Position numbers and translations under genes: made by a program. A stretch of 64,000 nucleotides of DNA from Amoebophrya sp. A120 (Eukaryota > Protista > Dinoflagellata), in assembly GCA_905178155.1 (NCBI GenBank), contig CAJINV010000013.1:1063790-1127789 (forward strand). The letters are read 5' to 3'. Below, piece by piece: positions 1 to 64,000 of the stretch (positions within the stretch are counted from its first letter, which is position 1; every line of letters begins with the position of its first letter). The notes below the pieces were generated by a model. That model had not been told where the DNA came from and did not search any database. It was given only the letters and a program-made list of their open reading frames with translations.

Positions 1-62
1 TATCTATCGTTTTCGTTCGATCAAATTTTTTCCATCCATATTCTGGCCGACCGGTGTAGTAC

Positions 63-2198
63 TCAGACCTCCGGTGTTCGAAGAATTCCTTCGTGGTCCA
101 GCAGCCGTACGGATCTGGCACTGTATGCAAAGAAAAAAGTGCTTACAGTTACACTTTGTGTCGCAAAACATGCAAGACAGACGAGCTCTGTTATGCGCAA
201 AATGCTTGCGAGTCCGGTTTTGTGATTGTGTTTTGGGTTTTGGTTTTGCTTTTGCGTAATGAGCATTGCATTACAAGTTTTCTCCGTCATGTGAGGCAAA
301 TTTGTGATGCTGAAGTCACTACAAAAACAAATGTGTAACTGTAATACATTTCTCTCGTGATACCCTGGTCCAATCCGCCAGTAGTTTTCATCTAGACGCC
401 AGTCGTACTTTCCGTTTTCGTCAAGATAGTTTTTCCACTCGTCCTTGCCAACATGCTTTTTCCTCATTTTTTCCAATTCCAGTTCTCTCTTCTGCTTGCG
501 ACTTATTGTTGATGCTGCAACAGCAGGACCAGCTTCTGGTCCTGCTGCGGTCTTTGAGGTTTTGACATCCACCTGGAGGTCCGTGGTCAGATCCTCCAAT
601 CGGCTGACGAGCGTTTTTGCTTGTGTTTGAAGCGGGTCATGAGTAAGACTGTCAGAAACAAAACCGGTTTTAGTAGTCTTCTTTGTTGCAGTACCGTCAT
701 TAACTATCGTGCCAGGACCGACTCCTGTCGTACTAGAGCCCGTTCTTTGCGTACTACTTGCTGCTGCCTGGTGATCTTCTTCCTCGCGTGTACTAGTCCT
801 CACCGCGACCTCCGCAACGGACGATACTCTTTCCTGTTTTCTCCACATCTTCTCCAATTGCTTTTCCGATTCCTCCTTCGCCCGTAAAATTTCCTTCTCC
901 TTCGCCTTTGCAAAGTGCTTGTCGTACCCGTTTGGCGTGAAGATCTGCTCCGGGAGACTCGCGGACAATGGGTCGAAGCCAAGATATTTCCCGAAAAACA
1001 TCGGACATGTGGTAGTTACTACGACGTAGCGCTTGGGTTTCGTCGTCAGGTCCTTGTGGAAAGCGTGGTAGGAACGCGAAGCACCAGGTTCTGCTCTCGT
1101 AGCAGTGTCGCGGTTGTAGTGGTCTCCCCCGGTGGCTTCCTTGCCATAGAAGTTTTCACTATACTCGCTTTCGTAGTCCAGTTCGTCTCCCGGTGTAGTT
1201 GTAGTTTCTGGTGGGTAGTAGAAGAGGTACTCTAGCGGTTCCTCGATCGTCCTGCTGACGCCAGGGTTCAGAATTTTCTCCACGCAGCTCCGCTGGGAGA
1301 GCTCCTTCAGCGTCAGTTTCACCTTCTTCACCGCGTTCAATTCCAGCAAGTACTCCTTTGCCAGGTCTCGGCAACGCACATCGCCGAAATCTTCCAGGTC
1401 TTTAAAGTTTCTCGCTTCTCGCCGTTGCCGCTCCTGCTCGAGCTTGAAGTTGCTGGTGCCCTCTACTGCTTCGTCCTCATCCTGGTGGTAGTTGTAGCCC
1501 CAGTAATTACCATTACCGGATTTCTTGTTTTTCTTGCTGTCCTTCGACAAGAACCCTGTGCCTCCGTTCCCGCCCGTTGCACCGTCCACGGGATGCAGCT
1601 CCTTTCTCCAAGCCGGAAGCAGTTGGTACGTCCTGGCAGCAGTGGGAAAGGGGGAAGCAGCCACGGATGAACCATCACCAGCAGGATGTTGAATCGGGCC
1701 TGGGAACGAAGTGGACGAGGCCGAACCGCCAGCCTGGTGAGATGAATGATCCTGGACTTGCTTATTCTCATGCTGCTCGTGTATGTAGTTTATTCTTGTA
1801 TGATTTTTAGTACTCCTTATATGATTTTGGTTTTCACTTGCAGCTCTAGACGCCGTAATTTGCAACTGGGATTGGGTGGAATTATCTGGAATAACTTCGG
1901 GTGGCGCTTCAACCACCTGACCCCGGTTGAATGAACGCGAGTCCTTGTTCGTGCGATACAATGCGGAGGAAGAAGCTTTTTTTTTGTGGTCGTTGTTGAT
2001 ACAATCTTCGGTCTGCACACGTACTCGTTCGGTCACCCCGCGGTGCAGAAGACGGATGCCGCAGAGAGCCGTTTCTCGGACGATTTCAAACTCGTAAGAG
2101 TCTGCGTAGAAATACTGATAAACGTCCTCGAAATAAAAGCGCCTCCGCTGTTGTTCGGGTGTCATTTTGATGTTCACCGTCGTTCTACTCGTGCTGGT
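63..2198 (-). CDS. Internal or 3' exon(s) of a hypothetical low-complexity protein
   Basis: 704-aa ORF (63..2177) with natural composition. The frame stays open upstream to a TTATCTAG acceptor-like site near 2199. The last ~90 codons look intronic or UTR-like. No domain recognised. Confidence 0.55.
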   Translation of the reverse strand, partial: TSTSRTTVNIKMTPEQQRRRFYFEDVYQYFYADSYEFEIVRETALCGIRLLHRGVTERVRVQTEDCINNDHKKKASSSALYRTNKDSRSFNRGQVVEAPPEVIPDNSTQSQLQITASRAASENQNHIRSTKNHTRINYIHEQHENKQVQDHSSHQAGGSASSTSFPGPIQHPAGDGSSVAASPFPTAARTYQLLPAWRKELHPVDGATGGNGGTGFLSKDSKKNKKSGNGNYWGYNYHQDEDEAVEGTSNFKLEQERQRREARNFKDLEDFGDVRCRDLAKEYLLELNAVKKVKLTLKELSQRSCVEKILNPGVSRTIEEPLEYLFYYPPETTTTPGDELDYESEYSENFYGKEATGGDHYNRDTATRAEPGASRSYHAFHKDLTTKPKRYVVVTTTCPMFFGKYLGFDPLSASLPEQIFTPNGYDKHFAKAKEKEILRAKEESEKQLEKMWRKQERVSSVAEVAVRTSTREEEDHQAAASSTQRTGSSTTGVGPGTIVNDGTATKKTTKTGFVSDSLTHDPLQTQAKTLVSRLEDLTTDLQVDVKTSKTAAGPEAGPAVAASTISRKQKRELELEKMRKKHVGKDEWKNYLDENGKYDWRLDENYWRIGPGYHERNVLQLHICFCSDFSITNLPHMTEKTCNAMLITQKQNQNPKHNHKTGLASILRITELVCLACFATQSVTVSTFFFAYSARSVRLLDHEGILRTPEV

Positions 2199-3854
2199 CT
2201 AGATAAGAACAGTTGTTGTAGTCATAGACGATCACACGCAGAGGCGGTGCTGGCGGCCGAATAACCTCGGTGAGGGTCGTGATGGAAGACGAAGAAGTTC
2301 AGCAAGCTGCTATATTCTAGGAGGCCCCCGCGCGGCAACGGCCAGGCGAGGCTACAGTGTCAGAGGACGTGCACGTCCTTCATCACAGGCGCAATAAATT
2401 TTGCAGCGACGATCGAGGAATGCTGTGCTGAGCAGCAAAGTAGACCAATGAATGTCGCGGTTCCGGTTTGTCATCCTGACGCCCAAAAATATTTCCGTGC
2501 CGGACAAGCATGCAAGAGTAACATCAATAAATTCTCAACTGCAGCCACGGCACCTACCTATATGCGTGTCATGTTTGTCGCTCATGTGTAGCTTTTAGCG
2601 TGGAGTATCTACATGTAAGCGGTAAGAACCGAAGGTATGAACAATATGTTTTTCTGTGCGATTTTCTTATTTTCACTGATATTACTGATGACGAGTGCGA
2701 GTCGCAAGTATGATAAACTTCTCCAAAGTCATGTTCTTCCAGGAATCAACTTCTGCCCTGCAAAAAATGACGTGGGAGGAGCATGATCAAGGCAGATGAG
2801 CCTGAAAGAAGAGGAGGATCTCGCAGTTATGAACAGACACTGACACAGATCTTCTTAAACTTTCTTTATTCGGTAAAGTGACAAATCGCTGCACTTATCA
2901 CTATTTCGGGTCCGACTCCGGGCTGAGCTTGACTATAAGTCTGTGACTGTGTGGCGTGTGCTCAGAAGAAATAAATGTCACGGTGCTAAGATGTCAAGCA
3001 AGTGCATTTGCATGTGTTTCATGAGTTTCCGGCAAAACGAAAAATAGAAAATGGCGCCTGACTAAAACTGAGAATGAGAGTGCTCCAGACGATGATGACA
3101 CCAGGGCAACTGCGCACTAGTCACGACTCAACTACAAAAAACGTCAGCCATGTGGTCAGCTCTTCCACTTGAAACAAAAAGTTTGCGTCTGCGGGGGAGG
3201 TGCGCTGCTCCTTAATTCTTCGAACAGAATATTTGCGCCATGATGCGTGTGCCCATCTCGGATTTGCCCAAACCAAGCTACTTCTACTTCAACTTCTTGG
3301 CAAAGGAGGACATGCCGGCTCAATGAATTTTACCGGTTTTTTCCAGCAGAATGTACAGTGAAAGCAGTGCTCAACAAATATTAGCAAGGAAACGCGCAAT
3401 GATCGACGACGATTCCATGCACCCCAAAAAGCGACCCTTCAGTTACCTATGTCAACAAATGGCAGCGGTCACCCAAGATGTTCCGTGTCTTGCCTCTGAG
3501 ACAACGAAAGAAATTCTCTGAGCGATGAAGCCCCTGCAACGCAATCATGCACTGAAACGACAAAGTCAAAGGATACTACACATTGTAACGATAACAAGGA
3601 ACAAGAATGATGAGACAGGAGGCGAAACTCACTTGACAAATACGATGATCGATTGAACAGCTACTAGATAGTAAGTTGGAAAGGAGAGTTACGAAGCGCC
3701 CTCGGGGGGGCGAATAGCAGTGTTTCATTCAAATGCACACGATCAATTTTCTCGACCACAGCATGGATGAAACAAATAATGACGATATATGGTCAGACGA
3801 TGAATTGCAGTTGTATCAATATCCTCTTCTCCTTCTCAACAGTGCAGCGGCTAA

Positions 3855-4980
3855 TTATGCAACGCCGTCGCGCAGTCGTCTCCTTTGTCGCTCCCTCCAA
3901 ATCTCCCCGGAAACCCCAGTTGCTTCATGTGACGCCGGATCGACAAGAGCCAACGCATCCGCGGCATTCGCATCCGCGGCATTCGCGGAAGCTGCAGACC
4001 GCCTGAGTCGATTCGCTTGTTGTTCCCTCCAAATCTCCCCGGACGCCCCAGTTGCTCCATGTGACGCCGGATTTACATGAGCCAACGCATCCTCGGCAGC
4101 TGCAGCCTCCCTGAGTCGATTCGCTTGTTGCTCCCTCCAAATCCTCCCGGACGCCCCAGTTGCTCTCTGCAACGCCGGATCGACAAGAAGTCGCGCCTCG
4201 TGGGCATCGTCCGCCTTCCTTTGTGCTGTCGTATTTTGTATGTCGCATCACACAAACAGGGAAAATCAGCCACCTTGTTCTCGATGTAGTTGTAAGTTTT
4301 CTACTGCTTCCTGTGGAAATCTTCCATTTCATCACTTCATGTTGTTCATCAGTAAAATCAAAAATAGAACCTTCCATGCCCGGTTCCCTCGGGCATCCTT
4401 TGCTTCCCGTCCAACTGCATTTGGATTTTGCACTATTATATTTGCAACAGTCGTCAGCTGCGGCTTCCCATTTAGCACCAAACCACAACCGCTTGTACAT
4501 GCATGTCGAAGACAAACCAATTGTGTTAACGGCGCACCTGTACGGTGTGGGGACCTTGGTGGTCGTCCTCGTCTGAGCTTCGCCTTCCTGCATCAGTTGC
4601 GCGGCTGTCCCATCCTCGTCAACATCGCTGAACTCCGCATCGTCCATGAGCAGTTCAGTCATCTGGAAGTCCTGAGAGTCCTCACCTTCGATTCCCGCCC
4701 CAAGGACCGGCGCATCGTCCCTCACGTCCGCTCGGTCCCGAGGCGGAGCGTCGTTGTAGATCTCATGATCCGGCTCATGCTCTTTCCCCGCCACGATGTT
4801 CGCCTCCACGAGAACCACGCCAGTACTTCTCGTCCCCGGCATCGACGAAAAAGAGCCGCTTCCCGCTACCGCCAGCAAAGACACCGTCACCCGGCGAGAA
4901 ATGGACCGTGCCTTGCGGAACCTGGAGCTGGGGTCCTCCCGCTGTTCGGAACGACCACGCGGCGAGTCCGTGGAGGCCAT
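3855..4980 (-). CDS. Hypothetical secreted or anchored protein with a Cys-rich segment and three C-terminal repeats
   Basis: ATG at 4980, hydrophobic stretch (VTVSLLAVAG), Cys cluster (CCKYNSAKSKCSWTGSKGC). A putative GT-AG intron at 4226..4304 moves the frame into ORF 3855..4172 (GASGEIWREQQANRLR repeats). Confidence 0.55.
3891..4190. repeat. Three imperfect tandem coding repeats (spacing 132 and 108 bp)
   Basis: CTCCCTCCAAATCTCCCCGGA.GCCCCAGTTGCT...GACGCCGGAT recurs at about 3891, 4023 and 4131. Confidence 0.85.
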
Positions 4981-5880
4981 GCTGATTCTGATTCTACTGG
5001 TTGTCGTTGAACTTTGAAATACTTCTTGGTTCTCCTGGTGGCCTCCAACTCACCCAAAAGATAGAACAAGTGGAAACAATGAAAAAACCAGCGCTAAGGC
5101 ATTCGCATTGCACCGAAAGTTTATTCGAAATTTACATGGTTGTGAATGTGATTTCGGATTTTAAGACGATTCCTTTTGTTGAAGACGCTACTGTTTTTTC
5201 AACGATCATTATATCAATCACAACCTTCACGAAGGAATAAGAATTCGAATTGTCAAAACGATTTTGTAGACGAATCCTTTTGCCTCCCTCTGTGACAACA
5301 CATAGTCTTAGTCACGGCGACCTAATTAGCTACATATTATATCCACGATTTTCGGATGACCATGAGACGACCACGATGGACGACAGAGTGCTTCTTCATT
5401 GGCCGGTGACCAACTTGCGAAGTATTGAAGGCTGAGGCGTATCTATGCAATGTCGCTGTTCTACGCCGACGAGCTACAACGAATTGATAGAACTACATAC
5501 GTCAGCACCAAGGGGCCACGACACCGAGAACTTTTTTCGTCGAGAAAACTGATAATTGCAAGGCTTGTCCCTTTTTATTCCACTCGTGACGAAGATATTT
5601 CCCGGCGGTGAACCTGCTTGTTTGACTTCAAGCCGACGAGTCGACACCACAACCGATGTGACGAACACAAACCGGGCAACGTTCCTAGTGGAAAAGACCA
5701 CGAATAAACTCCAGTGGCATAATTTTTGTGCGATGCAGTTTCTGATGTTTTGAACCTGAATATAGAAGCCAGGGGATGTGATCACATTTTTATCGTCGAA
5801 TGTATTGAAAGTGGCGTGATTCCGATGTTCGTTGTTGTACGTCGGGGTTCTATTAGCTCCCCCGTATCAATTTCATCGTC

Positions 5881-7783
5881 TTACACCTCGTACATGGGGA
5901 ACCTGGCTTCCACCGGGTTTTTCAGTGCGTGGAAAAACATCATGACCCCGGCGCAACCCTCGAATAATGACAGCGGTCTATCCGGCACCCGGTCGAACCC
6001 ATCGGCCGCCTCGTTCTGCATCACCACCCGCGCGAAGCAGTGCGCGCGTCGCAGCCAGAGCTCGTCGTTCAGTTTTCTGTACAGACTGAGGAAGAAAAAT
6101 CCGTTCCCCGCGATCCCATGACACAGGGACGCGGATTTGGTCAGCAGCCCGTACTTCCAGCAACACTCGCCACACTTGACCGCCTGCTGCAGGTACTTCT
6201 CTTTCTCATTCACAAAAATCTCGCTGCACAGGATGAAAAGCGGGATGAACCCCGGCGCGCCGTGGCAAAATTGGACCAGTTTGGTGTCCATGGAGGTGAG
6301 TTTCGACCCGTAGTTCCCGGTGGCCGCGTCGTGGCAGTTGAGCATCAAGAAGTCGATGGACTGCTTCACCTCGGCAAGCTCGCTGTTGGTCAAAAATTCC
6401 CGCGCTTGCAACAGTTGCAGGAATATCCCGGCGAAACCGTGAGCGCCGCCGGTGTACTTCTTCATGTGCCACTCGTAACACAGCGCCGGTCTGGCCGCAC
6501 GGGAACCGCCGTCGTTGTAGCTGCGGCCGGATTCCAGAATTTCCTCGACCGTTATGCGAATTTTTGTGTTGAAGTCACCGTGTAACTCGCGGGCCAGGCC
6601 CGGGGTCGCGAAACCGCCCTGTTTTGTTTGAGTGGTGTAATCAGTGGTTTTGATGAAGATGGCAAGGAAAAGCGTTGCAGAGCGCAAGCGATCCTTCTGC
6701 CTCCTGCTAAGCAAAAACCCACAGAGCAAGAATCACCACAACAACCGGACCAAAATTGGAAACGAAGACTGACAAGAAAAGCAAAAACAATACCTTCGTC
6801 TGAAACTGTTTTCTGACGAACAGCAGTGCGAACAGAAACCCGGCTCTTCCGTACAGCCACTCGTCCGATTTGCATTTTGACGAATCTACCTGCAGAAACC
6901 GGTTCACGCCGCCCAACAACACTCCCTCCAGCATCACAAAGTTATCGGGGGACTCCCCGTCGTACTCCACTACCCGTTTCCCTGACACTTGTTGCGCCAA
7001 GGTCCCCGTGCTCCCGCCCGAACTCGACCCCTTTTTCAGTAGCCCCCGGAGTTTGCTCAACCCGGTGGAACCGCCCGCGCCCCCGGACGCGGATTTTGGT
7101 CGTAATTGACTCAGTACACTGGACCGCCGTTGCACTTTCTCCGGCGGGGAAGATGAGGGTGACGCGTTTGCTCCTCCTCCTTCCCCGTCGTTCTCATTTT
7201 GGTACTGAGGCCCGGCTTCACCCGCAGTACCACCTCCGTCCTTCAATTCAAACATCGGATCGCTGTCTCTTTGCCTATTCAGTTCCTTCACGTGCTCGTT
7301 CACAGCGGAGTCTTTGATTTTCTCCAAATGTGCCGAACTCGTCATCTGCAACGTCTGCCCCATCGACGGGCGCTTCGCGGACCCGTGGCCCCCGTGGAGG
7401 GATTGCGGGTTCTTCTTGTGGTTCGCGAAAATGTGGTGTAACACCACGATACTGTAGAACAAGCCTGTCGCCAACCCGCCCCCGACGGCAACTGCGTGCG
7501 TCTCGACGCCCCGCTTGCCGTCCTTGTCGGCCCAGGACTGGTTTTTCTCGTTGGTCAAGAAGTACTCCGCCTGCTTCACGTCCTGTAAAACCCAGAGGGA
7601 AGCGAGGCCGGCCCCCGGTCCGCCGGAGTAGATACTGCCGGACTCGTTCGCGTGGGACAAGTCCTCGGAGATTTGCAAATCGTACTTTGCAATCTGCGCG
7701 TTGAGCTCGTCGACCGTGAGGAGCAGCGTCGTTTCATCGTCCAGGGTATTGGGGAAACAACGCGTCGCGATGGTGTCGGCCAT
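5881..7783 (-). CDS. LANCL: LanC-like protein (LANCL/GCR2 family); exons 6794..7783 and 5881..6618
   Basis: Motifs DEWLYGRAGFL, GGAHGFAGI, QFCHGAPG, SLCHGIAGNG, LSLFEG and terminal FPMYE. A canonical GT-AG intron 6619..6793 (AAG|GTA ... AACAG|GGC) joins the two ORFs in frame. Confidence 0.92.
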
Positions 7784-9180
7784 TTTTTTGGCGAGTTTCT
7801 GGAAAGGAGAAGTAAAAGGCTAAGATAAAGGCTGAGGCATAGTGTACGTGTAGTGTAGGTGTAACGCGGTCATGCGTTAGATGAATTGCGTGAAGACGTT
7901 TAGGAAGGTACTGTAGGAAGAAGAACAGAGGAGAAAGTCCACCGGCATAGTACTACCTAGGCTCCTCGGGACGAGGCCATTTTGCGATGGGTGCCTATGT
8001 TGTAAGGCTAATTTACACTTGCGCGCATGCATTTTCATGGGTCCTGTCATGCAGATGAGCGTATGTCTAAGTACTCTTTTGGATCTACTACGCGGAAATG
8101 TAGGGACGATGAGTGGACACAGAGCTCGTGTCTTGAAAGAGCCGAGCGCGAAGCTGGCGATGCTAGAGAAGAAACCGAACGAAGGTAGACGCGTGCACGT
8201 GATGCAACGGCCGTACGAAAACCGACCGGAGTGCTTGCTCCAGATGCAGTGATTAGTACGACAAGGCCAAAAATGCACGAAAACCGAGACGAGAGGGCGA
8301 AAATGAACCGAGAGGCAATGCCGCAATCATGAACAACCGAGGTTGGAGAATTATTCGTCTGGTGAGAACCGAGTGCTTCTTCCGGTCAGCTGATACGAGC
8401 AGCAAGACAGGCACGAATGCCGATGAAAATAGTGTACACAAAAGAAATGTAAATGAAGTGCCTGAAACGTTGAAGTTGTAGTTCTTGTCACACAAAGCTA
8501 TTAGTATTACCCGATAAAACTATGAATGCTGTATGTAAGAAACAAAGCTACTTTCAATGAAAAATGTTACAGTTGCTAAATCAAAAAAGTAAGACCATGA
8601 GAAAATTGCTGTGAAAGTGGAACCCAAAAAGTTGTTGTAAATCAGGGAGAACGTTGAAAAGTTGCGAGTTAAATCCAACTATTTTTTCGAGAAAACATGA
8701 TGCATGCTACAATTCTAGTGTAAACGATGTCACCTACCCTTTAATGTTTGTCTGATACTAGGTATTGAAATTTTATTGCTTTGCGATAATGATAAACTCA
8801 AAATGCGAAACGAAAATTACCATATTGACATAGAAATTTGATTCGGTACACTGTTACGCTTCCTCTGCCTCTGGTGTCTGAAACTAGAACGAATGCGACT
8901 CAAAGTCAAACGAGATTTTTCTGAATCTGAAAGAAACTCAAATACAAAGTGCTATCTTCGATAAACTGAATCAATGCTACTTACTTCAAATAAAAACCGT
9001 ACTTCTATACTACTTGCTACCATGCGCGAACGCCTCGTCGTCAGAACCAAATTTACGTCTACTAGATTGTGGAGCTGATTTAGAGACAAGCCGCGTTGTA
9101 TTCTAGCCGACACCTATCTTATGCTTATCAAAACCCTGGCTCGCTCCTACCAGTAGTACGAAAAAACTTTCGTGCCTTTC

Positions 9181-12100
9181 CTACAGCACATCCGAATTCG
9201 CCGCCTTTTCCAATTCCGTCTGCGCTTGCAACACCGAAGACGAGATCGCCTTCACGTTTTCCCTCTCCTTCCTCGGCGGAGCAGCAGTCGCATCACCGCC
9301 CGCTTTTCTCTGCAATTCGAGTTTGAAGTTGTCTTTGATCGGCGAAGAAAGGGACTGCTTGGACGGTGCAGATGAGTTTTGCTCTCCGCCGACCACAGTA
9401 ACTTTCTTCAACACTCCGCTTGCACCACCATTATCGTGCTCCCCGCTAATCCCTCCAGCAGTGCCAAAAGCAACCGCTTCTACCGCGGTATTCCGGTCCA
9501 TGATCCCCTGGCTTTTCTCCTCTTCCTGCACCCGGCGCATGAATCCACTCGGCGTCGCGGCCCGACTGTTGTTCCGACTCCCATGGTAATCCATCACCGG
9601 GGTTTGCGCCCCATTCGCATTCCCACTACTCGACGTTAAAATGGAGTTTCCAACCGTGACCAAAAACCCCTTCTTAGGGCTCAGTGCCGCGGCTTTCCGG
9701 TCGGAGACCGTCATGATGCCCTGCGTCGCTTGCCCGCGCTTCGGCTTGATCGTTCGCATGCTGTGCGGCGACATGGGCTCGCGAATGTTGTTGTGGAAGA
9801 CAATGTCCCCGACTTTGTCGTGCACAACGCCGAGCAGCTCGTTCTTCTTCAAATCCGAAGCCGTTTTCATCGCTGATTTCGGTTCCGCAAACCAACCGAC
9901 GCAGGTCGACGCGCGCCGTGGGTGCGAGGACTGCGCTCCTGCGGACGTCGTCGCAGTTGAAGCTGACCCAGCAGCTGCATTTAATGTTCTGCCACCACCG
10001 TTGTTGAAAACGCCACCTCCGGCTCCCTTCCCCGTCTGTCCTATCGTCGGCAGCGGCATCAGAGTCAGGGAATTTTGGTGTTGCCCGTTCTGCACCACGG
10101 AACCGTACTTCTGCTCGAGTTCTAATTGCAGCAGTTGATGTTCCTTATGATCTGTGATCGGTGCATTGGAATACTTCAGCTTTTTGATCAGCTCCCTTCG
10201 ATGCTGCACGTCCTCCGACCACTTATTAGAAATCTGCGCGTTGCTGCTATTCTGTAGCTCTTGTTCTTTATTCTTGTTCTTCGACGGGCTCTGGCTCTTC
10301 ATAGGCGACGTGGAAGTTGATCGAGTCGTTCGCTTTTTCTCTACCGAAAACATCTTCGCCGCAGAGGTGTGCATCATCGGGTTGGCTTGACTTGCAAAAT
10401 TATCCACCGACGAGCCGTACAGAGACGCTTGTTGACCAAAAGTAGAGCCAGCGCCAGGCGCCGCTGCACCGCCTTCCGCTGCTCCAGCAGAAAAGAATTC
10501 CGTACTGGACGGAGCCGCTGCGGGTTCCCGGAAAAACGCCCGTTGATCCTCGTCCTGGAGGATCTGCGAAAAAGCGCCGAATGAGGGCTTGTACACTTCA
10601 TCACAACTCTCGCCAGTCTTATTACCAATTCCGTGGAGATTTATCTGGTCGAAAGTTGTCGAAGCGGACGACACATCAACTCCACTTCCTGGCGCAACCA
10701 GATGCGGCAGCGTGACCGACGACTCCTGCCCGCCAACGTTTCCCATCAGTTCCAAGGAAGATCCGGAGGCGGAGCCGGAGTCCAACTCCAGGGACGTCTG
10801 TGACCGGCTGTCAAACAACGTCGTGTCGTCCAAAGAGGGCTCCTGTAGTCCGGGGTGGTCGAGGAAGAGACTACTCGCTCCCGCATCTTCGAAACTCCCC
10901 TCGTTCTCCTGCTCGGAAATGGTGGGGAATGTCAGGGGCAACAGATCCGTTTTGTTGAACATCAGAGACGATCCAGTAGTAGCGTTATTCATATTCATCG
11001 AGTTTTTATTTGTCGTCGGCTGCAGAATCAAGGAACTAGACCGCCTCTTCCCGCCCTTGCTGTTCGTCAGCACCCGTTTTCCGTCGTACTTGGACTTCCG
11101 ACAGTCCCGCTGGTCGAATAAAACTAAATCCCGTAGTTTCTTCGACGCACTTCCCGACTTAAGAGAGTTCTGCCCACTATTTGATGTAGTTGCTCCATTT
11201 CCAACTTTAGGCGGAGAATAGACCTGTGCGTCACTCAACGGCTGCTTCTGACGCTCGATCAAGTACTCCCTTTTTTCCTTTTGCGTCCACTGTGAGGGCG
11301 TGCGGGGGACGACCTGCTGGTAATTATTCAAGTTCTGTGCTGCAATTATCGCCTGCTGTTCCGCGGCCAGTTGCCTCTTCTGCACGGCAGCGGAAACCGA
11401 GGTCGTGCTCATGTTGCGCAACAAATTTGAGGATGAACTAGTGCTGGAGGTAAAAGCGCCACTGTTCGTCGTCGCACGGGACGTCGGTACGGAGTGCGCA
11501 TTCCGAGCCTGTTTCGGTGCGCCGCGAATCAAGGACCCGGTGGTAGTGCTGCCAGTAGTTGTACTTCCAGATTTGCCATTGTTTCCTTTATGCTTATCAT
11601 CCTTCATCTTCCCAATACTCGTCCCGCCAGTTTTGCTGTTGTAGAAATCGTTCATGCTGGTGGTAAACCCGCTCTCCGCCCCTCCTCCGTAGAAACTGCT
11701 GCCGTCCTGGGACCAGAAGGAGCTCCCCGTGTTGTTCATCACGGAATTGTTTGCGCTATGGGGGTGATTATAGCCACCAGCGTGCATGACACCGCCGGCG
11801 ACGAAGTTGTCGTAGAAGCTGCTGTTCGCGAACAACCCGTGGACGCCGGACATCGGGGGCGTAGTGTAGCAATTCTCGCTCGTCATGTCGTCGTTTTGGA
11901 GTTCTTGTTGGAGGAGTTTTTTCTTGTGCAACAACCTCTCCTCCTCTTCGTTGGCGAGAAGGAAGTTGCCCGACTGGACAAACTGCTCCGAATTGTGCGT
12001 GTACTCCTCCTCGATCAGTTGCTGATTTTCTCTCAGCGGCGTGTTGATCACGCTCGGGCGGTTTTGGTTCAGTTCCAGACCGCTCTTCAATAAAGTGTTC

Positions 12101-15100
12101 GACGAAGCACTGGTTGTGTTGTTCATCATAGCATCAGCACCAGTATTGTTTTTCATCCGCATGTTTTTCAAAAGCGATCTCGACATCTGCAGGTCGGATA
12201 GGCTGTAAGAATTTTTGTGCGGTGCGGTTTGACTACGGAGGTTCGACATTTTGCTGATCTGTTCCTCGGCGGCTTTCGCCGCTGCGAGCATTTCTGGCGG
12301 TAGGTTGTCGTTTTCGTCAGGAAGTTTGTTCAAACAACTGCCTTGTCCAGCACTGCTGCCGTCAAGCGTCGGACTACTCGCGTTGTCCAAGCCCTGGAGG
12401 AGCATCGGCAGCCAGTCGGAAACGACACCGAACGGCGTGTGGTACTTGCCCGTGGGATTATTGAGTTTTGTGGTGGCCAGCAAGTCACCAGTTTTCGTCG
12501 GGGATGTCTGGCACCGCGGTGAAAGAGCAGCAGTTCCTGCGCCTTCGGACAGTTGTCCTCGTCCCGTGGATGCATTATCAACCCCTTCTCCGTGGTTCCC
12601 TTCGATCGTATCAGCCACGGCTTTCTCCACACCATCCACGATCGCGCGGGCAATCGACCCCGCGTCGCTTCTCTTTGCATCATCGGGCTGTAAATTATCC
12701 GGCATTTTTGCCTTTTCGTTTTCCAGCTCCTCCAGCGTTTTTTCGATGCTGTTCCGCAAGTCAATGTCCAAATTTGCCATTTCCGACTGGTGCTCCTCAA
12801 TGGACTTCAAAACCTCCTGTTCCCGGAGATTTTTCGTTGTTTTGAAGTCGTTGTCGTCCAGCAAATCACTCACGTTAAAGGGCGTCGGGGTCGTGCTCGG
12901 CCGGTAGCCCTGCGCACTGCCCATCCGGAGAATCGGGTCCGATTGCAACAAGCTGGTGGTCGAATGCCGGGAGTTTTGCCGGCTGTTCCGGTAGCTCGGG
13001 GCTTTGTTGCTGCCCGGAGTGCGCAACTCGGATTGTTCGCGGAGGAACGTCAGCAGGTCTTTCCCGGCAAAGTTCAGCGACATGGCGTTCTGCTTGTCCT
13101 GCTCAGACATCGGCTTATCGGCGGTGGAGGGGTTGGTGACATTTGTTCCGCCAGAAGGCGTGTTCTTCCCCCCAGAAGCATTGTTGTTTGCCTGAAGATC
13201 GTCGTCAGTCGCGGCTCCCGCTGCTGCTCCAGAAAGCAACTGCCGTCTGCTGGACCCGCCGGTGCTCGACTTGCTGGCCTCGCCGACGTTTTGGCCGGCC
13301 TGCGCCTTCCGGGCCGCGGCGAGGTTCACAACGTGCGAGTTGGCCTCCTCCAGCATTTGCACGACGGACTCCATGAACGGAGACAGCGGCCGCTTTTCCT
13401 TCGCGCTGTTATTGAAAAACCCTACTGCGGCGGACACCCGCGCCCAGTCGTCGTCGTAATTCTGCAGCGTGTATCAAATGCAAAAATGTCTGGGTCTGGA
13501 AACTTGTGATGCTGGGTGGCGTCTCATGATGAGGCCACAAGTGCTGGCTCAGCATGACAAGTTTCTGAGCTTCTAGGAAGGTGTAGGTGTTGCCTATTCT
13601 GCATGACACACTGCGTTTCTGCATCACAGAAAAACGCAGCTCTTGGGTAACGTGCATGACAGATTTAAGAGTCATGCCAGACAAGCATGACAAACATGCA
13701 TTCTTCCAGACCCAGACACTTTTGCATTTGATAGCGTGTTCGTGGTCCCGTCTTTCGTGATCTGCGGCGCGGCGGGAAAGATGCTTTCTTGCGAATGATC
13801 CCCAATCAGACTGTTTGCACTGTTTTGATGCCCTGCATTCGCCGCGGAAGTAGAAGTTCCCATGAAGCTGTCCAGGCTCATAGTGCCATGCTTATTGTTC
13901 GTCTTCTCGTCGAAAGAGTTACTTTCGTCTTTGTCTTTGTCATGCTGCCCACCCGCACCCGCCACCTCCTTGACCACCTTCCGGGAGACCGCGCCCTGCC
14001 CGGTTTCCAGGGCGTTTTGGCGTCGCCGCCAGGTGACGGACGTCTGCGAGCCCCAGGCGGGGAAGAAGGCGGAAGATGATCCTCCAGCTCCTCCCGAGGG
14101 GGTGTGCAGATCGGACGCGGAGTTCCCGCTTGCACCTCCACCCATTTGGATGGAGCTGGGCCGGCTGCCGTTGATATCGTGGAAGTCGCGCAAATTTTGC
14201 TCCGCCTGCAGCGAGACCTGTGCAAACATGTCATCGGGGTCGATCTGGATACTCTTCTGCTTCAGCGTTGTCTTCTCCGCGGTAGATTTTCCAGTCACTA
14301 TTCCTGGCTCGCCAGCCGTGGACTTTCGGCTCTTGTTCGACGCGTTTGCAGCTTCGGTTTTGCTCGCCCCAGTCGCGGCAGATTTCTTCGTCAGGGAATA
14401 AGTCGTCTTCGTGCTCTTCACGTGTAGGCTGGACGCTAGGCCGAGCGAAAGTTTTCGGTCGCGAATAGATTTCGTGTCCTTGACCGGGGAATCGGGTTCT
14501 CCTTTGGAGTTCTTGTCAACAGCAACTGAGCCGTCTTCTTGCTCCGGCGCGTTTCCCTCAACTGCTGTCTCAGCGCTGGTACCTGAAGAAGCCGCCCCCG
14601 GGGTGGCCTCCTTCTCTTTCTCCCCCCCAACTTCCTTTTCCAGCAAGGTCGATGCAGTGACGGACGGTGGCTCCGTACTGTCTGCAGCAGCAGCGCCATC
14701 AGCCCCCGCAGCTGCCCCGCCTGGCGGTAATTTCGTCCACCCTTTCGGCGGTTCGTCTTGCGGCAGAAGTTGCAAATCTAGTTGTTGGTCATTTCCGCCC
14801 GTCAAGGTCGTACAGGACTCGGTTCCGGACGCGGTCTGGTCCTCCTCTTGCGTTTCCTCATTCGCGAGAGTACTGGAAGAATCTTCGTTGGCAGCATCGG
14901 CTTCTGCTTGCTTGTTTTCAACACCGATTTTTTCCTCGTCCGATCCCGTAGCATCACGCCCCGCATCCTTCTTCTCTTGATCCTCAGCCACGGGACCGAG
15001 TATCCCCGCAGGAGCAACATCGGTCATCTCTTGGGAGATGACCACAGCCTGACTCATGACCTCTGTCTGTGCAACGATTTGTGCTGCAGCCTCTCCAACC

Positions 15101-18100
15101 GGAAGCGCGGTATCTTCTCGTGGACGCTGCGAAGCTAGAACATCACCAGCACTTCCCTCTACCACAGCCGCTAGAGCCTGCTTCTCGAGATCTGCAGCGA
15201 GGACAAGTTGTTCGTCCCCTTGCGGAAGATGAGCATCAACCTCGGCCTCGTTAAACGTGGACAGTTCCACCTCCGGCGGCTCAACTTCCAACACGTGCTG
15301 CTGCTCCTGCTCCGGGCCCTGGGACAGCTTCCGGCACAGATCAGTCGCGACGTCCGCGGCGAAGTCGATCGCGTTGCTGCCCGGCTTGGGGTTCATCACC
15401 GTTTTCGAGGGGGACGGCGTCGCGTCCTTGGTGCGATGCCCTCTTCTCAAAAACGTGCCCCGCATCACCGGGCCGTGGTTGGCGTCGAGCTCAACAGAGT
15501 TGTGTCGGGAATTCGTACTCGTTGGCGCCGCGAGGGACATCATCAGGCTGTTGCTGTTCACGTTCTTCGCTGCAACGTGTTTGTTGTTTGCTGTACTCGT
15601 GTTCGTACCCGCCACGGCATGTGGTCCATTTTGATCAAGCGCAGCAGGAGCTGCAGTAGAACTACTGTTCGTGGTCCCGCCATGGTCCGTCGAGCTGGTT
15701 GACAAGATCTTCTTCCGCGCCGGCAACCCTGGTTTCGGCACGAACGACGGAATCCTCGTCTGCTGCTCCGCCTTCTTCTGCACCTGTTGCAGCAGCGGAC
15801 TTGTCATTTGGTGCAATTGCTGCTGCGCTCCTCGCCCCGGAGACAGCATCCCCTGCTGGTGCTGTTGCATCAAATAGGACTGCGGCGAATACGTTTGGTT
15901 CAAGTTCGGCGATCTCGCAAGCTGGTCCACGACATTGATCGGGGAAACATGGTAGAGATTGTTGTTCAGTTTGTTGTTCAACTCCCTCGTTTCCAAGGCG
16001 TTTTTCCTCGCCAGTCTCAAGCTCATCGAAGCAATTTGCTGGTTGCTGTAGAGCTGCTGCTTTCCGGTTTGGTCGTCACCGGGTCCCCTTGTTGTTCCCA
16101 CCTGATGCTCATCTACTCGCCGCTGCGCGTTGTGAACTGTGACTCCCTTGACCCCTGCGCCAGAAGCGGCCACGGTTCCGAATTCAGAGTACATGGTCGT
16201 GTATAGCGGCGTCCTCACCCGACTGGTCGTCCAGCTGGTCGTTGTGGTCGGGCGGGATTCGCTCTGGCCTGTCTTGTTGGAGAAAGAGGTTCCGGGGGGG
16301 ATATGCAGTAAGTCGTGCTGGTACTGGTAGAAAAACCCGTCTTCCTCCGCGTTTTTCCCCCCGCCGATGAAATCGTCCTCCAGGAAAGTTGTGGTCGTCA
16401 CATTTTGGCTGTCATCTTCACACGAAGCCAGAGCGGAGATGTTTGCCGTGTCCACCGCGACCGCGACGGTTGGTGTGTCCTGGAGACCTACCACAAAATT
16501 GCTCATTCCGGCCGTGTTGGACAAAAATGACTGCGTCGTGGTTTGCATCGCCGACTCCACGTACGTACCCGTGTCATCATCGGTCTCAACAGGAGCCGCA
16601 GCCGCGTTGCTGGGGGTATTGATATAATTTCCGGCAACTACAGCCTGCCCCTCAGTAGCTGCAATGACAGCTCCGTCGTTAATATTCGTTGCGAGATTGA
16701 ACGACGCACTCCGCAACTGGTTGTTCGTCCGGCTGTTCGCCATCTCGCTGAGCGAATTGTCTTGCACGATGCCCAACGCCGAGTCGTTTGCGCTCGTGCA
16801 CGAGCTCATCATCTGCAGGTTGGTCGTTGATGCTGCACCGGACGCCGAACTCTTCAGAACACTATTGTGCCCTTCCGTCGCGGACTCCTGGATCGACTCC
16901 AAGTTGGTGTTCTGGTGCACAAACCCGTGGGACGGCTTATCCGGGAAGTGGTTAATAAAAGAACTCGACATATTTTTGTTGGTCGTGGTCCCGTATTCAA
17001 AAGAGCCCCCAAACCCGTCGGTGAACGTGGACGAGTAGTTCATGTGGTTGCAGCTCGTCGTGCTGGCTCCATAGTTGTTATTGCCGAAAATCCCGCCACC
17101 AAGACCTCCTCCGTAGTTGCTTGCCATGCCGTGCGCACTGGTCAAATTCTCTAAATCGACATCATACTGATCCTCCTCGACAATGACATCACCAAAGTGC
17201 CACTCCCAGTACTCCCGTTCAATTTGCTCCTTGAATTCCTGCACGGACACCTCCGGGTGCTGCTTCAGGCAAGCCAGGTAGAGGAGAAACGCTTCCTGCT
17301 TTGGCGGTTTGGAGTTGGATGGGGGAGCAGATTTTTGTGGTGATTTTTGGTCCGCTTTCGCTTGTTGTTTCTCGACCGCATCTTCAGTGGGAGCAGTTGT
17401 GCTCTCTACAGGTTGAACTTCCGTCTTTGTAGTGGTCTCATGATCTGCGGGCGCAAGAACTTCTTCTGTGGTTGCAACTACTGCGGAAGATGAAGCTGGC
17501 TGTTGTTGTTCGCCCTCCACTTCGTCCTCCTTGAAAGCTTTGACCAATCTTCTGTAAAAGAAATCTTCGATCAGCGGGTTGCCAAAATCCAACCTCTCCA
17601 CCATCGTGGTGTGGATCTTCTGGCTTGCCTCGTTCTGCTGATGTTGAGCAGATCCTTGATGCTGTAGTCGATCCGAAGATGCTTGCAGTGCTGGCGACCT
17701 TGGGGGAGAGCAACTGCTTCGCTGCATCGAATTCGCTTGAAGCTGTTGTTTTCCTGGCAAAGATGGTGCTGTTGCAATCGAAGAAGCCTGCTGCTGCTCA
17801 AATAACGACTGCTGTCCAGCATTCTTCATCGGTGAGTGTCCAATAACCGCGACGGACTCGTCTCCCCCCCTCCGCCAGTCCAAGTACTTTTTCTTCGCCT
17901 CAAATAGCAACCTCCGCCAAATCGACTGCGCAGACGACTGCTGCGGCGTCGCGGCCCGCGAATCCGGGCGCCGGATCGGTAAGCCAAAGGGGTTGATTTT
18001 GGACTGCTCGTTATCAAAAATGGAGCGCATGGAGGTGGTCGCCGGGGCGGTCGTGAGGCCGAACCGGGCGGTGGCATCGGACGAGGGGTCGTAAGAATGG

Positions 18101-21100
18101 TCTTGGTATGATTCTGGCATCTTTGCAGCGGAGGGCTCGATGTGGATTGAACTGGAGTTACTCTCGTTGTTTGTCATCTGCAACGATTGCTGCTCTTGAT
18201 CCAATAGGCTCTGTTGCATCGTGATCGTCAAAGACGACGTCAGAGATTGTTTCGAGGTGCTCGTTACCATCATGTCGGCCGCTCTCGCCTGTTGCAGTTT
18301 CATCGACGCGTTGCTCAGCATCCCGTTGCGCGCCGCTTTCGTTGGGGAAGAGAGTACCAAAGAGCCCCGAGGTCTCGCTGGGCTCAAGGACTTATTGTTC
18401 GAAGAATTATCTTGATTTTGTTGACCACTGGAGAATTTTTTCTTCGCCCGCACGGGCGAGTGCGATGCTCTCTGCTCCTGCTGGTCGTGGAAAAAGTTGT
18501 TCCCGGACAATTCAAAACTATCTCCGGCGCCCCGAGGACCCGTTTGCTTCACCATATTACTTTCGCCGTGGTGCAGTAAATTGCTCGTCCCAGCAGGAGC
18601 CCTATGATTGTTCCCCACATTCTGCATCTGCGCCGCCGCCATCGCCGGCTTCCGCGGGATCCGGAGTAAAGTGTTAACAAAAGCTCTACGTATCTTCGCC
18701 ACTTCTTCCCTCGTCAACGCGGTTTCTTGGTTGTCAATAGAAGTGGTTTTGTCGAAACACTTCTGCAGCAAGCTCGCGACCTTGTCTTCCAACTTTTCGA
18801 ATAGTTTCCGCCCCTTCAGCTCCTCCTCGTGGTGGAGGATGATTTGCTTGGTCAAATTCTCAAACCCCTTTTGCAGCGAGCCGTTCCACTTTTTTTTCGG
18901 GTTGTGGTCGAGTAGCAGCGAATGCGTCTGGAGGTTATTTCTCTGAAGATTATTTCTCCTCGTATTTTTCCGCGTGGCCGCCGGGACCGGGCTGGAAGAG
19001 CGGGCATTGCGCTCAACATGGATGGAGTTTTTTCCTGCCATGGTATGCTGGTGTAGTAGTTCCTGCAAGGACGCCCCGTCATTTACAGCATTGTTCGTAA
19101 GATTGTGCATTCTGGCCCGAGGGCTGTGTCCCTGCACGTGCATTTTTTCCGCTTGGCCAGCAGCATCTGGACCACCCAGCGCAGTACTACTAGCCTGTTG
19201 GTTTTCCGCCTGCAGGCTCCTTTGCGCGGCCAACCCCAAGTTGTCCTTGTTTCCCTTTCGCTGGTGCTGCCGATCATTCATTCCCCTGGAACTCGGCAAC
19301 TCAAGTTGGTCATAGCTGTGCCCTCGCTTGGATGTCAATATGCCTCCTCGCGTCCGCGGACTCAGCGACAGACTGTTGTTGTTCGAATTCAGATCATCGT
19401 CGAACAGGACGGAGTCCAGCGAGACCCTGGGTCCGAGCCAAACGCTGGAATTCGTGGTCACGTTGAAAACGTCGTCGGCTTGATGCTTTCTAGAAGTACT
19501 CTTATGCCTCCTCCTGTTTTTTCTCGCATTTATTTTGCGATCTCCAGCCGCGTGTTCATCAACGATGTGATCGTCTACTTCATCTTCTTCAAAATCCTCG
19601 TCGTGGTCATGATGCGCAACTCCGTGAAGAAGATCGCCGTCGTTATCGTCTCTATCCGTGGAGAAGAACAGAGAGTCGTTCTCCAAATTGCTCAGCGAAT
19701 TTTCCAGAAAAAGGCTATCGGAGATGGACTTCGCGGTGGTCAATGGACCGTTCCGCCCCCGTGGATTCAGCTTGCCCGGTGGGGAACTTGGCCCGTTTCG
19801 CCGGCTGCTGTTCATATTAGTACCCGCCTGCTGTTGCATGGCCAGCATGCGCGGGGAAACCCCGATCGTGGAGATGGTGCTTGGGTTGGGGTCCAGAATG
19901 TTCACTCCCAAAGGCCCCAAAGACAGCTGCGCGAACTCCGCGGCGCGGGGGTCGGTTTCCCGACCCAGCGTATGGGCCGCTGTGGTCGCTTTGTCCAGCG
20001 TGATCTGCTCCCGCTGGTGTTTCGGGATGAATCCATTCGTGGTTCCACGGGTCGTGCGATTCATCGCCGCGGGCTTGAAATTTGGCTGGTTCGCCACAGA
20101 GGATCGCCGGTTGTTGTTTCTCGTGTGGTTACTGTGCGCGTTGTTCGTAGAAGACGCTGATGCTCCCTTCGTTGTTGCATTTGTATTAGCTCCAGCACCA
20201 CCAGCTGCTCCTTTCGAAGTACCGGCCTCCTTCCTGTTCGCATTCACGTGGTGATACACCGTCAGCGCCTTGCTCGGATCGATGGAAATCGGCTCGCCAT
20301 TTGTGTTTTGCATCGTGCTCGAGTCAAAAGTCGTGTTCGTGAACGTATGCTCCATGGTGGACAGCGTTGAGTCCACGGACTCGTGGTGTTTTTGGTTTTG
20401 GTGGTAACTATCCGTTACCTCTAGCATATTCGAAACGTTTGTCCGCCCCAACATCATGGTTGTGTGCATCAACCCGCTCTCCTCATTCTCATTTTCGAAA
20501 TCTGTCGAGTTGTTGTGGTGGTTGGCGAAGGCAAACGCATCGCTATCCTCGTGGGAACAATAAAGCGTGCCGCCAGGTTCCAGCTGCAACTCTGCGCTTG
20601 CGGTCAGGACAGCCTGGTTCGGTTGGTGTTGCAAGATGTCGCTGCTGCGCAGCGCATGCTCGCGGTCTTGGTCCTGCTGATGGGAGGACTTGTTTTTCTG
20701 GAAAAAGCTCGTGGCGGTCGACAGAGGTGATTTATTGCTGCTACTTGCCTTGAAGGTGCTTGCTTGATTCTGTTCGGCTTCCTTACTGGTCGTGCGAGCC
20801 CCGCGGTGAACTTTGCTGCCAGTGGAAGACGCTCTGTGGTCGAGTAAATTCAAATACTTGAACTCATTACTGTGACTATCTCAGAGAACAGTTCGGAAAT
20901 AAACATGACTTGATTACTGTAGCAAGAACTCGCGAACTGCTAGACCGGAGCTACTGGTCGTGTTTACGTCCACGATGAACCAGTCAGAGATTGCTCTAGA
21001 AACTTCTAGAAGGCTACGAATTTTCCTCACATCAAAACTAAACAAGTACTTTCCCAAACTCGTGTTTGTGTTCCTGAACTGGTCTTCTCCACCATCCTTA

Positions 21101-22011
21101 TTGCTCGCCAGAGCCGCTCCTTCCACCCCTTGCGGCGATTTCTGGTCCACCTCCGGAAACGCGTTCGTGTCCCGACAAAGGAACGTGTAGTCCCCGGACT
21201 CGGGTTCGAATTGGTAATCTAACCTCTCCGAATCCGTGCTGTTTGGTGAGTGCGGCGGCTGCACGATTTCATTCGACATCCCCGTGGTTGACGCAGCGCC
21301 GTGGAGGTACAACGAACCATGATCAAGGAAATTATTCTTCACAAACACCAAGTCGTCCGTCGTTTTCTGCAGCTTGTGCTTCAGCATCCGCCCAGCCCCA
21401 GCCAGGTGCGCTTTCGCGGCGGCGCTCGAAGAAGATGTCGACATCATCCCCTGGCTCTTAGAAGTACTTTTGCTGCCGCCCATCAGCATTTGTGACCTGG
21501 GTGCCCCGGAAAGGCCAGGCTGGTAAAAGGGATTCCGGCTCGACGTGGGAATCAGCTGCGTGGTCGCGGTTTTGTTAGATGCAGATGAAATCCCTCCTGG
21601 TGCGGGGGTGCGACTAGAGGCGCCGGAGAATGGTCCAGTAGTAGTTGCAGCCGCGCCTCCAGCAGCCGTGGGGGGTCCACCGCCTGCCCCGCCGACGAAA
21701 ACCTGTGTGTGCGAGTGCTTGGAGGTCGAAAGAACCACTTTGCTGGCGTTGACCCCGGTCACTCCCAGCGGCCCATTGGAGGCAACATTGAGTGCAAAGC
21801 CTCTGTCTACTGGTAGCAAATCTGCGCTGCTTGAAGCTGATGTTCCATCGAGCGCAGATGCGTGGTCTTTGCCAATAACATTGTTCGCCTGCTGGTGACT
21901 CGCGTTGTTTTTCGCTTTGTGCAAAAGGTTCCGTCGCAGTTGCGAACTTTTCAGCTTCTCCCGCTTCGCCTCTTTCGGGAGCAGGTCGTCCTCACTTTCA
22001 GATGAATTCAT
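9181..22011 (-). CDS. Giant (~4100 aa) S/T/N/Q-rich, probably disordered hypothetical protein; exons 21050..22011, 13734..20869, 9181..13466
   Basis: Three long ORFs are joined in frame by a GT-AG intron (20870..21049) and by removal of the TIR element at 13472..13733 plus one GCGTG repeat (junction ...GTTNTLQNYDDDWARVSAAVGF...). Confidence 0.8.
13472..13733. mobile_element. Introner-like TIR element, family F1 (TIR TATCAAATGCAAAA-TGTCTGGGTCTGGAA)
   Basis: ~30-bp TIR; perfect TSD GCGTG at 13467-13471 and 13734-13738; removal fuses the 2393-aa and 1418-aa ORFs. Confidence 0.93.
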
Positions 22012-23317
22012 TTTGATGTTGCTGCTTACTATACTCGTTCAAATGAAGTACAAGTCAATTGATCTTGCTGTAATTGATGCGTAGCAAGTTGTGAAGGCTC
22101 ATTGATAAAATGGTCGATATCGATAAGAAATCTCGTATACCAAATAAGAATATTGCTGTCTTGAGGTAGGATGGAATTGGAACAGCTTTACGGTACGCAA
22201 GACAATGACACACTAGAAGGAAAGCTCAGAATACGGTGGCCACTCCCGCCACAGAAAAAAAAACGAGCATCAACACTGCGGACGAATGCATGAGACTGAC
22301 AATGATGTTGAAGGTGCGGGGAAAGTCCGTTTCCGATCGACGTAACGCATGAAAACAGAATGAGAATCACGACCACGAGAAAGCGATACAAGTGAAACGA
22401 AGGGCGCTGGCTACTGCAACGACTTCTGTCATTCTAAATCGTTGCACACGAACTTCAGACCACCACGAAAATGGAGCTTAAGGTAGTTGCCACGGCGACG
22501 ATTAGAGTTAGAAACAGCACTAAAGTGTAGGAATTCTATTTTTGACGTTTTCTATTCATTACGATCAGATGATCAGATGATCACGAAACAGAAAAAGCTT
22601 GTACTAGCTGAATACTGACATGATTGCCCTCACCATCATCAACATCAAGGAAGATAGTTTCACATTTACACACCACGACGATCCATCCACGAAGTTCTGT
22701 TTTTTCCAGGACGCTCCTGTACGCGAGTTGCAGAAAAGCTGCCGGCGCACCGGAGTGAAAGTTCTTGACACCATTTTGATTTTGTTTTCTGTTTGTAGAA
22801 GCATCAACTCTGTGCTGGGTTTGTGTTGTTGAGGTCCTTATATTTTCGCTGTAGTTCTTGTTCACCTGGATTCGGATTCCGATGGATTGGTACGAAAACG
22901 AATGCAAAAACCCGGATACTCTTCTTGAACCGTCGCACTGTAGAAGTTTGCTCAAAGAGTTCTCGCGGGCACGGAAAAGGTGTATTCTCAAGCAAAAATT
23001 GTAAAAACCGCATGAAATTCTTCTAGCCAAGTAATATTTTTCTACCAGCCAACTTACTGCAGTGCATCGAAAAGAGGCACGATGTTGTATGCCCTGAAAA
23101 AGTTTCATAATGTCGCCAAGTTTGAACTAAGTCTAAGTACTGCAAAAACGTGTGAATGCCAAAAAGTAATGTCGTCAAGTTCGAGTTCGTTGAGTTTCTC
23201 TGTTTCATCCGATTTCATCATGTATACAGCCAAATTGCAGCTGCTTTGTCAAATTCTGACGTTGTCGTTGCCGCGAATGACAGCGCCCAAAATTTTGACA
23301 TCGTCTCGACACCTCGT

Positions 23318-26300
23318 TCATTGCTTTTGCCCACCACGGCGACCCTCTTCCCTGCTCTTCTCATCCTCCTCCTTCTGAATTTGCTCCGGCGTTTTGCCTC
23401 GTCGCCTATAACAGTGCACAACTCCCCCTCCCCCTCATTTGTGTAGCATGAACGGCAATACAAGCATCAGCAAGAGTGCCGGTTTTGCATGACAAATTTG
23501 CACTGAATTATACATAGTGCTATTCGGGCTACCAGAACTTGTCATGCAAACAGTGCCACGATGCAAAGGGTGGATTGGGTATTTTGCATGACAAATGAGG
23601 GGGAGGGGGAGTTGTGCGCTGTCATATCGCCGTTGCTTCGTGTTGAAGTACTGCACCGCCCGGACGAAGTCGTCCGCGTGGTAATCGGGAAAGTACTATG
23701 CATTGCAAATATGTCTGGGTCTGGAAGGTTGCAACTTGTGATGCAAATTTCACACAACACAAAGATCTGTGATGCATGAACAGCAAATGCGGCCCAAAAC
23801 TTGGCCCAAAAACAGCGAATCTGTCATGTGGATCAGGCATGGGGATACCTTCTCAAGACGTGTGATGCTATGGCTTGCATGCCAGACCTCCTAGATCATG
23901 CAAGAGCAGCATGGCAAATATCTGGACCCATCCAGACCCAGACATATTTGCATTTGATAAGTACTTGGACTCGAACAGAATCTCGGCGTAGCGCAACTGT
24001 GGTAGACAAAACTCGGACAGCCGCTGCTGGTCGCCGGTTCTGTTGTAATCAAGTGCGTGCGATAATTAAGCTCGCATTCTTATTTCTCGAGCGCATTAGT
24101 TAGCACCAAAACTGTCTTTCGACCAGTGCACAGCAGGTGGCGCAAAGCAGTTCTACCTGTGCCTGCTTGTGCTTCTTCGATTATGTTTATGACCTCACTA
24201 CAAACTACATCATGATAAAAACCAACCTCTCCAAAAAAAAATACCTGACGAGGAGATCAATCTCTGAGTCGATGCCCATGAAGGACATCAACTTTTCGAA
24301 GTCCCAATCCAAAAATTCTGCATTTTTCTTTATCAGGTGGTCCTGGTGCATGCGCTTCATCGCCTCCTGGAGTTCCCAGCTCGAACTGTACGAGAGCAAA
24401 ATGTTCAGCCGCATTTTCTTGTGCTTCCGCGTGCTGGTGTGGATCTCCTGAATCAGAGCCCGAAATTTCTGCCGCTCCTCGGTGGAAAGCTGGTAGACGA
24501 GATCGGGTTTTTTGTTATCAACATCGTGGTTAACCTGCTTCTTCGTCTCGTTTGAAGATCTTCCATCCGCTGCTGGTGCTCCCGCTGCGCTCTGCTCGCT
24601 TTTTTGTCGCTGGAATTCCGCGTTTTGCATCACTTGCTCCGTTGTCAACTGCCGCTGCTGATCCGCTTGCGCAAGCGAGTCAATCGACTGGCCGGAGGAG
24701 GACTTGGACCTGACTCCGGATAATTCTGTGTTGAGTTGTAGTCCCGCAGCAGTTGCAGTGGACGGCGCACCTGCATCTTTATTCCCACTCGACGTCCCAG
24801 TGACTTGCCTTTCCGGCGTGGGGCTCCCTCCTGCTTCCGCCTGCTGCTCTATCAAAAGGAAAAATCCCCCCTCCCCATATCAAAACGAGATTTCTGATGC
24901 TGGATTTGGGTACACAAATCAAATTTGTGTTGCAGTAGAGGAATGCACAGCACAGATCCTGAGCCTGGGCGGGGGCCATTTGGTGTAGGCGCCTAGCATG
25001 GTAAACGGCTATCCTGTAGGCCTTACAGCGTTACAAATCGCCTGCATAGCGTGCCGGACAACCTGAGCGCGCCTTCTTGCAAGACAGACCCCATTTGTGG
25101 TCACAAATCACCAGCACAAATTTTCGGAAACATACCTTTTCGATATGGGAAGGGGGGATTTTTCCTTTTGATATGCTCGCCCCGAATGTCTTCCTTGATG
25201 GAACTGGCGTTCGACGCCCTGCCGGGGGAATGATACCGGAAAAACCCACCGTGCACGGGTGTCGGGGTGCTCACGGCACTGAAGTTGGGGAGCTGCTGTT
25301 GATCATGCCCTTGTGGTCTACAACTGCTCCCTTGGCCGCCTATAATCAACGACGAGTTGTCTCCACCGCCTGCAGGTCCCGTGGCAAGGGGCCCTCCCAA
25401 TGCAGCGGTGCTCATTGCAGACAGTTGCAACGGCTGCGGCCGCAGGAGAGGGAAGGCGGCTTTCTGCTGCAGCAACCTGGTCATAGAAGACGTTGGCGAA
25501 GCAGAGGATAGTGGTGCTGGTGCCCCACCACAAACTCCTCCTGCTGCAGAAGAGACCACAGGCTGCATGGTCGTGGCTGATCCAGTTGTACTAGAGGCTC
25601 CTCCTGTCGCGGTACAACTACTTTGCAGCTGCCCTCGTAGTTGCTGTCCACCGGCCGCGCCCAGGAGGTTCATCTGATTCATCTTCGCGCACAGCGCCTC
25701 GTGCTGTTGCGCTTGAAATTCTTCTTTCGCTTGCGAGTTCCATACCACGTTGCACCAGGAGGGGGATATCGACCCCGCCTGAATTTGCTGGAACGAACTA
25801 CTCACCCCGGAGAAGAGCGAGCCGCCGGATTCCGAGGGTTGCTTCAGCGTGACCGACGAAATGGTCGAGGCCAGTGTATCCGGCGAATCGCTCCGCTGGG
25901 GCAGGACGCCTGTGGGCGGCACCGGGAGAAAGCTCTGGGCCGCCTGGTCCGCCGCAATCGGACCGGCGGTAGGTGGAGTGAAGGGTTTATGCAAGTAGAG
26001 AAAAACTGTGTTAGTCTGATGAAGAAATAACAGATGCGCGGCCCTTTACGTTTATTTCACACTTGTCACGCCGGATGGTGATCTTGGTACCGTCAGAGCG
26101 GCTTTCCATGGTTTTAACAAGGGACTCCGCGTACTTCTAGTGGCGCACGTTATCATGCTGCTCATCGAAAAATGTACTTATTTTTACACCAAACACAGAC
26201 TAAACTAAAACTTTTTTTTTGAATAGGGAGGTGCGCTGCTCTGCTGCTCCAAAGCATTTCCTTGGACCACTACACCTGTATTAGTACTACGCTGCCCGTC

Positions 26301-28457
26301 TTCCCGCTGATGGTCACCACCTTGTCCCTCGACCATAACTCCGTCCTGCTCCTCCTCCTCGTCTTCTCGTGGCGAGTTCCTGCGAGAGCTCAAGTTGCTG
26401 CCATCACTTACCGGGGTGGGTAGGTGCTCGGAGGAACTGGTATCCAACACGTGCGGCTGTCCTTCCTCGGCATTATTTCCGGGCGGTTTGCCGAAGCCCT
26501 TTCCCTGTGAAGATCCACGGCGCGCGGACGACTTCGAGGTTGTGTCCGACACAACCTCGAAGTCGTCGAAAGGGGGCGAAAGATCGCCGATCACGCGAAG
26601 CTGAATTTCGTTGTCTTTCAGCTGTTTTCGGAGCTCCGGATCGGTCAAAAAGTTCGTGAACCTAGCCATTAAGTGCTGCACTTCGTCCTTAGGCCGCTTC
26701 CAATTGTCCGAACCTTGAGGACGTAGAAAAAAAGTCAAGTCATGTTATCAAGGAGCTTTTCCACAGATGCATGGAACAAATAAGAACAAATTAGAAAACC
26801 AGCACGCCTCGTATCTTAAATTTTTGTGGTTCAAAAACCTTAAGCTCCGAACAGGTCACTTATGAAAAATGAGAAAGTAATTGAAAAAATTGTATACTGA
26901 AAGCGTATAGCGTCAGTTGCGGAATGCCAATTTTCGCCGCCGTTTCGATCAACTCGCGGACATTTTTCTCCGCCTCACTGTGCCCCGCAGATCGGTGGAA
27001 CCCCCTTGAAGACGCCCAGCGCCCGTTCCCGTCCATCACTACACCCACGTGGTTGGGGAGCTCAAGTGGACCGCGTTTTGCCAGAGGTTTCTTCTCCGTA
27101 TCCAGCTCGTGGGTGACTGTCGGGTAAAACGCGAGCAGCTGGTCTAGCGTAAGCGGCTTGGTAAAAACCGTCCCACCCGTCGAGGAGGCTTGTTCCGCAG
27201 TTTTCATATTCACTTTGGTCAGGAAACTTGACGCTGGACTGTTGCTTTCTGCAGCCTGTCCGCTCGACGTCGTGGCTCGGTCAACATTCAATGAGTGATT
27301 GTTCCACCAGAAATTTTTGCACTTGAAAAAAAAATCCTCCGGCGTAGTTGCCGCTTCAGTAGCGGAGGCTGACGTCGTCATCTTCGTGCTGGTGCCCATC
27401 AGGCTAGTACCACTCAAAAGAGGATGCGCTGCCCGCGCCCAAATCGAGGTTGGAAGCAGAGAGGAGTAGTAGATTGGCGCACCACCTCCAGCAGGTTCTT
27501 TATTTTGTGAAGATCCGGCTACAACTACTTCCCGCTGCATTTCCGCCTCATACTGCTGCTTCCGCAGGGTCAACGCCTCCTCGAAAGTGGGGATCTGGAA
27601 CGACGGGGGAGCGAAGTTGACATTGACGGCGGGGGTAGAGACCAAATGCATGCCGCGCTCAAAATTAGTGAGCGACCAGAAGGGCGCTGCATTCAAATTC
27701 ATTGGCGTCGTGCTGCTGCTGGCCGCTTCTTCGCATGAGAGAACCGCAGGTCCGTTGAGTTTATCGACTCTTGTTCCTGCTCTACCAGTAGATGACGGCG
27801 TTGCTGAATTTTTGCAACTACTAGCCAATGACCCGGACTGCTGGCCACTAGGGAGGACGGAAGAGGAACTAGTACTGCTCTCTCGACGAGCGACATCGTC
27901 CTCCACTTGGGTCACCTCCTGCTCCAGGGGGAACGACACCGTCTTCGCATATCGTGAGGAAAAATCCCCCCTCTCCACATCAAAAAGGGATACTTCTGAA
28001 AATTTGCGATGCTGATTTGTGGCCACAAATCGTCTCTGTATTGCAAGAAGGCCAAGCCAGAGACTCCGCCGCATTTTGCAGGCGGTTTCTGATGCTATGG
28101 GGCCTACAGAGTACACATTTGCCATGCTACGCGCCTACGTCAAAACCCTTCTACTTAGGCTTGGTATGGGCCTGCAGTCCTCTACTGCAAGACAGACCCG
28201 ATTTGTGTACCCAAATCCAGCATCAGAGACTTCCTTTTGATATGGGGAGGGGGGATTTTTCCTTGTGATATCGCAACCGCCGTTTTCTGGTGCTCAAAGA
28301 GCTTGGCTCGGCCAATCGTCGACGCAATCGTGGAGGCAATAGCGGTGCTGCTCACCAAGAGGAGGTGACAAAGTGGCTGCACCCATTTTTTCGGTACAGG
28401 GAGAGGAGATCTCGAGAGACGAGTTCTGGTAGAAGACACGGGGCCGCAATTCGTCAT
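23318..28457 (-). CDS. cis-prenyltransferase (UppS/DHDDS family) with long low-complexity insertions, about 8 exons
   Basis: Reconstructed motifs: LPNHVGVVMDGNGRWA, TLYAFS|SDNWKRPKDEV, LRVIGDL, LNILLSY, IDLLVR|TGDQQRLSEFCLPQLRYAEILFESKY|FPDYHADDFVRAVQYFNTKQRR|RGK. GT-AG introns at 26714..26897 and 24040..24244, four TIR introns, and one unresolved intron at about 25986-26225. Confidence 0.9.
23407..23626. mobile_element. Introner-like TIR element, family F2 (TIR TATAACAGTGCACAACTCCCCCTCCCCCTCATTTGT)
   Basis: 36-bp TIR with 2 mismatches; TSD TCGCC at 23402-23406 and 23627-23631; removal restores the C-terminal RRG motif of the cis-prenyltransferase. Confidence 0.92.
23697..23959. mobile_element. 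Introner-like TIR element, family F1
   Basis: TIR with TGCAAATATGTCTGGGTCTGGA; TSD AGTAC at 23692-23696 and 23960-23964; removal gives ESKY|FPDY. Confidence 0.92.
24850..25173. mobile_element. Introner-like TIR element, family F3 (TIR TATCAAAAGGAAAAATCCCCCCTCCCCATATC)
   Basis: 32-bp TIR; TSD TGCTC at 24845-24849 and 25174-25178; removal joins ORFs 25101..25994 and 24205..24855 (IRGE|QQAEAGGSP). Confidence 0.92.
26527..26567. repeat. Perfect 20-bp-arm palindrome within a coding exon
   Basis: GACGACTTCGAGGTTGTGTC-C-GACACAACCTCGAAGTCGTC. Confidence 0.9.
27950..28270. mobile_element. Introner-like TIR element, family F3, inverted relative to the 24850 copy
   Basis: TSD TCGCA at 27945-27949 and 28271-28275. 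Internal GATTTGTGTACCCAAATCCAGCATCAGA is the reverse complement of the 24850 copy interior. Removal gives HQKTAVA|KTVSFPLEQ. Confidence 0.92.
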
Positions 28458-29000
28458 TTTCAGTGATTGATGTGAATGGCAGTCGTGTTTTTCTCAATCG
28501 GTGTCAACGTAGCTGCGTCAGGATGGAAACAGCAGGTGGAAAAAAATGATTTGTCTCACAGCATGGTCTACTTACGCAGAAGGTGAAGCACAAAAACATA
28601 CAGCGGATAGCAACCAAATTAAGACAACATCGGCGCATTGGCAAGGCACAATGGGAGCAATAAAACTATCCATCATGATACGTATTCAATTTTTTTGCAG
28701 CTGTTGATCTTTACGCAGAGCAAGACAATAAAGCAATTATGCTCTTTGTGCATACTTTGATCAGGATCGAGATCCACAACCGCCCTGATACCATCGTAAC
28801 ACAATCACAACGAACTAAACCAAAGCAATTGCCCGCTGCAGGAGAAAAAACAAAAAGAAACGCGGCGTAGGCGTTTGGACTACTTAATAAAAAAAATTCG
28901 ACCAGCATGAATGTTGCTCCTCGCTCAACCTGAACGTGAACACGATACAACAGGCTCGAATTTCATAAATCTACTTCTTCATCAAAACTAGATCGGAATG

Positions 29001-30226
29001 CTACCTTCGACCACGACTTGCGGTTTTTTCATTATCAGGAAAAACTTCTTGTTCAGACGCGTGCACAACCACGGCTGAAGATGTTCTGGAAGCATTTTTC
29101 GTGTTGCGTCCTGGAGTCGCTTTGTTCCGGAGTGAAGTCCGTTTATTGACGCGACCTCCTGATGCACCTACAACCTCTAAATCCTGTTGGAAAAACAGCT
29201 GATTTGGCGAAAAAATCTCAAGAACTTCTTGTGCGGAAGAAGTTTTTCTTTCCATCTCCTGCTGCAGCTCCCCCGCCGCTCTAATTTTTGCAGCTGGCAT
29301 CCCGTAATTGCCTTGTCGTACAGACGGCACAAATATCTCTCCTGTTCCTTGTGTGCCCGTAGTTGGTCCACGAACGACTTGGCGCCCAGGCGCATGATAC
29401 GGAAAAAGGCTAGCATAGTAACAGCATATTATTCATTATAATATTGGAAATGCAAAAATAGTAGAAAAATCTGTCTACACTATGCAAGACAGACTTTAGT
29501 ATTTCATCTGCGCGCTTATTTCTGCATAAACAGATTACACATGTGATTGTAATGGGGTAAGTAGTAATAGCTTTTTCCTGTGCGATAATGCGTCGACCGT
29601 GTCGGATTCGGTCGGGAGCGTGGGGGTACCGGTGCGCTGTGCGTCCCGGCACGGCCGAGCCGTAAAAATCTCGTCGTACTGTCGTCCTGATCCGCGAAGA
29701 AGCTCACGCCGGCGTCTTCCTGCGTGGCGAGCAGCGACGCGAGAGACCCACCAAGCGGGTCAACAAATGAGCCGGTGAGGCTTAGCTCGTTTGCGGTGTG
29801 GATTGAACCAACTGCTTCGTGCTGTGATGTGGGATTCTTATTGTGCTCGATAGCTCCTGCGCCGGATGTTGACAGCGCACCAAGAAAACTGGCAGCAGAT
29901 TGCTCCTCGTGCGCGGCCCGGAAATTCTTCAGCGCGAGCATGTAACGCATATCATCGGACGTATACCTGGTTGCGTGAGAAAGGCTAGAATCTGAGGCCG
30001 GGCCGAAGACGCCGCTTGTGCGATCCGCTGCAGACGTTGCTGGTGAATTTATTTTCGTCCCGATCACGTTGACGGAAGTCCACAGGGTGGTGCCATCGTT
30101 TTGATGGTCTGCATCACCCGCCGCAGCTACGTCACCCACGAGATCGCATGGGCCATTTATTTTTGTGCAGCTCTGCTGGTAGCCACGGGCGTCCTCCAAA
30201 CACTTGCCTGTTAGCAAGGCGCCCAT
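29001..30226 (-). CDS. Hypothetical protein, probably 2 exons
   Basis: ATG-initiated 236-aa ORF 29516..30226, an AT-rich intron-like gap at about 29410-29570, then a coding-like downstream segment whose frame is unresolved. Confidence 0.45.
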
Positions 30227-31228
30227 GTGTTTGGTCTCGTGTCCTGGCCGCTGGCTGGGTGGTGCCCTCTTTAAAGCACAAGTAGCAGAAACAGACTTTA
30301 TTTCCTTTACCTATTGTGACCACTGCGTGGGAACAGAACGCACACTAGTAGGTCACTCTCCAAACCAAAAAAAAATCACTGAAGAGCGTGCATGATATCG
30401 GAGAGCTACCGGCAGGACGTCCGTGCGGCTGCGGCCTTCTACTAAAAAATCAATAAAAAGAGAGAAAGTCATATTTCAATCGTAGGAGTGCGTAACAGAA
30501 GCAATTATCTAAAGAGTAAGTATGTCTCTTCTATTGAATAGATTATTGTCTGCTAGCTGAAACTACTTTTACCACACGTACACTCCTGATCCTGCTGATG
30601 CTTTATGTGTAACTAATGGTATCTTGTGCCTCGCGCCACCCTTCTCTCCACAGGCACAGACGTACGAACGATCTCTGACGTTAAACCTGATAGTACTGCG
30701 GCGAGCCAAACCTCGAGCGTCCTCTGTCGAACCGGAAGCATATGGCCTCTCTTACCTCACTCTTAACATGACAACAACAAATTGCCGTGTACTAGAAGAT
30801 CGATATCCAGACATGATTATGATATTTGCATTATGCATATGCGACGAAAACAAGCGACGCGACCCAAGCGATGCAGACCGATCTGGGAAGTTCGGTCTAG
30901 CCGGTTAGAAGCATCAATATTTATGAAGATGATCGCACACGCGTTTAATACGAAGCGAAAACTTAAAACATAATGCCACAGAGGCCTCGGAAAGCACGCT
31001 GCCGCCCCCTCTGGCAAGACAGAGCAAAGCTGATTTGTATGCACAAAGAAATCAGCGGCAGCAGCATGATCGATCCATGTTGTTGAGTAGAAATGTCTAC
31101 TGTAGTACCTTGGCAGTCTGTGAAGGAAAGATTTTTTTTTCATGCTTACAAAAAAATATGTCCGTCAAAGATGATTTTCTCACTCCGCCTAGGAACAGGT
31201 GGACACAAAGCAGCCGATTTCATTTCTC

Positions 31229-31593
31229 TATACATTGCAAACATGTCTGGGTGGTCTGGAAAGATGCAAAGTTGTGATGCTTAAAATGACTTGTGATGCT
31301 CGTAGTTGTCCGTGTTAACACACAAAAATCTGTCTTGCAAGACTCGGAAAAGTACCCATTTTAGGGCATGTTGCTGTAGTGCTTGTAGCCATGTACATGT
31401 TGACAGTGCACTTCTCCTACAGGATAGGCATCGCATAGACCCTGCTAGATCTGTGATGCTAGGCCCCACATTTCAGACATCGTGGGGGCGGGGCTTGCAA
31501 AACGAAAACCTTCACCTGCATGGCAAAGATCTGCATCTTTCCAAATCCACATCCAGAGCCAGGAATTCTATTTCTAAGTATTTGCATTTGATA
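31229..31593. mobile_element. Degenerate F1 TIR element, apparently just 3' of the small gene's stop codon
   Basis: Left end TATACATTGCAAACATGTCTGGG; right end TTTGCATTTGATA; TSD TTCTC/TTCTT (1 mismatch); small insertions in the TIRs. Confidence 0.75.
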
Positions 31594-31603
31594 TTCTTTT
31601 CTA

Positions 31604-32340
31604 CTACGGTTGAGCTACTAGCACTGGCTCTCCAATGTTCGGATTCTGGTTCGGGTCGAGGTTCTGGTACCACCAAGAAAAATTGGATGTGCCAAGCTTT
31701 TGTGGACAGTGGCCTTGGTCCCCCGGCACGATGTCCCAAATAGTTCCACAGGGCAAGTTTTTATTGCTTTCGTCGCTAGAAGCTTCTAAACTTGTTATCC
31801 TCGCCTCACCAAACCAGAAATCGTGCTCTTGATACCAGTACCCAGAAACGACGTCCCCGATCGGGAGTTGTGCACTCAACATGTGCGCTTGTTCATCATT
31901 CTGGGCATAATCGGTCCAGGACGAGCTCATACCCCATTCGTGGTTTATCAAATGCAAATACCTAAGTATGTCTGGGTAAGGAAGACAACTGTGCCGGCAC
32001 CCATTGGGCGACATGACAAGTACTAGTTGGGAAGTGGATTGCGCGCAGAAGCACTACGGGTCTTCGTCTTGTTGCGAAATATTCTTCATGCATACCTACT
32101 TTTCCGCATGAGAAGTTCTCCTCTTGCATCGCAAAAAAGAAGCAACTATCCGTATTCCCACGCCACACATTTATGTGCTGTTGAGATTTAGCATCACAAG
32201 GAAGTTGCAAACGCATCAATATTCCAGACCCAGATGACATATCTGCAGCGCATATGGTTTATGCTCAGTGCTTGCAGGACCGGCAAAGAAAAAACCACGT
32301 ATATCCGGAGTGGAAACGACGCCCTTGCCCCTACGTAAAG
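31604..32340 (-). CDS. Small hypothetical protein with a signal-peptide-like segment, split by a TIR element; start not resolved
   Basis: Removing 31946..32254 plus one TSD gives ...FPLRIYVVFSLPVLQALSINH|EWGMSSSWTDYAQNDEQ...; stop at 31604. Confidence 0.5.
31946..32254. mobile_element. Introner-like TIR element, family F1 (diverged)
   Basis: TATCAAATGCAAATA...ATGTCTGGG at the left and CCAGACCCAGA...GCATA at the right; TSD TGGTT at 31941-31945 and 32255-32259. Confidence 0.82.
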
Positions 32341-33608
32341 AGGGAAAAGTTTGCGCAGAAAAGTCTAGAGCTTTTGGGGCTCGCACGTGACAAGTTAGGC
32401 TTTGCAGTGTAGTCGGGCGTACTAGCTAGTCCAGACGCGGTACAAATCCTCTTTCTTATCCGTGTTACCGAAGCGCACGAAGACAGATTGAGGCTCTCAA
32501 GCACCACTAGAAAATGCCTCTCATGTTGGGAAGCCGATCATCATCATCATCATGTAGTGGACACCCGCTCCCAGCGCGACAGGTCAAGGAGCCGAAGCCG
32601 CAATCCAGCGTATCGAAATTTGCATGACAAGTCTGGGGTGTTTCTTTCATGTACTGGAAATAAAATCCAAATAATTAAACTTAAAGCACAGAGAAGCTTG
32701 TTGGGGTGGGAACGTTTTTACTCAGATGATAACGTAGATGCAGAGCACCTCCAGAACGAAGCACAAACGAGGCAGGAACAGGCTCCGTGTCACAGGCACA
32801 AGTGGGCCATCCGCACCACGACCAAGGGGGCCGTCCGCACCCCCTCCTGCGTCGTTCAAATTTCGCCGCCCACGATAGTTGTGCCACGCGGGCCGCCGTA
32901 GGAGCCGCCCGTACCCTAGCACCACAACAAAAGCAATGCACAAAAGCCAACCCAGAAGCACCGCCAGCGCGCGAAGGTATTGAGGGAAAATCAGTGATCT
33001 TGGGAAATGCTGCTACCCCTAAGAAAAATCGCAGCCTGTCATGCGGACCTGCTATTTCCCTGTGTGTCGTCTCCTTTTCATACATGCGGGCGCAAAAAAG
33101 CACACCAGAAATCTCCTTTCCATTGCAAAAAGCGAACCAAATAAACTCACTCCTTTCCATGCGGTCTAGAGTGACTTTTCGTGGGCGTTTTGGTTTTCTT
33201 CGCATCTTCGCAAAGAGCCATTTATAGGCGAACCCGCGTCAGGCGCTGCCTTTATTTTTCTTAAGACTAGCAGCAGTCGGGAAGGTCACTCATTTACCCT
33301 CCATAGAAGGGCTACCATGCGGTCGATATCTTCGCCGAGACGGTAACCTAGGCCCCGTTTCTGGCAATTATCCAATGGCAGCCCAGTTTTCGTGTGATAG
33401 AGCTGATGAGTTTTCCAGTTATAGAGCGGACCTCCTTCTGGGTAAACCGACACCTCGGCGTTCACGTCGTGCAGCGTTGTGTATCCCACAAGAAAAAGCT
33501 AGCAGCTTAATGCGAAAGCAAATACATAGAAAGTTCCGTCCTGAATAGCCTAAACGCCACCCATGCTCTGGGCCTGGTGCCCATCATGAGAGGTCTTTTT
33601 GCCATTGC

Positions 33609-36213
33609 CTATTTACTTTTCTTGCATATAGATTCACAAATATGTTCCCTTGCTAGCTTTTTTCTGTGTGATATCACATTACTACCTTTCCCGAAGAGCC
33701 GCCATGCGTAGAAAACTGGGACGTTTTCCCCGAGGAAAATTTGCACCGTCTCGAACAAAAGCATGAAAAACATCGAAACGGGGGCGCACATGTAATGGGC
33801 CCATCGCAAGTATTTCCGCGAGGGCCGCACGTGCCTTGCGAGGACCTCCTCAAACAGCTCCACGTTCGATCCCGTCCTCGCTTCTCGCGCTTCTTCTTCG
33901 TCGTCGTCTTCGTTCGGCTCCTCCTGGTGCTCCTCGCGCAGCTGCAACTTTTTTTTCTCCTGGTCACTCGGAGACGAGTCCTCTGCCTTCACCTTCTGGA
34001 CGTTTTCGCTTCTTGCGGAGGTCATAATTTTCTCGTGGTGTGTAATATCGTCGATGGAGGGCAGGGCTGCAGTTAAAACGAAGCCGGTCGCGGGAAGGAG
34101 GAGCAGCAGAGCCCGGAGGCAAATATTCAGTGCAAATATGTCTGGGTCTGGAAAGGTGCAACTTGTGATGCTGCCTTTGGATTCTACATAAAATCTGTAT
34201 TGCGTGAACAGTAGAAGAGGTCCAGTTGTTGCTACGCAAAGAGAGCAAATATCATGCGGTAGGAGCATCAGAAAGCCCCCACAGAATCTGTGATGCTAGG
34301 GCATGCATCACAGACATAAGAAGTCAGGCAAAATGTGCATGACAAACCTTGCACCGTTCCAGACCCAGAAACTTTTGCATTTGATAGCAAATCTCGGTGT
34401 ACGACTGGGTCGCCGCAAATGTCAAACCCAAATTCTCCGAAAGACTCGGCTTCATGAAGCACCAGGGCGAGTGCAGCGTAAAGGTGTGCCGACTCAGGAT
34501 GATGCACACGCCAAAGAGGATCAAGCCCGTGGTGAACATAATGCCCTCCGGCGAGGTCTGCGACTGGCAGACGGCGCTCAGGGTCATGTTCTTGCAAAAA
34601 TCCCCGGGTATCACGTAAAACTGCTCGTCATGGAAGCCACGGATCAAGTGCTCCCGCCCACTGGCAACGAGCTCCTCTCTGTGCCGGCGGGTCGGAAAGC
34701 GCCGCGGGCACAGGACCAAATGTACGGGCAGCAGCGTCGCACCCACGGCGGAGATGTATGCGATCGTGACTATCAAATGTAAAAATGTCTGGGTCTGGAA
34801 AAGTGGAACTTGTAATGCTAGCTTTACATTCCTGGAAAATCTGTATTGCAGAACCAACAAAAGTCGCAGCCACTTTTGTCATGCAAAAAGGCAGTTTCTC
34901 ATGCGGATTGCGTATGAGAAAGCGTTCTGGAAAGTTGTCATGCTGGGCTGCGTTCGGAAGTAGTTCCGTCATCCACATTTTAGCATCACAGGTCTCCAGA
35001 CCCAGACATATTTGCATTTGATAGTGACGAGTATGCTGCTAAACATGAAGTCGGATCGCACCGTGCCAACCAAGAAGGCAAACATTTTCTGCAAAATGAT
35101 GTCGGTGACCGCCCCCGCCTCGCGGACGCGTCCCAGTGCTTCCGTGGTGTTTTGGGCCAATTCGGCGGACCGTGCGGACAAAGCTGCATAAAAGTCCTGA
35201 CCTTCTACTCCCTCATCTTCGTCCAAGTTGTAGCGAGTCTTGATCCCTTCGCTCGTCCTCTTCGCATCAGCTCCTGGTGGCGCGGTGGTGCCCACCATTT
35301 TGTTTCTGGATCCGGCCTTCTCGGTCGTACTAGTCCCGCTCACCCGCAGCTCCGTCGTCGCGGGTTCTCGTTCTGCTGGTGAGTTTTCATCATTTCGACC
35401 TGGTGCGCCGTTCTGGTTGGATTTCTCTACGTAGCTTTCGCCCAACGAGCTCGTTCGCGACAAAGAAGTAGATCTCCTCGTTGTGCGCTCTGGCGGCTCC
35501 TGCTGTCGCTCCTGCAGCTGGAGAACTAGCCACTTCAGCTCGTCCACCTCCCGCGCCATGCCCTCCATCTTCACCTGCATCGCTTTAGTGCCGTCAGTTG
35601 TCATCTCGGCATCTTCAGCTACTTCAGGAGATTCAACTTGTAGTTGCGCTTGCGCACCTGCATCTTCATGTTGAAACGGCGCGTCTGCTTGCTCCCCTTT
35701 GATTTCCTGATCCATCCCCTGCTCCACCTCTCTGACCCCGTCATTGTGGTGCTGCTGTCCAGCTAGAACTAGAAAAGATTCCTGGTCGTGCTCCGCTGCA
35801 GGACCGGCCTCCGCATGAAGATCCTCTTCGTCCAGTGGACTTCCACCCTCGCCGGCCACCGCCCCTTCGTCCTCGCGGCGGCCCGACGTTGTTGGAGTCT
35901 TGCCAGTGGGCTGCTCCTTATGTTCATCGTTCTTTGCCTTCAGCATCCGGACTGCCTCGAGCTCGCTAGGAGCAGCTCGTGCTGTTCTTTCCTCACCGTC
36001 GACATCGACCAGCGGCACCTCATTTGTTGCCAACACGACCGACACCGGCGTATTATAATTGGGGAAGCACATGATCACGGCCGCGAGTTGTAGAAGTACT
36101 AGTGGAGACAGGACAAAAAGCAGAAAGCGATCAACAAATCCTCGTGATCCCAACCCCGGCGCAGAAGAAAAAGAAGCAGGAGAGCGCGGCATTTGAGTCG
36201 GACGACCCTCCAT
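33609..36213 (-). CDS. Multi-pass membrane protein, possibly Frag1/DRAM/Sfk1- or DUF998-like; 3' end uncertain (possible further exon near 33286-33500)
   Basis: Three ORFs are joined in frame by removing two F1 elements (SSILVT|IAYISAVG and SYTEIC|LRALLLLLP). Several hydrophobic helices, with SPEGIMFTTGL and HYMCAPVSMFF segments. Confidence 0.75.
34124..34386. mobile_element. Introner-like TIR element, family F1
   Basis: TSD GCAAA at 34119-34123 and 34387-34391; in-frame junction at the start of a hydrophobic helix. Confidence 0.92.
34771..35023. mobile_element. Introner-like TIR element, family F1
   Basis: TSD GTGAC at 34766-34770 and 35024-35028; in-frame junction within a hydrophobic helix. 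Confidence 0.93.
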
Positions 36214-36497
36214 CGCATCGTTGGCAATATCGACTTCTGTTTAATTGGGTTTTTGTTTTTCGTTTTTTCTTTTTCTCATCTATCACAAATTTCTTCCTAC
36301 ATCCCTTCGCGCATAACAAACTACACAGTGCTCCTTGGGGTATCGATATGCCAACTATGCGATACAAAGTACTTACCCTGTCGAGACGCCGCTTTCTTGT
36401 CCCCCTTCAGCCGCTTGTCGGTAAAGAACGGCATCCACAACGAGAACCAGAACATCTCATCGGACGAAGCTTTATCAATGATCCCACATGTGCATAT

Positions 36498-36540
36498 TAT
36501 AACCTGCTCAGGTGATGTGACGATCTCAACGTTGACGATG
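36498..36540. mobile_element. Solo left TIR of family F4, intergenic
   Basis: TATAACCTGCTCAGGTGATGTGACGATCTCAACGTT resembles the F4 TIRs at 52396, 54374 and 55819; no clear partner end. Confidence 0.55.
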
Positions 36541-37036
36541 CAACGCTAAAAGTCGTCCTCTGGAACCTTTGTTCAAAAGGTAGTTTTCTGTGAGGACAAG
36601 AGGTGAGATGATATACAAACGAAACTGCTCGTCATGGTTGAATATGCTCTCATGGACGGGCATAGCTGTTCCTGCGCCTGCCATACGCCGATCAGAGACA
36701 CCAAAGAGAACACGAACAGGGGAAAATCGTAAGTACACGCGTCTCTCGCTCATCGCGGTACTCTACTCAATCAGTCCATTCCTGAGGATCTCGTCGTTGC
36801 GACAGATGTTATCTTGTACTCGTTGCCATTGATTGATAAAGTTAGTACCTCGCCGTCATCAACATCTCACTCGATGTAAGTACTTCACGGCTCGCCTATG
36901 GGAGATACGCGCGCTTCTACATTTTGATTCTCTATGCCTGTAGTTTCTGCATTTCCGTTTTGACTCTCGTACGTGTGGCTGTCGACCACATGGGTAATCC
37001 AGATTCGTGGATTTCGATACTGTGCCGCGTTATTTT

Positions 37037-38600
37037 ATGCAGTTACCGCAGACGGGCCACCCAATGGATGGCCGCTCGGTGGGAGCAGTCCCCCACCGCG
37101 TCGTCGAGGCGCCCAGGGAGATGGAGCACCTGACCCGCGATGGAAGACATGGACCTCTGTCACACCCCGTAAGAAAAGGGCGGCGCGAGGTCTTAGCGGC
37201 CCATCCGTGGTAACGTAACCACCTAGAAGCAAATGGGAGGGGGGGCGGGCGAAACAAATACCACCCCGAAAGTCGGTGGGCTGTCCTGACTAATCTTCTC
37301 AAGTCCTGGCTACCGTAAACTAAGGGCTGAGGGCGGACACGGGCATAAAATACCGCCCGACCATCCTCAGCCTAGGCTCACAGGCTCGCTAGCCTGTTGC
37401 TACCCGGGCATACATTTTATGCAGTTACCGCAGACGGGCCACCCAATGGATGGCCGCTCGGTGGGAGCAGTCCCCCACCGCGTCGTCGAGGCGCCCAGGG
37501 AGATGGAGCACCTGACCCACCGGCGGAGGCCGGATACGCCGAAGCATCCCAAAGAACCCGCTGTGGCGCTTGCGGCCAGTAGATGAATTTGGGAAACCGG
37601 TGCGCCCCATCGATGAAGGCGTAGCAACGAACGACGACGGGCTGAAAAGTGGGCCGATAGACTAAGACGCGGGCCTATCAGAAGGGTCCGCCAAATAGAA
37701 CGAAAAACCGCGATCGCCCAGGCTTAGCATAGCCCCATTACAAACCAATCGGACGAGTCTCGGTCTCGCATAGCGATGGGAGGGGAAGTCCGGATATTTA
37801 TCTCAAAGCAGATCCAACGAAGTCCAGCGCTCTAGTCAGGGAGAAAGTTCGCAAGGGTAACGGGTTCGAACCGCCAGTGCCAAACGACCCCTCCTCCCAT
37901 CGCAAAGCGAGACCGACCGCCGTTCCTCGTCCCGAGGACAGAACGGCCAGACAACACCTATCCCGCATAGATAGCTGGCAACGAGACGTTTCCGACCTTC
38001 GGAGTCCAAAATTCCCGCACAGCGGACCAAGCTAGACCTTCGGACAAGCGAAAGCCAGAACTTGCGAAAGGCGGAAGCCAAATTTCCCGACAAGCGGAAG
38101 CCAAAGTTCGAGGCTCCGAAAAAGCGGAAGCCAAAATTTCCGACAAGCGGAAGCCAAATTTTCCGACAAGCGGAAAGCCAAAATTTCCGACAAGCGGAAG
38201 CCAAAATTTCCGACAAGCGGAAGCCAAATCATCCGCAAAGCGGGCCAAACAATCATCCGCAAAGCGGGACTAACGATCATCCGCAAAGCGGGCCAATCAT
38301 CCGCAAAGCGGGCCAATCATCCGCAAAGCGGGACTAACGATCATCCGCAAAGCGGGACTAACGATCATCCGCAAAGCGGGACAAACGAGACTTACTACCA
38401 ACGGCAGGGGCGTTACTCCCTGGGAACAAGAGAAGGCGAACAAATACCACCCCGAAATTCGGTGGGTTGTCCTGACTAATCTTCTCAAGTCCTGGCTACC
38501 GTACACTAAAGGGCTGAGGGCGGACACGGGCATAAAATACCGCCCGACCATCCTCAGCCTAGGCTCACAGGCTCGCTAGCCTGTTGCTACCCGGGCATAC
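37037..38600. mobile_element. Head-to-tail pair of non-autonomous elements (37037..37413 and 37419..38600), Helitron/Helentron-like
   Basis: Identical 100-bp left ends (37037-37136 and 37419-37518) and near-identical ~165-bp right ends (37248-37413 and 38435-38600). ATTTT occurs at all three junctions. Subterminal hairpin ACAGGCT-CGCT-AGCCTGT. No ORF. Confidence 0.75.
38040..38380. repeat. Two adjacent minisatellites inside the larger element
   Basis: ~23-bp unit CCGACAAGCGGAAGCCAAA(A)TTT (about 7 copies), then 7 copies of ATCATCCGCAAAGCGGG(CCA/ACTAACG). Confidence 0.9.
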
Positions 38601-38668
38601 ATTTTCGTGGTCTTTTATTTTTTGTTCTCAAGAAGTAAACACCTGACTAGATGAAGTAAGACTTTGTT

Positions 38669-41600
38669 TTATTGAATCATGTAGCAGATCCTGGGAAACT
38701 GCGGGATGACACTTCTTTCCAAGTAGAAGGGGTGCTGGCTTAGAAACGTCTGCACCGCGCACCGCTCCTCCACTGTTAGCAGCGAAAGCCTCGTCGTCCG
38801 CCAAAGGTTTTCAAAGTGCACAATTGACCGGGCCACCGGGTGCCATTCCAAGCGGAGCGACAGAGGAAGGGCGGAGTCGTAGAACCGAGATTTCAGCAGG
38901 ATGGAGGTTTGCTGGTCGTGGTGCGGGTCCTTGTGATGTTCTACTTCTTCTACTTCCGCCAATCGCCCTCGTCCTCGACTTTTTCTAGTTTTTTCCCCTC
39001 TACTACTTCGCTGAAGAGCCGGCCCACTGCTCCTTCCTTGGTACCCGAACTGAAATTCCAATTCGTTTTCGTTCCTACCGTTCGGATCAACAAGTACATT
39101 CTTTTCGCTTTCGAAATTATTAAACGGACCACTGCGGGGCACGTAGGCGAACAACACGCTCCACAAATGTTCGAAGATCATGCAGATGGCCTTGTTGTAA
39201 ATTTTCGGCGTCGATGTGATGTCAACCCGGACGGAGACAAAATCGGTGACGCGCGGCCCCCGCAGCGCATCCGGCTGAAACATCGTTTTCGAAAGGCCTC
39301 TGTGCACCTTGTTGTGCCACGCGGCGCGGTAGAAGTTATTTGATGCAGTTCTGCTTCGGTCGCGGCGCCGTTCTTGTTGTGGTGCCTGTTGTTCAAATCC
39401 CGCACTTATCAAATGCAAAAGTGTCTGGGTCTGGAAGATTCTGAGATTTGTCATGCATATTTTGCATGACCCAGGATGTCTGTAATGCACGACCTAGCAT
39501 CACAGATTTTTAGAGGGCTTCCCAGCCAACTCCGCATGACAAATGCCCTCCCCGCGTAGCAGAAACGAACCCTCTCTTGCTGGTCATGCAATACAGATTT
39601 TTTTAGAGTCCAAAGTTAGCATCACAAGTTCCAACGTTCCAGACCCAGACACTTTTACATTTGATAGCACTACCGCTGAAAAACGCCTGCCACGTGTGCT
39701 CGACCGACTGCAGGCCAAACGCCACCTGCGTGTACCAGGAACGCGCCTTTGACAAAACAGCCGCTTTCGACAGGAGAAAGACCCCGTAGTCGTATCCGCC
39801 GAAGTGGTGTTGCGGCAGGGTGAACTTCTCTTGAAACAGCACGTTCCAAATTCTGCGGTGGAGCTGCAGCTCGTACGCATCCGGCAGGCGGTGGTACGTG
39901 GCTTCCTCGTAGTTGATTTTCCCGCGCTTGATCGGGTTCTTCGTCTTTGCGGCATCGAAGTACTTCGATTTCACAAACGTGCGGAATTTCTCGAAGTAGG
40001 AGCGAGATTTCATCAAATGTTCTGGCTCATCTTCGTGAACTACTACAGGATCGCCGCTCGGTGCTGGCAAAAGTCTCTCTTCGACAAACTTCTGTATTCT
40101 GGCTTGCTTCATAACGGATTTCAGTCGCGCTTTGGCTTTGTCATCTACTGCACGACGGAGTAGGGCGGGAGGCAATGGCACTTCTGTATTCTCTATCTCT
40201 GCACCGGAAAAACCAGCAGGGTCCGCCGCACCAGGTCCATCATTTTCATAATTTGGACTGATGGCGCCGTCGGGAGAAATAGGAGTTCTTGCGCTAGAAG
40301 ATGTAGCGTCAACATTCTCGATCTCTTCGTACCACCCGTCGTCCATTTCGAAATCCTTTTTGTTCAAGAAGTCGCCCATTTCCCCGCTCTCCAACCCGAC
40401 TTGGTGGTACACAAACGTTTCGGGGGAAACGAAGCCGCCGAAACTTGCTGGTTGAGATACAACTGTGCCTGCGGTGCTGTGGCCGTTCTGGCCGTCAACT
40501 ATTATTTCCTCGCCCGCTGAGGACAATCTTCCTTCATTCGTTTCTGTGCTGTCACGACGATCAGCAACGTCCTCGCGGTCCTCTCTTGGCGGCCACATTA
40601 AAAGAGACTCGCGGCCCGCCCCCTCGTCCACGCTTCCACGAGATGAAACCACGCCAAATGCTTTCGACTCGTCCGACGCAAGGAATTTCTCCCGCAGTAA
40701 TGAAAGGGGTGGAGGAGAGGACGTTAATGTTGCACCAGCATCGTGGTCTTCTTGTATGCTAGTTGTACTTCTTGTAGCGGCCTTAATGTTGCTCATTATC
40801 TTCCTGGTTGGGAACACTGGTTCGTGCAAGAGCGGTCCGTGCTGCCGTTTTCCCAAGTGCACCACGTCTGCCTTGATCTCCCGCTTCCACTCCTGCCCCC
40901 GCTCCAACGCTTCAAACAAAGCCTGCATGATGCCCGGCGTCGCGTGCTCCCGCCAATCGGGGTGGGCCATGAAAGTCACATCCGGCAGCTCGTCGTAATA
41001 CTTCGCCAAGTGCCAGAACCGCACTCCCACGTCCAAAGTTCGCACGTCTTCCTCGTGCGAGTCGTCGAAAAACACGGAATCCGCACGAAACTTCGCGCAA
41101 CGGTCGAGCAGGTTCGCCGCGAGCGGGTTTTGAAGGAATCTCTCCACTTCCTGCGCTCTCTTACTCTTAGTCTCTTCTGTTTCATCTCCTAATGAAGTTT
41201 TGCTGTCCAGTAGCTCCTTCGCGGAAAAAACCCGGTAAGTTTTGTCCGTTGCTTTTTGGTGAAACGCAAAGGAATTCGTGTCGGACGCGGTGGTGGGCAT
41301 CTTCGACGTAGTTTCTTCGTTGATAGAAGTCCTTGATGCACTCCTACTTGGCAGGAACCGCCCGAACTCGCCGCACAGATCGTAGAAGAAAATTCGGCTC
41401 CAGCCGGGAAACACGGAAATGTCCAAATCTTCCACATCGGATTCGGCACAAACGGGCAACACAATGTCGATGGAAATGCGGTTTTTCCGCACGCTTTCAG
41501 GCAGCTGCGTCCGCCCGTTCCAGTACTGTTTTTGCACTTCCGACACGTTTTCGTCGCTCCAGGCGCCAATGTTCATCACGGAGATGCTGTCGGACCGCTC

Positions 41601-44600
41601 CGACAGCTGCGCCCCGCGGTAGTAGTGGTGCTCGCGGGGCTTCTTGTTCTCCTTTTCTGCATCCGAAAGCAGGGAGGCAAGCAGCTCGCCGACGGAAATC
41701 GCGGGCTGGTGTTCTACTTTTAGTTCTTGTCCTGAGCCTGACGCTGTGTGATCAGCAGTCTTGCCTTGTTCGGAATCTTCTTCATCCAGGCGGTCCTCAC
41801 TGGATGAAGCGGAATGATGTTTATCTTTCTCCTGCTCGCGTCGAAAAGCGTCACAAACGCAGTCTTCGTAAACCAATCGAGACCCGACTCCAAACTCCTC
41901 GCACGTTCTCCTCATGTAGGCATGGAGGAAGGACGCACTGGTGTTCGCAGAACCAGAAGCCCCCGACGACGTGTGGTCGAGAGCAGCAGTTCCGTGGTCG
42001 GGTATCTCAAACTCCAGAATGTGTAGCTCGAGGACCTGTTTCAGTTGTTTCAGCAGCGAGAGCTCTTCTTCTTCGACGTCCACTACTACTCGTGTTTTAT
42101 TCCCTCTTGCGCCTTCAACACCCTTGCTGTTACGTCGACCATTGATGTTCGCGCCAGCGGTGCTGGTCCTAGTGCTTATTTCTTCTATCACGCTCTGCAG
42201 CCAGCCCCTGAGCTGCCAGGCGTACAGCTGCGCCCGGCAAAGACTCACCACCCGCAGCATCTTCAAGCGGATGATTTGCACCGCGACGGCCAACGGACGG
42301 GACAAGACCAGTAAAATGGGGAAGCCCATACGCTCCAGCCAGATCCAGTAGATCAAAAATTTCGACGGTAACTCGTTGCTCTTCGATTGGCGCGCGCGCT
42401 CCACGAGCCTCAAATACCGCTCGTGGCGATGCTCGTTTGTTTTTGGCGGTAAAACCGCAGGCGGGTCAGTGTAACCTTCTTGTCCTTCCGGTTCAGGTAG
42501 ATGATCCTCGTTGCGTTCATTCAGTATTGCGGCCAGCACATCTTCCTCCGGACCATGATCCACCTCGACATCCACATCGTGTGGATGTGGACCAGTAGTA
42601 CTCTTCCCGGTTCTCGAGTCGTCGCTTGAAACATCAATATGAGCGTCACGCTTTTTATTTCCATCGAGGAAAAATCGCACAACAATTCTGACGAAGTCAA
42701 ACGCTGTGAAGTCAGCGTTTCTGGATACCACCCACTGTCGTATCTGCTCCTTCACCGTGCGCGGCATGAAACGCATTCTTTCCGCCGCCAGAAAGTCCCC
42801 AGGGACGGACTCCTCCTTCGTCTGTATCACCTGCTGTTTCAGCTGCTCTTGCTGCAGGGTTCGGGTGATCTCTTTGTCGATATTTGCACGTTCTTCCTCT
42901 TCGTCAACATGACGTTCTTCAACAAGCCCCTTGTGCGGTTGCGCTCCCTCGTTCCGCTGGGCCTGGTGCTGCCCGTCTTCATCTCCTTCCTGCTCGTCGT
43001 ATATTACTGCAGAACTGGCGCTCTCCACCGGCAGCGCAACAGCAGCACCAGAAGGAAAAACCCTATGCCTCAGCTCCTCTCTTGCCCGAAAATGCCGAAT
43101 CACCTCCCAATTCCACACCTCGTCACGCTCCAGCAGCCAACTGCATTGAAATGGGTTATACGGTGCTGCAGGAGGAGGTGGAGGACCAGCTGTTGACCCG
43201 ACTACTTTTTGTTCATCCGGCCGATGTCGCGGTGCCGCACTGGAAGCATCTGTTTTTGACTTTTCACCGCTTTCAGCACCCTTGTCAGAATTTCCTCCCG
43301 CGTCCGCGCGGTCTGCTACGAGGTCTTCGGGAATACCTCTCGGAGCTCCTGCTGCTGCAAAAGGTTTTCTCATACGCTTGCACTCCGCATACCCCGCGCC
43401 GTCGTCCGCCTCAAAGCTGTGCTGACAGTGGTACACGGTGCGCTCCGCCATCTGGCGTTCAATCCACGGCACGTAATCCGGCGTCAAAGGCGGTCCTTTA
43501 TTCCGATACACTGGGTTCTCCGAATGCAGCTCATTTTCTTCGTCTTCTTGCTGCCCAGTTGCTTCACGTCTTCTATCTGCGCTACTTCTTGTCTCACTAA
43601 CCAACAACCGCATGTCCTCCGTACTGTGGTAGAAAGGAGTGCGTTTCAGAGGGCCTTGCAACGAATCGAAGTCTTCCAGCAAACACGTTTGTTCCTGTAG
43701 CTGGTTCACCTCGAGAGACACCACCAGGTTCCAGAGAAAGGAAAGCGCAGGATTAGCCGTTCTAGAAGTATTCTGCGTAGAGACTGTTGCAAAAGATGGC
43801 CTGAGGCGAAGATCGGATGATCTGGAGTTCTCAAGTCGCGAACTGTAGATGATCTCGCTTTGTCCTTCCGCTTGCTCCTCACGAGTAGTCTGCTCGGTTC
43901 GTTCCTGATCCTCGTCGTTTCTATCGTTTATTCCATCTAGCTGCCTAACAGTGTCTTTACTGCCAGCAACCGCGTCGTGTCTGTTTTGCTCGTTCTCCTC
44001 CTCGCGTCTTCGCAATAGATACGTCTCACCATCTTCTCGGGCCTCCGGCCCGTCATAATCGAGCACGGACTTCCCGTCGAACCACCACTGAAAATCATGA
44101 TACGGTGAGCTGACTGTTTCATCGGCGTGGTCCGAGGGGTTGTTCTCAGGATCATTTGCCGAGATGAATCCCCGGTCCCGCAGCCAGGGCATCAGGCTCG
44201 AGAGCCGCACTGCTCGCTTCCCGTAGTCCAACAAACTTTTGAGATGAAACAAGCCGCCCAGCTGCTTCCGGAAGACGACCCGGGCGTGATCGCCGTGGGG
44301 CAGCGAGATCGGAACGTGCTTCCTTTGCTCGTACTCCGGCGGCCACAGGGAGGACGCATCATCGTCCCACGTGCTGCTGGGCTCGACCTCGAAAAACAGC
44401 CGGCCAAGCACGGGATGGGAACGGGAGGACAGAGTACTATTTTCATCATCATCATCAGTTTTTGCGGCCGTGGTACTGGTCGTGTAGGAGTCGATACTGT
44501 CGGTGCTCGTGCTGCGTGGCCGTTCTAGTGTTTCTTCTTCAGGAGGTTCTGGTTTTCTATTTTTTTGATGATGTTCTTGGTTATGATTCAGTAAACCGTA

Positions 44601-45011
44601 CAGCTCTGTGACCTCCTCCACCGACAAATGCTGGGTCCGCTGACAGCACAAGTCGAAGGTCGGCTGCAGGTCCTTCGCGATTGGGAGCCAGTGGTCTTTC
44701 CGCGGATCGAGCAAAGATCCATCTTCGACGCCAGGCAAGAAACAGACCCCAAGACCCTGCGGCAGAACTCTTCCCTTCAACAGGTCGAAGGACCGTTTTT
44801 CGTCCCTTGTGGTCTCGTGTGTTCCTGATGTGCTCCGCCCCTCGCGGCCCTCGCTTCCATCTCGCACTATTCGTTGTTCGTTTCTGCTCTCGTCGAGCAG
44901 AGGATGTTCTTGATCCACCGGCGCGTTTATTTTCTGCTGGCAGCATTGCAAGTGAATCTCCAAATCCGGGAAACAGGAGATTCGGCTCCACGCCAGAAAT
45001 TTCAGAACCAT
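38669..45011 (-). CDS. Large (>2000 aa) protein with a C-terminal DUF3431-like domain; further 5' exons likely (about 45170-45880)
   Basis: Motifs FWHLAKYYDELPDVTFMAHPDWREH, FLLSKAAVLSKARSWY and CMIFEHLWSVLF. Removing the F1 element at 39407 joins FFSGSA|GFEQQAP. Confidence 0.75.
39407..39666. mobile_element. Introner-like TIR element, family F1, inverted relative to the 34124 and 53407 copies
   Basis: Near-perfect 30-bp TIR; TSD GCACT at 39402-39406 and 39667-39671; interior is the reverse complement of the 53407 copy. Confidence 0.93.
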
Positions 45012-46174
45012 AGCGAGTAAAGAGTGCCATAAATTCGCTAGCGGCGGAGGGGCGGGTGGTCGTGCTGAAAGGAAGTACGAGAACCTCCTGCTCCGACATT
45101 AATACCTTTGGGGGTTCAGATCATGCAGATATACATAAGTTGTGGTCTTTGTTGTAAGTACTTACTACATTCTCCTGCTCATATCGATATGGAGGCAAAA
45201 ACTCCCAGCACAACCCTTTTCAGTAGCTCGTAGATCGCCGGCCTCGGCGCAATTATACTTTTGACCTCAGTTGTGCCTACGGGATCCTCATCCTGACTGT
45301 TGATCTTGTTGAAAACAAAATCCGATGTCTGCCCACAACCATCGCCACGGCTGAGATCCACAAAGCACAGGCACTACCGTGATTTTCATCCTCGGAGAGT
45401 TACTTCTAGTGTGTTCCACCGCGGCGAAACTACACTGCTCAACGGCCATCAGACGACATGCATGCGATCAAAAAAGTAGAAGATCCCTGAGTATGTATGT
45501 GCCTCATTGCCGTTTTTTTTATGGCACAACACCAAAAACTGATCCTCGAACGGCCGGAAGATGCCCGTGTACAACGGAAGATTGATAGCCTAGTACCAGG
45601 ACAGGAAACTCACACCATCTTCATCAACTGCGACGCCGTCAGAAAGGGTCAACAGATTCAATCACATACACGACACACGCGGAACGCAAAGACAGGACCA
45701 AAGCCGATCATCACACAGGCGAAAAACATTGCTTCCTCATCTTGCACCATCGTTATCGACGACGATTTGCCGGCAGAGCCTGCAGAAAAAAATTGCTGGG
45801 AAGCGGGGGGACGAATAGGGTTCTATCTTTAATCCAAGGGGAGGGCTGCAAAAGTACTTAGGGTGGAGATGCTGGTGCTATTGCACTAAGAAACAAGTCC
45901 TCGCGTTTTACTATTTATGTTCTTTAAGATCCTAAAATACAAATTTGCAACTAGGATTCCGCGGGGCAAAACGAGTACAACGGTATAGCGGCGGTAGTTT
46001 CATCTAAGATGAAAAGAAGTACTTAAGTAAATGAAGTGTCACAAAAATCCGGGGCTTCGAGTTTCATTTTCTATCTCTTCGGGCAGTATAACGAGTTTCA
46101 TGTTTCACGAACTTGCAACTGCTCTTTCTTTTCACCTCTTGTCCCAGCAGAGAGTTCCTCTTCTATCGTATCTA

Positions 46175-49100
46175 TTATTTCCACGAATCGAAGGGATCCC
46201 CCCGCATGAGCGCTTCCAATTTTCCTGGATCTTGCATGGCTCGCACGACGTAACCCGCACGCTCCAATAAATCGCCATTGATGGACGCCGTTGCCAGCAT
46301 GACCCAACAAGCCGCGTAGTAGTTCTCGTTCGCGATCTGCCGGCGAGAAATGGTCAAGCCGGCGTGGTCCAGCACATCCTGCTGGTTGTATTGCAAGACC
46401 TCGCTCCCCGTGTACTGGTGTACCAAAGCCGTGGAGATGGGGCCAAACATGAAAAAATTCCACTGCCACGACGAATGGATTTTGCTTGCGAAACACTCCG
46501 GCGGGGCGGGAATTCCGGTCATGTCCACCCCCATGTCATTTTTTCAGTCGTTGCCCGCAACCGTCTCTCCCGTCCACATATCACGGGCAAAAGTAAATTG
46601 TGTCAGTTACTTTCGTGCGCGAAAAATCTTTTGGCCACGCCCCTATTATGTGTTTTCGCGTTATTATGAGTACTTATCTATCGTGTGACTTTCTCTTTGT
46701 GAACGGATCCTGCCTATCACTCGCACTTTTAGAAGGACTTTTGCCACACATATCATGCTTTGTCCATTTGCAAGACGATGCGGTCGAGAAACTTCTGCGA
46801 ATTGAAGTCTGCCACGCCCTTATACAGGTGAAATACACTGTGCTGGTGTACCTTTTTCAAATTTCAGTGCAGACCACCATGCAAGACAGTCAGTAATACA
46901 ACTGTAATCAATGCCACAAACCAGCGGCAGGTACAGGTAAACTTGAAATAACCTAGTTTACATTTCACGAAGCAAACGAATATGAATAACCTATGGATGC
47001 ATGAATGAATGCCTACTTATGTAACTTCGTTCCTCGTCCTCGGTCATGCGAAATAAATTTGTGATGCCATTGAGGTCTTCAAAAAAAGCTACACCAAAAC
47101 ACAGTTTTTCCCCCTTGATAGCCCTCGATCGGCGGCTCGTGCGCGTACCACACGCGATCCGTCAACACTCGCCACACGCCCCGAGACCCCTCCGAACCGA
47201 ACTCCTCCTTGGGGGTGCCCGACCCGGCCAACTCGAGGCGGCCGTAGCGGCGGTCCCCCACCCGCTGCGTGGCGTCGGCCCCCTTCTCGTTGGTGTTGTA
47301 CCAGTTCGAGATCCACCCCGTCTGCGGGCACTGGTTGTCCTTCAGCATGTTGTAGGTCCCCCGCAACAGCTTCTCCCACTCGCCATCCGCGTGCGACACG
47401 AACGGCGGTTCACCCGGAGAGGCGCCTGCGAAACTATCCGGCGGCGGCCACTCGGTGTGGTACCCGGACGGGGGGCGCTCGAAGCGGTCCCCAGGCGGGG
47501 CCCCCACGACGGACTCGAACGCGTCCATGTAGTCGCGGCACAGCCGCCACACCGCCGGGCCGTGGTAGCTCGGGTTCTGGCCCTTGCGCGGGTGGGTATC
47601 GGACACCCCGAACCCGCCCCAGGACGTGCCCACGGTAAACAGGTACTGGTCCTCGTTGACGCCCTTGCCCTTGTCCACCAAATGCACCATCACGTCCTTG
47701 CAGGACTGGTAGCTCTCCTTTGCCAGGTTGCCCCACCAAAGGTAGTCATCCCGGTCCGCGGCGGTGGTGAGGACCAGGAGGATCATGCCGGCGATCCCGT
47801 CAATGTCGCCGTCCGAGGCCGAGTTGCAGCCGCCGCTCAGGTGTTCGGTCAGGTCCGGTTTCACCTTCCAGTGCGGGAGACAGGGGTGGCAGACCCTCTC
47901 GGCCTCGCGCAACTCGTGCATGTAGACCTTGTCCATGCCCTGAAAGGGGCAGTCCGGGCCGCAGAAGTAGGCGGCCATCACGTCGTTGCGCCCAGCGTGG
48001 TACTTGATCGCAAAGTCTTCCTTGCACTCCGTCGAAATGTAGCAGGCCTGGCGCCAGCCGTACCAGGTTTCCAGCGTCTCCTGCACCGCCTCGTCGTACT
48101 GCGGGTCCGATCCTTTGCGCCAGCCGTAGGCCACCCGCATGGCCGCCACGGTGGTGCCGCCGATCCACAGACCGTAGCCCTGCCCCTCGGACACCACGCC
48201 CCTGGCCGCGCCCCCCGAGGATACGACCACGCGGGCGTCCACTGTGGTATCGAAGTACTGCACGCCCGGCGTTACTTGGGTCATGGCGCCGAGCCACTCC
48301 TTCCGGCGCGCGTTAGTATGCCCCGCCGTCGTTGTGGACAGAAACTGCGAGCCCGCGGGAGCTGGTGTGGGCGGTAGGGGGCCGGGCGATGCGGTACCGG
48401 ACGGTGGCGTGGGGCCTGGCGTTGGCGTGGACAACGGATCGGGATTAGTGGTACTAGTACCACCTCCGCTGCTGTTCGGCGACGGAGCAGGAGTGCTGCT
48501 TCCTCCTGTGCTCCCCGCCGTAGTGGGTTCCGGCGCTTCCTCCTGCGCGACCGCCACTTTCGCGCCAGTTTGCACATTCACCAGGTACGTGCCGTCCCAG
48601 CGGTGCGCGTGGTCGCCCCACACTCCCTGGTCCCAGTCCCAGAGCCAGCATTGCAGGCCTTCCGTGAGATCCTTGGCGTGGATTGGCACCATCTCGGGTT
48701 CCTTGGGGTCCACGGTAAAATCGGGGAAGTAGCACACCGGCCGTTCATCTTCCGCCACAGGTGCTCCGGAACCGGACCCGTTCGCGCCAGTTTGTTCACC
48801 ATCTTCTTGCCCGGCAGCCTCCGTTGCTCCTGCTTCCTCGCCGGAACTCGTGCAGCATGATCCAACGGCGCCCTCGGCTGCATCTTCCGCGACCGTTCTC
48901 TCATCGAGATTCGCGACGGAAGTACCCAGCATTCCCGAGGAGGCCCCCACAGCAGACGGCGCGCCACTGCTGGAATGAGCAGCCACCACGCTCGGCGATT
49001 CTTGCGTGGGCGACTGAGGCGCAACTGCCTCCCCGCCGACCGTTGCACCACTATCGCAGACCATCGGAATGGTTACGTCGGTGCGGGTGGCGGTATCCCA

Positions 49101-50271
49101 GGTTTTCCGGGCGATCCCGTAGGCGCCCTCGTAGGAGCAGGTGTCGGTGAGCTGCTGGATGTCCGGGGGGTTGGCATTCATCACGATGCAGTACCAAATA
49201 TAGCCGCCGGGGCGGGGGTAGTGAGGTCGTGGGCGTTTTCTTGCCGGCCGTCGCCTTGGCCGCGGCCTTGCTTTTTCTTGGCTCGCCATGCCGCCGCGAG
49301 TAACGTTAGGCCGCACGGTATGGCGGCCGCTCGATAAACGTCGCAAATTTTAGCAAATTCCCGAAATTCCTTTCCGAAAGACAGCCCCCATGCTATGGAG
49401 CCGATCCGGGTGCCACGGTGGGCGCCCAAAAAGCGAAGGAAAATCGGGCCCATAGCATGCGGATTGGCTTTGCGCGTCTGGGGCGCTTTTTCTTTTTCGC
49501 GTTTTCATTTTTCACGCCGGCGCGTTTTGCAAAGCTTCCCAGGCTCTGAAACCGGCGAAAAGGCGGCCGCTTTCGCGGCCGCCCAAAATGCTCCGAAATC
49601 GCGGCCGTGCCATGCTGTTTCGCTGTTCTGATTTTGGGCGCGTTTTTTGCGCGCCCCTTTTTGGGCGCCCCAAATCGCCAGAAACCAAGGCGGCGGGCGC
49701 CTCAGAAGGGCGCCCCTTTTGCCGGCTCCCCTGCGTCGTTTTATCAAGTGCGAATCGATAGTTTTCGACCGGGCTTGTTTGATGGCAAAGCCCCGCCCGC
49801 TTGATAATTGAAAATTTTTTATGTCCAAAAACGCTTCCGGCCGCTTGAAAACTGCCGATCGTTTTTCAGGGTATATGGCAAAAAAACTCCCTGGTTAGAA
49901 CCGTTCGGTAACCTCACTACATACCAGGACCCGCCTTGGGTGTCGCACTCCCCCTCCCCGAGGCACTGGCTGTACCACAGGTCTTTTTTGTAGCAGAGGT
50001 TTTTGGAGCCCTCCGCCACCGACGTACCGGCAGGCTCCGCGTCGCAGCAACGCTCCTCCGTGCAACTGTCCCACCGCTTTTTGGCGCAGGTGTGGCCCGG
50101 GGGGGCCGAGGGGTTGTGGTCGTCTGAGGTCGTCGAGGAGGAGAGAAAAGTCTCCGCGTGCTCCGTACGATTTTCATTTTTCCCGGTATTTTCGTTTTTG
50201 TCGGCGGCCATGCCCATGCCGTGCTGCTCCTCCTTCTTCATCTTCTGCTGCTGTATAGTCATGACTTTCAC
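46175..50271 (-). CDS. Glycoside hydrolase family 8 enzyme with an N-terminal Cys-rich CBM1-like module and a P/T/S linker; 5' end unresolved (possibly to ~50850)
   Basis: GH8 motifs VVSEGQGYGL, SASDGDIDGIAGMIL, NPSYHGP, FGSEGSRGVWR and a last exon with NYYAACWVML. Cys module CAKKRWDSC...CC...CYKKDLWYSQCL...C...W|YC is completed by removing 49197..49921 plus one TSD. Confidence 0.82.
49197..49921. mobile_element. Long intron-like insertion with 5-bp TSD and a short subterminal inverted repeat (family F7)
   Basis: TACCA at 49192-49196 and 49922-49926; inverted repeat GTAGTGAGGT (49218-49227) and ACCTCACTAC (49911-49920); interior alternates A/T runs and GC runs. Confidence 0.7.
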
Positions 50272-52305
50272 CTGCGTCAGGGAGGAGGTAGGGGTAATCG
50301 CGGCAGATGCTGGTCTTTGCGCCTCATCGCTCGTGGTCCCCGCCCCACTGGTGATGCAGATCCACCTTCCGGCGTTTCGGGGACAGCAGCAGCAGCAGCA
50401 GAGGGTCGTACTGAGAGTTCTTGTTCGTCCTCCTGCGCAGTTGTCGAAGATGAAGTGGCTGCTCGTCCTTCGCCTGCTCGATTGAACAGGAGTTTCTTGC
50501 CTTTGCCAATTTTTTTCGCTCGCATCCCGGTGCCTGCGGCAGACTTTCTCCAGCGGTGGCGCTCCTTCGTGTTCCCCTGCACAAGTTGGTACGCACTTGC
50601 GGTCTGGAAGTATGAATAATGCCCACTCGTATTGTTCGCCGCAAGAACCCCAAAGGCGAGCACGACATTCGTGGTCCGAGATGAAAATGAAGAAAGTTGA
50701 CGAGAAGCTGTGCCGTGGATCATTGCCCCGCTCCTACACTTCTCCCGCCACGCATGCCGATCATGTATCATTAAGCCGCACGACTGCCCTCGGGGCCACG
50801 AGGTGCCACTGCATCGGTCGCCGCCACGAACGTGTTCGAGGACGTCGTCGGACATCATGGCTCGCTGCTGACAAAAGGACCCAGCTGCGTCGCTTACTTA
50901 GGGTTTTCCCCCGACGTAGAAGAAGATGAAAATTCAGAAAATTGTAAAAGTCACTGGAAACAAATCAAAACCCGACGAGAACTGATCGCCTTTGGCGACC
51001 TGGTTCAGGTAGGTCCGGAGCTTAGGAGCAGAGGACTTCTACAAACGGACGCAAACCTGTTTTTATTCAACTACATCGGACGAATTATGGACAAGAAAAC
51101 ATACGACCAATGCTATTTCAAGGAGTGGACGACGGACAACGACACAACGGCAGGAATTGACCTAATGACGAAAGTCTTAAACACGGTTGAAAAAACTAAA
51201 AACGAAAAATCTAGTTTCTGTCGCTGCGAGAAAGGGTTTATGTAAGTAGTGTCTGAACGGCAGAGCCAAGAAAGTAGCATTTGATTGTTGCACGATAAGA
51301 TGAACGAAACGATGACATGCACGATCGAGAACGTAAACCTAAACACAGAATCCCTGAAATGAAAATGCAAGCTCGACGAAGAAGATATTCAGGACCAGGG
51401 AACATTGCTGCATGATCCGAAAAGCAGAAGTGGGGTTTCCCGCGAGAAGTGCAAGGAAAGCTATTCAGCTTCTACTTGTACGGCGGCTATGTGCTGTGGA
51501 GTTGTCACTCCTTCTCGTTGCAAGTATGTACAGTGTCAATGACGAAGGCCGCAACGTCGACGTCTCAATAAAAGACTCGTCCCCCACATGTAGCATATTG
51601 TAGTAAAGAACCTGATTTCCTTTTTTTCTTGTGTACACGAAGATATTCATCCTATCATCAAAACTGCAAGGGCACACCATGCGAATCCGGCGCAAGCCGC
51701 GTGCCCTTCACTGTGGAGTGTTGTTGAAACTGGTAAATCAGGCAACCATTTCGTCCAAATCTAAAAAGTTTATAGCAAGATAACACTCACATTCATACTC
51801 AAGACTATCAATCTGAATCTGTTCAATTTTTACATGAAAATAATGTAGTTGCAAATCAAAGAAAACAGGCAAAAACGCGAAGAAAATTTTTGCTACTTAA
51901 CCACGATTTTCGTTTTCAATTTTGGTACATCACACCCAAACAAACAGTTTGTGACAGTTTGTGTTGAAGTCGTTCTCGTTGCCCTGAGCGGAGGCATGAT
52001 CCTGAAACTGAAACTCGGTCGTCCAATGCCGCCTTTTGTTCTTCAAAAGTAGTTGCATAATTCTGTAATTTTCATCTATCGCACACCATAAAAACAACGA
52101 TCGTATTTGTTCATAACAGAAAGACACGATGGTACACGTGGTACTGAAGGAAGTAAGTTGTGAATCATAAAGCATAGAAGTAAAAAAAGTCAAATAGTCA
52201 GTGTCGATGTCGATCAAGAAACGGATTCGATTCTTAACGAGGAAATTATGCCGCATGAATTTATTTGCACCATAGCAAAAGAAACCTCACCTCCCAACAT
52301 CGCCG

Positions 52306-55300
52306 CTACTTTTTCCAGTACGGATGGTCTTCTTTAAACTGCTCCCAATCTTCCAGGTTAAGATCATTCGCCTCCATGAAGAACTCTGCCAATTCTATGA
52401 CCTGCTCAGGTGTTGTTCCAATCTCCAGCGTTACATTGGAAGTGGAGCTTTGTGATGCAAAGAGAGCACGATCTGGCCTATTTGCTCTAACAGGAACAAA
52501 TACGCATGACAAGTTCTTGAGTCCCAAACTGCCTGAAGATCCGTCGAATTTTGCATAAAAGCGGAACACTTTGTGTGTCTGTCATGCTGATTGTGCAAGA
52601 TGGAATCCAGATTCTTTTGTAACGTTTGAGATTGTAACCTGTGACAGGGTCATAAACTCCAGCTCATGATTCTTTTCTCGTCGATCCTCGTAGATTTCGC
52701 CCAGAAACACGAACTCGCCCGAAAAGATCCGGACAATGCGCCACAACCTGTAATTACAGACACATTTTCATCGTATGAATTCGCTTACATGATTTCGCGT
52801 CAAAATGCCTGCGGCTCGTGCTTAAAATTCCCTTTCCCTTTGTCATGCACTATACAATTATTTCTACTACGTACAACTTGTAGTTCGAACTGAAACTAGC
52901 ACGACTTTCCCATTCGATATCGTAGGTACTGTGCATCAGAAAGTTTTGCCGCATCATGATCGAGGGTGCAGCATCTCACTACAATTCGACGAGTTATTTC
53001 AGAAAGCAACTACTGTACCGCAGAGCCACAACCATGTCCAGCTCTTCGATTTGTTCTGGGAAGACCACCTCTTGGATGAAGGACATGGGGACAACGATCG
53101 CGTCGATCCACATCCCCGCGATCTTCATTTTGGTGCCAACACTATGGGAGTGTCAGGTTTGAAATCGACAGGGTTCAAATATTAATTTCTCTGCCTCAAT
53201 ACAGCATGGCAAACTGGCTTCAGGTGCTCCAAACATTTGTCACCACGCGCCACACAGAAATAAGGGTCACAGAACTGGAACTTGTATCCGTATCGCTTTT
53301 ATGCATTACAAAGCATTTGAACCTCGTCGATTTCAAACCTGAGGCCGCGATAGACAAAGAAGTGCTCGTACAGCCCGTTGGCCAAGATGTGCAGCACCAG
53401 CTCCACCATGAAATGCAAAAATGTCTGGGTCTGGAAGGATCCGAACTTGTCATGCTGATTTTGTATTCCAACAAAATCTGTATTGCATGAGCAGCAACGA
53501 GAGTCCAAGTTTTGCTACACGGGAAGAGCATTTGTCGTGCGGTATAGGCATCAGGAAGCCCTCACAAAATCTGTGATGCTAGGGCATGCATCACAGACAT
53601 CAGGAGTCATGCAAAATGTGCATGACAAACCTGGCAATCTTCCAGACCCAGACATTTTTACACTTGATATCCACCATGAATAAGCAGATCACGCACAGAC
53701 TGATCGTCTCGAACACCTCCTTTATTTCGGCCCAGTACCCCACGTAGATGAGCAGCTTCCCACTCCGCCGGTGGGGTACTGTACTCGCGTCCTGCTCACC
53801 CCCTGCGGTCTTGCCCTCGGTACTCCCGGTCTCCTGCTGTGGTGTATTTTTTTCTGTTTACCGGTCGCGGAGAAAAGCATGAACACCGAACATTCAATCT
53901 AATCTCAAAGTAACGAGAGATAGAGTACTTGTAGAAAGTACTTGTATTCTTGTGGAAAGGACCCACCTGCTTTTGTATTTGTACCGAAATAGCAGGACAA
54001 TAAACATCAAAATCGATCGAACAGATACGCCTTCTCCTGCTGCTGCTGGTGTGGTTTCCGGTGGGTGTGTTTCAGCCAAAGCTGCATGATCACCGGTTGC
54101 CCGTCCCTCGTCTGGTTTATGGAAGATTGCTCAGATGTTACAATCTCAACCGTTACAATACACTCGGGACTTCGTCTTGCACAAGCAGCATGAGAAACGT
54201 AAAGAGCCTTGCTCTTTTCGCAATTTTGCTAGATTTCAATGAAGTTTGGGGCTGCGGAACTTGTCAACATGCGCAATCCTGTGGGAGTACGTAGGCTAGA
54301 TCATGCACTTTTGGCAGCAAAGCTCTTCCTATTCTATTGTAACGCTTGAGATTGTAACACCTGAGCAGGTTATATGTTTTTGCTTTCGTTTTTGTAAGTC
54401 CCTCGGCATCCACGGCCACCGATACGAGGAAAGAGGTCGCACCGTCGTCATCTTCCCGCGTGGGCAGCTGTTTCTATCCACTGCAAATATGTCTGGGTCT
54501 TGAACCTTGTACTGCTAGTCTGAGTCTGTGAATTGACACTACAATATGTAGCCACGCATGCTACATGTTGCGTAAAATTCCGCACGAGCTATTGCGTTTC
54601 TGCATCTCTGGAAAGAGGCGCGAGTTTCGGGGCACATGCGTCGATCACAGTTGTAGAGTTCAGAGTCATGTCAGACATGCATCATGACAAGTCTTGTAAT
54701 GTTCCGGAACTAGACGTAGACCTAGACATATTTGCAAATTGCATAGGTCCCTGCGGCCTATCAGACAGGAAAGGAGCAGCTAGCAAATATCATCAAAAAT
54801 GCAAAAAGACATACACAAGATTGTTTGCCTTACACAATCTCAGAGCATCTCCTGCTTGAGATATGAACGACAGATGTATTTCATTTTTCTCTTCTCGGCG
54901 TGGATTATCATATTTCTGCTTCACAAATATGGTAGAATGCTAGCTTTTTTCTCTGCGATACGTGTAGTCCGCTGCGGACGCGACCGCATGCTCCCGTGGA
55001 CATGCGGAGTGTCGTCAGCAGGCTCGGGTTGTTCTGTGGCATCGTTGCGGTGGTGGTCCTCCGGATGAGCAGAATGCTGTGCGGCGCCCGTTGCCTCGGG
55101 TGAAAACTGGTCCGGGCTGTCCCAAACGGGATATTGCAAATGCTCCGCGACGTTTGACCATGCTGGCGCGACGGGAAGCTCCGACACGGGGGGCACCGCA
55201 GGAACGTAGTTGTACAGGTGCGATAAAGGGTGGTCGTGGTGCCCAGTCAGAGCATGCTGGTCGTCGTGGTCCTTCTTCTCAGCCTCTTGGTCGTGCAGGT

Positions 55301-58043
55301 TTGTCACATCACCCGTTCTTCCGGCAGAGTACTCATCGTGTAGTTGCTCCACTGCCGCGCCGTCGTTTCCGGCGCTGCCCTCCTGGTCTTTTCCTTCCTT
55401 GAGTGCTGTTTTTTTGTTTGATTCGCGCTCACGCTGTTTCTGGGATTTTTTTTTTGAGACGACGAGGTGGTAAAAATAGAGTATATCTCGATTTTCCTTT
55501 TCAGCGGCACCAGACACATGTCCTGTCGCACTGAAGTAAATGAGTAAATTTCAAACGTCGCACCACAATCCATTTATGTTTATGATTTACACTTTCACTT
55601 GATGTAGTAGCTGCCTGCGAACCAATCTTACGCACGGTAGTGAGTAGTTGTTAATAACAGGTACTACTGGATATCGCAACAAGTTATTACTATTAGTCAC
55701 AGTCAGCTACACAGGAAAATCGAAATTTAATAACTACCCTCCATCGCCAATGTGTTCAGGCGGCTCTGATATCCGCGTTCGGATTCTGGCACGACCTCGC
55801 CATCTCCTTTTCTTTCTGTATCGCCTGCTCAGGTGTTTTCACAATCTCAACCGCTACAATATTTAAAATGCCTTCCATGGACAACTACGTGAGGAACATT
55901 CAGTAGAGACGACTACCTAGCACTAGCACTTTACTTCGCAATGCAAATAATTCCGTCGGATTCTAGTGGGGTTCTTTGGGGCTCCTGAATTTGTCCTGCG
56001 TATTCCTGCGAGAGCAAGAAGTTGCAGTCCAAGGTCTAGTTCAGATTGTGCACAACTCTTTGCATCACAGATCTCCGACGTTCCTTTCAAAAATACTCAT
56101 TCGGAAAAACGGTTGAGCTTGTAGTAACACCTGAGCGGGTCATATTCTGTCGTTCTGTTTTTTCTGTGCTCCGCGAACTTGAGGTGCAGGTGGTCCACGT
56201 CCAGCTGCTGCTCCAGAGCCTCGTCGCCGCAGCCGTCGCCCACAAGTTCGTCCGCCGCGATATCGTAGATGCAGCCGTTATGAATTGCAAAAGTGTCTGG
56301 GTCTGGAAGAATGGAAGGTCTGTCATGCTCTGCTAGCATGACTCCAAAGTCTGTTATGCTTGTTACCCAAAAGCCCCATTTTTGTGTCATGCCGAAACGC
56401 GGTTTCGGTTTGTCAGGCAGAATACGCAACACCTATCAAGTCAGGAACTTGGCATGCTGAGCCGTCTCTTGTGGCGTCCTCAGGATTCGCCAACCAGCAT
56501 CACAAGTTTCCAGATCGTCCAGACATATTTGCATTTGATAGCTGTGCACGTCGTCCAACTTGGGACGGTGGATAAACGCCTTCCTTTCAATCTCCTGAGT
56601 AAAAACGTCCCCACCCCATAGTTGTAGCTCTCATGCAAATCAGCAAACCTAAAGACATTTCTCATGCGCAGCCCCATGAGGAGCATTTTTCAATGGTATC
56701 TCGGAGTTTGTCATGCTGGAACCAGGATAAGGCGATCTACTTGTGATGCGGCTGCACAGGCTAAACACGACTAAGCTGCGAGCCGAAATTTGTCATGCGC
56801 AATGCCCAAACCTTGTGGATTTGTGTAGCAAAGCCCCCATTACTTGACTATGGGGTGGGGACGTAGTTTTTACACAGGATATTCAACCTCGGTCATGCTT
56901 TCGTGGTCCGGAATGTCGACGCGGACCTCCACGTCGTAATACTCGTCCGGGATTTCGTGCAGTCCGTTCCACTCCCGCGGCACTTCAATGACGGCATCGA
57001 GCATTATGTTCATCGCGACCATGGTCACATCCACGATGATCAAGAGAAGGATGAGCAGCTCGAATTTCGGGGAGTGGTGAAACAGCTTCACCAGAAACCG
57101 CTTCCACTTCGGCATCCTCGGGTGTAGTCCATCATATGCATTGCAAATTGTTGCATGTCTGGGTCTGGTGGAAGAGCTCCACCAGGCAAGTTGTGACGCT
57201 AAATCTCGAGCTGACAAAAATCTGTATTTCGGCATCAGTGCCAAACGCTGCCCACTCTTTGTCTTTGCTACAGATTCGCGTGCAAAACTTGTACACGTAA
57301 TGCTCATGCTTCACATCCTCTGAACCAGACCATTTGTCTACTCCAGAAAATGCATCATGTCAAGCAAGTGCAAGCAGCCTTGTTCCAGACCCACACGACA
57401 CACTTGCATTTGATAGTTGGTTCCTGTTAGCTACATCGCCACCGGCGGCCGCAGCGTCCCGCTCGTTGTTGCTCAAAACGGAGGCCTCATGCAGCCGCAC
57501 CAGCTCGTCCTGCGCGAACAAAGCGTACTGCGCTCGTTCGTCCAAGTCGCTCCTGTTCGTCTTGGACGTCGCACTGTGAGACGTTGCATTGCCACCAGAA
57601 ATTTCGCCGGAGGCACTTTCCCGCCGCGTCCTGCGGACGATTTGGGTTCCGCTCGGCGGCTCCCGATCCGGCGCAGAGCTCGGCAGCCGGTCGTTCACCG
57701 TTATCAAACGTTGCTCGACATCGATGTAATCGCTTGCCGGCAAGGCGAAAGAGTTGGCGGGGGTAGTTCGGTCGAAATTCTGTGCGCTGCGCGACGAGGA
57801 CGACACACCTCCCGTCGCTCCAGTGCCTGTAGTGGCAGACACGGATAGTTGTTCTTCGGTCGTACTTGCCGCTCCACCATCTACGGCCCCAGCAGCCCCC
57901 GTAGCATGATCCCCGGACGCAGACGATGTACTGTTCCGCTTCCCCTTGCCCTTCCTCTCGTTTCGGTTTCCCCGATTTGAGGATCCCTGCTTGTTGCCTG
58001 AAGGGGCCGTCGAGGGACTAGAACCACCACCGGGTTCGGACAT
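52306..58043 (-). CDS. HVCN1: Voltage-gated proton channel (Hv1) with a very long S1-S2 loop, about 14 exons
   Basis: S1 KFELLILLLIIVDVTMV (selectivity-filter Asp), S2 EVFETISLCVICLFMVE|LVLHILANG, S3 WIDAIVVPMSF, S4 VVALR|LWRIVRIF (RxWRxxR). No pore domain; stop after HPYWKK at 52306. Nine TIR elements plus GT-AG (e.g. 52748..53018) and GC-AG introns. Confidence 0.9.
52396..52654. mobile_element. Introner-like TIR element, family F4 (TIR TATGACCTGCTCAGGTGTTACAATCTCAACCGTTACAA)
   Basis: TSD AATTC/AACTC; removal gives NHELE|LAEFFMEAND. Confidence 0.85.
53153..53342. mobile_element. TIR element, family F6 (TCAGGTTTGAAATCGAC..GGTTCAAAT), coinciding with a possible GT-AG intron 53142..53338
   Basis: 28-bp TIR with 2 mismatches; no 5-bp TSD; lies between the S2 and S3 exons of Hv1. 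Confidence 0.8.
53407..53669. mobile_element. Introner-like TIR element, family F1
   Basis: TSD TCCAC at 53402-53406 and 53670-53674; splits the conserved S2 FMVE|L codon. Confidence 0.92.
54118..54374. mobile_element. Introner-like TIR element, family F4
   Basis: TGCTCAGATGTTACAATCTCAACCGTTACAATA and TATTGTAACGCTTGAGATTGTAACACCTGAGCA; TSD TGGTT/TGTTT; in-frame KAKT|DEGRAT. Confidence 0.85.
54475..54745. mobile_element. Diverged F1 element
   Basis: TGCAAATATGTCTGGGTCT and AGACCTAGACATATTTGCA; TSD GTTTC/GGTCC (2 mismatches); in-frame GRRD|QLPTRE. Confidence 0.75.
55819..56144. mobile_element. Introner-like TIR element, family F4
   Basis: TSD TTCTG at 55814-55818 and 56145-56149; in-frame NRTTE|RKGDGE. 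Confidence 0.87.
56279..56540. mobile_element. Introner-like TIR element, family F1 (inverted orientation)
   Basis: TSD GCCGT/GCTGT; in-frame DDVHS|CIYDI. Confidence 0.87.
56591..56881. mobile_element. Introner-like TIR element, family F5 (TIR CCTG.GTAAAAA(CTA)CGTCCCCACCCCATAGT)
   Basis: TSD TTCAA at 56586-56590 and 56882-56886; in-frame TEVE|RKAFIH. Confidence 0.87.
57135..57415. mobile_element. Diverged F1 element with no recognisable TSD
   Basis: TATGCATTGCAAA...TGTCTGGGTCTGG and CCAGACCCA...TTGCATTTGATA; removing the element plus 5 nt still gives in-frame NRNQR|LHPRMPKW. Confidence 0.75.
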
Positions 58044-60326
58044 TTCGTTTCGTGGTTTACTGGTACTTCACTCCCGTGCCTGTGATGCCTGAAACAGTGC
58101 GAAAAATACGAGAACTCGGGGACGAGCTTAGTCGTTCCTACTTGCAGATGAGAACTCCAGAAACAACGACAGACTGAAGATTATGAAATTGGATCATCTC
58201 AAAGAAGGTGGAGCTGCCATAGAGAGATTAATTGATTTTCTGATGAAGCGATCAACAGATTTATCTTTACGCAAATAGCCTGTCTTCGAAGTTTTTTTTC
58301 TTCCTTCGAAAAAAAAACAAAGCTATAAACAAAGGGAGTTGGCAGGATACGGTTTGACCGAGAAATCGCGTAAAAGTGGTCGGTGGATGGGAAATTCGAA
58401 ATACAAGCGATCAAAAGTAGAAGATAAACCACGAAGGATTTGGTCAGATTGCGACGACGGAGGGCACCGAGCGCGATCCTTTACGACTTGCGACTTTTAC
58501 TCGCGCTACGATCTTCTACGAGTCTGCTTGGAGTTTCGAAGTTGACAGGATCTTACAATGTGCCCACGATATTTCCTTGTGTCCAGGAGTGCACGACTTT
58601 GGTCAACGTGCTTGGTATAATGAAATGCAAATGCTTTTTTAAACTCAAGCTACGAGAAATTTGGTCATACTTATTTCAACGCACACCATTATATCCCTGT
58701 TTCCGTACAGAGATCAACGCCGGAGTCGCGTGCCCACGATTCTCACGGTTTAGACGACTACGAACTACTCGAAGATGAAATAAAGACACGAGGAGTGGAT
58801 GTCAACCTGATCATGTATCATGCGGACCTCCACGCGACCACAATCGCAAACTAGTAGCTCTACAACTCTTTTGCACAGCATCTTCGACTGGTGCAGAAGA
58901 AGCATTTTTGTACACCTAGTCGTGTCGAAGATCTATCGGAATGCCTAGCGATAAGCAGGACCATGGGTAACGTTCCCCCGTCGAACATACTCGTCACAAG
59001 ATGAAACAAGATGCGTTGCAGCACGAACGCAAGTACTTACTCGGTCTAGTACGTTCTACTAGCACAACAGCTGCTGCACTGCGAATGCGAAATAAGCATA
59101 GTGTTCTGAATAATAAACGCCAACTCTGTATACAGGAGCAAGATAAACTTGCGGAGCATCTTTATTCTGAATCTGAAACAAGCTAATATACTATGTACAT
59201 AAGCGTGTAAAATTGATCTGCCTCTGCTTCATGCGAGTTCTCTGCTCGCTGGTCTGCTGGTTTTGCTGTAAAACTTTTTTAGTTTCAAGTTTAGTACCCA
59301 TCTAATATCGCGCGCGCACGCATTTGGTTACCAGATCATGTACGAGATAGAGATACAGGCTGCGCAACCATGATTGCAATGAACGGAAACCCGGAGCATT
59401 TGCGGATACCCCTTTTCTCCCTCTCACCCCTGCCTCACACGGCGCAGTTTGGAAAGATAGCACTGCCACTGGCGCGCACTGCAGAAGCATATGTCCGATG
59501 GATCCTGCAGTCTCTCTCCAGCAAGCCTGCTCTACTCCGGAGAAAGCCTATGTAACGGTTCAGTATGCAAGTGTCTTCCAAATCAGCGAAAAAAAATTCA
59601 GGCGCTCTGCGCGCGCGGCGTCGGATGTTAGTTTGTTCTGGGTGAAGTGAAGTGAATCGCAAGAGCCTCCGAAGCGGTTTTCTCAAACTCTTGAGCGGAC
59701 CACTACAGCGCTCGTTTTCGGGGCGATGCAGTACTCTTAAATTGGGCATGAGAGGTCACGCGCGCCCCCGGGCAGACCTAAATCAGGCACAGCCAGGACG
59801 CCAGCACCACTTGACATGGAGGTCAGTGCGCATGCACGCCGGATCGTGGAGAAGGCGGCGCCGCAGCTTATTTTGGACATCCTCCGATTCGAAAACCCCG
59901 CAACGGAGCCGTGCCTCGTCCTCGGAGTACTTGTACTATAATGGATTGTCCTGAAATATCACAGTAGCGCTATCAAATACACAGAGTCGAGATTGGCGCA
60001 AGCAAACAAGAAATCTCTGCTGGCCTAGGGTCTTTTCCATTGCGACATGTGCTTATCCTGATTCTTACCGACGACATTGTTACATGTTGGTTCCATCTAT
60101 CTTGAGACGTGGCACAGTCAGAACTGAGTAAGTATCTTAATTTGCAAGTAGAGAAATCACACTCGATGAATTTTCATAAGAAGGACACATCAAACTGTTC
60201 AAAGCCCGAGACAGAACTTTGTAATTGTAGCTCAATCTTGTTACTTAAACTTACGTAATATTCATTTCGCATTTATTTTAATCACACGAAAGGTTGTCAC
60301 TTCCTCCGTTGCACATCAAAACAACA

Positions 60327-63292
60327 TCACATTCCTGGCGGGCGTCCGCGACTGCGGGACCCCGCCCTCGCCCGCTGCGTCTGCACAATGCGTTCAGTAT
60401 CACGTCCTGCATTATCATTTGCAGCTTGCCACGTATGTCGCCCAGGGGTCAATACTCCGCCAAGACCGTCGTGATAAGGAGACCGCTGACTCAACTGCTG
60501 AGCCAACCGCTCATCTTTCAACTGCTGTGTCTCGGGGCTGTCCTCGAAAAATCCTCTTGCGGCTCGTTGGGTATAAGTAGCCACACTGGAAATTGCGCGG
60601 ACGGTGCTGCTCAAGGGGCTGCTGAAGGAACGCCTTATTAAGCTGCTGCTGGGTGACGACGATCCAGTCGTCGTCGACGAATTGTCTTCCCAGCAGGCAG
60701 GGCCGGCTTGACCGCGTGCGAGGGCACGGACCGTGTTGTCGTTGCGCGGCTGCATTTCCAGAAGCGACGACTCGACATTGCCCAGAGTGCCGGATGCATC
60801 ACCCGCACCCCTTCCACCCGAAGTCACGACGTGTAGAAATTCCTCCTGCGAAATACCCTCGCCCTGCAAGCTCTCCGCACTCGTCCCGGACCCACTCCCC
60901 GCCACAGTCCGCACGACAGACGGGCACTCGTCATACTCCAGCACGGAGTTGTGATTTTTGTCGGCCACAACGAATTCCACGAGGCGCGGGTCGGAGATGC
61001 GAGCCAACTTCTCGCCGATAGCCGGGTCGCCGTACACGGCTGCCTCGTTGTGTAACATTTGCTCAAACGGCTTGACGGCTTTGGCTGCCACCTTCACGCG
61101 CCACGCGGCTTTGCGAACACTGTGGTCGAGCATGGTGCGAAAGGCGGCATCCAGCTGCGGTGCCGGTTGCGCGTCCAAGTGGGCCAGCGTGGCGGCTTGG
61201 AAGTTCGCGACGTCGGCTGCGGCATGTTCGGCGTCTTCCAAGACAAGAATTGCCTGCGTGTGCGCCGACACCATCAACTGGAGGCGTGTGATCCGGGTGG
61301 CGTCGGTTTCGTGAAAAAGATCGCTGGAAGCGCCGAAACCCGTGGAAAGCTGTAGTTTGGAATTATTTTGCTTTAGATTTACTTTAGTTATCGCATGTCC
61401 CGCTTCGATCTTTCTTTCTTATTCTAGTTTTTAAGTACCTGCAACTGGAGACCTTGACGCAGCACAAGCACCTACTTATCATCCATGTGATCCTCTTCGA
61501 AAACTGCACTGTAAAGTGGTTGCAGCATTATAGTTGTACCTGCAACCAATCAAGGGCCGGGTAGTTCATCTTGCTTGGATTGTCTTTCCCCTCCGCCACT
61601 CCAGCACCAAGTTTGGAAGTCGCCGGGCCCCCCTGGTTCTTGTCGGACGAGGACCCTTTCTTCTTCGACGCATTTTTCCGCAGGCGCCGCGGCCGGGTAG
61701 GAGAAGAAGTACTGCTCGCAGCCAGGTTCTTCGAAGAAGATGCGTTTTCATCCTCATGCTGGGAAATGGGCATCGCTTGAGCCGCAGCAGACAATGCGAG
61801 AGCCTCCGATGGTTTTTCGGCCCAAGAACTGCTCTTCTGCCCGGCGAGCAGCGGGTGGTCCATTCCCGCTGCGTCGGAAGATGCTGCGCCAGGATTCGCA
61901 TCTTCATCAAGCCTCGCCTTGTCCGAGAACACGGATTGCTTGTCGTCGTTGCTTTCCGCAAAAATCGGGTTCGAGTTTTTTCCGTTGGTGCTGGACAGGT
62001 CCACCACCGGACCGCTCTGTTGGTCCGCGTCGACGTACGAGCGTTGGCCTTTTTCCAGCCAAACCGCAGAAGAAACTTCGACTTCCGCGCCGCTGGCATC
62101 TTGCACGCCCTGCGCGATCTGGTCCGGGAGTTCGTGGAACGGGTGGTGGAGCTTCCCGTTCTTTGTCGGCTCCATTTGTACGTGCGCTGGCAGTGGCAGT
62201 GCCGGGCTGGAAGCTGCGAGCTGATCAAGCACACCCGCGGGTTGTTGCTCGGAAAGAACACCGGCAGTTGCACTGTGATCATCTGACCCAGCAGGAGACG
62301 GAGAAACAAGTGGCTGGCCGAGTTGTCCGTTCCCGTTTTCCAGAGGAGGAGACGGCTGGACTTCCACGAAGGAACTAGGCGCTGGAACAACTTGTGATGA
62401 TCGTGTTCGTGTGCCGGTGGGAAATAATCTCCAGCTTCGGCTCGTCGGTGATGTGCCCTGGGAGCCCGGCGTGCCGACAGTTTCATCGGTTGCGCTTGCT
62501 TGGGCTTGTGCCTGACCTGCTTCCTCTCTCTGTAGTTGTCGCTGTAGTCTTCTCGTCTCCCTGAGCGCCTGCATTTCTTGCGCCAATGTGGCCTGCCTTT
62601 CGATGCTGCGCGACTCGGCGCTTTGCACGATGAAAGGCCTCGCGCGAGGAAATGGATTCCAGGAGCTGCCCGAACTGCCGGTGCTGGAAGAGGTGCTACT
62701 GGGGCTCCTTCTGAAAAAACCAGAGCCAGACGACGTCCGCGAAAGGGGGGAAGATTCATCTCCGCGTTCGGCATGCTTGTCGATCCAACTGCTCTTCTGC
62801 TCGGTGGTACCCAGCTGGTCAACACCCGCTGCCTCGGATGCAGATTCTTGATCATGGAAATGCGCGTTTTTCGAGGTCGACCTCGTCCGAAAAAACGGAC
62901 TGCTCATCGTCGTCCTCGTGTTCATGCGAAATGAGAGCAGAAGAGCCTCGTCCTCCGGGAGAAGAGGTGTCCTCGGCGGTCGACATCGCCGGAGAGGGCA
63001 GGACGGCAATCAGGAATTTCTCTTCCCCCGCGGCGGCACTTGTTTGTAGTTCTGCGTCCACGGTCTCCTTGTTCGTCGTCGTCGACGTCGCTTTCGAGAC
63101 CCGGAGGTTTTTCTTTTGCTTCAAAACCTGTTCGGCGAGGACCAATGTCTTCATCTCCTGTGGCGACAGTTGGCAGGGCACAAGGTAGTAGAACACCGAA
63201 ATCGCGACGAGCAGAGGGGCGATTTGGACCCGCATTTCGTTTTTCCTGCTCCGGATCGATGACATTCTGGCGGTGGTCGGATTGATACGCAA
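60327..63292 (-). CDS. Probable secreted protein with a C-terminal EF-hand-like pair; apparent +1 frameshift near 62870
   Basis: Hydrophobic N-terminus (IAPLLVAISVFYYLVPC); GT-AG intron 61350..61539 (TTGCAG|GTAC ... TACAG|CTT); EF-like loops ADKNHNSVLEYDE and EGISQEEF. Confidence 0.6.
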
Positions 63293-63857
63293 CGCCGTTA
63301 CTAGGTAGCAGTTGGATTTATTTATAACTCGTATTTATTTCAAGATGTTTCTGAGTACGAAACAAAAGTCCTCGGTTGGTCACCTTCGTACTTTTCCTTC
63401 TTTGTTTTTTACGTCGTTGCGAATTCTTGCGAGGAATTCACAAACCCGAAAAAAAGTTGCAGCTAGAATTGGAAAGAATTGGAGTAGAATCGAAAGACTA
63501 TTATAGCTGCATCAGGATCAACACACAACATCGAGGGAAATAAGAGCATCAAATCAGTAGTTGCACCACGATTTCGATCACGACGTGAGGTAGACGTTCA
63601 TCTTCATGACAATAATCTATCACGGTCGACGACCCCAACGACAGCAACGAATCAATCACGACCACAGAAGATTTGCGACTTCGACGAGGAGGTAGATGGC
63701 CTCGTTTAGTTCACGATGGTATCAATCAGCCATATTTATATCACGCTATAACTCCTATTGCTGAGCTGCGCAAGTTAAAATTTTGCGACGGGAAAGAAAA
63801 CCGCCCACGTCGAAATTTTTTTTGTAATTTCCAAACTTTCACAAGCTTCTGGGAGTT

Positions 63858-64000
63858 CGCCCATCGCCCAATGTCCATCGCCCAGTCGCCCACTGTCCGC
63901 CGTCCAATGTCCATCGCGCAATGCCCATCGCACAACTCCCATCGCCCAAACGGGAAACGTACGGCCAACGGGAAACGGCCAACGGGAAACGGCCAACGGG
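63858..64000. repeat. Short tandem repeats (CCATCGCCCA variants, then AACGGGAAACGGCC) running off the window end
   Basis: Directly visible repeated units; truncated by the window edge. Confidence 0.75.

Follow-up and report, generated by a model that had tools for sequence, protein, structure and literature searches.

Removal of TAT…ATA introner elements consistent with a single 1 + 4 cut register in a 64-kb window of Amoebophrya sp. A120

Introduction

Genes in a 64-kb stretch of the Amoebophrya sp. A120 genome (hereafter the window) are interrupted by short elements with terminal inverted repeats (TIRs), which raises the question of how such elements are removed to the exact nucleotide and what marks their ends. 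Introner elements of A120 were published in 2021 (Farhat et al., PMC7789003). As described in the text and legends of that paper, their inverted repeats consist of TAT, seven variable bases and then As, their direct repeats measure 3-5 nt (5 bp in the legend of Fig. S19), and they have a mean length of about 240 nt, belong to many families, are mixed with canonical introns and show RNA-supported removal. The same text puts the number of such repeated introns in A120 at 29,850 and offers no explanation of how they are removed. The window elements and these introners are the same system and the class is already known, as an initial annotation of this DNA had proposed by linking the elements to repeated non-canonical introns reported in Amoebophrya. 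The elements themselves are thus not new; what is added here is a single cut register that fits all informative junctions, the independence of removal from orientation and repeats, and the conservation of U+2.

Results

TAT…ATA elements and their host genes

We scanned the window for TAT…ATA ends with an inverted repeat and obtained 21 matches, 18 of them at a score of at least 12; five shuffles of the window gave 0-2 matches each, with 0-1 at that score. The final census comprised 28 elements, four of which were recovered through RNA joints or by reading and not via the scan. Twenty-seven lie within 13467..57420, where the initial annotation had claimed about 20: it was right that there are many, but its count was low. 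Its estimate of at least seven TIR families agrees with the 14 clusters obtained by BLAST, which are mutually unrelated and contain elements of 192-1182 nt. On the transcribed (minus) strand, all 28 elements start with TAT and 26 end with ATA, the exceptions being 53407 (ATG) and 56591 (AGA). The flanking 5-mers are identical in 15 elements and different (eroded) in 13. The elements are short, non-coding and multi-copy, with TIRs and target-site duplications (TSDs), as MITEs are, and they are likely non-autonomous transposons of the published A120 introner class. An Rfam search of the window gave no match, and no orthologous empty site with a single target copy was found. The strain-specific TAT signature and a gene order on one strand accord with A120 as the host.

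Taking out an element together with 5 nt opened long stop-to-stop frames. The family-1 element 13472..13733, which has a perfect 5-bp flank (7-bp repeat), lies inside a frame of 3810 aa, and the removal of 39407 gave a frame of 2054 aa. The cis-prenyltransferase gene (23320..28493; Pfam PF01255 and gene model) holds three modelled canonical introns and four elements placed by sequence and gene model, namely 23407..23626 (RR|RG), the family-1 element 23697..23959 (Y|FPDY), 24850..25173 and 27950..28270, the latter two sharing a cluster; its frame is 1117 aa long once the four are removed. The PF01255 matches are continuous across the exons (profile 1-50, 49-93, 95-168 and 170-194), and the last exon (FPDY…) alone gave no Pfam match. 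Two elements were recognized by sequence, the family-1 element 31229..31593 (flanks 4/5 alike) and 31946..32254, with family-1-like ends and a perfect flank, which is probably in an untranslated region. A frame of 818 aa, with four elements removed, includes 32978..33305, and one of 981 aa results from removing 46821..47120 and 49199..49923; 32978 and 46821 were identified by TIR scan and frame. The element at 49199 is a multi-copy TAT…ATA element of 725 nt without a long inverted repeat and with flanks 3/5 alike, identified by the frame that its removal with 5 nt joins. Outside the range covered by the initial annotation, 124..362 (TIR scan and frame; flanks 4/5 alike) interrupts an open frame of 651 aa.

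The gene at 52308..58043 (756 aa; RNA contigs and model) contains 10 exon-interrupting elements, one nested element and three canonical introns, and its stop-to-stop frame measures 764 aa with the 10 elements removed. The nested element is an eroded copy at 55482..55732, within the canonical intron 55406-55737 (TIR scan and gene model). None of the exons of this gene gave a Pfam match; presumably it is Hv1-like, judging by the S4 motif RxWRxxR. Three short exons of the window were compared with PDB entries, with no informative match. All seven canonical introns modelled in the window begin with GTA. Overall, the claims that deletion of an element plus 5 bp restores the frame, also at Y|FPDY, RR|RG and FMVE|L, and that the removed lengths span all three phases (267, 268 and 329 nt) were reproduced.

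Exact removal in RNA contigs

For two stretches of the window, we examined contigs of four runs from one sample, unstranded and presumed to be RNA. Eleven elements, at 10 junctions, were absent from these contigs, and at all 10 junctions the gap equalled the element plus exactly 5 nt. The exact joints of six elements were found in 4/4 runs: 33482..33673 (197 nt removed), the family-1 elements 34124..34386 (268 nt), 34771..35023 (258 nt) and 39407..39666 (265 nt), as well as 52396..52654 (264 nt) and 53143..53352 (215 nt). In 3/4 runs, 1569 nt were removed at 37036..38599, which consists of two tandem TAT…ATA units (37036-37412 and 37418-38599) and lies downstream of the 2054-aa frame. Three more joints were found in run X3, for the family-1 element 54475..54745 (276 nt), which adjoins a 7-nt micro-exon, for 54759..54960 (207 nt) and for the family-1 element 57135..57415 (286 nt). 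When equivalent boundaries were considered, no GT-AG, GC-AG or AT-AC reading was available at any of the 10 junctions. The minor-spliceosome (U12-type) donor motif is RTATCCTT, and a U12-type AT-AC reading was likewise absent from all 10. Exact removal at the element ends, predicted by the initial annotation, was therefore observed at 10/10 junctions, and neither retention of the elements nor nearby cryptic GT-AG sites, the outcomes that would have spoken against it, explain these junctions.

Five further removals are backed by the size of RNA contigs, among them those of the family-1 element 53407..53669 (ATG end on the transcript, FMVE|L), 54118..54374 (flanks 4/5 alike), 55819..56144 (perfect flank) and the family-1 element 56279..56540 (flanks 4/5 alike); 56591..56881, with its AGA end on the transcript, rests on an RNA contig and the frame. 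The size check of 53407 and 54118 is partly circular, since the canonical intron 53837-54028 was picked for its GT-AG ends and for its fit to the RNA contig size.

Canonical introns were skipped on the same contigs as the elements, with 36237..36376 and 52748..53018 serving as GT-AG controls in 4/4 runs. A retained form of element 52396 was present at low depth in X3 (8.6 vs 239), and canonical intron 52748 gave 6.5 vs 182; by contig depth, a rough measure, the retained share of the element is similarly low to that of the intron. In DNA run X1, the elements were kept in unbroken, window-identical contigs at background depth (record 7 covers 54471-56306), and X1 may be the window's own source. 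In the raw-read run X9, only 136 reads matched; nearly all of these fell on copies of the elements, with 90-95% identity, and none fell on an exon. The gene with 46821 and 49199 had no coverage by RNA contigs.

Removal was seen in either element orientation, the internal orientation of 39407 being opposite to that of the family-1 elements 34124, 34771 and 53407. It was also seen without a flanking repeat, 57135 and 33482 sharing 1/5 flank bases, and with an inverted repeat of merely 5 bp in the tandem pair 37036-38599.

A single cut register

Seven junctions have diverged flanks and thereby restrict where the cuts can fall. The registers allowed are {0,1} for 33482 and 54475, {0,1,2} for 54759 and 52396, {1-4} for 53143, {1-6} for 37036 and {1} for 57135. 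All seven fit one register, in which the intron is N-TAT…ATA-NNNN, with one base removed before the element and four after it; the chance that seven junctions share any register is 0.0067, and 57135 is the single junction that fixes the register alone. A codon-score test of the register at other loci gave 21/34 (p=0.23). According to the text and legends of PMC7789003, the position of the splice sites of A120 introners varies with respect to the hairpin, and their border is given as unknown, whereas here one 1 + 4 register fits 7/7 informative junctions; this 1 + 4 rule was not found in the papers searched, among them PMC7789003 (text and legends).

We also considered other readings of the ends. 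A model removing the element plus 3 nt, cut one base before TAT and one after ATA, has GT/AG-like ends, keeps 8 flank bases and also preserves the frame, but was rejected because all joints remove the element plus 5 nt. A GT-AG reading of 56591 at register 6 was excluded by an RNA contig that matches 56882-57130 without difference. For 13472, the statement that no GT-AG, GC-AG or AT-AC boundary is available was confirmed; 23407 is the one exception among the elements, with a GC-AG equivalent boundary inside the repeat.

Conservation of the element ends

To determine which end positions are conserved, we turned to loci on other contigs, where 445 element calls (322 with perfect 5-mer flanks) gave 393 unique, 326 oriented and 300 counted copies, the last having flanks at least 3/5 alike; the scan tolerated one terminal change per element. 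In the 300 oriented copies, positions 4-10 are variable and positions 11-12 are A in 84-91%. The strands are not treated alike. Changes at U+2 numbered 0 vs 9 for its mirror A-5 (loci and window; sign test p=0.004), those at +3 numbered 1 vs 5 at the mirror and those at +4 numbered 5 vs 3; the asymmetry differs between +2 and +4 (Fisher p=0.009). Three cases that contribute to the asymmetry (L064, L114, L027) have less certain ends, and without the two core-anchored ones among them the U+2 count is 0 vs 7 (p about 0.016). At TIR position 8, taken as a control, changes were 7/159 vs 4/164, which indicates no bias towards A mutating. The selective keeping of the 5' U+2 goes beyond what the text and legends of PMC7789003 describe.

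In contrast to U+2, the usual splice signals were not preferred among the 300 copies: G+1 occurred in 101/300 (p=0.21), 3' AG in 28/300 (p=0.23) and G-G or A-C first-last pairs in 53/300 vs a 14.8% background (p=0.17). A at -2 was raised (95/300, p=0.006), a result that fails correction for 20 tests. Of 221 perfect-repeat copies, 18 could be read as GY-AG in one or another of their equivalent registers. AG at -2/-1, at 24 vs 9 of 221 against the antisense, was dismissed as a signal, with no enrichment over the flank background. The A at -7 is present in 28/28 window elements and 297/300 loci copies, and the mirror base is equally conserved. An invariant A-7 was rejected on account of three GTA ends; these three copies with G at -7 lie within open frames, one of which needs the removal to reach 882 + 269 aa, and the change to G retains a G-U pair with U+4. 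The family-1 bodies in these loci run 37 one way and 42 the other, with 30 unresolved. Transcript 5' ends in the window seemed to favour TATC, but the loci bore this out only weakly (124/159 vs 109/163, p=0.03), and it was set aside.

Discussion

Our main reading, to which we give about even odds (a probability of roughly 0.5), is that a relaxed major spliceosome reads N-U-A in the way that it reads GUA donors, with the 3' cut measured from the element end. A transposase leaving 5-bp target duplications would insert the element either way round; pairing of the ends would then bring the splice sites of the pre-mRNA together, replacing the cross-intron bridging by U1. The 5' cut would be set by U+2 and A+3, as in canonical GUA donors, with +1 free, and the 3' cut by the distance from the element end and not by AG, the likeliest branch nucleotide being the first A of ATA (-7), though not strictly required. 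As 1 + 4 equals the 5-bp duplication, the original exon would be restored at any target site and in any phase, which would account for the spread through coding sequence being confined to TAT…ATA families that make 5-bp duplications.

Several published features are compatible with such a spliceosome. The text of PMC7789003 reports U2, U4, U5, U6 and 83/89 spliceosomal proteins in A120, with no U1 and no U11, U12, U4atac or U6atac, and states that 15% of canonical introns contain the same repeats. Non-GT/AG introns of Fritillaria are described as removed by the spliceosome (PMC13326754; PMC11282704), and in Entamoeba invadens the branch point is described as lying at a constant -8 (10.1101/2022.06.08.495308). 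The strand-specific conservation of U+2 speaks somewhat more for a relaxed spliceosome than for an enzyme that cuts hairpins symmetrically. Counting against the relaxed spliceosome are the lack of any preference for G+1, AG or a terminal pair, when G-G or A-C first-last pairs are described as used in step 2 (PMC13326754), the G at -7 in three coding copies, which bears on the branch point, and the need to unwind a stable stem (39407, z = -8.8). The initial annotation had also placed an alternative machinery beside the spliceosome. The coexistence with canonical introns is borne out on the same contigs. A separate recogniser of paired ends is hypothetical; the 1 + 4 cut is asymmetric, and both the direct repeat and a long inverted repeat are dispensable.

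The most serious competitor, which we consider possible though doubtful, is a non-spliceosomal endonuclease that reads the UAU/AUA stem base and cuts 1 nt (5') and 4 nt (3') outside it, a ligase joining the exons. This would account for the absent G+1, AG and terminal-pair preferences, for the G tolerated at -7 with its pairing to U+4 kept, for the strong terminal stems and the removal of both orientations, and for the rarity of GY-AG readings among perfect-repeat copies. It also resembles euglenid introns, described in PMC11282704 as pairing +4..+6 with -8..-6, forming circles and being perhaps spliceosome-independent. Against such an enzyme, the invariant base stands exactly at the spliceosomal +2 and matches the GUA donors of this organism, and the base with which it pairs can change; an inverted repeat of only 5 bp suffices for removal of the 1569-nt tandem element, the ends of the folded 377-nt unit (37036-37412) are unpaired in the minimum-energy structure, and no such enzyme has been identified. 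More broadly, and only tentatively, the elements may reveal either a second chemistry for splicing RNA or a spliceosome altered enough to ignore both terminal dinucleotides and the branch A, reading only U+2 and the stem base with a fixed 1 + 4 stagger that equals the 5-bp duplication.

The remaining explanations are far less probable. Excision at the DNA level, as in the internal eliminated sequences of ciliates, or RNA from a strain lacking the elements appears very unlikely. The element ends do resemble transposon ends, and joints in the DNA run are known only among the matches listed, with 493 further ones beyond them; but the X1 contigs, possibly the window's own source, carry the elements unbroken, the RNA contigs match the window without a difference, leave out its canonical introns as well and include retained forms, and a DNA enzyme would leave the transcript-strand asymmetry unexplained. 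It is hardly credible that the joints are reverse-transcriptase template-switch artefacts ('falsitrons') across hairpins, with the mRNA retaining the elements. A hairpin with a direct repeat is a known setting for such artefacts, as described in PMC8240250 and PMC2923612, and the RNA evidence consists throughout of contigs of presumably cDNA libraries. Against this, the two sides of the exact joints at 57135, 33482 and 54475 have 0-1 nt in common, and the exact joint at 37036 involves no long hairpin. Retained forms make up a small share, keeping the elements would disrupt long frames, one of them of a conserved enzyme, and selection at +2 is strand-specific. Self-splicing by the elements would agree with their strong folding and with removal without canonical signals, yet it is extremely improbable given 14 unrelated clusters (192-1182 nt) that work in both orientations and the lack of any Rfam match in the window.

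Several known systems come close to the one described here. Euglenid nonconventional introns, as described in PMC11282704, are similarly MITE-like, with paired ends, TSD-like repeats, non-canonical junctions and staggered pairing, and coexist with spliceosomal introns; they pair CAG +4..+6 with CTG -8..-6, whereas here UAU +2..+4 faces AUA -7..-5, and they are released as circles. In Fritillaria borealis, according to PMC13326754 and PMC11282704, transposon-derived introns with TIRs and TSDs are handled by an adapted major spliceosome; there AG-AC and AG-AT ends are preferred, U1 is kept and about half of the terminal pairs are isosteric, whereas here neither the first nor the last base is constrained, and A120 has no detected U1 (text of PMC7789003). 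The introners of Micromonas, Aureococcus, Polarella and Symbiodinium are also TIR transposons with splice sites fixed relative to the TSD, some of them in both orientations, but their GT/GC/GA and AG sites, whether carried or recruited (10.1101/2020.10.14.339549; PMC11282704), constrain the target site, whereas 203/221 copies here are without GY-AG.

A fixed N-TAT…ATA-NNNN rule allows base-exact annotation of every such intron and explains how the elements can enter coding sequence at any point and either way round without leaving a scar. If the spliceosome removes the elements, it works without the near-universal G+1, AG and terminal pair; if it does not, a new splicing route exists. Should only U+2 and the stem base be read, TAT…ATA ends would turn whatever lies between them into an intron that leaves no scar, wherever it sits and whichever way it points, and a whole transposon superfamily would have been domesticated at the level of the host.

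As for the source of the mobilising enzyme, TIR elements of A120 with Copia-integrase-like ORFs, described in PMC12130899, are candidates; in contrast to these, no long coding TIR element was present in the window or in 530 kb of other loci. A pattern scan of viral contigs gave 0 matches. In contigs of one other assembly, 158 matching stretches were found, and the summed depth of element copies in the DNA run was very high.

TIR elements and their host genes

Genes between 13467 and 57420 had been described in the initial annotation as interrupted by about 20 elements with terminal inverted repeats (TIRs), removed exactly and at non-GT-AG boundaries. These elements are real; we found 28 TAT/ATA-bounded elements in the window, 27 of them within that range. 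A scan for inverted-repeat TAT…ATA structures returned 21 matches; the same scan of five shuffled sequences gave 0-2 apiece. The elements are 192-1182 nt long and form 14 BLAST clusters, the biggest containing 10 elements. On the minus strand, which carries the host frames examined, all 28 begin with TAT and 26 end with ATA, and the flanking 5-mers are the same on both sides of 15 elements and different for 13. Deleting each element plus 5 nt gave open frames of 651-3810 codons in seven genes, and the junction peptides listed in the initial annotation were reproduced from the window. The cis-prenyltransferase gene has a Pfam match that carries over from one exon to the next.

Several elements and host genes have features of their own. 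The longest frame (9183-20880, 3810 codons) is of low complexity and interrupted by one element. The gene at 52308-58043 may encode an Hv1-like protein, judged by an S4 motif; Pfam searches with four of its exons, taken singly, gave no match, and its 756-aa protein has about 450 low-complexity residues between predicted helices one and two. At 49199-49923, a 725-nt TAT…ATA element, multi-copy by depth, has internal inverted repeats and no long terminal one; its deletion with 5 nt joins a 981-aa frame. The tandem pair at 37036-38599 consists of two TAT…ATA units with common 5-mers. The long unit contains 23-24-nt tandem repeats, and the short unit corresponds to the long one with a deletion. 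No credible ORF was found in this pair, and its loose ends suggest further copies elsewhere. The canonical GT-AG intron 55406-55737 encloses an eroded element (55482-55732) that was possibly turned into it; the donor of this intron is found 5 nt beyond the element end.

Exact removal in RNA

Contigs from four probable RNA runs of one sample, listed next to probable DNA runs, were compared with the window over 38600-58500 and 33401-53400; nine elements (including 13472 and those of the cis-prenyltransferase gene) lie beyond these stretches, and two lie in a gene that the contigs do not cover. Two canonical GT-AG introns were absent from the four runs and the stretch was covered in parts only, both of which fit RNA. 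Elements 33482, 34124, 34771, 39407, 52396 and 53143 were skipped in all four runs and the tandem pair in three, while one of the runs, X3, gave further junctions at 57135, 54759 and 54475. All 10 joints removed exactly the element plus 5 nt per unit, and none could be read as GT-AG, GC-AG or AT-AC at any equivalent position, in agreement with the initial claim. A contig of another run, X6, across 51621-57130 is 2329 nt, identical to the model length, which supports five additional removals, one canonical intron of the model having been picked to fit. Retained forms were also present, at a low depth that in X3 was similar for an element (8.6 vs 239) and a canonical intron (6.5 vs 182), contig depth being a rough measure. 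A 7-nt micro-exon (54747-54753), between elements 54475 and 54759, was retained in an X3 contig.

A 2026 RNA run with the same species label (X9) contained reads of copies of family 1, a recurrent element family of the window, at 39616-39666 and 53413-53456 (90-95% identity), and none on window exons, suggesting a related strain with the same family.

Fixed cut register

Perfect repeats mask the cut, whereas diverged flanks expose it. With k the number of bases upstream of TAT at which the intron begins, seven informative joints allowed {0,1}, {0,1}, {0,1,2}, {0,1,2}, {1-4}, {1-6} and {1}. Only k=1 is compatible with all seven (probability of a common value under random registers, 0.0067), so the intron is N-TAT…ATA-NNNN. 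Element 57135 alone fixes k=1; three junctions exclude k=0 and three k>=2. Scoring codons at other loci did not separate the registers significantly (21 of 34, p=0.23).

The elements leave exactly, at a fixed stagger and in either orientation: 39407 is inverted relative to 34124 and 34771, and at loci on other contigs the bodies of family 1 are split (37 in one orientation, 42 in the other, 30 unresolved). A direct repeat is unnecessary, since the flanks of 57135 and 33482 agree at one of five bases. A long inverted repeat is likewise unnecessary, since the 1569-nt pair carries just TATGC/GCATA; the ends of its 377-nt unit are unpaired in the minimum-energy fold.

Strand-specific constraint and mechanism of removal

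A pattern scan yielded 152 loci (530 kb) on contigs of one assembly, similar to the window in repeats only, which were oriented by a window-trained codon model. Its sign was correct for 7/7 mostly held-out 3-kb chunks and for all 13 short chunks above threshold (of 33). The loci gave 445 element calls, among them 393 unique ones; 326 could be oriented, and 300 entered the counts. Where a terminal triplet carried a single change, including two cases from the window, intron U+2 was never the changed base, against nine changes at its mirror A-5 (p=0.004); A+3 changed once, against five at its mirror, and U+4 five times, against three for A-7, every one to G. TIR position 8, used as a control, had no comparable bias (7/159 vs 4/164). 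Equal constraint on the two ends, unlike this strand bias, would be expected from a transposase or a plain stem. Three elements of family 1, at L067 5791-6762, L046 3862-4492 and L045 571-1051, are longer (481-972 nt), have perfect flanks and are possible nested insertions.

We favor removal by the major spliceosome, with a probability of about 0.5. The U+2/A+3 donor would be retained by this machinery, the paired element ends would bring the sites together, with U1 reportedly absent, and the 3' cut would be measured from the element end, the branch being probably at -7. The seven canonical introns modelled in the window (36237, 52748, 53837, 55406, 24040, 26006 and 26714) start with GTA (7/7), end with ACAG (6/7) and have A at -7 (5/7); their 3' ends are A/C-rich, not pyrimidine-rich, and one ends ACTAACACAG, with a branch-like motif merged with the acceptor. 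Against a normal spliceosome count the lack of excess of G+1, AG or G-G/A-C first-last pairs among the 300 copies, an A at -2 raised before correction only, and the G at -7 in three copies within open frames. The main rival, an endonuclease-ligase route like that proposed for euglenids, is a tentative but serious possibility. Under either model, the exon would be restored at any site, since 1 + 4 equals the 5-bp duplication. Among 221 copies with a perfect repeat, the removed lengths are evenly distributed over the three phases (71, 67 and 83).

Excision from DNA is very improbable; among the matches listed for X1, a DNA run that may be the window's own source, the elements are present in unbroken, identical contigs. 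Skipping by reverse transcriptase is just as improbable; exact joints are seen where the flanks share 0-1 nt (57135, 33482 and 54475) and where a long hairpin is missing (37036), and U+2 is constrained on one strand. So is self-splicing RNA, given the 14 unrelated clusters, removal in both orientations and the lack of an Rfam match in the window.

Relation to published work

This element class is already known. The accessible text of PMC7789003 describes A120 elements with a TAT-seven bases-AAA signature and 5-bp repeats, backed by RNA-seq, calls splice sites variable relative to the hairpin and gives U1 as undetected in A120. The available parts of PMC11282704 repeat this account and treat euglenid and Fritillaria introns; those of PMC12130899 report diverse TIR introners in A120, one family with Copia-like ORFs, and those of PMC12005148 report that another Amoebophrya has U1 as well as canonical introns. 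The Roy preprint concerns core dinoflagellates, with Amoebophrya unmentioned in its accessible text. In contrast to the variable sites of PMC7789003, the seven informative window joints all fit the single 1 + 4 register; no paper stating it was found in the literature as accessible, and Figures 3, S19 and S23 of PMC7789003 and subscription papers may bear on it. Our additions are this register and the constraint on U+2 on one strand only, which make the removal mechanism testable.

Elsewhere in the window, a gene at 5884-7783 encodes a LanC-like protein (PF05147, E 2.5e-39 on exon 2), a 108-nt repeat is present in three copies near 3.9 kb (3847-4194), and 14-nt tandem repeats occupy the right end (63859-64000).
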